The translations under genes were made by a program, and so were the position numbers. A stretch of DNA of 62,026 nt, filler included, from Catajapyx aquilonaris (Eukaryota), in NCBI GenBank assembly GCA_000934665.2. It is 2 parts of 2 records of this genome, joined end to end, with 100 filler letters (N's around TTAATTAATTAA, not from the genome) between each part and the next. Parts side by side here need not be neighbours in the genome. Positions count along the whole stretch, not along the records: positions 31,017 to 62,026 come from JYFJ02004609.1; 1 more part is not named here. One strand, 5' to 3'. Positions 1-62,026 of the stretch are shown one piece after another; positions within the stretch are counted from its first letter, which is position 1; each line of letters opens with the position of its first letter. Under the pieces are notes generated by a model. That model was given only the letters and a program-made list of their open reading frames with translations. It ran no database searches and was not told where the DNA came from.

Positions 1-97
1 CTTATATGAGTCAACAACCGATTTTCCACGATTTTTCGCCTCAAAACCGGGGTGCGTCTTATACGCGTGTGCGTCTTATATGCGAGTAAATACGGTA
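1..97. mobile_element. 3' end of pogo/Tigger-like MITE
   Basis: Repeated gcgtcttata motif and a terminus ..gagtaaatacgg-TA typical of Tigger-type MITEs. Confidence 0.5.
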
Positions 98-799
98 GAT
101 AACAAGTGACTCTTTAATCAGAGAAATTTAGTTTTTCTTTTGGAAAGCAAAAAAATGTCATCAATAGTCAAAGTGGCATGCCAAAGCCACAAGTTCTAAT
201 TTTTTAATGCACTCAAGGGCATCCCGATGAGAAGGTGGTTTATCATCCTAACCAGGTTTTATAGTGTATTCATCTTCTGAAGATTTACTTTGTGTATCCT
301 GCAACACCTGCTTCAGCATCTCATCTGCATTACCACCATATTCATCCTCCCTTGTCAGGATACTGTTGTCATACAGTTGACAATGTCACTTGAAGACATG
401 AAGGCATGCTTCACAAATGATGTATGCAGAGGTCAGCATGGCTCAGGCTTTTAGGGGAAAAAATGGGAATACATGACTGTAGAGTTAATGTGAAAATTGT
501 ACTGCACGTGTCCAACTTAAGAGGGGAAAAAGTGTCCAACTTCCAAAATAGACAGGTGTCCAACTTAGCAGCATTGCAAGGGATGCGATTTTCCAACCGT
601 TCCAAAATAATGTCCAACATAGGGAGGTGGCCAACTTGACATATTTTACTGTACTACTGCGATAGGATCAGTGTGAGTGGGTACATATGTGAAGCCAAGT
701 TCACCCCGTCTGACATGCGGGAAACGAGTTCTGCTATGAATTTTTAAATGTGTTTTAAAGGAACGGCATACATAAGATGTAATAAATATTAACACCACT

Positions 800-985
800 T
801 TCCCACGGTCCTTCCAGGGAAATTCCGGAGTTGCTTCCGTAATTAAAAGGCCACAGCCGCTTCCTTCCGTCCCTATCCTATCCCAAAGAGCACAGTAAAA
901 TGAAAGCAAAGAGTTCCAGGCAAAACAAACTTCCCCCCTAAAGAGCCGATGGCTGATAACGGGGTATGAATTATAATAATAATAA
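800..985 (+). mobile_element. 5'-truncated SINE (family B core and shared tail)
   Basis: ggccacagccgcttcctt core, cccccctaaa tail and (AAT)n; flanking duplication atattaacaccact. Confidence 0.65.
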
Positions 986-1613
986 TTAATATTAACACCA
1001 CTGGAAAGGTCACCTTCATCTCCTAAAAATGGTCAAGACACTTGCTTCACAATTTCTTGATTGGCAAAATAAAGTTTGCACATTATGAAAATTGGGTGGT
1101 TTCATGGGGTGGTCTTTAACATTTATTTCCTTGCTCACCTATGTCGGCACAGGTGACTTATTTTGGTCTGCAGCATGCTAAGTGCTGAAGTAATGTCATG
1201 ACGTCATTGGAAGCCCCATTTTTATGACACGTTACCGTAAATATTCATTAATGATATTTTTGGAATTGTGGCCAAGCTCATCTGGGCCGCCAAGATCACC
1301 CCATTTGACGGTATTTTTCAGAGCACCCACAAAGATGAATGTTGTGAAATAGGCCACTTTGAAAGCCAATAAGGTAAAGTGTATTGTCCATTACTTTTTT
1401 TCTCTCACTTGCTAATTACTGAGGAAGTAGCATCCCTTTAAACTGCACTTAATAAAAATCTGTCCGCACTTGTCCCGCTTTTCCGTATATATTATAGCAG
1501 AACTCTTTGACACATGTTGTTGGGTGAAGGCATCTCCATAGAAACTTAAAAATGGGAAGTTCCAGAAGTTCATTCTAAGATGTGTGTTGACCTGAGATAT
1601 TATAACTTCTTAG

Positions 1614-27751
<26,138 letters not shown>

Positions 27752-29360
27752 AGAAATAATCCACATAAAAGACCTAAAAAATATTTTTTTACAAGTTTTA
27801 GATTATCTGAGACCCCAAATGCATGACAAGCCCGCACATGCCAACTGTACATTCTACACCGATAACATGCAATGATATCCACAGCTCACTTCTCCCCAGC
27901 TCCATACTGGGTGCCAATGCAGTGACTTCAGGGGACAGCGAGGTGGTCAAAGGCACTGGCAATGGAACTCTTGTTGCAAAATATCTACAAATTATGACAA
28001 ACCATGACTTCCCATTCTTGAAACCTAGCTGGGTACACATACATCCCATTCCCAACTCTCCCTGGCAACTACACACCAAGTGGTATACCCTGGAGAAAAT
28101 CTCAGTGTCAGTGAAAGTGAATGTGAAAGTGCAAGGGCCATATGGGTCCTTAACCCATTGATCCTGCGAACCTCAAGAGTTTTTGTGTCAAACTCTGTCA
28201 GTTAACAGGGTTTATACATTCCTCCAGAATTTGATAACACATACCCGGAAGTAAGTCAGTATCAGTATGATTTCGAGTTACCCTTGATGCCATCGAATAT
28301 TGCAGGAATGAAAGTTTGTTATGCATGGGATATAATAATGAAGATCAACTCAACAAGCAATGTGGTTGGTTTCATACACACTTGGGCATCTGATTAGACA
28401 ATTTTTTTGTGTTGAGTCAAGTTATCATTTACGAGAATCAGAGCAGTGTCACCAGAATATCAATTTGGAAGACCATCAGATGGTTTATGGTCGGCAATTA
28501 CACATTAGTTTAAAGCTTTAAACCATCATTAGTTGTAGTTGATGAATATTTCATAGCTGCTATGATCAGGACAAGTTCAAATGTGACGTATTGTAGTATG
28601 TTGAATACTTGTGTACAGTACTGTCTCTTGTCCCTGTGTATAGGGGAAGGTGCCCATATTTCGACTATGCACCCAATTTTGACTATCTTGCTGTCTCAGC
28701 TGTGATGTGTTGCAACATGCCGGCGAGAGTGGGAAACTGTCACAACGACGAAATTGCTGAACTGGCACTGCTGGTGGGAACATCCATGCATTGTACGACC
28801 TTTGACACCTGTTTATTTTAAAACGCATGGTGGACTGCAGCACATTACAGTATTGACAATCATTTCCCAGCAATTAAGCCATGTTATTCAATCACTTATT
28901 TCACCCTGTAACATTACTTAACACTGTTTATTTGCATGATACAAAATAGCGACATCATGCTGCGACTTGTCGATGTGAACTGGCAGCTAAAATGACTGAT
29001 GAATGTGAAAGCGTACGGATGTGTGTGACCCCCAATCAAGGGGGGGGCAATAGGGAGAAGCCAGGATTGGCTGAGGGAGATGGAGATGGGAATCCCTGTA
29101 GGTGTTGCCATATTTATTTGTCTGTTCACCTACCGGTACAGTAGAGTGCAGCACTGTACAGTACACTCTATATATACATATCTACAGACCCTACCACAAT
29201 GCACCATGAAAAACAAAAGAAGCACCTACACTGTAGTGCAGCTGTTCTCAATATTTTTACCCTTGTGGAACCCTTGAAATAATATTCATGTCACAGGGAA
29301 CCCCTACATAAAAATTATTGTATTATCGGCCTATCAATGAATGATTCAAAAATACATTTA

Positions 29361-30256
29361 CGAGGGCAGTACCAAAATGATTTACAATTAATTTTTTTGC
29401 CAAAAATATGCCCATGCAGGTCGGAAAATAGGCACACACTATCGACAGAACCCTCCCAGAGCCGAATGCACTGGCACCACAGGTGTGGCAACCTCTCCAG
29501 GCCCCCCAGGAACCACTTTTTGGAGGTGCGATGCACCCACAACTGGATAACTGCTCAGTCAGCAGCTATCAACAATGTCCTCAAAATGGCGTCGCTGAAG
29601 AGATTTTTTCATGAATCTTGCTTTGAGTGTTTCCACACCCACCGTACTCCCCTGGCTTGGCCTCCAGTGACTTTGTTTGTTTGTTTGTAATACCCCTTGA
29701 TAGGGCCAGGGGCCCTCATAGGGGGGGGGGGGCAGAGGTCCCCAAGGGAGGGCACTCTTAAGTATTCATTTGTGACCATCTTCAATACCAGACCTTTTCT
29801 CTTGGCCCTGGGCAGAGATGGGAGTGCAATTCTGCGTGGACATGTCGGGTGAAAAGTGGAAAAAGACCTGACCAAGCGAAGGTGACGGCCTGATGCGGAC
29901 AGGATTTGAACCCCGGACCTCCCGCTTGGCTGGTCAGTAGAATAGCTACTTGACCACCATGCCTCCCGCCTCCTGTGACTGTCATCTGTTCGAATATATT
30001 TAAAAAGGCCCTTCGCCGATGCCATTTTGAGGACATTGTTGACTGTGAAGAGTTTGTTATTGCCCGGGAGTTGGTGCACAGCATCACCAAAAAGTGGTTC
30101 CTGGAGGGCCTGGAGAGATTGACACACCTGTGGTGCCAGTGCATTCGGCTCCAGGAGGATTCTATCTGTAATGTGTGCCTACTTGCCGACCTGCATGGGC
30201 GCTGTGTCTGTGGCACAAAAAAAAACAAATTGTAAATCATTTTGGTACTGCCCTCG
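29361..30256. mobile_element. Palindromic mariner-derived MITE (same family as 20833)
   Basis: TA TSD; TIR cgagggcagtaccaaaatgatttacaa; arms encode ..KWFLEGLERLTHLWCQCI. Confidence 0.8.
29672..29972 (-). mobile_element. tRNA-derived SINE
   Basis: Minus strand TGGTGGTCAAG..GGGTTCAAATCC; (AAAC)n tail; duplicated cctcc(a/t)gtgact. Confidence 0.75.
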
Positions 30257-30916
30257 TACATATGATTAGCCTATTCATCACTATTTGTCGTGGAACCCTT
30301 GGTGATTGCTCGCGGAACCCCAGTTGAGAAAAGCTGCTGTAGTCTGTTTTTACTCACAAGTGTTGCAGTGATGTGTTTATATTTGTATTGTTTTATTTTC
30401 AAATTTTTCCGATTATTAAGAATTTTCAAAGATAATTTTGAAACCAGCATTAATGTGAATCTGAATAGAATGAAGTGGCATAAAATGGGTACTTCTTGTA
30501 AAAAATTACTGGAATAAATATACTATGTATTGTATCTACTTCCAAGTACAGTGTGTTAAAAAATAGTAAATGCATCTTTATTAGAATATTATTTTGTCAT
30601 CACCCAAATTGGCATATGCTGCATTATTGAGGGAAGGATGTATTTGGTATCTCCCCCATAGTATGTTTCTTTTAAAATCATAGGTTCCCTCTCATAGAGT
30701 ATGTCAGGGCTATACAAGACAGCAGCAGGGACAGCAATAAAGCAGTGGGTCCATGACTTTAGTGGGCCTTGGGCGAGTGCCATGAATCAACAAATTCTGT
30801 ATACACAGGACAGACATATATACAGGGTGATTACAAATGAATAGTATAATTACAAATGCATATAGCTCCGTACCTATCAACCGTACATGAACGTGTTATA
30901 CACCAACTGAAAGAGG

Positions 30917-31016
30917 NNNNNNNNNNNNNNNNNNNNNNNNNNNNNNNNNNNNNNNNNNNNTTAATTAATTAANNNNNNNNNNNNNNNNNNNNNNNNNNNN
31001 NNNNNNNNNNNNNNNN
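30917..31016. other. Artificial contig linker
   Basis: 44 N + TTAATTAATTAA (stops in all six frames) + 44 N. Confidence 0.97.
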
Positions 31017-31221
31017 CAAAACTTTATGACCGACCCTAGTAGATGAATAGAACTGTGTAGTATAAAATATATAATATTTAATGGCACATGGCTTTTGAAT
31101 ATCTGTATAACCCATAAGCATCACTCGCACTTGAATAAATAGCTCCTGGTCCAATTTGACATGGCTAATGTGAAAATGTTAATACAGAGGGTACCTAGAG
31201 AAGCATATAACGAGCAACACA

Positions 31222-31500
31222 TCCCCCAACTTTGATGGTGATTATCTCAGTAACTATTGAAGCACATACGAAACTTCATGAAGCACAATGAAGCACAAAC
31301 GAAGCACAATCGATTGGCACAGGCAAATAGTGAATTTTCAATTTCGGGGGGGGCAGCATGTCACCAGCCCCCCCTAACTTTGAACGTGATTATCTCAGTA
31401 ACTATTGAAGCACATACGAAACGTTATGAAGCACAATGAAGCACAAACGAAGCACAATCGATTGACATAGTCAAATAGTGCATTTTCAATTTTGGGGGAG
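31222..31500. repeat. Two tandem copies of a ~150-nt unit
   Basis: gtgattatctcagtaactattgaagcacatacgaaac..gaagcacaatgaagcacaaacgaagcacaatcgattg repeated. Confidence 0.85.
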
Positions 31501-31587
31501 CTGGTGACATGGACCTACATTTCCTGCGACCTCAACGGTGAAGATGTAGTATATTCCCAGTGTGTGTGTGTGCTATATTTTTTCTAT

Positions 31588-31627
31588 CTCCCCTGATGAG
31601 ACCTCAAAGGTCGAAACGCGTCGGGAG
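31588..31627 (+). ncRNA. Minimal type I hammerhead ribozyme (Penelope-like-element type)
   Basis: CUCCC-CUGAUGA-GACCU caa AGGUC-GAAA-CGCG-UC^GGGAG: intact core, 5-bp stems I and II, palindromic ACGCGU stem III. Confidence 0.85.
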
Positions 31628-31849
31628 TAAAAAAATGACGCCAAACATAATAAATACCACTATGCTCAGATAGTTACTTAATCAGGATACCGAGTAGCCC
31701 CCCTTGCTTCTTACCGTAACCAGACCACGTATAATTTACCCAAGTACTCATCTTGATGAGGTGTGTAGGCAGTAGCTTCCCGGTGAGGTATGTGACCGTA
31801 GGGGTTTTCAGTCGACTGCCTCACACCTCATCATGATACCCCCTTTTTA

Positions 31850-32385
31850 CATCATGCGAATGAGAATCACTGCAAGTAATTTTGAAGAGTGCTGCAACGT
31901 GAAGAGTGACGCAGCAGCCAGGGCTCTGTCTGCAAGACTCCTTAACCCTAAGGTAATACGACGTGACGTCCTTCATCATGGTATTTTGTATGAGTCAGTG
32001 GCTGTTGACCAATTATTATTCATGCAGCAATTTCAAGGGCTACAGGTGGCAGAAGAATGTGGCCTCTACATATCAAAAACCAGGCCTTATTTGGGAGCAT
32101 CACCAGACCGGAAGCTTGCAATGCTAACACTGCTTGAGGTGAAATGTCCTTACGTTTCGAGAGAGAGGCCCATAAACTCTGCAACTGTCCCATATATGTA
32201 TACTGATCACAATGGACATCTAGCACTGAAGCCTGACCACACCTACATGTACCAGATACAGGGAGGGAATTTTGCGACCTTATTGTGCTCACTTTTGTAG
32301 ACATGAAAGTCATATCTATAAGAAAAGATGCTGATTTTATCAGGGCAATGTTCACGAAGCTGGATCATTTTTATAGAGTACATTA
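31850..32385 (+). pseudogene. YqaJ/lambda-exonuclease-like nuclease fragment (transposon type)
   Basis: RITASNF..HGILYE..CGLYIS..YLGASPD..LEVKCPY..YMYQIQG; frameshifted C-terminal part. Confidence 0.88.
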
Positions 32386-32800
32386 CCTTCTCTTTGGCAG
32401 GGACATGAATTTGCCCCTGGCGGCGAGCCTAGAACATGAGGGACCTAAATACCGTGACTATGAAAATTACCAGCAAGATTTAGCGGAAAAGATGCCCAAG
32501 ATTTTCGAAAGGACGAAAGCACATTTGGAGGCAGGGCAGGCAAACAACAAGAAGTACTATGATAGGAAAGCCAAAGATCGTGGTTTCAAAGAAGGGGACG
32601 TCACGATGCTTTTAGTTCCTCAGCTAAAAACGGGCAAGGTCAAGAAACTGAGTCGTTTGCGGCAAGGTCCTTTCAGGATAGTCAAGCAGTTGTCACCGGT
32701 AGTGTTTGAAATCAAACCACTCATAGGTAGTAAAGTCAAACAGGTAGTTAACGTGAATCGACTGAAAAAGGACACTGAAAGATAGGTTTTCCCACAGCCG
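32386..32800 (+). pseudogene. Gypsy/Ty3 integrase C-terminal (GPF/Y) fragment
   Basis: LLFGRD..KKYYDRK..FKEGD..GPFRIVK..VVNVNRLK. Confidence 0.88.
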
Positions 32801-33242
32801 GTATGGGATGTAACAGCAGAAGATGATCCAACGGAGGTAATGACCCCTCAGCAGGTTACGCAAAAGCCGCCCAAAGTTGAAAAGGCAAAGCCCGAGAGTA
32901 GACATTCCGAGAAGCAACCGGAATTTTACTGTGACGATGAGGAAGATGATTACAGTGACGTGGGTATCACCGTGAGAGGTCACACCGGGGCACCAGCCTT
33001 TGGCACTGGCGGACTCAGCAATTTGGTTCCAGGAACCCCCTCACCTCAGTCGAGTCCCGAAAAGGACGTTTCACCCGCCGAGTCATTCGAACATGTGATA
33101 CAAAGACGTGGTCGGATCCGGTCAGAACCGAGGACCGGAGAAGAAGGTCCGGTGCTTTTAGTAGTAAAGTTTATATTGAACACACCCTATACCTTCACGA
33201 ACTCCCACCTTCCAACAGTGTCCAAGTAAATGTGGCCCTGCG

Positions 33243-33425
33243 GTGGTATGTCGTCGATACTTCCTGGAAGCCCTGGGACTGCCACACAGTCGCAGGCGCA
33301 TCCATACCATTGCCAAGGGACTTTTGGAAGGGCACAGCCCAAGCGAACGTCGTGGAGGAGATCGTGTCTCTTCAAAATCAGCATTGAAGAGAGCGAGCGT
33401 TTGTAAGTTCATTGGAGCACTCCGG
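33243..33425 (+). pseudogene. DNA-transposase N-terminal fragment (Sola-like)
   Basis: VCRRYFLEALG..ERRGGDR..VCKFI. Confidence 0.45.
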
Positions 33426-33435
33426 TCATGAAAGC

Positions 33436-33603
33436 GATTGGTGGGCGATTAAGTGTGTGAGAGCCAGGCGTCAAACTCATACCTTCGAGTTGGTCCAGAG
33501 AAATATTTCCGTTTACGCAGCTGTGAGTCACCTTAATATTGTGCAAATAATCGGATGCAGCTATAATAATGATATGGTCTACATAGTAATGGAACTTGTG
33601 GAT
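33436..33603 (+). pseudogene. Protein kinase fragment (subdomains II-V)
   Basis: WAIKCV..SHLNIVQIIG..VYIVMELVD. Confidence 0.75.
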
Positions 33604-33790
33604 GTTAAGGTCCCGGGTTCGATCCCAGCCCGGGGTTCCCCCTTCATCTCGTGCAGTTGGGTCGTCTCGGGTGGAATATCCGCTAGACATATCCACCCGG
33701 GGGAGTTCACAAACTACTGTATGTACCATATTAGAAACTTTGCACTGCACATCCCCTTATGTCATCCTGCCCGTGGGCCCAGGCGATTCA
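33600..33790 (+). mobile_element. SINE family A internal fragment
   Basis: ggatgttaaggtcccgggttcgatcccagcccgggg, same family as the TTC21B intronic copies. Confidence 0.85.
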
Positions 33791-33849
33791 AATTAATTGG
33801 CACCAAAAATGTAACAACGATCAATGTGTCATGTGGGACATGCTGTAAA

Positions 33850-34095
33850 TCTTTTCCATGGAAGCACTATCACTGTTCTCCAAGTTAGTACAGGAAAATA
33901 CGGCCCAGACATTGTACACATTGAGAATTTTTAAATCCCATATTGCTCGTTGGTGGAAGGTCGTCAATAGCAAGAACCCTTTAAAAGGACAGAAACTGAG
34001 GGATCCATCACACGAGCCAATTAGAAGTGCTGATGATGAAAACCTGCATTTCCTTGAAGAATTTGCAGGATGGGTGGGGGGATGGAAAGAGTTGC
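33850..34095 (+). pseudogene. P-element-family transposase fragment
   Basis: IARWWKVVNSKNPLKG..RD..EPIRS.DDENLHFLEEFAGW. Confidence 0.6.
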
Positions 34096-35619
34096 CTACC
34101 CAACGTTCCGTAGCTGGACCTCTTCCAGCCCACCTACCAGTCAGTGGTGACACCATCCCCAGTGACAATCCAGGTGGCTGGACACTCCATCCCGCACGGC
34201 TCGGTCATCATTTGTCCGAAGGTCTTCAGCGGTGGTATGGAAATAATGCGTATAAACAACAACTGGATCTCTGATTGTAAGTGTCTGCCTCCGGACTCCA
34301 CCATGGTGATACGGCCCTGGGGTCAGGCCATTTTTGATAAGATGATTCGTGCAGGGGGAAGTGGGGGGGGGGGGGGNGGGCAAAATATGGAGCAGTAAAA
34401 CATTCAGAGGGACCCAAATTAAAATAATATTCTCCACTTACAGCAATGTCCCATGCAGTGTCAGCTGCGGCTTGCAGATGTGATACTTTTTGTGGCCATT
34501 CTTTATGTGACTTATCATTACTCAAACCTTCTTCCATTGGAATTGCAGGCTCCACCTGAGCAGCAGCCGCAGCGCCAGCCTGAGCGGCAGCCACATTGGC
34601 TGTGGCAGCCAGAGAGGCCGTGGCAGCAGCCTCCACCAGGGCAGGGGCCAGTGAGTAAACAGTGAATTATCACAACCTAGGTTGCTCCAAGTGATCGTTT
34701 ATGTAAAGTCTACAACCATGGGTGTGTTTTGGTTCTATCATGTCACTAAAACTCATCATCATCTGAGCAAAAGGTTCAAACGCTACGCGAGTAGGAATCC
34801 ATTTGGGAGCCTACTCGGACGGCATAACGCCCTTACTGATTTAACTTGAAATCAGGAAATGCCGTAAAGGAAATAATATTGGCCAAGTTGTACTCGTGTT
34901 ATTGGAAACATATTCATTGTTTTAGGATGTCCTACTTGTCCTGTATTTCATCCGAATTGTGTCAATGTCACAGTGCCTGTGACGAGGTGGCCATGGGCCA
35001 TCGGATGTGCCCCCCCCCCCCNCCCAATTAGATATTTCGTCCCTCCATCCCGTTCCCATTAGTATTGGGCATTGCAGTGCGCCCCTCCTCCCTTCAACCC
35101 CTTTCTTTTGTGGGAGTGCACATACGAGTTGTTGTGTAACATGTGTTTGGTTGGAGCAGGCAGAACGGCATCAGATCTCGAGCAGAGAGGTCGTGGACAC
35201 TGAGGAAGCGGCGGCACCTTGGAAGCTACGCCTCTCCTTTGAAGAGGTAGCATTCCAGCGGCACCTGGCCTGTTAGTGCGGTGTCGCATGACCGGCGGTT
35301 GGCAGCTGGAGAGGACCAGGAGTAGCTGTTATCGCTTACGGCCAACCAAGGCAAGGAAGAGAGAAAGGTCTAATAAATTGGCATTATCAGAATGCAGCGT
35401 GGCATGGACACAAGAAAGTGGTGGAAACCCAGTCAAGCCATACAACAATCTCATAATAAAGACAGTTTTATCTTGTGAAATGCATTTGTGGGAGTCTCTC
35501 CCGCACCTTGCGGCCAGCCTGCAATTCTTTGTGGCGGTCGCGTGGAAACTACGTGTATGTCCCCATCATCATGCACTTCTGACAGTTGTGCCTGTTGCTC
35601 ATCCAGGCATGCTGCTCTA

Positions 35620-36060
35620 TGAAAAGCATCGTAAGGGACAGAGTGAGTAGGCCCTATATTAGGGAGAGGATGCGAACATTAGGCAGAATACTGAAAACAT
35701 TAAAGGGTAATGGGTGTCCTCATAGTTCCTTAAGCGCACTCCTTCGGCCGGAATCATTCGATCTCATCGTCCAGTGCGTGAGGCGTCTATGCAAATGGAA
35801 TGACCAGCCTGATGGGAAGAGAGACTCTGGTATTCCTTCTTTGGCCCTCGAAGTTGGCATACACCTGAAGAAATCGTGCCAACATCACGAGGGGTAATGC
35901 GCTTAAAAATCAAGACCCAGCAGCTCAAAGAAGCGCCGAAGGCTATATTCACATCCATGAACTCGAGTGGACGGCAAGGATATTCACAAGCACTTTCTTG
36001 CATGAATCAAAAGAAACAACCCAATCATTCTTCCTAACACGGATGATCTCATGAAAATAA
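35620..36060 (+). pseudogene. Fragment of an animal tyrosine-recombinase-element ORF (Crypton-like, region N-terminal to the YR domain)
   Basis: IRERMRTLGRIL..LLRPESFDLIVQCV..PSLALEVGIHLKK, then frameshifted EW..PIILPNTDDL. Confidence 0.5.
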
Positions 36061-36129
36061 ACGCTCACCTGCAACCCTGATTACAACCCAGGCATAGTGC
36101 AGCAAAAAATAAATAAATAATAAATAAAT

Positions 36130-36294
36130 AAAAAATCCCGCATGGGCCAGGCCCTCCGCCTTAAGAAATGGTACCGACCATGCTTTGAATGTTCGTCTGC
36201 GGGTCTTCTCATTCTTCAACGAGTCGAATGTAATCCACTTTCGATGTGTCTTTGTTGGGCAGTTTGACAACATTGGTGAAGGGGTTGTACTCAT
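36130..36294 (-). pseudogene. IAP N-terminus with truncated BIR domain
   Basis: FDSLKNEKTRRRTFKAWSVPFLKAEGLAHAGFF, cut off by an A-rich retroposon tail. Confidence 0.8.
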
Positions 36295-36727
36295 CCCCCT
36301 GGAGTACCGACTATGTGCAAAGCACCATGTGTACAGCATTTTATAGAAAAGAACCGTGTAATATTGTCAATGTAATGTTGTCGATGAAGCTAATATTAGT
36401 TGAACTAATATACTATGCGAGCCATTTGGTACGATGTAGCGTGCAGGAGTTATAGACAATGACGCAGGCTAATAGACGGAAAAGAAACCCATCTAGACTG
36501 GTCAAGGTCTCTTGGAACGAGAATATCCCGAGCCGAGCCCTTCCCACGTCACTTGGCATAAAAAAAACTTCCCGGCCTTCACCCTTATCACGTCACTTTA
36601 AAAGAAAAAAACTTGGAAATTCCCGAACCGCGCCCTTCCCACGTAACGTGATCATGATATAGCTCCACAGCCTACGCATCATACTGCTGCTTCATAACAC
36701 CACACTCGGCAATTGTTTGTGTGCGCG

Positions 36728-37280
36728 ATGGGACGAACAAAAAGCACAACAGCCAATGAAGACGACAAACAAGAACAAGGTGCAACAGACAAAGGAGAGG
36801 AAGAGAACAGATAAAAATACCACCGACAAGAAGCATCGATACAGGTGAGTGAATATTACTTACATTCAAACGACCATAAACCACTATTCTGTGTGTTTCA
36901 AGAGCTGGCACCGATGCACTCAGGGAAATCCGTCGATACCAAAAATCGACGGAACTTCTGATCCGGAAACTGTCATTCAAGCGGCTTGTCCGCGAAATAA
37001 TCCAGGACATGTCCAACGCGAACCTCCGGATCCAATGCGCTGCGCTTGGAGCCCTGCAGGTATGACGAGCAACCTCGTACCTTAGCTTTGAGACTAATCA
37101 GTGTGGGTGTGTGTGTGGATGTGCTTCCAGAAAGCGGCCGCGTACTATTTGACTGGGCTGTTCGAAGACACAAACTTGAGGTGCATTCATGGTAAGCGCA
37201 CAACAATCAAGCCCAAGGACATTTCCTTGGCCCTGCGCATCCGCGGTAATTTATCTCCCATTAATCTGTATCAGTATTAA
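36728..37280 (+). pseudogene. Divergent H3.3-derived histone, copy A (3 exons: 36728-36844, 36903-37059, 37131-37280)
   Basis: MGRTK(+1 frameshift)[107 protein letters not shown] introns. Confidence 0.9.
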
Positions 37281-37329
37281 AAAGTTTTTATAACCAAATT
37301 ACTCCCAGTAAGCGAACAGCTTGACACTG

Positions 37330-37513
37330 CACTGCACAAACAGGTTGAAGCTAACAGGAAAATCCTTGGTCCAATAGTCAACACAATTGTATTTTGTGGG
37401 ACGCATGACCTGGCTATGAAGGGAAACTCAGTGACTCCGGCGTTTTCAGCGACCTGCTTGCATTCAGAGCTGAAAGTGGTGACTCTGACCTGCAAAACCA
37501 CTTACAGTCTGGG
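37330..37513 (+). pseudogene. hAT (DUF4371, ZMYM/PRKRIR-like) transposase fragment
   Basis: QVEANRKILGPIVNTIVFCG..LAMKG..SGVFSDLLAFRAESGDSDLQNHL. Confidence 0.8.
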
Positions 37514-37580
37514 ATTTATACTGTTTTTTCTCCCACAGACAGAAAGAAGATCCTGAATGAGAATGTGGAATTCAAGAAAA

Positions 37581-37790
37581 CATGTCCAGTAGCGAAACGT
37601 CTACGAGCATGCGAATACCCAGCCTACGAGATATACAAGGGGGATTGGCATGTAGTGGTAAAGAAGGGGGGGACAGATAACCTCCCTTTCATCCACATTC
37701 GTCAGTTTCCTGGGAAAAATTTGAAGCTCGCGGGGTATCAGGGGTGGGGTTTTTTATATATAAAATGCTCCCGACCATGTTAGAGGCCTT
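37581..37790 (+). pseudogene. PC4/Sub1-like gene fragment, copy 1
   Basis: YPAYEIYKGDWHVVVKKGGTDNLPFIHIRQF, then a frameshifted GGVF..KMLP; resembles PC4 IDIREY..KGISL. Confidence 0.5.
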
Positions 37791-38493
37791 GCAAGAAACT
37801 TACGATCAGATGCGATGTGCAAGGGTGGTTTTTGAATAATGAGACGAATATTGTTTCTCGATCCCTTTATTTTGATTGTAACATGCATTTGGCGCTTAAT
37901 GTCCCTTTTCTATTTGGTCTAATAAATATTCAATTGATTCTGACATGTCCTGCTTATTATTCATTCCACGAAGTAGGAGTCCAAGGCTTAACATTTGGTT
38001 ACAAACGACCATTGTTTTCATCTGGCTGCGGTCTGACTAACGGTCGCGGTATTGTTAATGTTGATGAAGCATCCCGAGATGCTGTTCTTGATGAATGCTA
38101 GGGTGGTATCAGCCCTAGATACGGCCTTATTCACGGATACGTCACACTTGATTTTTGCACTATTTCTAGTAGGGGTGGGTTCATATTTGCTGTGGAAGTT
38201 GATTAGCAATTGCAGAGCAAAGCGACACAAGCGAACCCCAAGACAGACACCGGACGCAGAGGCCATGACGACTGAGGAGGGTCAAACGATATTCCCCCAG
38301 TGTGACAGGAACACCCAGAAGGCCGGAGTGAGCGTAAAGGCCGCTTCACAAACTCGGCGTGGCTAAGGCAGGGCGTGTGGAGCGCGAAAAACTTGCGAGG
38401 GTCAAAGCACAAATGTTGCGTGCGGCGGCCGAGGGAAAGCGTGGCGCTAGCGGACTTTCTGCGTGTGAGTAGCGAGCGAAGTAGCAGGGCAAG

Positions 38494-38640
38494 ATGGCGG
38501 CCGCCATGTGTACGAAGCGAAAGCTCCTGAAGGCCGAAGAGAATGAGCGGATCATTGCTCTGGTATGCTCCAATGAGGCACTCTGGAACGTAAAGCTGAG
38601 TGCATACAAGGACATCCACCTGCAAAACTCCCTGTGGGAG
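38494..38640 (+). pseudogene. MADF (Myb/SANT) domain fragment, Harbinger ORF2-like
   Basis: ERIIALVCSNEALWNVKLSAYKDIHLQNSLWE. Confidence 0.8.
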
Positions 38641-40478
38641 GATAAAGGTGATCCACGAAGATCCGAGGGCAATTCGGCAGGGCGTTACAACTGGTCAACG
38701 TAAGCCTCCCGTTATACGAGACCGACAGCCGCCTACGACTCACATTAGAGTCAAGAGAGACGGATTCACATAAGGGACAGGTACCCAGACCCGTCTTGGA
38801 TAACAACCGGCGAGTATAACGCTTTGTTGATAATTGGAATTCCTTAACCATGTTTTGTCCCAGCGATATGGAGGTACCCTTTCCTTCCTATAGACTCTGA
38901 GCTCGCAGTTTTCTGGGGTCCTTTCCTAAAGAGGAGAAACTATGTCGCAAGTAGCATATTATAGAGGGGTATATAAATGACCTTATAGCGTTTTATCAAT
39001 GACAAATATAAGATTATTGGTTATGCAAATATTTTGTAATAAATAATATTCATAATTCCCAGTGCCACAATTGTAAGCGCGTGCGAGCAGTCAAAAACCG
39101 TGTTCTTTTGGAAATACCCTGCGTGGAGATGCAGGAAGGTATGGAGTGAACGACATGCCATGAAGAGGCTGAATAAATGTCGCTACTGGTGTTTGAAATA
39201 AAAAAGAACCACAAACGTCCGTAACTGAGAACGGGGTCTGCAGTAACCAGTCCAGCGTAATGTAATATAGCCAGGGTAGTGATACTTATAAGGTGTAGGT
39301 AACATTTAACCACCTAAATAACAACAATTGACACAGGCCGCGAGCTTGGAAATATTTATAAACTCTGGAATTCATTCGTCCAATAATGGAGTCATGATAA
39401 TTTTATGCCTCAGCCCTCAGTTGTATTGCAATTTCAAAGAACTGTAGTGCAAAGATTGTCAAGTAATTATGAAAAGTAAGCTTAATATGGTACCTCTCTT
39501 TCATGGTCAAGAACTTCAGGAATGACGTGTTCCCAATGGCTCCATCAAAGGGAGCAAAGCAAGGACTCTTGGCAATAGCCAAGGTGGAGCGGCTACATAA
39601 TGAAGAACCATGCATGCACAATCCCGATCCCTTGACCATTTCCATATCGTCACTTCAGGATCCCCTGACTGTTGAGAATTATTTGACATCCCCTGAGCTT
39701 ACCGAGACCGTTCAGGATTCTTTGACATGGCCTGAGCTTACAGACACTTTTTTTTTTTTGTAACCCTACCTCACTATAACGCTGTACCCTTGTCCAACTG
39801 TGTCACAAATACCATAGGTAAAAAATATGTATTACAAAGTGTAACAGTGAGTGGATATCCCCCTATATGAGCCCATGGCTCGAAGCACGGGGCGGATAAA
39901 TAAATAAAATAGATAAATAGTTGAAGCTGTCCCCTGTCGTGCTATAAAACGGAAAAAAAACCCAAGAAAGATACAACGAAGAAGCTGAGGACATCAGGGC
40001 AGGCATACACCAGGGACTCAGGTCATATCACACGACGTACTCTGATAAGACCGAGCGAGTGCGTCAAAAAGCCTTTTTAGTCATACGTGTGTCACAGGAA
40101 AACGTGTTCAGCGCTTACAGCAGTTACTGAAGGGGGAGGTGTCATCCAAGTCAGTGAATTCACGGATGGTGGTGTGCAGTATGAATTCAAGCTTGCCAAC
40201 AAACCAAGATGACTGTACAGGCGTGAAAATAAATGCCAAAAAAATGCAAGACATAGGCAAACTCGTGCAATACATTCAATCAGAGCACCCCTAAACCAGA
40301 TGGCTTCACGCACCAACATATCAGAGGTTTTATTACTTAGCTAGCATTCTACACAGCTCACACTGCATTGGTTCATTGCATTCGGAAATCATCTCTAAAC
40401 CATCTCTCAAGCTGGAAAGCTTCGTAAGTAACTACATAGTTTCCTGTCAACAATCTCTCTTTATTCATAGACTCTACT

Positions 40479-40817
40479 ATGGATATTTTTAATCGTCTTT
40501 TCGGTGATGAATTGGTAAACCTGTTCAACGAGAAAGTCATGTTTGGGTGGAGGTGGGAGTGTGTAGACCTTGAAATGTTGGACAATGATGAAGCAGTTGT
40601 TTATTGGTACCTGGTTCCGGATGACGTAATTGTGGGCCTATTCGATGATCAAGATTGTGGGATAGAATTTATTAACTTATTTAACGAAAAACCAGTTCAA
40701 AATTATTATACAGATTATTTTCCCGATAGAAATGGTTATTATACTTGCCAATATTCTTATATAGATAAATGCGACAGTGATGACGATGCATCATGTCGGG
40801 TATATAAACGTGGATAA
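40479..40817 (+). CDS. Orphan acidic 112-aa ORF, virus-like
   Basis: Intact ATG to TAA with an internal NLFNEK repeat; no recognisable family. Confidence 0.4.
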   Translation: MDIFNRLFGDELVNLFNEKVMFGWRWECVDLEMLDNDEAVVYWYLVPDDVIVGLFDDQDCGIEFINLFNEKPVQNYYTDYFPDRNGYYTCQYSYIDKCDSDDDASCRVYKRG

Positions 40818-41829
40818 TTAATTCCAACCATTAATTCATGAATTCCCCTCATTTCCACTTTTATATCTTCCTACCCACACCTTGCTTCCACTTAGTCTTG
40901 AGACATGGCTATACACGTTGCACTATTCGTTGGTGTTAAGCCACATAACTGTTTGAAATTACAAAAAACCGAAAAGGTGGTTAGTCTATGGAGGAATGAT
41001 TACGAGGTGTTGGAAGATCCTGGATTAATCCCGCACCAGCCATTGCACATACAGCTACTTTACGTGTGATTGTAAGGCGAAGAAAAAAAATCAATGGGAT
41101 ATTAATAAGGGTATATCTTGGTATACCCACCCCGATTGTCGTGAAGAACATGAAGATGTCATTCGTCCTGGTATGGTGAGTCTATCATCACTAGTATTGC
41201 GCGACTATTATTAAAACATTTTCTTAGTACACCAAAATGAATCTTTGCGCCAGACTCTTTCAAATGGAAAAAGAACTTTGTCAGTTGGAGGGTGGATCAC
41301 ATGACCTTCGGGAACAGGTTCCTACAATGATCCGGATGACGAAAGAGGGTTGGTAGTCGGGACGAAGACTGGTAGACCTGGTTCATCAACTACGTGCTGC
41401 TAAGGGATTGTCTGAGAATATGACGCAACATCGGGATTTATTCAAGGGCATGAAAGATATACCTTGAAAAGATGTATTGTGAAACACTCCTTTATACCTC
41501 TCCCATCTACCTCTTCACAACTTCCATCTTCTGTTCCAGTCACCAATAATGAACCTTATTTTCCCTACCCTACCGAAACTCTACTTTTGGACATATTTGA
41601 TGTGTAGACTATGTCAGTCTTATCAATAAAATAAGATAAGAAATGTTTTATTTGATATTCCTTATAGATGGAGAAGATCTGTGACAAGTTTATTGATCGC
41701 ATTAAGACTCTTCAATGGTTAAAAAAGATAAACGCACATCGATGGACTCAAGCCAGCATTCTCTTCCGAGAAAGAGAAGATAGATGGTCAATTGAATTAT
41801 GTAGCACGGAGTTCGTAATGTTTTTTCCC

Positions 41830-42762
41830 GAAATTCAGTGTGCTACGGACTGGGGTAGGTTCAAGGAACTAATCCTGGAGAGGTTTAATCCTACTCGTGG
41901 GTTCTCTGATTTGATTGGTGATGTAAAGGGGTTCAGGCAAGAAGTAGGCCAAAGCGCAAATGAGTTTGCCACGACCCTGCGTAAGTTACAGCTGGACTTA
42001 CTTTCTTGTGCTGATGCGCCGCGTGACAGGGAGACAGTGGAGTTACTGATTTTGTCTCAATTTGTTTCGGGGTTGAGTTCAGAAAAAACAAGGCACTCCA
42101 TTCAGATTTTGAAACCTAAACGGTTATCCGAGGCGCTTCGGATTGCGCTGGAATAGGAGGTGCAGGAAAAGAGTGGGTTGATAGGGTCCAAGCAGAGAAG
42201 TAGGACATTGTTGTGTAGCGAGGATGGGGAAGTGGATGTAGTAGGTCAGCTGACTGAAAAAGTAGGGATGCTCACGAAGCAACTAGAAAGGTATCAGTTG
42301 GAGGCCAACAGGAAGTGGGAAGAAGCCAAACAGGCGGTGGCGACTCCTCCTCAAGCTGGGAGTGAGGTAAAGCAAGGCGGTGTTAGACCAAAAGCTAACA
42401 GGAGTAAGCCACGCTGTTATAGGTGTAATTCGGAACAGCACTTACTGCCTCAGTGTCCGCAGATGCCAAGGAAAGCATCAGGCGCCTGTTTTAGGTGTGG
42501 GAGTATGGAGCACTTAATCAATAGGTGCCCAATGAAAATACAGGTCAGGGAGCCACCCTCGCCCTGTCCTATTTGTAGGGGGAATCATTGGAAAATTCAC
42601 TGCCCTCAGAATAAGCAGAGGGGTTATGCAATTCCGGCACCAGGTAGGCAGGTGTACTCTGGTGGGTTGCCAGGAAGTATGAGCGAAATGAGCAATGTGA
42701 CAGCCCAAAGTAGGGGGGAGAATTACTGGTACGAGTTATGTGCCTCAAATCCGTTACCATAA
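41830..42762 (+). pseudogene. LTR-retrotransposon gag fragment with three CCHC knuckles
   Basis: WGRFKELILERF..RQEVGQSANEFATTLR..QFVSGL; CYRCNSEQHLLPQC, CFRCGSMEHLINRC, CPICRGNHWKIHC; in-frame TAG at 42154. Confidence 0.9.
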
Positions 42763-43074
42763 GGGAGAAGGACCTCAGGGTAGTGGGCATTGTCCTCCTG
42801 GACATGAGTTAGCATTGGTGTCTAGACCGGGAAATGGGGAGAGCCCTCCTTTTTCCACCGGAGAATAAAGGAGAATAGGGCCAAGATACCGGGCAATCAA
42901 ACGGAAGACACGAATCAATACCCCTAAGACTCCATCACCACAAGTTTCTCCAATTTTAAGTAGGTCCAACCAGATGCCGGTGAAGGTTCCTTGGTATGTG
43001 TATGTACAACCTCCTTCTATGGTGCAGAAGCCATGTGAAAATAGGGAGCATAGGGGCGATATATCGGCTTATAG

Positions 43075-43205
43075 GATGTCCAGTGGCGAAACGTCTACGA
43101 GCATTCGAATACCCAGCCTACGAGATATACAAGGGGGATTGGCATGTAGTGGTAAAGAAGGGGGGGACAGATAACCTCCCTTTCATCCACATTCGTAAGT
43201 TTCCT
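43075..43205 (+). pseudogene. PC4-like fragment, copy 2
   Basis: Near-identical to 37581-37710. Confidence 0.5.
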
Positions 43206-43490
43206 TTAGCTGCCGCCCTGCAGAAAGACTTAAAAGAAGTCAACCAATTTCGCGCCTCGAAATGTAATGACATCGTGGCCTCATTCATCACCGAGGGATT
43301 AAGTTTCCCACTGAATCCGGATGAAGGTGGGGTGAAATTCGAGAAGGCGAACAAGATAAGTGTAAACGTTTATGATCATGATGGCAGCTTGAATGTAGAC
43401 CCAATTCGAACAACCACAGTACATGCACCGCGACATGTGGATCTCCTCTTCCTGTGTCAAGGGGAGGAGCTAGAAGAGGGTCTCACCTAA
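43206..43490 (+). pseudogene. Polinton/Maverick protein-primed polB N-terminal fragment
   Basis: GLSFPL..KFEKANKISVNVY..PIRTT..HVDLLFL. Confidence 0.75.
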
Positions 43491-43854
43491 CAACCTTGCC
43501 AGATCATTTTGGATCCACAACACAGAATGGTTGGCCTGAAGTGGAGTGAGTATTAGTCCTGACATGACTCCCCGTTGTCTCCCCCAGAGTATACTGACTT
43601 GTCTATTTTGTTCGGCCCCAAATAAAAATGCTAGATGCTAGAAACTGAGTATTGTGTCTGACTTCTGACCTCTCCCTTACTTGACCGACTCGACTTGATT
43701 CCGGCATCGTTGGATTTGCCGCCAAATTGGCGACAATCGAACAATATAATACACTAGGGGTAACACCTGACAGACCATATGTAGACATAGATGGGGAAGG
43801 TATTTTCTTCATGTATGATCCCCCCACTTACTAAAAAGCCTCGGAACAACCCTA

Positions 43855-44770
43855 AGGCTCATTATCTACAGTGGGATGGGCACCTTGTTAGGTGGAGCTA
43901 TGCAGCGAGTGTTTGTGGCCAACAACTTCAACAATGGCTGAGGCTCATCCCAAAAATTACACGTCGCCACATTGGATTAGTACCATTTAAGAAAATAAAG
44001 GCGAAGTTTGCATCTCAGGTTCTTAGCTATTCAACGGCAGCAGCATTACAAAATTATGTGGTGGGAGTTACTTCCGCCTGAGGCTAGGCATACTGCAGAT
44101 CGGCTGCAATTGGTGGACAAGTTGTTCGATACTTTTAACAGCAGTCGCAGGTGGGATGGGCTTAGCCAGCTAAGTGTACACTAACTGAGAATTCCATTCA
44201 CCTTGCATTTTGGGAGGAGACATTGGTGTCACTGAGTAATTGTAGGTTCGATGCTGTTCGACAGCCTGACTGCTTGTTGGGCTGGCAACTCTCAATACGA
44301 GCTGTAATTATGACGTGGAATGAGATACGTGGCCGTCTTGACACTCAGTATCTCTGCACACGACAGCTCAATCAAGATAGCTTGGAGAGAACATTCGGAG
44401 TGATCAGGGGGGGTGAAATGGTTGCAATGATCATCACCCAACTCCTTCACAATTTTTTTTTCTGCATTAAGACAAGTGTTCACCAAGTCCTTTCTTAAAC
44501 CCTCTGACATGGGTAATAGTGAAACAGACGAACGAGATATTCCAGCTGACCTTAGTTCTGTCATGCAGAGTAAGGAAGCCACAGCTCAGGATGTAGGGTC
44601 AAGGGATGGGCGAAATGTAACAATGTATCCTAAGATCTCTATTGATGATTTTCATGTCCCTGCACAAAATGCGTTATACCATGTCGCTGGATATATTTGC
44701 AAGAAATTGTTGAGGGCTCATGATTGCTTGTTGTGTCAGCACATCATGCTTAAAAAAGATTTAAGATAGA
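43855..44770 (+). pseudogene. P-element/THAP9-like transposase fragment
   Basis: LRLIPKITRRHI..FKKIKAKFASQVLS; DKLFDTFNS; GWQLSI..YLCTRQLNQDSLERTFGVIR; YHVAGYICKKL..CLLC. Confidence 0.9.
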
Positions 44771-46667
44771 CGGATTGGGGTTAATACCGTCTGGACGCCG
44801 TTGGGTCCTTGTGACCTTCATCTCTAATGGCGAGGTTGTGAAGGATATGAATCACACTATTGGACGCATTCTTTAGGATCCCCCAAAGTATGTGTGGGCA
44901 CAATTTAAAATAATTGACCAATGTTTAACCTTCCTTCTTGGATTTGTTGAAGTCACTCTTCATGAGGAGATAGTGCTCCCCGCACAGTAAATGGAAGGCG
45001 AAATCTACTACTCAACATCTACAAGAATCATCACGACCTAATGGGGATTCAGTCACTACCAGAAACCAACAGCAAGAGGGTCCTTCTTCTGAAGAAACAT
45101 CGGTATTGCGCTCTCCAGAAGCGATGGAAGAGTTGACGGCATTTAATGGATATACTAGTTTACACTTTAGCAGTCCACATAAATCCTTACGTAGGTTGTC
45201 TCCCTTAGAAAATTGCATGGAAGTGCTGTATATTCATCGATGTATCAGTTATTACTGTTCTGGGTTTCCTTATTAATGTCAGAAAATTTTGTAATACTTT
45301 GAGAACTGCTTTATATTCAGCATCTTAGGCGGGCTATACTATTACAGGCAAAATAAATCCAGACATTAACTGGATAAACTGTGAATCAAAAGTGTCGTTG
45401 TCCAATATTAATTGTCAGGATACAGGATACAATGGAGCCAGGGACGAACTTCGCTGGAGAAGAGAAACAATTGATGGTGTTTATGAGGGCGACATTGGCA
45501 CTGCGCAAGGACATCGTGCTAAGTGATCTGCCAGCATATTTCTTGGAAGTAAAATGGGTGTGTATGCAATGAACTGAAATAATGGAATCACTAGCACCAC
45601 CATGCTAATTTTCCTTCTTATCTGTCAGACGCCCACAAATATGGCTGTAAAACCACCCTGCTTCTTTCCTGCTATTTTGATAACTTTTTAATTGCAACAT
45701 TCATCTGATATATTTTTATGTGACGACCAACTTATTCTTCCAGCTAACTATTGAGGCTGAACTATGATTTGGAAGTACCATGTCTAGTCTAGTTAAAAAA
45801 AAAAAAACTGACATGTGAACTGCAGAAGCTGGTCAGAAGAACGTCCTGTCCTCCAGGGCTGCCCAAAACGGGCACGCGGGGACGTGTACACTATTGATCA
45901 AGAACGGGCCTACGGATGGGCACTGGAACAGAGTAAGGAATATGCAGAGAAGGCTTCTTCGCCACACATGACATCCCCTTTGTTGCAGTCGACCACGTGA
46001 TCTAACCCTTTCCATAAGCAAATACCTGCGAAGGGGATCACAGTAGGTCCAGTGTAGCATATGGACTGCTGACACCGAACAACGACAGGATGGAAGCCCT
46101 GCCAAATGTAGTTTCCCATGGCCATGGAGACCAGTATATGGAGACAGATGTCTTGCGAGTTGCAATATCATCAGAATGAAGTTGCCTTTTGTTCGACAGC
46201 GGAATGGAACCAGTCAGTCCTTCCCTCACCTCCGACCAGGCACCATGACAGAATTCCGACCCCTAGCACCTTTCCTCGAGGACTATACCCATCCTTCGGG
46301 CCCCTGGATTGCGTACATGTTCCCTCCAGCAGGGCCAGCGCCCAATAAGACAGATCAGATGTACTTGGGAATATACCCAGTATCACACGGGTCGGTGCTG
46401 CTATCCGGGAGACCCATCAGGGCAGGGTGTCCAGGCGGTGAGGATCAATGGCAACCGGGTAGCGGAATGGCGCTATTTCCCACAGAGGACTCGACTGGTG
46501 GTGCAGGCATGGAATCCGGAGGCGGCCGCCGCTGCTGCAGTCGTGCCCAATCAGGACTTCTGGGAGTATCTGGGGTTAGAAGCCGAACGCACCCAGGCCG
46601 GATTTTACGGCGTACAACATGAACCATCACCGGAGCGGCACCCGGACTGAGTAAGCCAGAGTCTTTT

Positions 46668-47202
46668 TGTAACATTTTGGTAGTCTTGCGAAACATTTTT
46701 ACATAACACGTTGTGCAACTTTGATATTGTTTTTATACGTCATCTTATGATGCAAAGGTACCCTTCAATTTGACCGTAGCGTCGTTAAATTCGAAATGCG
46801 TCATATGATGTAGAGCAACACATGACGTATTTCAGCACATTAAAACTAATCGAGTTAGAATCAGTAGTGTCAGGTGTCCCAATGTACGTCAATAGGCATC
46901 TGCGTGCGTCATTGAACACCGTCATAACGTAGTTAACACGTGGAGGTTAAGTATAAAAGACCAAGTTTGGGCAGTCTTAGGGCAGAGAAGGGCCAGAGCA
47001 CACAAGCTATATACTCAGCACTCGACGACATTCTCCCTCTACGGACATCAGAATACAGTAAGTGGTTCACCTTTCATTCACAGTGTAATTGGATGGGAGT
47101 TGTAATCCTTTTTGAGCCAATGTGTTAAAGAAACTTCTTTCAATAAATACAGTTTGTTTCTCTTACTGGTGCACAAGTTCTATTTTCTCACTTTGCTCCA
47201 CA
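46668..47202 (+). mobile_element. LTR-like segment
   Basis: TGTAACA start, TATAAAA near 46952, AATAAA near 47142, possible CA end; no TSD. Confidence 0.35.
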
Positions 47203-47264
47203 GAAAACTATAAGTCGACTGTTCCTACCTCTAAATAAATAATGTCGATGACAGTGGCGCAGCG

Positions 47265-47335
47265 GTAGGATAAAGAAGGGGGGCAAGGATAACCTCCCTT
47301 TCATACACATCCGAAAGTATGCTGAGATTGGCAGT
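47265..47335 (+). pseudogene. PC4-like fragment, copy 3
   Basis: IKKGGKDNLPFIHIRKY. Confidence 0.5.
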
Positions 47336-49859
47336 GTGCAGAAAGATCCCATTGGGGATTGGGACCTAGACCGGCGCAAACGGTGCATGTAAGAGAGCCC
47401 GCCTCGGGGCCTGTTCATTGGTCATTTGGACCCCTCCCCTAGCATCATTCGTCCCATCCCCCGGCAGCCTCCCGCCTTTGCCGCCATGACTACGTTCCTT
47501 TATGAGTCTATGAGCGTCACGGACAGAGCCTTTTACATCGGCCACCACCCCTTTAAATCCAGCGTCCCCCGACCTCGTGTACTTGATCATGTAGAGGACT
47601 TAAGTGACGTCAGGGTGCACTTCTGTGCCACTCTGGGCGCCAGATTTAATTTTGACCGGCTGGCGGGAGGTGCCATGGGGCCAGCAGACATTCAGGCGGT
47701 CCCAATTATTAACCAGGGACTGACTAGTGTGGGTACTAATATTATAGACGTATATAAGGGGGCTTACCCGGCATAGCCATCTGCAGCCCCCGGCTCCATC
47801 AACATCTAATCACCGAAAAGTGACAACATCATAAACAAACAAGAAGAGCCAAACAAACCTGGATAAACCCGAAAACCGAAACTATGATCTCTTGCTCCTG
47901 GAAGTCAAGTGCTGTCTTGGATTCGCCAGACAGCACTCCCCTAAAATGTTTTTCCCGTCGGCGTGGGAAACAACTGAACGTTGTGAGGCGTGTCTGGCGC
48001 ATACTATCGTGCTACCATTTGCAGGAAGAATCTATTATCAAGCCCTGTCGAGTAGCGATGAGATTGATTCCGAAGCTAGCACAGAGCTGGCTTTCGATCC
48101 GACGCCTACCGGAGATGACTCCGGCTGTTTGTCCCCCACCCCCTCTGAGGAATCGGACGAATCAGAAGATTGAACCTATCTCCGGGAATCCCTGACACGT
48201 GTCATGCCGCCTACGGCATAACAAGAAAATTAAACATACTTTAATTACGATATTAATTAGCGTCCGACATACACTTGAATATCATAAATTATGTCTGTTT
48301 ATTAAAACCAGGGAAAGGCAGCAAGAAATCTGTAGACTTCCTGGCGCCGGAAAGCCATTCAAAAGAGCCATTCGAGTCCGAGCGCGGAGATAGGTACAAG
48401 AAGTACACCGCATCAATGTAACAAGTCCGTCTCTAGGATGGAGGGGTTATGTCGATATTACAGGAAAAACCTCGAAAAGGGTACTCACGTGGTGTAAACC
48501 CCACCCAGAAAACGGACACTACAAAAGCAGGTCCGGTTTGTAGAATCAAGCAGTAAGTAAGTAAGCAGTAAGTAAGTAAGCAGTAAGCAGAGAGTCTTCC
48601 AGAGAATCGTTGCCGAGACTGTACAGATTCAACTCTGACAGGTAAGCCAGCCATGTGGCAAAATTTCCAGTTGCAATTATTTTTCTTCTCATGCAACCAC
48701 AGATTGAGAAGGTGTATTATGCATGAGTAAGGTGTACAGAGAATGTAAGTGTCACAGTAGTTATTCACTTATGTATATTGTAGTGAAGAGGTTAGAACTT
48801 TAGAATCTATTGTTGAGGTTAAAATATATACAGCATGTCAAAGAGAAGGATAAGTCGAATTGTAAACTATTCATGAAAGTGTATTGTGTGTGTAATAGCG
48901 AGCGGTAACGCTCTGATAAAACAAAGAGCCTGAATTGGCTAAATTAAACATGTTATTTGAAACCATTCCCTGAATACATTTTATTCCCGCTGATATCCGA
49001 CACATATATTTCTACTTAACTTATATTCGAACCCCGTACCTTCCATAATACCATAATATATTTCCATGCCCAGATGTTTGATTAGGATTGATGATTTGAT
49101 GTGGCTGTGGTGTAAAATTATACTGCAAATTCAGCAGATGTCATATCCCACTAGTCATTCCAGAACTGATTTACTAATCAGAATCGAAGTCATTGTCACC
49201 GTCAAGAAGACTTCAACGACCTGATCACTCGGTCAGCTTCAGCTGATTTGAGGTACTTGCACAGTTTCAGAACATCTGTCAATTTTGCAGACTTGACTGG
49301 AATGAATTACTTGTACAATGCTTCCGTAGGAAATGAGAGACATGTTGCTTTCCTCTGTCCAACATATGACTGGCACAGAGCACCAGACATAGTTTGTGAT
49401 ACCCTGACCTGAAACTTGTGCACCTTTGAGTATTCCAGAATCTTGCATTTGAAATCAGAAGCAGTGACGGACCGCGTAAAAATCGGCGCAAAATGCCCTT
49501 TGAAATCATGACCATTCATGATAATGACATCAAACTTTGCCCCAACCAACATTTTGGACAAATGACTATCGCCATGTACCAGGCCACTGAGAATGAAAGC
49601 AACCATACTCCCAAAAAAACAAGTTATTTGTGATCATTTTTTTTGTTGAGTTATGCACGTTTTAATTCTGGGTGCTTCGATTGTAGTCGTCTTGTTTCAT
49701 CCGCCCTTAACTTCCCACAGTTTGCCTGCTGTTACCATGGAGCCTCCACGTGTCTCTCCACGTACCAGCTCGTCCAAACGCGACAAGGTAAAATAATCCC
49801 ATCACCTGCAAGCACGGAGTCTCTCTGGCATGGTTAAGACTATAGGTAATGTATCGTCA

Positions 49860-49985
49860 GGATGTTACAAGCATTTACTGCTGCACCTTAGCATTGCAAC
49901 CGTCACATGTCCAAATTGCGGGCAGAGTTATAAAGACTTTAGTTCAAGGTTGGGGCATATTCAGCGCATCCTTCGCAAATTAAAG
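49860..49985 (+). pseudogene. C2H2 zinc-finger fragment
   Basis: YKHLLLH..VTCPNCGQSYKDFSSRLGHIQR. Confidence 0.5.
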
Positions 49986-51689
49986 AATGCTTGGAACGGA
50001 TGGGATTAGGCTCACTGATGAATACCGCCATGTTGGGTAGGTTACTCAAAACACGGAACCAATTGTAAAATATGGACCTCCTCTGTCAGAGTTACGGCGA
50101 CCCGACCATAAAGGCCCCGCGCCAATGTATCTCATCATCCACAATTATTCAAAGGCTAATCAAGAACAAGAATTTACATTTACTGTCCTCACAAAAGGAA
50201 CTCCAATCAAACGATTAATAGAATTTACGTTAGAGAAATTACATTTATATTTTAAAATGAAGCTGAGCCAAATAAGATCTGAAAAGCTGATAGTTCACAA
50301 CAGTTTAATTTTAATGTACATTTAATGCAAGTTTTCGGTAAATTTATGCAAATTTTAAGATTTTCTAAAAGCAAAAAACAAGTATGGAAGGGAAAATGGG
50401 GGGAGGGGGAAGCAATGCCCTGAATGCTCAAGGACCCAACTCTACTGCAGCACTCCCATACGCATCCCCCAGGCCCTAGCCCAGTGTCCCGCCCCGAAGC
50501 TAGGCATTTATGTCCGACAGCACTGCGTCCGCCCGTAGACAAAAGGTGGACCTCCTGTGAAGGATCCACAATTAATACATGCCAGTTTTGTCCAAGTCCC
50601 TGCATGGGAATGGTCAGAACAGCAGGAAGCGGATCAGTTAAATTGTTGGGGATAAGGAACCAGTGTGGATAAATTACACAGCATACGATTCACAAGCTAC
50701 ATCGGAATTAATTACAATGCTTAAAGCATCCCCTCAAGGTATAGAAGCCATACGCGTCAAAGATCGAAGCCGTATAAGGGGAAATCCGAGAGATGTCCTC
50801 TTGTAGGGTGTGCTTGCTCCCTCAGTAGATACATACATAGGCCATCCCACATAACCAGTCACCTGAACGTGAATTGTATGTATTGTCCGGTCTGCTCCAG
50901 ATCACTGTACAGTATCATTGCATGGGTAAACCATATGTTGTATTCACATAAAGAAAAAAATGAAGGTAATACTGAACAGAACAGGATATGCACATATGCT
51001 ACGGTATGATGCAACCCGAGTGAATTAATCATGTGAGAGGAATTTGGACGTGATGACTATTTTTTTTAAACTACTTCTATTTTTAGCACACTATATGGTA
51101 ACTATTGCATTGTTTTTATTATTCTTCAATTTAAAATGAAGATTTAATGTTGTATCAATCTCTTATCAATGTAAGTGTCTTGTATTTCGATGTGCAGTTG
51201 AAAATCTTGTCTCGTGTGAGTGGATATTGTCATGGTTGATATTGCGAGCTTGGACTTCTTGGAGTAATTATTTATGATAATATTAATAGTATGTATAATA
51301 CAGGCATAATAAGAGTACAATGCGATCGCAGCTCTATATTCACAGGCTCACCGGCGCCAATAAAGCCATTAACTTGCTTCTGACACTGCAAACCATTGCC
51401 TGCGCTTACAGCAGCAAAACGTGTCAGCGTAATCAATGTCATAGTTAGAAGTGTCTTATATAGATTCCACAGAATGCTTAGCAAGAGTCAGGTTATCCCT
51501 ACAAAATACTATAAAAGGACCACAAAGGGTTCAGCAGAAGACCGAGATGGGCAGCCCACCAGCCAGAGATGTAAGAAATAATTTTCAACCGCATTAAGTG
51601 ACTTTGGAGGGGAACCCTTTAATTAGTCGTAACCTCCGACACTTTAATGTAAGCTGCAACATGACGCAGCGACGTCCGCATATGGAGGG

Positions 51690-52080
51690 GCCATGTAAAA
51701 TATTCGTGTATAATAAACAAGCATTCATTGACTCTGTCATTGACATCCTGATGTCTCCCTGCCCCACGCATATTACCTTCCAACTTATATTCGGACCCGT
51801 ACCTGCTTAGGTCCGACACTTCCACCCCATTGACATTACACGCAAACTTATCGAAATGGAACAGAACGAACGAGTTTTCAGGTGTAATCTTATCCTCATC
51901 TGAATACTTGGAATTGTCGTTGCCCTTCACGATATCACTCTTAAAATGGACTGGCTCAGGTAAAAGTAACCATCCATTTTCGTCATTCTATGAATTACGT
52001 CACTTCTATGGGAATTGATGTCACCCGCTTCGGGTGCAAATATGTAGTCCAGCATTTTGAAGTAGTCCATTCCGGTCATG
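51690..52080 (-). pseudogene. Polinton-type major capsid protein N-terminal fragment (frameshifted)
   Basis: YFYLSQSILRV/DIVKGNDNSKYSDEDKITPENSFVLFHFDKFACNVNGVEV resembles my recollection of Polinton capsid N-termini. Confidence 0.55.
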
Positions 52081-52167
52081 GCGTTCAGGACGGATTGGCC
52101 TTGTGTGTCACCATGTTTGATTGCTCAAATGTGTAAGCGAAAAGTAATAGGGTCACTGGGATCATGT

Positions 52168-52512
52168 CGATACCAAAAGTCGACGGAACTCCCAATCAAG
52201 AAACTACCATTCCAACGACTAGTACGAGAGATCCTGCAGGATTTGGAGACTAACCTCCGGGTCCAATGTGGGGCACTTGGAGCCCTGCAGGTATGACAAG
52301 CAACCAATCACCTTAGCTTTGAGACTAATATGATATGTAACGTGTGCATTTGTATGTATGTATGACGCTTCCAGGAAGCGACGGAGGCGTACCTAGTTGG
52401 TATCTTTGAAGATACCTACCTCTGTTGTATCCATGCAAAAAGCACAACAATCATGCCCAAGGACATATCCTTGGCTCTCCGCATCCGCGGTGACTTATGT
52501 CTGAGTGTCTGA
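52168..52512 (+). pseudogene. H3.3-derived histone, copy C (5'-truncated; intron 52291-52374)
   Basis: [81 protein letters not shown]. Confidence 0.9.
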
Positions 52513-52539
52513 TGGAGAAGGAGGGTGACTGTCAAAAAC

Positions 52540-52895
52540 ATGAGTCTCCCTGGTCTCACCTACGATACGGCTTTGCGCATGACTGGTATCTCCATCTCCC
52601 TCTTCACAGACGTCGAAATGTATAAATTTGTTGAGAAGGGTGTCAGAGAAGGATGCGCTTACGTGGGATTGAGGCATTCAGTCGTCAACAACGAGTACAT
52701 AACTGACCCTAACGCCCCCTCCACCTACACTGTCTATTATGGCATGAATAACCTTTATGGATACAGCATGTCCTGGCATGTGCCCATGGGAGGGGTCCAT
52801 CACTCTGGAACCGATCCCCCAGCTCCTGACACATTATATTGGAGACGCCAGAAAACGACGAGTATGGGTACATCCTGGAAGTTGACCTGAAATAT
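52540..52895 (+). pseudogene. Polinton/Maverick polB polymerase-domain fragment
   Basis: SLPGLTYDTALRMTG..LFTDVEMYKFVEKGVREG..NNEY..YYGMNNLYGYSMS..P.GG, then frameshifted GYILEVDLKY. Confidence 0.9.
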
Positions 52896-52909
52896 GCTCG
52901 AGAACTCCA

Positions 52910-53097
52910 TGATTCCCAATAGGAGTACAAGTGACAACCTCTTTATACTAAATGCCCTGGTACAGCACAGGCTGCGGAGGAAGAGTGGGAAAATGTACGC
53001 GATGTTCGTGGATCTTAAATCCACATTCGACAAAGTGGATCGCGTGAAACTTATGACAAAACTGTGGAACATAGGAGAAAAGGGGAAAGTGTGGAGA
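52910..53097 (+). pseudogene. Non-LTR (LINE) reverse transcriptase fragment
   Basis: PNRSTSDNLFIL..MYAMFVDLKSTFDKVDR..LMTKL. Confidence 0.88.
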
Positions 53098-53179
53098 CAC
53101 TCACTCACTTCACCTCAGCAGTTACCCGAGTACAAAGACGCATGGCATGTGCAGATGACATTCCATCCTCAAAGAGGCC

Positions 53180-54098
53180 CATTTACCCTGCGGAGGAAGA
53201 CGAGATGGGGCTGCAAGTAAATGTGCCGTTGTATTGGCCAAAAAATCTCGACGTGTCCAGCTCGAGATACGGCCTCGAGAATTGCAACAACCGAGAGACG
53301 TCTTGTGGCTGCAAATCACATATCAATTCAACTTTGTTGTTGTAAAATGCCTGGATACTGGGAAGTGTAGCATCGGGCTTCATGAAGAGGTCAAAGGGAG
53401 ACCGTCTGGGGCTCTCGCAGTGGTCACCCTGGGATGGTGCCGCTCAGTCGTTCTCACATCAGCAGATGGGCGAAAATTACAATTGGAACATTTGCGAATT
53501 AAAACAGGATTTGGCCACTGCATACCAGTTAAACCACCCACCCCCCAGTAAATGGTTCATCGGGGTTCCCCAAGATGGCTTTGAAAGCAAAAAGCACAAA
53601 TGTCAGACACTCGTTGGTCAGCACGTGCTGATGCTAGTGAAGCCCACGTATATGGATACAACTGTATTCAAAATACCCTCAGAGATATTGAGTGAGTGAC
53701 TTGGAGCAAACACCTGAAGCAAAATATGAAGCTCAGTCATTGGCAGACAAAATGGATTGTCTTGAAACTGCTCTGGAGGCGAAGGTCTGGAACTTAATTC
53801 TGGTGCAGTTCAACAACCAAGTAAGCTTTTCAAGGAGTTGAAGTTGACCTGAAGAAAGTGGTTGATCTCACTGATTCTCTAGAAAAAGCTTCTGGAGTCA
53901 CTGAGGGATAGACATGACTAGTTGGAAATAGATGCCAGTAACTTTTGTGGCAACACAGACCACAAAGCAACTACAGGCAGGTCAAGAAAGAGAAATCAAT
54001 GCTTTGATATGAATCCCACATCAGTCCCAGGAAATTGCCCTGTCTTCCAGAGAAACATTCAGATGGGGAACATTTTCATTTTAGATAAGTTGTCAGCG
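53180..54098 (+). repeat. Composite block duplicated at 55228-56133; includes a hAT transposase fragment (about 53695-54098)
   Basis: Near-identical sequence from catttaccctgc to tgtcagcggc; hAT-like EAQSLADKM..WNLILVQFN. Confidence 0.9.
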
Positions 54099-54741
54099 GC
54101 GGTTCCCATTGTCCTTTTTGACCGTCCCGTTATTTATTTTGTGCGTGCAGATGGAACCAGTGATGAAGAACATCCCCGTACGATTGTATTTGATTTCGAA
54201 GGGTGGGTTGTATCTCCGGTGGGAGGTGTGTGACCTTCCTGAATGACTCTCTCGTCACTGGCCCATTCCATCACCCTTTATTTTTGAGTTGGTTTTGCCT
54301 CCCCCATTTACCAATGTGAGATGCGCCGTTGCATTGGCGAGGTAGACCTATTTTTCCACCGCTGTATATACCGTTAGCTGCAAAGGTCTGTTAACCATCA
54401 TGCAACCTGTTTAATACGTCAATCCTGCTTCACCTTCTTTAGTAACCATAATGCATTGTTCTCACCCTACTATTTAACCAACCGCCCACGTATGCTCCAG
54501 GCCAGTTCCCCGGGAGCATATCCCGGGGGCTGGTCGTTACTCCCGACCTATCACTCTTCACCCATTTCACCTATCCCTTCCTGACTTTTGTTTGTAACGC
54601 ACGTTTCAAGGCAGAATAAACCAAAGTACAATGGACCCACTAGTTTTGATATGTTTCACCTGCTTCGGTGACAACTTCACAGTCTATACGCATCATATTG
54701 CTGCTTCATAACACCACACTCGACAACTGTATGTGTGTGCG

Positions 54742-55231
54742 ATGGGCGCACAAAAGCACAGCAGCCATTGAAGAGGAGAAAGAATAAGAACAAGGTGCAA
54801 CAGAAACAGAACCGGGCGCAACACCCAAAGGAGAGAAAGAGGACAGACAAAAAGAGTACTGACAAGAAGCAGCGATATAGGTAAGTGAATATTACTTACA
54901 TTCAAACTACCATAAAACACTACTCCTTGTATTTCAAGACCTGGCACTGTTGCACTCACAGTCAGAGAAATCCGTAGATACCAAAAGTCGACGGAGCTTC
55001 AGATCCGGAAACTAGCCTTCCAGCAGCGGCTTGTCCGTGAGATAATGCAAAACATTTCCAGCGTAAACCTCCGCATTCAATGCTCTGGGCTGGGAGCCCT
55101 GCAGGTATGACGAGTAACCTTGCACCTTAGCTTTGAGACTAATCAGATGTATGCGTGTGGGTGCGCGCTTCCAGGAAGCGGCCGAGTCCTATTTGGTTGG
55201 GCTCTTTGAGGATACAAACTTGTGCTGCATT
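54742..55231 (+). pseudogene. H3.3-derived histone, copy B (exons 54742-54880, 54939-55104, 55175-55231; 3'-truncated)
   Basis: MG(-1 frameshift)[96 protein letters not shown]. Confidence 0.9.
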
Positions 55232-56235
55232 TACCCTGCTGAGGAGGAAGAGATGGGGCTGCAAGTAAATGTGCCGTTGTATTGGCCAAAAAATCTCGAC
55301 GTGTCCAGCTCGAGATATGGCCTCGAGAATTGCAACAACCGAGAGACGTCTTGTGGCTGCAAATCACATATCAATTCAACTTTGTTGTTGTAAAATGCCT
55401 GGATACTGGGAAGTGTAGCATCGGACTTCATGAAGAGGTCAAAGGGAGACCGTCTGGGGCTCTCGCAGTGGTCACCCTGGGATGGTGCCGCTCAGTCGTT
55501 CTCACATCAGCAGATGGGCGAAAATTACAATTGGAACATTTGCGAATTAAAACAGGATTTGGCCACTGCATACTAGTTAAACCACCCACCCCCCAGTAAA
55601 TGGTTCATCGGGGTTCCCCAAGATGGCTTTGAAAGCAAAAAGACCAAATGTCAGACACTCGTTGGTCAGCACGTGCTGATGCTAGTGAAGCTCTCGTAGC
55701 CTATATGGATACAACTGTATTCAAAATGCCCTCATAGACATTGAGAGTGAGTGACTTGGAGCAAACACCTGAAGCAAGATATGAAGATCAGACATTGTCA
55801 GACAAAATGGATTGTCTTGAAACTGCTCTGGGGGCGAAGGTCTGGAACTTAATTCTGTTGCAGTTCAACAACCAAGTCAAGATTTTCAAGGAGTTGAAGT
55901 TGACCTGAAGAAAGTGGTTGATCTCATTGATTCTCTAGAAATGTTTCTGGAGTCACTTAGGGATAGATATGACTATAGATGCCAGTAACTTTTGTGGCAA
56001 CACAGACCCCAGAGCAACTACAGGCAGGTCAAGAAAGAGAAATCAATGCTTTGATATGAATCCCACATCAGTCTGTCTTTCAGAGAGAAATTCAGATGGG
56101 GAACATTTTCATCTTAGATAATTTGTCAGCGGCTTTAAAAGAACGAAGGGTAGCATACCAATCAGTGTATGACAGGTTCAATGTCATAGTCAACTTATCC
56201 AGTCTACCTCATGCAGAGATGAGGACTGAAGCTGA
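55228..56235 (+). repeat. Second copy of the composite block, continuing further into the hAT transposase
   Basis: ILDNLSAALKERRVAYQSVYDRF. Confidence 0.85.
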
Positions 56236-56479
56236 GGCAGCTGCAGACCCCCGGACAATGCACATTAGATGTCCAAAAAGGTCTGCTAGGAATGTACATT
56301 ATCGCATTTGAATGAACTGAACACCTCGCTGCAAGGGAAGAATAAAACTGCCGGAGCTTTTCGAGGTTGTGAAGAATTTTGCAGCTCCACTCGTCGTATG
56401 GCACGTAGACATATCTGATGGACGCCTGCATGTCCCTATCCTCACCAGTGTGACTTCAAGCGACGAATTAATCGACTAC

Positions 56480-56825
56480 GGACCTTTCGCAGAATTCTTG
56501 TCGCACTTGGAGAAGGAGTTCCGCAATAGGTTTACAGACTCTTTTGTCAGTTTTTCTTTTTTTCACAATGCATAACCCCTTCTCTGCAGAAGAGCACTCA
56601 CAGTCTGCGTGGAGTCCTTGACCATGGCAGGTTGCAACTGGAGACCTGCAAGCACTACTTCAAAACGGAAATCAAGTCGGACCGGACTTTTGATGCAAGT
56701 TCGACAACCAACGGTTTCCGAACCTTCGAAAGGTGGGAATTCAGGTGTACTCCATGTATGGGTCAACATATATTGTTCCGAGAGTGAGTTTTCAAAGACG
56801 AACTTCATAAAAAATAAGTACGCTC
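56480..56825 (+). pseudogene. hAT C-terminal dimerisation-domain fragment (SPIN/GTF2IRD2-like)
   Basis: FLSHLEKEFRNRF..PNLRK..SMYGSTYCSESEFSKTNFIKNKY (frameshifted). Confidence 0.75.
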
Positions 56826-57344
56826 TGAAGCAATCTGTTGCAAGAACACCTGGAAGCCTACCTGCAAATTGCGCAACTTCGTACATTCCAGAATTTGCGT
56901 AGTTGACTCTCCTAATGGGTAGATGCGAGAAGTAGCACGAATGGGACTCCGACATATGGAGCAGGAGGAGAGGGCTGGTGCACATCGCCCAAAGGTTCAT
57001 CAAGACACCCTGCAATTGGTTGCGTCCTCATCCTTGACCTCATGTGAAAGGATACAGTTGGTGTAATCTTAGACTATAATATCAAAGGGAGATGGTAAAC
57101 CCTCCTGCCAATGATGATCTTCAGTATTTTATCTGGGGTTGGGATCATTATTGCATCAGTCACTTGCAAGCTTTCTGAGGTCAACCCCAACAGAAGAGGA
57201 AGCCGCCACTTGCCAAAGCGACGCCGATGAAGAAGATGGCGCGTACATGAAATTTGGACAAACCAGTAAGCTTTCCTTGATTCGTGGGAAAATGGTCCCT
57301 GGATTTACACTTGTTTTTACACATAAAGAATATTCTCAACGAGG

Positions 57345-57565
57345 ATGTCTTTTGAGGTGTGCAAAGCGGCAGCGCACCTGAAGGCTGCGGATTACCCGGC
57401 CTATGAGATTTACCAGGGTGGCTGGCACTTGCAGGTGAAGAAATGAGGGGAGATGCTGTTTGTACACATCAGGATGTATCAGACACAAAACCTGAAGGAA
57501 AAAGGGGGAAAGGGTGGTGTATTTTTCTACAAAATGCTCCCAGCGATTATAGAAGCCCTTCATCC
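57345..57565 (+). pseudogene. PC4-like fragment, copy 4 (diverged)
   Basis: [56 protein letters not shown]. Confidence 0.5.
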
Positions 57566-57629
57566 AGCATTGCTCATGCTAGACTTTCAACACTTCCAAT
57601 CATCCTACCCCATTCAGCCAAACTGCATA

Positions 57630-57788
57630 GTCCAGTCTGCAGCCGTTGGAGCAATCCAGGAGGCAGCAGAGTCATACCTGGTTGCCATATTTGAAGACAT
57701 TAACATGTGCAGCAGCATCCATGCCAAGAGGAAAACCATCACCCCCAAAAATATGATGTTGGCTTGCCGCATTCGTGGTGACACCTGA
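57630..57788 (+). pseudogene. H3.3-like C-terminal fragment, copy D (no intron at Q|E)
   Basis: [51 protein letters not shown]. Confidence 0.88.
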
Positions 57789-59459
57789 TATATTTCTTAT
57801 GATCGAGATCTATTTCTTACACTTGTGTATAATTACGATATGTATTAACAGTGGAGAGCAAATGGATCAACTCGGGCCGCAGGGAGCGCATTCAACTCCC
57901 AATTGACTGCAACCTTGCATAGGCAGTGATTCTTTGCCTGACAATATACTATGTGAAGCACAATATCCACATGTTCAGCAGGGTAGAGCTCGGGACATAT
58001 ATGGGGAAGGTGCAGTTAAGATCCAGCAACACAGCCGTCCAGCACCAATGGCAGCTGGGACAGCATACCTGCCTCCTACTCAGGAGGAACTGGAAGCATC
58101 GGTAACCCTGGTCGAGGTTCAACATGAAGAACCCCTGGTTCACTTTTTGTCGTCAGCTGCATACTTAAGATAGAGGGGCGGGCAGCTGGCGCAACACCAA
58201 CGTGCTCAAGAGGAGGCGGCCCCAAGAGAGGCTTTTAATTCTAGGCCCATATGCCTTTACTACAAGAAGAAAATAAATAACCAGAATACATATTTGCAAG
58301 TGCGTGGAGTGGATTTTTCATGGCTATACGGATATTTATGATGCTGATATAAAATATATAATCCCTGCACCATAATTACACAAGAAATTTTTCAGATTCT
58401 TACAGGGTAAACTGGTGCTTCCCACTGCACTTATTATTATTGCAACTATAAAATACTTTGGTGGTCTGGCTATTGCCTCTTTCAGATGGAAATGGACCAA
58501 AATATTAAAATGGCCCAGGACCATGAAACATTCCGAGCTGCAGACATGAATTGATACAGATGGAGCGGAAACATGACCAACCAGCCCATGTGAATTTCTC
58601 ATGTGTGGCTCATTCTTGGAGCAATTTGCTCCATCACTCAGGCAGGAATAAGGACATCTAGTCATCTCAACTGATGGCGGCAACCAGGCCCATGGGTCTT
58701 CTTCCCAACTGCTACCCTCACGTCGTCCCCGCCAGTACCCCGCAAGGGATCTCTTGATGGTTAGGGGATTGAAGCCCTTCCCTTCCCTCCATCCCACAGG
58801 CCTCCTCCTCATCCCGTCCATCAGGTCCTTCCATACAAGTCAAGGGCAGGAACATTGGCTTCATCCATGTGATTTACTAGGCAAGGTTGGCTATGTAACT
58901 TCATCATCATTACTCATCATTCTTCAAGGCTTTTCCCAAAAGACTCGGGTTGCCAGCGGATAACGAGGATGAGGTCCTCGCTACCCTCACATAACCATTA
59001 TAAAATTTTTTTGGAGACTGGTCGAGAACTAGAAGAAATGGGGAGGGAGGGAATTACAACAGAGTGCCGCATGGTCAGGCTATGCAGGGTTGCCGACTTC
59101 GACGGTGTCCCTGGAGACATCCAACCACAAAGGAAGGGCGAGGCAGGAGTGCCATCTCACTGCTGAGTTGTTGGAACCACCAGAACACCATTACCGTGTA
59201 GGGGACGAAGGAGGGGAGCAAAACCTCCAGGCTTTTGTTTGGAACGCCTTCTACTTGTCGAATCATTGCCAACAGATAAAGCATGTGATATAAAAAAGCA
59301 GATGTGATGCTGTGTGGATGTGCCCTTTCCAATCTGCAAAATAAGAAAAGTACGTATTAATTTTCAATTTATATTTCAGGACATTTAAAAATGGCCATCA
59401 CAACACTTAGCACACAAATCTCATGAAATATTCCATTATCAATACCCCCCTTTTTGCCC

Positions 59460-60000
59460 CAATTGGCGCACCTTCGGCGCTACGCGCTCCCTCCCGGGCC
59501 TACCCAGCAACGCTAGAGAGCTGGCAATAATAACCTGGAGTTCGTCGTCAACAGAGTCACCAATGAAACACGACCAATACCACATCTGCAACAATCAACC
59601 AACCCACCAACCAGCCAATGTCTGGTCCCTTGCAGGTCCTCCTCGGTCTCCGTAACTCTCCGAGGCCCGGTGCAAGGGCAGCCGGCCACCCCACCACTCC
59701 CCCACTCTCCGACGCGAACACAGCAAGTATTTTTATGCAAACATTGGTCAGAGCGAGGTGGCATCCGTTTACGGAACACCCGTGACGTCACCACTGAAGG
59801 TGTGGAGGTTCAGAATGCGCCCTAGCTGACGTATCGTGAAAAAGGCAAAATGAAGCAATAACAGATGACGTAGTAGAGGCGTTGAGTAGGGGAAGAGGAT
59901 TCGAGGGGCTGGGGGAAGCGGGAGGTTGTGGGTGGTGGAGGCGATTGTGGCTCTCGTCTGTCGGCCGCACGGGGCAACTATCCGCGGGTATTTGCGGATA
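59460..60000. promoter_or_regulatory. CpG-rich promoter-like region
   Basis: TGACGTCA at 59783-59790, TGACGTA at 59827 and 59866, several CCAAT motifs, dense CpG. Confidence 0.35.
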
Positions 60001-60200
60001 CACGTTTTTAATATCCAGAACGGCCTGGAAGTGCGAAATATTTTCCATCCTATATCCTATATCCTCGGATTGGGGCTTTATATATACTTGATGGGGCTCA
60101 AAATTGTATTGGCCACTTTATTCTGGTCAACCCTTCGCACAAGCCCCACGTTGAGCAGGTGTGTGTGTGTGTGTGAAGGGTTGCTTCAAGACCAGGATAA

Positions 60201-61725
60201 CAGGGTTGTGAACCGAACCGAACCCTTGCTCCGTGAACCCGATAACATCGAACCCGCTCTGGAGCAGTAGAGTCGGATTCCGGAGCGAGAGTCGGAACGG
60301 GGACGGGTTCAAGCCGGTTCCGGAGTTGAGTGGAGCCAAGGTCGGAGCGAGTCCGGAGCGAGCGCCGGAACGGGGTTCAGGTTCAAGCCAGTTCAGGGGA
60401 AGAGTGGAGCGAAGGTCAGAGCTGGTTCGGAGCGAACGGCTCCGGAGTTGAACCCGGCGTGGGTTCTGAGCGGTTCAAAGCTTGGTTAGGTACAACATAC
60501 CAACCTAACAGAAGGAAAGGCAGTAAAACCGATGGATTTACTCCAGAGTATGCATCATGTTTTCAAGGTGGGAGAATGATATTTCCAAGCACCCGCGATA
60601 CAGGGTGTACCGCAAATGTCACATTTTCATGCCATGTGCATTTTTGTATGCCACAATATGTCATACGCTCTTTTTAAATATTGTTATTTTTTGAAATATT
60701 TTTTAAATATTTTTTTAACGTCACCCCATGATAGGGCCATAGGCCCTTTAGGGGAGTGGAATACCACCATTTTTCCTGCAATTTTCTGCTTTTTCTTCTA
60801 ACTCCGGTGCAAGGATGAAAGGACATGGGGTAAGGATAGGGATGTTGTCATACGCATTTTTGAATGCCTCAATATCCCATACCCATTTTTTGGATGTCAC
60901 ATTCTCATGTCAAATGCATTTTTTGCTTGTTACAATAATATGATGTTGTAACATACAAAAAATGCGTCAGACATGAAAATGTGACATACAAAAATGCGTA
61001 TGACAAAATCCCTATCCTTACCCCATGTCCTTTCCTTGCACTGGAGTTAGAAGAAAAAGCAGAAAATTGCAGGAAAAATTGTGGTATTCCACTCCCCTAT
61101 AAGGGCCTATGGCCCTATCACAGGGTAACGAAACAAAAAAAAAAATCATTTTTAAAAAAATAAAAAATTGAAAAAGTGCGTATGACATATTGTAGCATAC
61201 AAAAATGCGTGTGACATGACAATGTGACATCCAAAAAATGGGTATGAGATATAGTGGCATACAAAAATGCACATGACATGAAAATGTGACATTTGCGGTT
61301 CACCCTGTATCGCGGGTGCTTGGAAATGTCATTCTCCCACCATGAAAACATGATGCATACTCTGGAGTAAATCCATCGGTTTTACTGCCTTTCCTTCTGT
61401 TAGGTTGGTATGTTGTACCTAACCAAGCTTTGAACCGCTCTGAACCCACTCCGGATCACGCTCCTGAACCGGGTTCAACTCCGGAGCCGTTCGCTCCGAA
61501 CCAGCTCCGACCTTTGCTCCCCTCTTCCCCTGAACCGGCTTGAACCTGAACCCCGTTCCGGCGCTTGCTCCGGACTCGCTCCGACCTTGGCTCCACTCAA
61601 CTCCGGAACCGGCTTGAACCCGTCCCCGTTCCGACGCTCGCTCCGGACTCCGACCCTACTGCTCCGGAGCGGGTTCGATGCTATCTGGTTCACGGAGCAA
61701 GGGTTCGGTTTGGTTCACAACCCTG
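60201..61725. mobile_element. 1.5-kb palindromic (foldback) hAT-type non-autonomous element
   Basis: CAGGGTTGTGAACC..GGTTCACAACCCTG termini; 8-bp TSD caggat(a/c)a; arms mirror to a centre near 60940. Confidence 0.88.
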
Positions 61726-62026
61726 CAGGATCAAGTGGCCAAAACAATTTGAGCCCCATAGTACAGCCACTTAAAGAAAAGTCCCAGCCCACTCCGCTAA
61801 ATTTTTTCTCCCCCGGATGCCCATTTCAGGGGGCACTACAGTCAAAATCAAGGGTTTTGTAATCACCAAAAAAAAACCATTCGAGACTAGAAGTTGGGAC
61901 TTCATTTTCATGAATGTACATAAGTCAAAGACCTACTTGCCCAAACCCAGAATATTTCGCTCACCCTGATATTTCCCAGTTGAGAATATGGAAATGACGA
62001 AATATAAATTAATTGCACATAAATAG

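Follow-up and report, generated by a model that had tools for sequence, protein, structure and literature searches.

The window analysed here is a 62,026-nt stretch of DNA, filler included, from Catajapyx aquilonaris (GCA_000934665.2), in which 2 parts of 2 records are joined, and the studied region covers positions 31850-59333 (~27 kb). The window contains a single gene, TTC21B, which lies on the + strand and ends at ~27,748, and a region of mobile-element and host-gene remnants in the same orientation starts ~4.1 kb past its stop codon (Table 1). We searched these sequences with two Pfam scans covering both strands, one of the whole window (558 stop-to-stop ORFs of at least 50 aa, E ≤ 0.01) and one of 31.7-59.4 kb (325 ORFs of at least 45 aa, 158 on + and 167 on -, E ≤ 1), and defined loci with Pfam E ≤ 1e-3 as strong. 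Repeat orientation was obtained from a self-BLAST of the window, comparing the region with the sequence outside it.

Table 1. Remnants, duplicated units and repeats of the studied region
Feature	Position	Strand	Evidence or remark
YqaJ-type nuclease domain remnant	31776-32330	+	Pfam YqaJ E 9.4e-5, profile 9-141 of 150; ORF 31776-32297
Ty3/Gypsy integrase C-terminus and pol tail	32340-33226	+	Integrase_p58_C E 8.4e-11; ORF 32237-32782
Protein kinase N-lobe fragment, ~58 aa	33430-33603	+	Pkinase E 3.2e-7, profile 23-81 of 263; ORF 33388-33885
SINE-like repeat	33600-33713	+	77-84% identity to 7222-7348, 9315-9440 and 24561-24689 (TTC21B introns)
H3-type copy 1	36728-37280	+	Histone E 5e-13 (profile 32-84; ORF 36880-37062) and 6e-12 (profile 81-122; ORF 37098-37277)
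Unit U copy 1, 130 bp	37582-37711	+	97.7% identity to 43076-43205, sharp ends
MADF-like fragment (weak)	38554-38640	+	MADF_DNA_bdg E 0.057, below Pfam cut-off
Retrotransposon gag remnant	41668-42759	+	zf-CCHC E 1.7e-5 (ORF 42157-42759); Retrotrans_gag E 0.077, SCAN E 0.02
Unit U copy 2	43076-43205	+	In frame into the putative polB N-terminal piece
Putative polB N-terminal region, protein-primed (Polinton-type)	43239-43466	+	Protein search E 5.6e-4, 7.6e-4
P-element-type transposase C-terminal half	43791-44766	+	TNP-like_GBD E 5.3e-8 (ORF 43791-44078); TNP-like_RNaseH_C E 0.09
Unit U partial copy 3	47265-47346	+	Local word depth 4-10x
Inserted repeat of very high copy number	50084-50548	+	Word depth 5,316-12,693 vs ~20-45 nearby
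H3-type copy 2, 5'-truncated	52159-52501	+	Histone E 2.3e-9, 2.2e-14; ORFs 52066-52293, 52366-52509
Putative polB mid-region fragment	52513-52887	+	Atlas score 0.97 to clusters, one with DNA_pol_B_2 in 28% of members
LINE-type reverse transcriptase (RT) fragment	52891-53217	+	RVT_1 E 1.8e-5, profile 44-107 of 205
Segment B copy 1	53180-54100	+	93% identity to 55228-56133
H3-type copy 3, 3'-truncated	54675-55231	+	Histone E 3.7e-9 (ORF 54916-55107); 79.5% identity to 36663-37187
Segment B copy 2	55228-56133	+	Direct duplicate 2,048 bp downstream of copy 1
Unit U extended copy 4	57301-57562	+	60% identity
H3-type copy 4, C-terminal part only	57621-57776	+	Histone E 2e-12, profile 72-122; ORF 57447-57785

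The strong ORFs inside the region (n = 12) correspond to 10 loci and 7 unrelated families, namely YqaJ, Ty3/Gypsy integrase, kinase, histone H3, CCHC gag, P-element transposase and LINE RT. With 5 weaker loci added, these are all the pieces for which we found support, compared with the "dozens", ~26 of them on +, reported in the initial annotation. Its proposed donors were recovered in part: YqaJ, Gypsy integrase, one P element, LINE RT, histone and kinase are present, MADF and polB are weak, and gag is identified by its zf-CCHC match, with weaker Retrotrans_gag and SCAN support. None of the 325 ORFs matched its hAT, Crypton-like (tyrosine recombinase), capsid, BIR/IAP or second P-element pieces at Pfam E ≤ 1. 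The YqaJ remnant keeps an open 174-aa frame, with its tail carrying on in the next frame, and the integrase piece also matches SH3_Tf2-1 (E 6e-4, 32627-32770). The kinase fragment stops where the SINE-like repeat starts, while the gag remnant contains two CCHC knuckles (42415-42456 and 42487-42528) and one in-frame stop, and the P-element piece, a collinear half-gene of ~1 kb, is spread over three shifted frames. The identity of 43239-43466 comes from 2/3 matches among 1.84 billion proteins, and no Pfam family was found on these polB-like protein matches; the Polinton-type polB N-terminal region is our own reading. ORF 52513-52887 had no Pfam match, and polB mid region is suggested for it as a lead only.

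Of the four H3-type copies, the first runs from the start codon through to where the fold ends and is interrupted by two short GT-AG introns (36845-36902 and 37060-37130); its N-terminal tail carries a frameshift and a stop. Copy 2 retains the same second intron (73% identity to copy 1), and copy 3 is joined to segment B copy 2. The introns in copies 1 and 2 show that the copying went through DNA rather than mRNA. Unit U is found in four copies with differing flanks, always in + orientation. For segment B, a contig joint from 55974 to 53928 was present in 3/3 DNA runs of one sample. A minus-strand IHHNV_capsid match in this segment (E 0.0072, below cut-off and at chance level) is missing from its 93% duplicate and was rejected. 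The repeat at 50084-50548 has 75% identity to 13064-13261. The whole intron-bearing H3 gene copy, the direct duplications, the SINE-like insertion and the high-copy repeat speak against the initial proposal that the locus was built up by end-joining of snippets.

Abrupt mid-gene junctions, as initially described, are present: the polB-like ORF 52513-52887 and the RT ORF 52891-53217 share a common frame with one stop codon between them, and in ORF 32237-32782 the YqaJ tail frame passes without a break into the C-terminus of the integrase. Deletion after nested insertion accounts equally well for such junctions. The earlier description of pieces abutting throughout goes beyond what we can support, since matched Pfam stretches amount to 2,055 bases (7.5% of the region) and the wider pieces to ~6.3 kb (23%). 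The reported lack of LTR pairs and terminal inverted repeats holds at the BLAST level, where no inverted or LTR-like pairs were found in the region. Read contigs matched the assembly with 0 differences in 3/3 runs at 36212-37641, 38372-39893, 41535-43135, 43167-43893, 44728-46775, 50519-53231 and 54591-55199, the three DNA runs being from one sample that is probably the assembly's source.

Word depth was single-copy-like in 26/30 bins (X1: 8.7-62), and unbroken contigs of 0.6-2 kb at single-copy depth span the gag, polB, RT, P-element and H3 pieces. Single-copy depth and long contigs together imply that the remnants have no exact 31-mers in common with other copies in this individual, and they thus appear to be old or orphaned and not matched to young elements. 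This makes it less likely that young elements are targeted at present, and with it the "memory" of current invaders that had been envisaged, while mismatched targeting would still be compatible.

All 12 strong ORFs (12/12) lie on + and none on - in the unbiased two-strand scan, which bears out the one-strand bias first noted, and 0/167 minus-strand ORFs of the region reached Pfam E ≤ 1e-3. The best minus-strand matches (E 0.007-0.014) carry unrelated names, and their number equals the chance expectation. The scan sees both strands, as a mariner-type HTH fragment was detected on - at 4988-5425 in a TTC21B intron (HTH_32 E 2e-6, HTH_48). The weaker loci (MADF, gag, TNP RNaseH_C and the two polB pieces) are likewise all on +. 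At the family level, where the proposed binomial test was applied, 7/7 families on one strand gave a two-sided p = 0.016, for a locus selected out of a very large scan in which chance extremes are to be expected. Repeat pairs were 7 direct and 0 inverted in the region, the seven falling into ~3 repeat families, versus 38 and 38 outside (Fisher p 0.014); the latter is in line with the description of TTC21B introns as holding repeats in both orientations. Repeat-pair orientation is a second, independent sign of polarity. AT skew was 0.062 for the region versus 0.010 for the gene part. AATAAA is in excess on + (27, expected 15.6) and not on - (13, expected 12.8), so the minus strand should be easier to transcribe through. 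ORFs of at least 100 aa numbered 34 on + and 19 on - in the region (p 0.053) and 23 and 12 in the gene part, and this asymmetry is no stronger in the region. The strand polarity of the locus is real, and it is partly non-independent, with four H3, two B and four U copies arising from direct duplication.

The locus is a pile of old and decayed remnants of mobile elements and host genes, with the coding sense kept on +. Uni-strand piRNA clusters are recognised by plentiful small RNAs of 24-32 nt with a 1U bias, arising from a single strand only and antisense to the remnants. The one-strand layout of unrelated remnants over tens of kb fits such a cluster, with 7 families in 27.5 kb, all on +, matching in density and orientation. 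As the most likely reading, held with slightly less than even confidence and from sequence features, we tentatively propose that the locus is, or once was, a uni-strand piRNA source, a decayed candidate cluster transcribed on the minus strand. Transcription of a long precursor would begin either right of ~59-60 kb or beyond the window's limits; the RNA would be antisense to the remnants, and its processing would yield piRNAs able to pair with transposon messages. Selection favouring antisense insertions would have led to the polarity; the transcription, its direction, piRNA production and the role of selection are all parts that we infer. Growth probably proceeded by ordinary means, including insertions, deletions fusing neighbouring remnants and direct segmental copying, and no special snippet-capture machine is required.

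PMC10643416 describes flamenco and flam-like loci of Drosophila as having most fragments opposite to cluster transcription, with lengths of 227-1,085 kb for the flam-like loci, Gypsy-family enrichment, a mapped promoter and sequenced piRNAs. Our locus resembles them in being a non-coding stretch of truncated remnants of many families, mostly in one orientation. It differs in its mix of DNA transposon, LTR, LINE, polB and host-gene pieces, and in having no promoter in sight. A flamenco-like cluster in the strict sense is enriched in Gypsy-family (ERV-like) elements with an antisense bias and measures hundreds of kb; our locus is 27 kb long, and no pieces other than integrase and gag are of Gypsy type (2/7 families). 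Mosquito core clusters (10.1101/2022.08.22.504762; PMC7161354) owe their transcription to read-through from a gene upstream, and the former paper describes them as unidirectional with antisense viral remnants. Our locus is similarly unidirectional, spans tens of kb and begins a few kb after a conventional gene. In the mosquito, the remnants are antisense to the read-through and many are from non-retroviral RNA viruses, whereas here the upstream gene is co-oriented, and TTC21B read-through would therefore give sense, not antisense, RNA. The only virus-like pieces here are the putative Polinton-kind polB fragments, and no RNA-virus domain or non-retroviral RNA virus remnant was found among the 325 ORFs (Pfam E ≤ 1). 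No promoter or minus-strand gene was recognised in 59.3-62 kb (no Pfam match), and any driver of the transcript would lie outside the window. The TTC21B direction, the lack of a visible promoter there, the 27 kb size, the 2/7 Gypsy-type share and the single-copy remnants count against the cluster reading.

The same pile could be a functionless transposon graveyard whose polarity reflects local direct duplication, chance and the pick of an extreme from a huge scan, which we regard as rather unlikely. The H3-type A, B and U families were copied in direct orientation and supply 4/10 strong loci, p is only 0.016 with 7 independent families, the remnants appear old and single-copy, and the ORF-length asymmetry does not exceed that of the gene part, all as a graveyard would have it; yet the 7 unrelated families and 5 weaker pieces are not mutual copies and all face one way, dispersed U copies hold their orientation despite different flanks, and the repeats of the adjoining 32 kb have no polarity. 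Transposons inside genes are well known to be biased towards antisense orientation, and the stretch might also lie inside a long minus-strand host-gene transcription unit, as an intron or read-through tail, with sense insertions purged for their splice and poly(A) signals. Polarity would then result from selection acting on transcribed sequence, with no piRNA or other small-RNA role, and the AATAAA counts, enriched on + and not on -, agree with this. However, no spanning minus-strand gene is visible, no exon or domain on - turned up in Pfam scans of 27.7-62 kb, polarity at this locus is complete whereas intronic bias is usually moderate and not 100%, and TTC21B introns carry repeats in both orientations; we hold this explanation to be improbable.

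Polar capture, in which short pieces of invader or host message or DNA are copied in one orientation, for instance by RT template switching or directed end-joining, into an actively written archive, appears very improbable. It would account for the polB-RT and YqaJ-integrase junctions, for a sharp-ended 130-bp unit placed four times beside different neighbours and always on +, and for the kinase and H3 host-gene pieces interspersed with transposon pieces. A single deletion across two neighbours gives the same junctions, however, and the intron-bearing H3 copies are DNA copies, of which copy 1 is a whole gene and no snippet; the P-element remnant covers half a gene collinearly over 1 kb and the gag remnant extends over 1.1 kb, the SINE and the high-copy repeat landed in the ordinary way, and only ~23% of the region is assigned, the rest of which may be non-coding transposon parts. 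We give equally little credence to the wider proposal that polar copying, beyond selection, writes the locus from sub-kb invader, host and own-locus patches into an archive feeding small-RNA defence, of which the genome would hold many; if true, this would be an animal counterpart of spacer acquisition. Helitrons and Pack-MULEs keep captured gene pieces in one orientation, and the abutting of unrelated, co-oriented gene pieces here, along with two polB pieces in the right order 9 kb apart, recalls such carriers. Still, these elements are multi-copy with defined ends, whereas our locus has single-copy depth and, from repeats and depth only, no ends, terminal repeats or inverted pairs by BLAST. 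A single large composite element that carries captured fragments, of Helitron, Pack or Polinton type, or an assembly chimera, is thus the least probable explanation, the latter being opposed by the error-free read contigs that cross many junctions in all runs of the one sample, probably the assembly's source.

If small RNAs confirm the piRNA-cluster reading, the locus would map a piRNA source in this species and, if true, represent a cluster type in which remnants of DNA transposons, polB and host genes predominate in place of Gypsy elements. If no small RNAs are produced, the complete polarity of unrelated remnants would still call for explanation. In either case, the neighbouring introns, with both repeat orientations, offer a clean built-in control against which selection on orientation can be judged.

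Both strands of the window were scanned against Pfam, using all stop-to-stop ORFs of at least 50 aa in six frames (n = 558, E ≤ 0.01) and, for 31.7-59.4 kb, all ORFs of at least 45 aa (n = 325; 158 on the plus and 167 on the minus strand, E ≤ 1). All 12 ORFs of the remnant-rich region at 31,850-59,333 (hereafter the graveyard) that matched at E ≤ 1e-3 were on the plus strand, representing 10 loci and 7 unrelated families, with 7/7 families on one strand (two-sided P = 0.016). The best minus-strand matches in the region were IHHNV_capsid (E = 0.0072), Zn_ribbon_LapB (0.008), DUF2292 (0.0086), and Imp-YgjV (0.014), about the number expected by chance for 167 queries, and comparably meaningless weak matches occurred on the plus strand (Cas8b_C, TB, and Cohesin_load). 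The scan was not blind to the minus strand, because it recovered a mariner/Tc1-type HTH at 4988-5425 (-). The strand bias proposed in the initial annotation was borne out by a search treating both strands alike, chosen in view of its own warning that plus-strand pieces might be easier to recognize. The abrupt junctions it described also held, whereas its count of about 26 pieces fell to ~15 supportable ones (the 10 strong loci plus weaker pieces), and the donor names hAT, Crypton, capsid, IAP/BIR, and second P element found no support among the 325 region ORFs at E ≤ 1.

Pfam-matched pieces of the graveyard, with weaker matches in the last three rows
Feature	Position	Strand	Pfam E value	Remark
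YqaJ	31776-32297	+	9.4e-5	
Ty3/Gypsy Integrase_p58_C	32237-32782	+	8.4e-11	
Pkinase	33388-33885	+	3.2e-7	
Histone	36880-37062 and 37098-37277	+	5e-13 and 6e-12	
zf-CCHC	42157-42759	+	1.7e-5	
P-element TNP-like_GBD	43791-44078	+	5.3e-8	
Histone	52066-52293 and 52366-52509	+	2.3e-9 and 2.2e-14	
RVT_1	52891-53217	+	1.8e-5	
Histone	54916-55107	+	3.7e-9	
Histone	57447-57785	+	2e-12	
MADF	38485-38700	+	0.057	
Retrotrans_gag/SCAN	41668-42153	+	0.077/0.02	immediately upstream of, and in frame with, the CCHC ORF
TNP-like_RNaseH_C	44166-44495	+	0.09	adjoins the P-element GBD

Between E = 0.01 and 0.1, mobile-element-type family names appeared on the plus strand only, at places expected from context. The ORF at 42984-43487 had three matches among 1.84 billion representative proteins, two of which (E = 5.6e-4 and 7.6e-4) cover residues 86-161; in our own reading, this stretch may be the part preceding the exonuclease motif in protein-primed B-family polymerases, and Pfam assigned no family to the matched proteins. 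For the ORF at 52513-52887, a protein atlas gave a score of 0.97 to clusters, with DNA_pol_B_2 present in 28% of the members of one cluster, which is a lead to a polB fragment, not proof. Crude motif patterns on six frames were informative only for two CCHC knuckles, with no BIR-like or polB match; the pattern ERxFS matched three times on the minus and never on the plus strand, without Pfam support. No usable protein-atlas match was obtained for a minus-strand ORF (36052-36366) with a hAT-like terminal motif recognized by eye. A word-indexed protein search with 42984-43487, 32237-32782, and the longest minus-strand ORF (58339-58839) gave E ≤ 0.001 in 0/3 cases, which is weak either way. Read-through of nine plus frames over 31.5-40.5 kb yielded no further family, and a PDB sequence search with 4,933-aa read-through frames from 37.3-52.1 kb, insensitive and covering two of six frames (both plus), gave 0 matches. 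Likewise, no look-alike stretches were found among the other genomes surveyed, and Rfam (E ≤ 0.1) and tRNA scans had no match inside the region. Overall, assigned pieces account for ~23% of the region and Pfam-matched stretches for 7.5%. Polarity was also evident in self-BLAST repeat pairs, which were 7 direct and 0 inverted within the region versus 38 and 38 outside (Fisher P = 0.014); the seven are not independent, because ~3 repeat families account for them. Further signs of polarity were an AT skew of 0.062 (0.010 in the gene part, which holds TTC21B) and AATAAA counts that were over-represented on the plus strand (27 vs 15.6 expected) and at expectation on the minus (13 vs 12.8). ORFs of at least 100 aa numbered 34 on the plus and 19 on the minus strand (P = 0.053), which was not counted as evidence because the gene part is equally asymmetric (23 vs 12).

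We further examined how the pieces adjoin and how they were multiplied. The YqaJ-tail frame continues directly into the integrase C-terminus (ORF 32237-32782), the polB-like and RT ORFs share a frame with one stop codon between them, and a SINE-like repeat starts at the end of the kinase piece (33600). Of the P element, half a gene (1 kb) is present, collinear and spread over three frames, and the gag piece spans 1.1 kb with one stop. Four H3-type histone copies, 73-80% alike, are all direct. Copy 1 (36728-37280, +) runs from the start codon through the end of the histone fold and retains two short GT-AG introns (36845-36902, 58 nt; 37060-37130, 71 nt), and copy 2 retains the second; the histone pieces were therefore copied at the DNA level from a gene with introns and not from cDNA. 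The only defects visible in copy 1 are a frameshift and a stop, both in the N-terminal tail, where the first-ATG frame is broken; by our reading, a frame starting at a second ATG (36756) remains open, with both introns spliced out, until a stop codon at 37278. Copy 1 may be either a pseudogene in decay or a divergent variant of H3. Other direct repeats are segment B (two 0.9-kb copies, 93%, offset by 2,048 bp) and the 130-bp unit U, whose four copies (37582-37711, 43076-43205, 47265-47346, and 57301-57562) include a sharply delimited pair, 97.7% identical, set among different neighbours. The plus-strand translation of unit U contains a motif matching a 1,822-aa protein of many near-identical repeats (14 stretches, summed E = 2.8e-16). 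Ordinary insertions are also present, namely a SINE-like copy (33600-33713) and a very high-copy repeat (50084-50548) with a diverged copy at 13064-13261; word depth over the latter is 5,316-12,693 versus ~20-45 around it, which implies several hundred genomic copies, and contigs branch in number at 50084 and 50126.

The window was compared with contigs built independently from three DNA runs of a single sample, which was probably the assembly source. Contigs with 0 differences in 3/3 runs cover 36212-37641, 38372-39893, 41535-43135 (shorter in two), 43167-43893, 44728-46775, 50519-51734, 51708-53231, and 54591-55199, and span the H3/U, gag/U, U/polB/P-element, and H3/polB/RT junctions. Word depth was single-copy-like in 26/30 bins (8.7-62 in run X1) and raised in four (46.7-48.0, 50.0-50.7, and 54.0-54.7 kb). 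The remnants had no exact 31-mers in common with other copies in the sampled individual; they are old, and no young element matches them well. In each of the three DNA runs, contigs also showed a form lacking 102 bases (48536-48639) and a path returning from 55974 to 53928; a second allele, another copy of the 2,048-bp direct duplication, or merely repeat-induced contig paths may account for these. Run X5, from a different sample (RNA or thin DNA coverage), gave exact short contigs at 36815-37059, 37675-37895, 38017-38272, 41290-41443, and 53778-54008; its 32 Mb of contigs span ~5% of the compared stretch, a proportion compatible with thin DNA coverage, and the run was given no weight.

At the DNA level, uni-strand piRNA clusters are recognized by an accumulation of unrelated mobile-element remnants on one strand, and the layout of the graveyard fits this, as had been suggested; we tentatively regard it as a candidate cluster, at somewhat less than even chances. 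In flam and flam-like loci, most fragments are oriented against the direction in which the cluster is transcribed, which has been proposed to result from selection for antisense insertions (PMC10643416). Mosquito core clusters are unidirectional and start no more than a few kb from the upstream gene whose read-through transcribes them (10.1101/2022.08.22.504762); the graveyard similarly begins ~4.1 kb past the end of TTC21B. Its precursor would be a minus-strand RNA entering the locus from the right. Against this interpretation, neither a promoter nor a driver gene could be recognized in 59.3-62 kb, read-through from TTC21B would be sense because this sole neighbour is co-oriented with the remnants, and the locus is small and its remnants old.

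Alternatively, the region may be a functionless graveyard whose polarity arose largely from direct duplication and from picking an extreme out of a large scan, which we consider unlikely but worth serious attention. That the region belongs to a minus-strand gene lying out of sight, as an intron or tail of it, seems improbable. A polar capture process is more doubtful still: the intron-bearing H3 gene copy, direct duplications, ordinary insertions, and collinear half-gene lend no support to the end-joining "memory" mechanism of the initial annotation, and everything fits insertion, deletion, and local direct duplication without requiring a capture device. A composite element or an artefact is the least probable; chimerism or collapse in the assembly is unlikely because 0-difference contigs bridge the junctions and depth is single-copy-like.

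The window DNA is animal. TTC21B exons lie on the plus strand from ~1.6 kb to the last exon end at ~27,748 and encode ordered Pfam ARM_TT21 domains; the mariner/Tc1-type transposase HTH remnant is antisense to the gene within one of its introns (HTH_32, 2.1e-6; HTH_48, 6e-4). Two 44-N runs (30917-30960 and 30973-31016) separate TTC21B from the graveyard, so that the sequence leading into the locus from the left is incompletely read; single Ns occur inside it at 34377 and 35022. Just left of it, a sub-threshold type I hammerhead ribozyme match (31587-31628, +; 26.4 bits vs a gathering score of 34, E = 0.034) lies close to a 128-bp tandem pair (31223-31498). CpG observed/expected, at 0.53 for the gene part and 0.66 for the region, does not discriminate; the whole window is CpG depleted with TpG/CpA in excess, which suggests germline cytosine methylation of gene and graveyard alike. 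To the right, 60201-61230 pairs with 61725-60616 (82%), so that 60201-61725 is probably a foldback-type element, and its central hairpin (~60.9 kb) matches several microRNA precursor families, on either strand, at sub-threshold scores.

Follow-up and report, generated by a model that had tools for sequence, protein, structure and literature searches.

Histones carried by viruses are known from the giant viruses of amoebae and, in the form of H4, from bracoviruses; to our knowledge there is none in the Polinton/Maverick-like virus group. Transposon fragments can also collect on one strand in piRNA clusters, of which flamenco in Drosophila is an example. The locus described here lies in a 62,026-nucleotide stretch of Catajapyx aquilonaris DNA (the window), and an earlier note had interpreted it as pieces of a histone-carrying Polinton/Maverick-like virus. 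A unit copied several times was indeed recovered, but nothing was found that ties this unit to such a virus.

Our tentative best reading, held at slightly less than an even chance, is that of a locally duplicated and now decayed two-gene cassette, consisting of an H3 variant and a small ORF, inside same-strand transposon debris. Taken as a whole, and at the same level of confidence, this reading places the cassette in genuine intergenic DNA that is present in a single copy and follows a TTC21-type host gene on its downstream side. Between a host cassette and cargo of a polB-bearing element the evidence is not decisive.

Histone H3 copies and their introns

Pfam matched the Histone family on five ORF pieces (E 5e-13 to 4e-9), and four loci were placed in the window by tblastn, at 36729-37280, 52166-52515, 54675-55231 and 57645-57788, which bears out the earlier report of H3 copies; those named A, C and D are the copies at 36.7, 52.2 and 57.6 kb, and B is presumably that at 54.7 kb. 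No further H3 or small-ORF copies were found by tblastn elsewhere in the 62 kb window. The best 60 of the 171 sequences matched in the PDB were all H3, with H3.3 chains at the top (E 3e-17 to 1e-16) and H3.1 and H3.2 ranking behind, and the copies are H3.3-type.

The most complete copy is that at 36.7 kb (36663-37280, + strand; detected by Pfam, tblastn and the PDB search), in which exon 1 extends to 36845 and is followed by an intron (36846-36902), exon 2 (36903-37059), a second intron (37060-37130) and exon 3 (37131-37280). Its first ATG, at 36729, and the remainder of exon 1 are in different frames; the spliced frame is open from an in-frame ATG at 36763, and this copy may be readable from the second ATG even now. 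The 52.2 kb copy (52166-52515, + strand) is cut at its 5' side inside exon 2 and has intron 2 and exon 3. The 54.7 kb copy (54675-55231, + strand), whose first ATG is also out of frame, retains exons 1 and 2 with both introns and continues into the start of exon 3, where it is cut by a LINE-like copy. Only the final ~50 codons are present at 57.6 kb (57645-57788, + strand; Pfam and tblastn), in frame with a small ORF copy and with one stop in 57345-57785. The 5' part is thus missing from the 52.2 and 57.6 kb copies, and an intact frame from the first ATG was found in none of the four.

The histone had been described as intron-containing, which holds for three of the four copies, with GT..AG borders, but not for the 57.6 kb copy, which lacks intron 2 and is intron-less. 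In addition to both introns, 66 bases of 5' flank are common to H3 copies. The introns are positioned after the R42 codon (a split codon) and between Q93 and E94, which we take to be the intron sites of vertebrate H3.3. A histone stem-loop is absent, with no Rfam family reaching threshold anywhere in the window.

The small ORF and selection on both families

Four copies of a second gene, an ORF of ~90-100 codons, are present on the + strand. Copy 1 (37512-37800) has one frameshift near 37740, copy 2 is at 43076-43245, copy 3 (47255-47347) is a fragment of ~30 codons, and copy 4 (57301-57640), which starts at the ATG at 57345, has one in-frame TGA. These had been called PC4-like, with copy 1 keeping its number here; the four copies do form one ORF family, whereas the PC4 name found no backing in Pfam, the PDB or the predicted fold. 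At E<=10 the small ORF had no Pfam match of any kind, PC4 (PF02229) included. One copy had no PDB matches, and PC4 was not among the two profile matches, the top one being the RIG-I C-terminal domain (E 0.39, not significant). The fold prediction (pLDDT 43.3) is too poor to compare with the PC4 fold. A PC4/Sub1 identity was not confirmed by the Pfam and PDB searches. Positions 43076-43205 of copy 2 are 97.7% identical to 37582-37711 of copy 1 and the flanks are far more diverged, suggesting that this 130-base near-identical tract arose by a gene-conversion-like event.

Both families diverged under purifying selection. For H3, dN/dS was 0.11-0.23 when the three intron-bearing copies were compared exon by exon (five pairs) and 0.09 between the 52.2 and 57.6 kb copies; saturation of synonymous sites prevented its calculation for 36.7 versus 57.6 kb. 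H3 differences at codon positions 1/2/3 were 7/8/25, 19/12/38, 11/9/22 and 9/7/23, concentrated at the third position, and small ORF copies 1 and 4 differ by 26/17/46 over 71 codons. These data show that the histone functioned at one time as a spliced gene and did not begin as a dead copy. This pattern is not peculiar to a host cassette, as selection is equally expected if both genes rode an active, repeatedly inserting mobile element, and purifying selection among copies that are now dead is usual for genes of active mobile lineages. The member at 57 kb is the most divergent copy in the H3 family and also in the small-ORF family.

Junctions, transposon debris and adjacencies

Contigs of two sequencing runs (X1 and X2) bridge the odd junctions with 0 differences and cover 36212-37641, 41535-43135 (in X2 to 42869) and 51708-53231. 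Their depth is 21.7-22.1 in X1 and 28.6-33.9 in X2, similar to other long contigs of the stretch, with the reservation, from the tool's own warning, that contig depth is not copy count. An identical 245-base contig over 36815-37059 is present in a run from a different sample and study. The junctions are real.

All 11 Pfam-matched ORFs (E<=0.001) between 31.7 and 57.8 kb are on the + strand; they comprise YqaJ, an LTR-type integrase, a kinase piece, a gag knuckle, a P-type transposase, RVT and the five histone pieces. The integrase is a C-terminal domain of LTR-retrotransposon type (32237-32782, + strand) and the sole integrase match in the window. Between the 36.7 kb H3 and small ORF copy 1 lies a short fragment (37281-37510, + strand) that presumably resembles hAT/DUF4371-type transposases, with Pfam giving just a single zinc-finger match at chance level (E 0.05-0.07). 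Retrotransposon debris at 41668-42762 (+ strand) consists of gag-like ORFs that contain a zinc knuckle (zf-CCHC, E 1.7e-5; 25.1 bits, cut-off 20.8), and P-element/THAP9-type transposase fragments are found at 43791-44769 (+ strand; TNP-like_GBD, E 5.3e-8, and a weak TNP-like_RNaseH_C, E 0.09). The first of two LINE-like copies (52910-54100, + strand) is 5'-truncated and has a reverse-transcriptase part, with RVT_1 at E 1.8e-5 and 25 bits, under the 29.6 cut-off, and a 3' part; depth at 52.9-53.1 kb is multi-copy. The second (55228-56133, + strand) is 93% identical to 53180-54100, agrees with the first in its 3' end but not in its 5' cut, and is the one that interrupts the 54.7 kb H3, with 4 bases in common at the junction.

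This one-strand array of short internal fragments from many element classes is what would be expected of a piRNA-cluster-type trap, in which H3 and the small ORF arrived repeatedly by a route other than a Polinton, whether with an unknown DNA element or as RNA-mediated copies. The intron-less H3 fused to a small ORF, in a locus that contains LINE copies, also suits such a trap. However, three of the four H3 copies retain introns and must therefore have been copied at the DNA level, carrier termini did not turn up, and the uniform strand may have other causes, given that the adjacent host gene shares the + strand. We regard a trap of this kind as quite unlikely.

The same set of genes had been said to lie repeatedly side by side. 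This applies to H3 and the small ORF, for two of the four copies of each (36.7-37.8 kb and 57.3-57.8 kb, always on the + strand), and to no other pairing: the H3-polB, ORF-polB, capsid-H3 and BIR-H3 adjacencies occur once each. Even the two units differ, with an unrelated fragment between the genes at 36.7 kb and the reversed order at 57 kb, and partners change at nearly every junction, all of which could be read as two independent local families whose adjacencies are due to chance in a deletion-prone junkyard. Against this, the four copies of each family share one interval of 21 kb and one strand, both families were under past selection, and the 57 kb member is the outlier in both. Two adjacencies within 300 bases also exceed chance expectation (by rough arithmetic, ~1 in 5 per copy). 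Chance is on balance an unlikely explanation.

The polB-like, capsid-like and BIR-like pieces

A probable internal fragment of a protein-primed polB (52530-52910, + strand, one frameshift) begins ~15 bases past the end of the 52.2 kb H3 homology and stops at the LINE. A language model gave it a lead of 0.97 to a cluster in which 28% of members have DNA_pol_B_2, recognition being below the tool's bar, and a further lead to a cluster named DNA-directed DNA polymerase; no match to DNA_pol_B_2 or any other Pfam family (E<=10), to the PDB or to homologues exceeded chance level, and the polB assignment draws on the language-model lead and on none of these searches. Another piece (43250-43487, + strand), in the same ORF as small ORF copy 2, presumably resembles the N-terminal region of animal protein-primed polB genes; Pfam and homologue searches with it gave no matches. 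The proposed PC4-like/polB fusion can be seen in this one ORF copy, but the DNA after the other three has no significant likeness to the tail (45 to 274 of 300 shuffles reached the observed score in each of nine frame comparisons).

The capsid-like piece consists of two overlapping frames at 51622-52124 (- strand), and its assignment likewise has a language-model lead (0.96, to a cluster with Capsid_N in 17% of members) that phmmer and fold comparison did not support. Among 1.84 billion representatives phmmer found two matches, both repetitive bacterial proteins; the predicted fold (pLDDT 55.5) had no BFVD match at E<=0.001, and there was no likeness to the NCLDV capsid. The reported BIR gene is reduced to the first half of a domain (~36130-36240) in an ORF at 36052-36366 (- strand) which runs into an AT-rich simple repeat. 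Four of five among the matches listed were IAP chains at E ~1, with only the first ~30 residues aligning; Pfam gave no BIR match, a complete domain with zinc ligands is not present, and the downstream minus-strand ORFs showed nothing of the zinc-binding second half. The polB-like, capsid-like and BIR-like pieces number one or two each, are truncated internal fragments (of 90-130 codons for polB and capsid), and have unrelated pieces as neighbours, namely LINE, P-element-type transposase, gag and the hAT-like fragment.

No Polinton hallmark family was found among the 120 and 141 ORFs scanned with Pfam, which were of at least 62 aa, a limit that shorter remnants would escape. An rve-type integrase was absent from the 120 ORFs at 35-59 kb, and neither a packaging ATPase nor an adenain-type protease was matched among ORFs of this size. 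Repeat pairs within 35.5-58.5 kb were direct in 12 of 12 cases, with none inverted, and terminal inverted repeats with a target-site duplication around a 15-25 kb unit were not found.

That the H3.3-derived histone and the small ORF are cargo of a Polinton/Maverick-like virus lineage, of which several diverged members inserted and decayed, is very doubtful. It would account for the polB-like fragment directly after the 52.2 kb H3, for the polB-like piece following ORF copy 2 in one ORF, for the lead from the capsid-like piece to capsid-bearing virus clusters, for the selection seen among dead copies, and for the one-strand order H3, ORF, polB, which suits three of the four junctions. However, the polB, capsid and BIR adjacencies are single, the polB and capsid identities lack Pfam, HMMER, PDB or fold support, and the Polinton-type integrase, ATPase, protease and inverted repeats are missing. 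ORF-polB continuity fails in three of four ORF copies, and at least four same-family insertions in 21 kb on one strand require a special trap or target preference. The near-unique depth of the junction contigs and of the H3/polB bins counts against it as weak evidence, and the literature, as far as it was accessible, describes no histone in a Polinton, Maverick or adintovirus. The fuller version, in which a polB virus lineage of the arthropod carried a spliced H3.3-derived histone and a small DNA-binding-like ORF, both kept by selection, and the locus acted as a one-strand trap in which several of its diverged members were caught, is marginally less probable still.

Under the preferred cassette reading, an H3.3-derived variant that was spliced, had a rewritten N-terminal tail and had no histone stem-loop would have been paired with the small ORF of ~90-100 codons, and the pair would have been duplicated locally in direct orientation, presumably not by a mobile carrier. 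Selection would have maintained both genes while the copies diverged; these would later have lost their function when they were truncated, fell out of frame, took up a LINE or suffered deletions, and the polB, capsid-like, BIR, gag, P-element and LINE pieces would be unrelated debris brought alongside by insertions and deletions. This reading has its own difficulties. H3 and ORF copies touch same-strand polB-like pieces, and the order H3, ORF, polB could come from internal deletions of one element. There is no flanking homology between the supposed units beyond the genes, and a tandem array is therefore not directly shown. No copy in the stretch is intact, and the intron-less 57.6 kb H3 requires an extra event; its fusion to the small ORF probably arose via spliced RNA or recombination.

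Comparison with known systems

If it is a host feature, the cassette would be one more birth-and-death case of a lineage-specific H3.3-derived variant, with a tail that lacks the usual modification sites and a small gene as partner, and of modest interest for arthropod chromatin evolution. Were a virus-like element with polB the carrier, the histone would be the first known to us from that virus group. The locus resembles Polintons, Mavericks and adintoviruses in its polB-like fragments, of which there are one or two, and in a single possible capsid-like one, and differs from them in that the stretch has no contiguous element, Polinton-type integrase, ATPase, protease or TIRs; histone, BIR and PC4 genes are all absent from those listed in the main text of the adintovirus paper. 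Eukaryote-like H3 does occur in viruses, as can be seen from the six IMG/VR loci matched by the H3 exon, five of which are contigs labelled as giant-virus MAGs and the sixth of which (L005) encodes H3 beside VLTF3, PCNA and an NCLDV capsid. In contrast, over the exon the copies here share 65-73% identity with giant-virus H3, to which they are no more similar than to cellular H3, and none of the gene set of large nucleocytoplasmic viruses is in the window.

As in flamenco, many short fragments of varied transposon classes are on one strand, whereas the strand bias here extends to the histone copies and the nearby host gene. The small ORF has a predicted order of three strands followed by a helix, which may be compatible with PC4/Sub1 at the low confidence of the model (pLDDT 43). 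Compared with H3.3, every H3 copy here is damaged or doubtful; the N-terminal tail is rewritten and without the usual lysine-9 and lysine-27 motifs, one additional residue is present in the loop before helix 2, and the terminal residues past RIRG are changed. Like animal H3.3 genes, the copies retain H3.3-type residues before the second intron, and in having no 3' stem-loop they resemble the replication-independent, polyadenylated type.

Histone H3 copies and the neighbouring small ORF

Histone H3 sequence is present at four loci, 36663-37280, 52166-52515, 54675-55231 and 57645-57788 (the 36.7, 52.2, 54.7 and 57.6 kb copies), and tblastn within the window placed none elsewhere in the 62 kb; five ORF pieces matched Pfam Histone, with E-values from 5e-13 to 4e-9. 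In the 36.7 kb copy two introns with GT..AG borders, 57 and 71 bases long, separate three exons; the 52.2 and 54.7 kb copies share these introns and the 57.6 kb copy lacks them. The intron-containing H3 of the earlier note is confirmed in three of the four copies. The intron sites lie after the R42 codon and between Q93 and E94, positions that are also the intron sites of vertebrate H3.3 genes; H3.3 chains were also the top solved-structure matches, and a search for the histone stem-loop did not find one. The N-terminal tail is strongly rewritten, yet alike in the 36.7 and 54.7 kb copies. No copy is free of damage or doubt: two have their first ATG out of frame, the 36.7 kb copy remains open when translation is taken from a second ATG, the 52.2 kb copy is cut within exon 2, exon 3 of the 54.7 kb copy is cut by a LINE-like copy, and the 57.6 kb copy consists of the last ~50 codons only. 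A 35-base motif occurs twice (36521-36555 and 36616-36650, 83% identical) in a promoter-like position just upstream of the 36.7 kb H3.

The pieces which the earlier note called PC4-like are indeed four copies of one small ORF, all on the + strand (copies 1 to 4: 37512-37800, 43076-43245, 47255-47347 and 57301-57640). Copies 1 and 4 have ~85 codons in common, from just upstream of the ATG to a C-terminal helix-like stretch, and copy 3 is a 30-codon remnant. A 130-base tract of copy 2 is 97.7% identical to copy 1 while its flanks are far more diverged, a pattern that is read as probable gene conversion. The PC4 name found no support in Pfam (E<=10), phmmer against PDB, a PDB profile search or the predicted fold (pLDDT 43.3), and the top profile match, the RIG-I C-terminal domain, was not significant (E 0.39). 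An IMG/VR scan with this ORF gave no confirmed match, and the one locus returned by a metagenome scan with the ORF alignment was taken for the transporter gene of a high-GC bacterium, with which the ORF has a short motif in common, and rejected as spurious.

Only H3 and the small ORF recur as neighbours. In the unit at 36.7-37.8 kb the ORF comes after H3; in the unit at 57.3-57.8 kb it comes first and leads directly into the intron-less end of H3, the two sharing one frame that is interrupted by a single stop. The proposal that one set of genes lies repeatedly side by side therefore holds for this pair, seen twice, but not for polB, capsid and BIR, each seen once. We tentatively favour a local two-gene cassette of an H3 variant and the small ORF, which would be consistent with one locus, direct orientation and the absence of copies elsewhere in the window. 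That the two adjacencies reflect chance encounters of two local families is considered fairly unlikely.

Continuity and identity of the polB-like, capsid-like and BIR pieces

Contigs of two sequencing runs of one sample (X1 and X2) match 36212-37641, 41535-43135 (X2: to 42869) and 51708-53231 with 0 differences, and the last of these (51708-53231) bridges all of the capsid-like, H3, polB-like and reverse-transcriptase junctions. Their depth, 21.7-22.1 (X1) and 28.6-33.9 (X2), equals that of other long contigs of the stretch. The assembly may itself have been built from these runs, and the depth of a contig does not count copies, so that they speak to presence and continuity only. A 245-base contig that spans exon 2 of the 36.7 kb H3 copy, identical to the window there, was present in a run of a different sample and study. 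The pieces described earlier are thus real.

For the polB-like piece (52530-52910, +) a language model gave a match of 0.97 to clusters in which 28% of members carry DNA_pol_B_2 or which bear the name DNA-directed DNA polymerase, and the second frame of the piece presumably continues the likeness to such genes; Pfam, PDB, homologue and IMG/VR searches returned nothing usable for it. For the capsid-like piece (51622-52124, -) the language-model lead was 0.96, with Capsid_N in 17% of members and a second cluster belonging to Preplasmiviricota. Two matches from phmmer over 1.84 billion representatives were rejected, both being repetitive bacterial proteins, and the predicted fold (pLDDT 55.5) had no match in BFVD at E<=0.001. 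Homologue searches confined to longer proteins gave 0 matches each for the capsid-like piece, the polB fragment and the ORF copy 2-polB ORF, and no capsid or polB query was confirmed against IMG/VR. The BIR piece (in the ORF at 36052-36366, -) covers half of the domain, at E about 1. What stands of these three attributions is the presence of the pieces and the language-model leads for polB and capsid; for these two, Pfam, PDB and fold comparison gave no support.

The piece after ORF copy 2 (43250-43487, +) may be polB-like. Its likeness to what follows copies 1, 3 and 4 is not significant, as 45-274 of 300 shuffles reach the observed score in each of nine frame comparisons, and the idea of the small ORF as the native 5' end of polB was rejected as unsupported in this test. 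One ORF does run through the fusion proposed earlier, but because its tail is not like those after the other copies the fusion is a one-off junction.

A histone-carrying Polinton/Maverick-like virus, as the earlier note had it, appears improbable. In favour of a mobile carrier are the polB-like pieces, which adjoin two of the H3 copies and one copy of the ORF in a consistent order; in favour of the local cassette are the single sightings and weak identity of polB, capsid and BIR, the junction contigs at unique-contig depth, and the lack of Polinton hallmarks.

Selection on the two genes and their transposon-rich setting

Differences between H3 copies fall by codon position as 7/8/25, 19/12/38, 11/9/22 and 9/7/23, evenness being rejected for the first two counts (p<0.001, own arithmetic), and those of the small ORF as 26/17/46 over 71 codons. 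H3 dN/dS was 0.11-0.23 for five exon-by-exon pairs of the three intron-bearing copies and 0.09 for the 52.2 and 57.6 kb copies; synonymous sites were saturated between the 36.7 and 57.6 kb copies. From these counts both genes worked through most of their divergence, and neutral dead-on-arrival duplication of H3, raised by an exon identity (0.72-0.84) no higher than that of the introns (0.80-0.88), was rejected. The two short introns (36846-36902, 37060-37130 and their 54.7 and 52.2 kb counterparts) seem constrained themselves, since from copy to copy they keep 80-88% identity, against differences at 36-66% of synonymous sites. A host gene family undergoing birth and death and genes carried by active mobile lineages would account equally well for the pattern of selection.

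The window, which is animal DNA, carries at 1600-27450 (+) the exons of a TTC21/IFT139-type host gene, whose Pfam ARM_TT21 domains succeed one another in order on that strand; an intron of this gene holds a Mos1-type HTH fragment (4988-5425, -). The H3 and ORF finding sits in transposon-rich DNA downstream of this gene. Two 44-N runs, given as assembly gaps, lie within 30917-31016, upstream of the finding, and single N letters at 9491, 27494, 34377 and 35022. The stretch 31776-33885 (+) begins with an ORF of 174 codons that encodes a YqaJ-like viral recombinase domain (E 9.4e-5); after it come an integrase C-terminal domain of the LTR-retrotransposon type and part of a protein kinase, likewise on the + strand. 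Other debris includes a gag zinc knuckle, a P-element-type transposase, a short and possibly hAT-like piece that separates the first H3 copy from ORF copy 1 and for which Pfam gave no convincing match, and the 3' part of a LINE-like element in two copies (93% identical, ending alike at 3' but cut at different points at 5'), one sharing 4 bases with H3 at their junction. Separately, 49440-50773 is a very abundant repeat, with a summed contig depth of 1560-4080 in run X1 and 2420-10160 in run X2 where unique contigs have ~22 and ~33. An inverted repeat whose arms, ~1.1 kb long, are 82% identical occupies 60201-61725 and is possibly a foldback-type element.

The pieces abut directly, as internal gene fragments rather than whole genes with spacers; all 12 of 12 repeat pairs of the region are direct, and of the ORFs from 31.7 to 57.8 kb with a Pfam match at E<=0.001, 11 of 11 are on the + strand. 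The region 31700-57800 may be a one-strand transposon trap. A carrier other than a Polinton, or such a trap, seems unlikely as the source of the H3 and ORF copies. This one-strand junkyard, the selection among dead copies and the one RNA-like, intron-less copy would speak for a mobile carrier; the single locus and its direct orientation would suit the local cassette, which we continue to prefer.

Comparison with virus-borne histones

In full-text searches and in passages from the adintovirus paper and a viral-histone mining preprint, no histone of a Polinton, Maverick or adintovirus was found; one preprint match in the histone search concerned H3 antibody use only. By title, none of the papers listed by a search for crustacean H3 variants dealt with arthropods. 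An IMG/VR scan with the H3 exon gave six loci, five of which carry giant-virus MAG names. One contig (L005), a giant-virus contig, has at 2639-3043 and 11016-12548 a gene for a complete H3 (Pfam Histone, E 4e-43) in the company of VLTF3, PCNA and an NCLDV major capsid protein; its histone is a giant-virus histone, unrelated to the H3 locus of Catajapyx aquilonaris.

Follow-up and report, generated by a model that had tools for sequence, protein, structure and literature searches.

Remains of a probable local cluster of H3.3-derived histone H3 variant genes with a replaced N-terminal tail

The DNA analyzed here, a single 62-kb stretch (the window), contains four H3-like copies at 36728, 52168, 54742, and 57630, all on the + strand and head to tail within 21 kb, as a preliminary description had placed them. 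In our view, they are probably what is left of a small, local array of host genes encoding a lineage-specific, replication-independent H3 variant derived from H3.3. Such close spacing on a single strand resembles the outcome of local duplication, and a local host cluster is favored because this placement is combined with single-copy word depth and a lack of shared flanks. We assign the gene to the replacement type because of its GT-AG introns, the lack of a histone stem-loop, and the retention of Gly90 in all four copies. The ancestor of the copies was a diverged, H3.3-like, intron-bearing gene in which a new lysine-rich tail was already present, along with fold substitutions including D81N, S86C, I89L, and A111C. 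Counting against a host cluster are the loss of an intron from copy 57630, a polB-like fragment at copy 52168, the lack of an intact member among the copies seen, and the lack of a homologue in the databases searched.

Gene copies, introns, and lesions

All six H3-like pieces that make up the four copies matched PF00125 above the Pfam cut-off (E 2e-14 to 4e-9), and solved H3 chains in the Protein Data Bank (PDB) matched copy pieces with E down to 2.5e-17 and 1.4e-16. A tblastn search across the window with H3.3 recovered the four copies and no further credible H3 piece, and only H3-type matches were obtained in the window when fused proteins bearing H1, H2A, H2B, and H4 served as queries. Repeat-rich DNA and transposon debris surround all four copies.

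Two copies, 36728 and 54742, are still divided into three exons by GT-AG introns measuring 58 and ~70 nt. Sequence reading, together with PF00125 matches for exons 2 and 3, defined copy 36728 as a full three-exon gene (36728..37280, +). Its exons (36728-36844, 36903-37059, and 37131-37280, +) enclose GT..AG introns at 36845-36902 and 37060-37130 (+), likewise placed by sequence reading; intron 1 splits the last Arg codon of RYR after two bases, and intron 2 follows LQ. Identity to H3.3 by tblastn is 75% for exon 2 and 70% for exon 3, and the PDB chains matched best are H3.3C and H3.3. A conserved 5′ flank (36663..36727, +), 89% identical to 54675-54741, is probably the core promoter or 5′ UTR of this copy; upstream of it, copies 36728 and 54742 displayed no likeness at word size 7. 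One extra A within an A5 run (36738-36742) places the ATG of copy 36728 out of the histone frame, and a putative polyadenylation signal, ATTAAA, shares bases with the stop codon.

With its conserved 5′ flank, copy 54742 occupies 54675..55227 (+; PF00125; exon 2 70% identical to H3.3) and follows the same plan as copy 36728, with exons at 54742-54880, 54939-55104, and from 55175 (+), and introns at 54881-54938 and 55105-55174 (+). One base is absent after ATGGG, producing a frameshift near the start. Exon 3 is cut at ~55227, after ~18 codons, and the rest is replaced by a foreign block with a reverse-transcriptase tail (55228..56133, +; self-blast) that has a 93% identical counterpart at 53180-54100. 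The start-proximal frameshifts of the two full copies, already noted in the preliminary description as different from one another, both fall in homopolymer runs.

Copy 52168 (52150..52512, +; PF00125 in both pieces; tblastn) is 5′-truncated inside exon 2 and keeps intron 2 (52291-52374) as well as exon 3 with its stop codon (52375-52512); all of its best 60 PDB matches are H3.x. The most divergent copy, 57630, is partial (57625..57788, +; PF00125 E 2e-12; 66% identical to H3.3) and comprises only the final 13 exon-2 codons, the complete exon 3, and a stop codon. The intron is absent at its site between LQ and E, where the reading runs straight through. Intron loss and a truncated 5′ end would be expected of a processed retrocopy, as would a poly(A) tail; no A-run was present within 400 bp downstream. 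All four copies are therefore disabled, two by different start frameshifts and two by 5′ truncation, with the foreign exon-3 block as a further lesion in copy 54742. The only further copy at a likeness of at least 85% in the DNA run X1 lies outside the window and is apparently frameshifted too, such that no intact copy was found among the five seen (four in the window, one in the run).

Coding-region GT..AG introns occur in copies 36728, 54742, and 52168, one being lost in copy 57630. Replication-dependent H3 genes of animals lack spliceosomal introns in the coding region, and the introns of the copies occupy what we take to be the H3.3 intron positions (inside codon Arg42 and after Gln93). 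No literature source for the H3.3 positions was found, the portion of PMC6560044 consulted giving intron lengths only. At gathering score, no Rfam family was matched in the whole 62-kb window, and thus no histone 3′ stem-loop is present; around copy 36728, nothing relevant appeared in Rfam at E up to 10. Exact-match searching located a 20-nt block in intron 2 (37079..37098, +), with a terminal CTAAT branch-site-like motif, that is identical in all three intron-2-bearing copies (also at 52310-52329 and 55124-55143). These three exact matches, with no others at up to three mismatches, compare with 0.01 expected by chance. The introns were also considered as mirtrons or known RNAs and rejected, as they gave no Rfam match and intron 2 folds no better than shuffled sequences.

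Protein features and coding divergence

H3.3 is almost invariant across animals, a constancy that the copies do not match: relative to an H3.3 reference sequence, the fold is 63-77% and the tail 26-29% identical. Fifteen derived residues are common to the copies and 48 are private in the fold, and D81N, S86C, I89L, and A111C occur in all three copies covering those sites. The preliminary claim of an H3.3-derived family is upheld by these shared residues, together with Gly90, the introns, and the Rfam result. Private changes are most numerous in copy 36728 (16). Helix 2 is almost unchanged from H3.3, and extension or alteration affects the C-terminus.

The tail is lysine-rich and measures 38 and 46 residues, compared with 42 in H3.3 (counted from translations). 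It is of the MGRTKAQQP(M/L)K type, as first described, and retains the R-T-K motif at positions 2-4. The preliminary description had reported the loss of the K9, K27, and K36 contexts; in agreement, neither these contexts (ARKS-type for K9 and K27) nor Ser31 could be aligned in the tail. The proposed novelty of the tail also held in every database searched, as no relative was returned by a word search among longer proteins, by a profile search against 1.84 billion representative proteins, or from IMG/VR and the JGI metagenomes. For the fold, six H3 loci from IMG/VR, all giant-virus H3s, were 65-73% identical and not closer than H3.3 (75%), and a metagenome search with exon 3 of copy 52168 yielded 49 ordinary H3 genes at no more than 79% identity, again not closer than H3.3. 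A word search with exon 2, covering longer proteins only so that single-domain relatives would be invisible, returned nothing but canonical H3 models, fused or duplicated, with no more than 75% identity. General literature searches gave no description of such a variant.

In the chaperone patch (residues 86-90), for which AALG, GALG, and AAVG had been proposed, three copies read CAALG, CGALG, and SAAVG in accordance with that proposal, whereas copy 54742 departs from it with CSGLG. Compared with H3.3, Gly90 is present in 4/4 copies, Ala87 in 2/4, and Ile89 in none (L, L, L, V). Loop 1 is one residue longer in copies 36728 and 54742, which also carry F84I, both as previously observed; copy 52168 has no loop-1 insertion and reads F84V. 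Given a fold 71-77% identical to H3.3, an intact protein would be expected to pair with H4 in nucleosomes, and the retained Gly90 suggests that entry into chromatin would probably follow the H3.3 chaperone route. Nucleosomes containing the variant would be unable to carry K9 or K27 methyl marks. In this genome, the family appears to be dead or dying.

Differences between copies were counted by first, second, and third codon position in five pairs, giving 10/12/32, 23/13/41, 16/6/31, 12/10/30, and 17/13/32. The third-position excess is three-fold in all five pairs tested (chi-square p 0.0001 to 0.008; p<0.001 in the first three). Nei-Gojobori dN/dS values are 0.20, 0.18, 0.04, and 0.11, and the tail by itself gives 0.09 for copies 36728 and 54742. 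CpG decay was rejected as the cause of the excess, as 17 of the 23 transitions at third positions lie outside CpG. Coding indels separating copies 36728 and 54742 measure 3, 21, 6, and 3 nt in addition to a 2-nt start-proximal difference, so that four of the five are in frame. The 391 codons examined contain no internal stop, limiting mean neutral decay to ~0.055 substitutions per site. Judged by these codon-level patterns, the paralogues diverged under purifying selection on the protein, tail included, after duplication, and were thus functional during most of their existence. The disabling lesions are recent relative to the divergence between copies.

One comparison sits less comfortably with host genes. 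Between copies 36728 and 54742, the introns and 5′ flank differ at 13.5% of sites (26/193), whereas third codon positions differ at 30% (Fisher p 0.0007); for copies 36728 and 52168, the values are 20% for intron 2 and 48% for third positions (p 0.0004). Divergence this low in introns and flank relative to third positions needs constrained tiny introns or some unnamed process, and it counts against the host-gene reading.

Flanking DNA and competing explanations

Likeness between the copies is limited to the gene, 65 bp upstream, and ~19 nt downstream. When the four 5′ and four 3′ flanks were compared, none was found beyond the 65 bp upstream, and no terminal repeats were seen by eye. Word depth in X1 is single-copy for each copy contig (~29-40). 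The X1 contigs have 0 differences from the window, an agreement that is not independent given that X1 is possibly the source of the window itself. A 245-bp contig from a second sample is unspliced through intron 1 and represents either DNA or unspliced sequence.

The preliminary description had asked for polB, capsid, integrase, ATPase, and terminal inverted repeats in the copy flanks, of which one polB-like fragment was found and none of the others. Pfam, applied to 197 ORFs of at least 62 aa, detected no capsid, packaging ATPase, or element integrase adjoining a copy, and an IHHNV-capsid match (E 0.007, 132 ORFs scanned) is no better than chance. The fragment, a 5′-truncated protein-primed polB-like ORF (52513..52887, +), scored 0.97 in an Atlas feature search in which 28% of the best cluster carried PF03175; it lies directly against the 3′ end of copy 52168 and adjoins that one copy only. 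Pfam itself gave no match for it, and we treat it as a lead that may favor a mobile or viral origin. Assignment of 42984-43487 to the N-terminal region of polB was considered but not confirmed (Atlas score 0.76). An RVT_1 match on 52891-53220 (E 1.8e-5) falls below the Pfam cut-off, and a repeat at 57301-57562 ends ~60 bp upstream of the 5′ end of copy 57630. Only 19 nt separate the stop codon of copy 36728 from sequence that we take to be TE-like, leaving almost no room for a 3′ UTR. Regions 37300-37560 and 55.7-56.6 kb, considered as hAT-like candidates, found no Pfam support. A TTC21B-like gene lies near the copies on the same chromosome. Among named TTC21B proteins, those of malacostracan crustaceans match it best (63-68% identity), and a vertebrate host, first considered given 72% identity to human TTC21B, was rejected; the genome is crustacean-like.

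These surroundings bear directly on the mobile or viral donor that had originally been deduced from the transposon debris, and that deduction is not supported: shared flanks, terminal repeats, viral kin, and high copy number were not found. We consider it unlikely that a mobile element or endogenised virus carried or copied the H3 unit, with selection on active master copies while insertions die on or soon after arrival. Such an origin would fit five defective copies out of five despite divergence under purifying selection, a pattern also consistent with copies shed by an active mobile lineage. It gains from the two 5′-truncated copies with intact 3′ ends, one of them intronless, from the confinement of likeness to the gene and its immediate margins, from the polB-like fragment, and from a precedent in the Manila clam xenomavirus H3, as presented in part of PMC9145170. 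Set against it are not only the flanks but also the single-copy depth with one extra copy, the placement of four of ~5 copies on one strand within 21 kb, and the truncation of the polB fragment itself, which stands beside one copy only. Viral H3s are no closer than H3.3 and offer no tail match, the ORF survey revealed no accompanying element genes, and spliceosomal introns are unusual in captured genes. By analogy with the clam virus, the ~650-bp intron-bearing unit might more specifically be mobile or virus-derived cargo encoding a parasite histone immune to K9 and K27 marks, with selection on active master copies from which dead copies were deposited here; this would explain five broken copies that nevertheless diverged like working genes, but we hold it to be quite improbable.

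Decay of ordinary H3.3 duplicates, with the "novel tail" as mutational noise, is very improbable. Every copy is disabled and lies in repeat-rich DNA, but the third-position excess, the low dN/dS of the tail, the mostly in-frame indels, the 15 shared derived residues, and the lack of stops all oppose it, as does a fold kept far better than the tail. The preliminary description had named this outcome together with the absence of an intact copy; no intact copy was seen, whereas the divergence is not that of neutral decay. Duplication of the host CenH3 is more improbable still. A divergent tail, replacement of Phe84, and an extra loop-1 residue in two of the three copies covering loop 1 recall CenH3, yet the fold remains close to H3.3 with helix 2 nearly intact, copy 52168 lacks the insertion, and the 60 best PDB sequences matched by exon 2, like the 60 matched by exon 3, are all H3.x, with none named CENP-A. 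We also doubt that copy 36728 is still working and the family not extinct, either through a start at the in-frame ATG at 36756, which would shorten the tail by nine residues, or because the extra A stems from faulty sequencing or a polymorphism. This copy has 136 open codons apart from the A5 shift, GT-AG at both introns, a stop, and ATTAAA, and homopolymer runs are the setting of both start-proximal frameshifts. However, the upstream ATG, with a purine at -3 and G at +4, begins an ORF of 29 codons outside the histone frame, and the ATG at 36756 is not conserved, being TTG in copy 54742. The X1 contigs agree fully with the window (with the caveat on their source), and copy 36728 combines the most private residue changes with hardly any 3′ UTR.

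Relation to known H3 variants

Taking the local host cluster as the preferred reading, we file the family with lineage-specific H3.3-derived variants, of which taxon-restricted examples are already known. The copies resemble animal H3.3 in their introns, lack of a 3′ stem-loop, fold identity, and patch residues Gly90 (4/4) and Ala87 (2/4), and differ from it in the 15 shared and 48 private fold substitutions, the altered C-terminus, and the longer loop 1 of two copies. Mouse H3mm proteins, primate H3.X/H3.Y, and the Oikopleura variants are a few residues off H3.3 and have a recognizable H3 tail; unlike them, the family described here has its whole tail replaced and keeps its introns. In the portions of these reports consulted, the mouse H3mm series (PMC4574566) comprises young taxon-restricted H3 genes from H3.3-type parents, some of them pseudogene-like, with primate H3.X/H3.Y (PMC2935562) and the Oikopleura H3 variants (PMC3156773) in the same class.

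Except among centromeric histones and in a small number of viral H3s, it is unusual for an H3.3-like fold to have its whole modification-bearing tail replaced. As the window displays only the wreck of an H3-variant family, its present value is that of a lead. If an intact member exists here or in a related crustacean, it would be a natural H3 unable to carry K9 or K27 methyl marks and a useful test case for the function of those marks.

Among viral proteins, the Manila clam xenomavirus H3 has a fold 77% identical to host H3 and a long, lysine-rich, highly divergent tail, and single viral H3s are regarded as recent captures, according to the part of PMC9145170 consulted. Compared by that description only, the family here shares the combination of an H3 fold with a lysine-rich, highly divergent tail, and it differs in its spliceosomal introns, its chromosomal site near a TTC21B-like gene, and surroundings free of viral genes. 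With CenH3/CENP-A, it shares a replaced tail and, in two copies, one additional loop-1 residue. Its fold is far too H3-like for that class, with a helix 2 that is essentially that of H3.3, and CENP-A is absent from the best 60 PDB matches.

Four disabled H3-like copies

Translation in six frames, a four-way alignment of the DNA, Pfam and tblastn agree on four H3-like copies, all on the + strand, confirming the observation of the preliminary description as real and better than chance. No histone types other than H3 were found in the window. Copy 36728, named like the others by its position, comprises three exons (36728–36844, 36903–37059 and 37131–37280) separated by GT..AG introns of 58 and 71 nt, and copy 54742 follows the same exon plan (introns at 54881–54938 and 55105–55174). 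Copy 52168 starts at ~52150 within exon 2, retains intron 2 (52291–52374) and has a complete exon 3, while in copy 57630 (57625–57788) 13 codons of exon 2 continue directly, with no intervening intron, into an exon 3 that is complete.

As initially described, the two full copies, 36728 and 54742, carry different frameshifts. In copy 36728 an A5 run stands where the histone frame requires A4, so that the well-placed ATG leads into an out-of-frame ORF of 29 codons; in copy 54742 a single base is missing after ATGGG. Most of exon 3 of copy 54742 is also gone, broken at 55228, after ~18 codons, by a block bearing a reverse transcriptase end, and a second block, 93% identical to this one, lies at 53180–54100. 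Copies 52168 and 57630 are missing their 5′ parts. One further copy, in the DNA run containing the window, shows 87% likeness to exon 3 of copy 36728; it has a one-base gap within the coding region, and the likeness stops 19 nt past the stop codon. All five copies seen are thus defective.

Kinship with H3.3 and coding history

The 60 closest PDB sequences are H3.x chains without exception, both for exon 2 of copy 36728, where H3.3C and H3.3 rank first, and for exon 3 of copy 52168. Fold identity to an H3.3 sequence from a database protein is 71% in copy 36728, 77% in 54742, 75% in 52168 and 63% in 57630, but only 26–29% in the lysine-rich N-terminal tail. Fifteen residue changes relative to H3.3 are common to at least two copies; each of the three copies with introns carries D81N, S86C, I89L and A111C, and both copies that cover the sites concerned carry V117T, Q125S and R128L. 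Since these changes are shared, the copies stem from a single ancestor that had diverged before they split. G90 is retained in 4/4 copies, and the longer loop 1 reported previously holds for copies 36728 and 54742 only. An Rfam search of the window returned neither a histone 3′ stem-loop nor any other family. Relatives of the tail were absent from longer proteins (word search), 1.84 billion representative proteins (profile search), IMG/VR and JGI metagenomes, and no H3 closer than H3.3 was found in IMG/VR, metagenomes or, by a word search with exon 2 that reached only fused or duplicated H3 models, longer proteins. This absence is weak evidence given the reach of that word search and because the databases seem to lack the proteome of the host itself.

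Third codon positions hold most differences in all five pairs compared (10/12/32, 23/13/41, 16/6/31, 12/10/30 and 17/13/32; p = 0.0001 to 0.008). Nei-Gojobori dN/dS is 0.20 between copies 36728 and 54742 (the tail by itself gives 0.09), 0.18 between 36728 and 52168, 0.04 between 54742 and 52168, and 0.11 between 52168 and 57630, synonymous distances being saturated in the remaining pairs. The full copies differ by coding indels of 3, 21, 6 and 3 nt, and their sole out-of-frame difference, of 2 nt, comes from the two start-proximal frameshifts. The histone frame is free of stops over all 391 codons read, which bounds mean drift, if neutral, at ~0.055 substitutions per site. Neutral decay is contradicted by the codon-position bias, the dN/dS of 0.04–0.20 among the four unsaturated pairs, the in-frame coding indels and the stop-free codons. 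These same features indicate that the paralogues evolved as protein-coding genes, tail included, through most of their divergence and were disabled late. The family is best read as a histone derived from H3.3, restricted to its taxon and with the tail replaced; taxon-restricted variants of this sort are already known. What the window shows of it is only a local cluster that died recently.

A proposed mobile or viral donor

The preliminary description attributed the copies to a mobile element or virus, or to a selfish germline histone. That every copy is dead yet shaped by selection is consistent with a mobile lineage, but the shared flank sequence ends 65 bp upstream of the ATG, word depths of the copies are single-copy, and the four lie on one strand inside 21 kb. 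A virus-borne H3 has published precedent in a clam virus, whose H3 has a divergent lysine-rich tail (PMC9145170), whereas the H3s in IMG/VR are giant-virus only, at 65–73% identity, and offer the tail no match. In favour of a mobile donor, a putative 5′-truncated ORF resembling protein-primed DNA polymerase B (52513–52887) begins directly after copy 52168; it was recognised only by the language-model feature search Atlas (score 0.97), with no Pfam match, and is probably from a Maverick/Polinton-type element. Capsid, packaging ATPase and adjacent integrase gave 0 matches among 197 ORFs scanned. We give a mobile or viral donor a low probability, and a mobile, viral or selfish reading of this H3.3-derived family is not supported.

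On the − strand, 53125–53322 weakly matches the capsid family of a shrimp parvovirus, IHHNV, at E 0.007; its 15.9 bits fall short of the cut-off of 25, and such a match is chance level among 132 ORFs scanned.

Conserved introns and surrounding sequence

Non-coding parts are more conserved than synonymous sites in both comparisons made. The full copies differ at 26/193 sites of the introns and 5′ flank versus 32/105 third positions (p 0.0007); for intron 2 of copies 36728 and 52168, the values are 14/71 and 41/86 (p 0.0004). A 20-nt intron 2 block ending in CTAAT is identical in the three copies retaining this intron. In both full copies (36845–36863 and 54881–54899), the intron 1 5′ splice site base-pairs with sequence lying 11 nt downstream, which we take to resemble the U1 snRNA 5′ end, in an 8-bp hairpin (z = −2.4 and −2.8) whose sole change between copies turns a G-U pair into A-U. 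This hairpin may occlude the splice site, and the conservation could conceivably reflect constrained, perhaps regulated, splicing.

A TTC21B (IFT139)-like gene (8088–27434, + strand) has exons in the first half of the window, and its best named relatives are malacostracan crustaceans (63–68% identity), with vertebrates near 60%. By this measure the host is an arthropod, probably a crustacean. From 31000 to 58000, all Pfam-recognised gene and transposon fragments, the H3 copies included, lie on the + strand: YqaJ, a Ty3-type integrase C-terminus, a kinase piece, a gag zinc knuckle, a P-element/THAP9-like GTP-binding domain and reverse transcriptase. AT skew there is positive, at about 0.1. Such a graveyard of fragments, all on one strand, may be a source locus of small RNAs. 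Four sequences (37512–37793, 43076–43205, 47271–47327 and 57301–57562) make up a family of short repeats, one pair being 97.7% identical across 130 bp; copy 36728 is followed ~230 bp downstream by one of them, and another stops ~60 bp short of the 5′ end of copy 57630. Two large inverted repeats, 60201–61230 versus 60616–61725 (82% over 1.1 kb) and, within the TTC21B-like gene, 21890–22315 versus 22554–22978 (87% over 430 bp), probably represent either hairpin elements or the ends of transposons.
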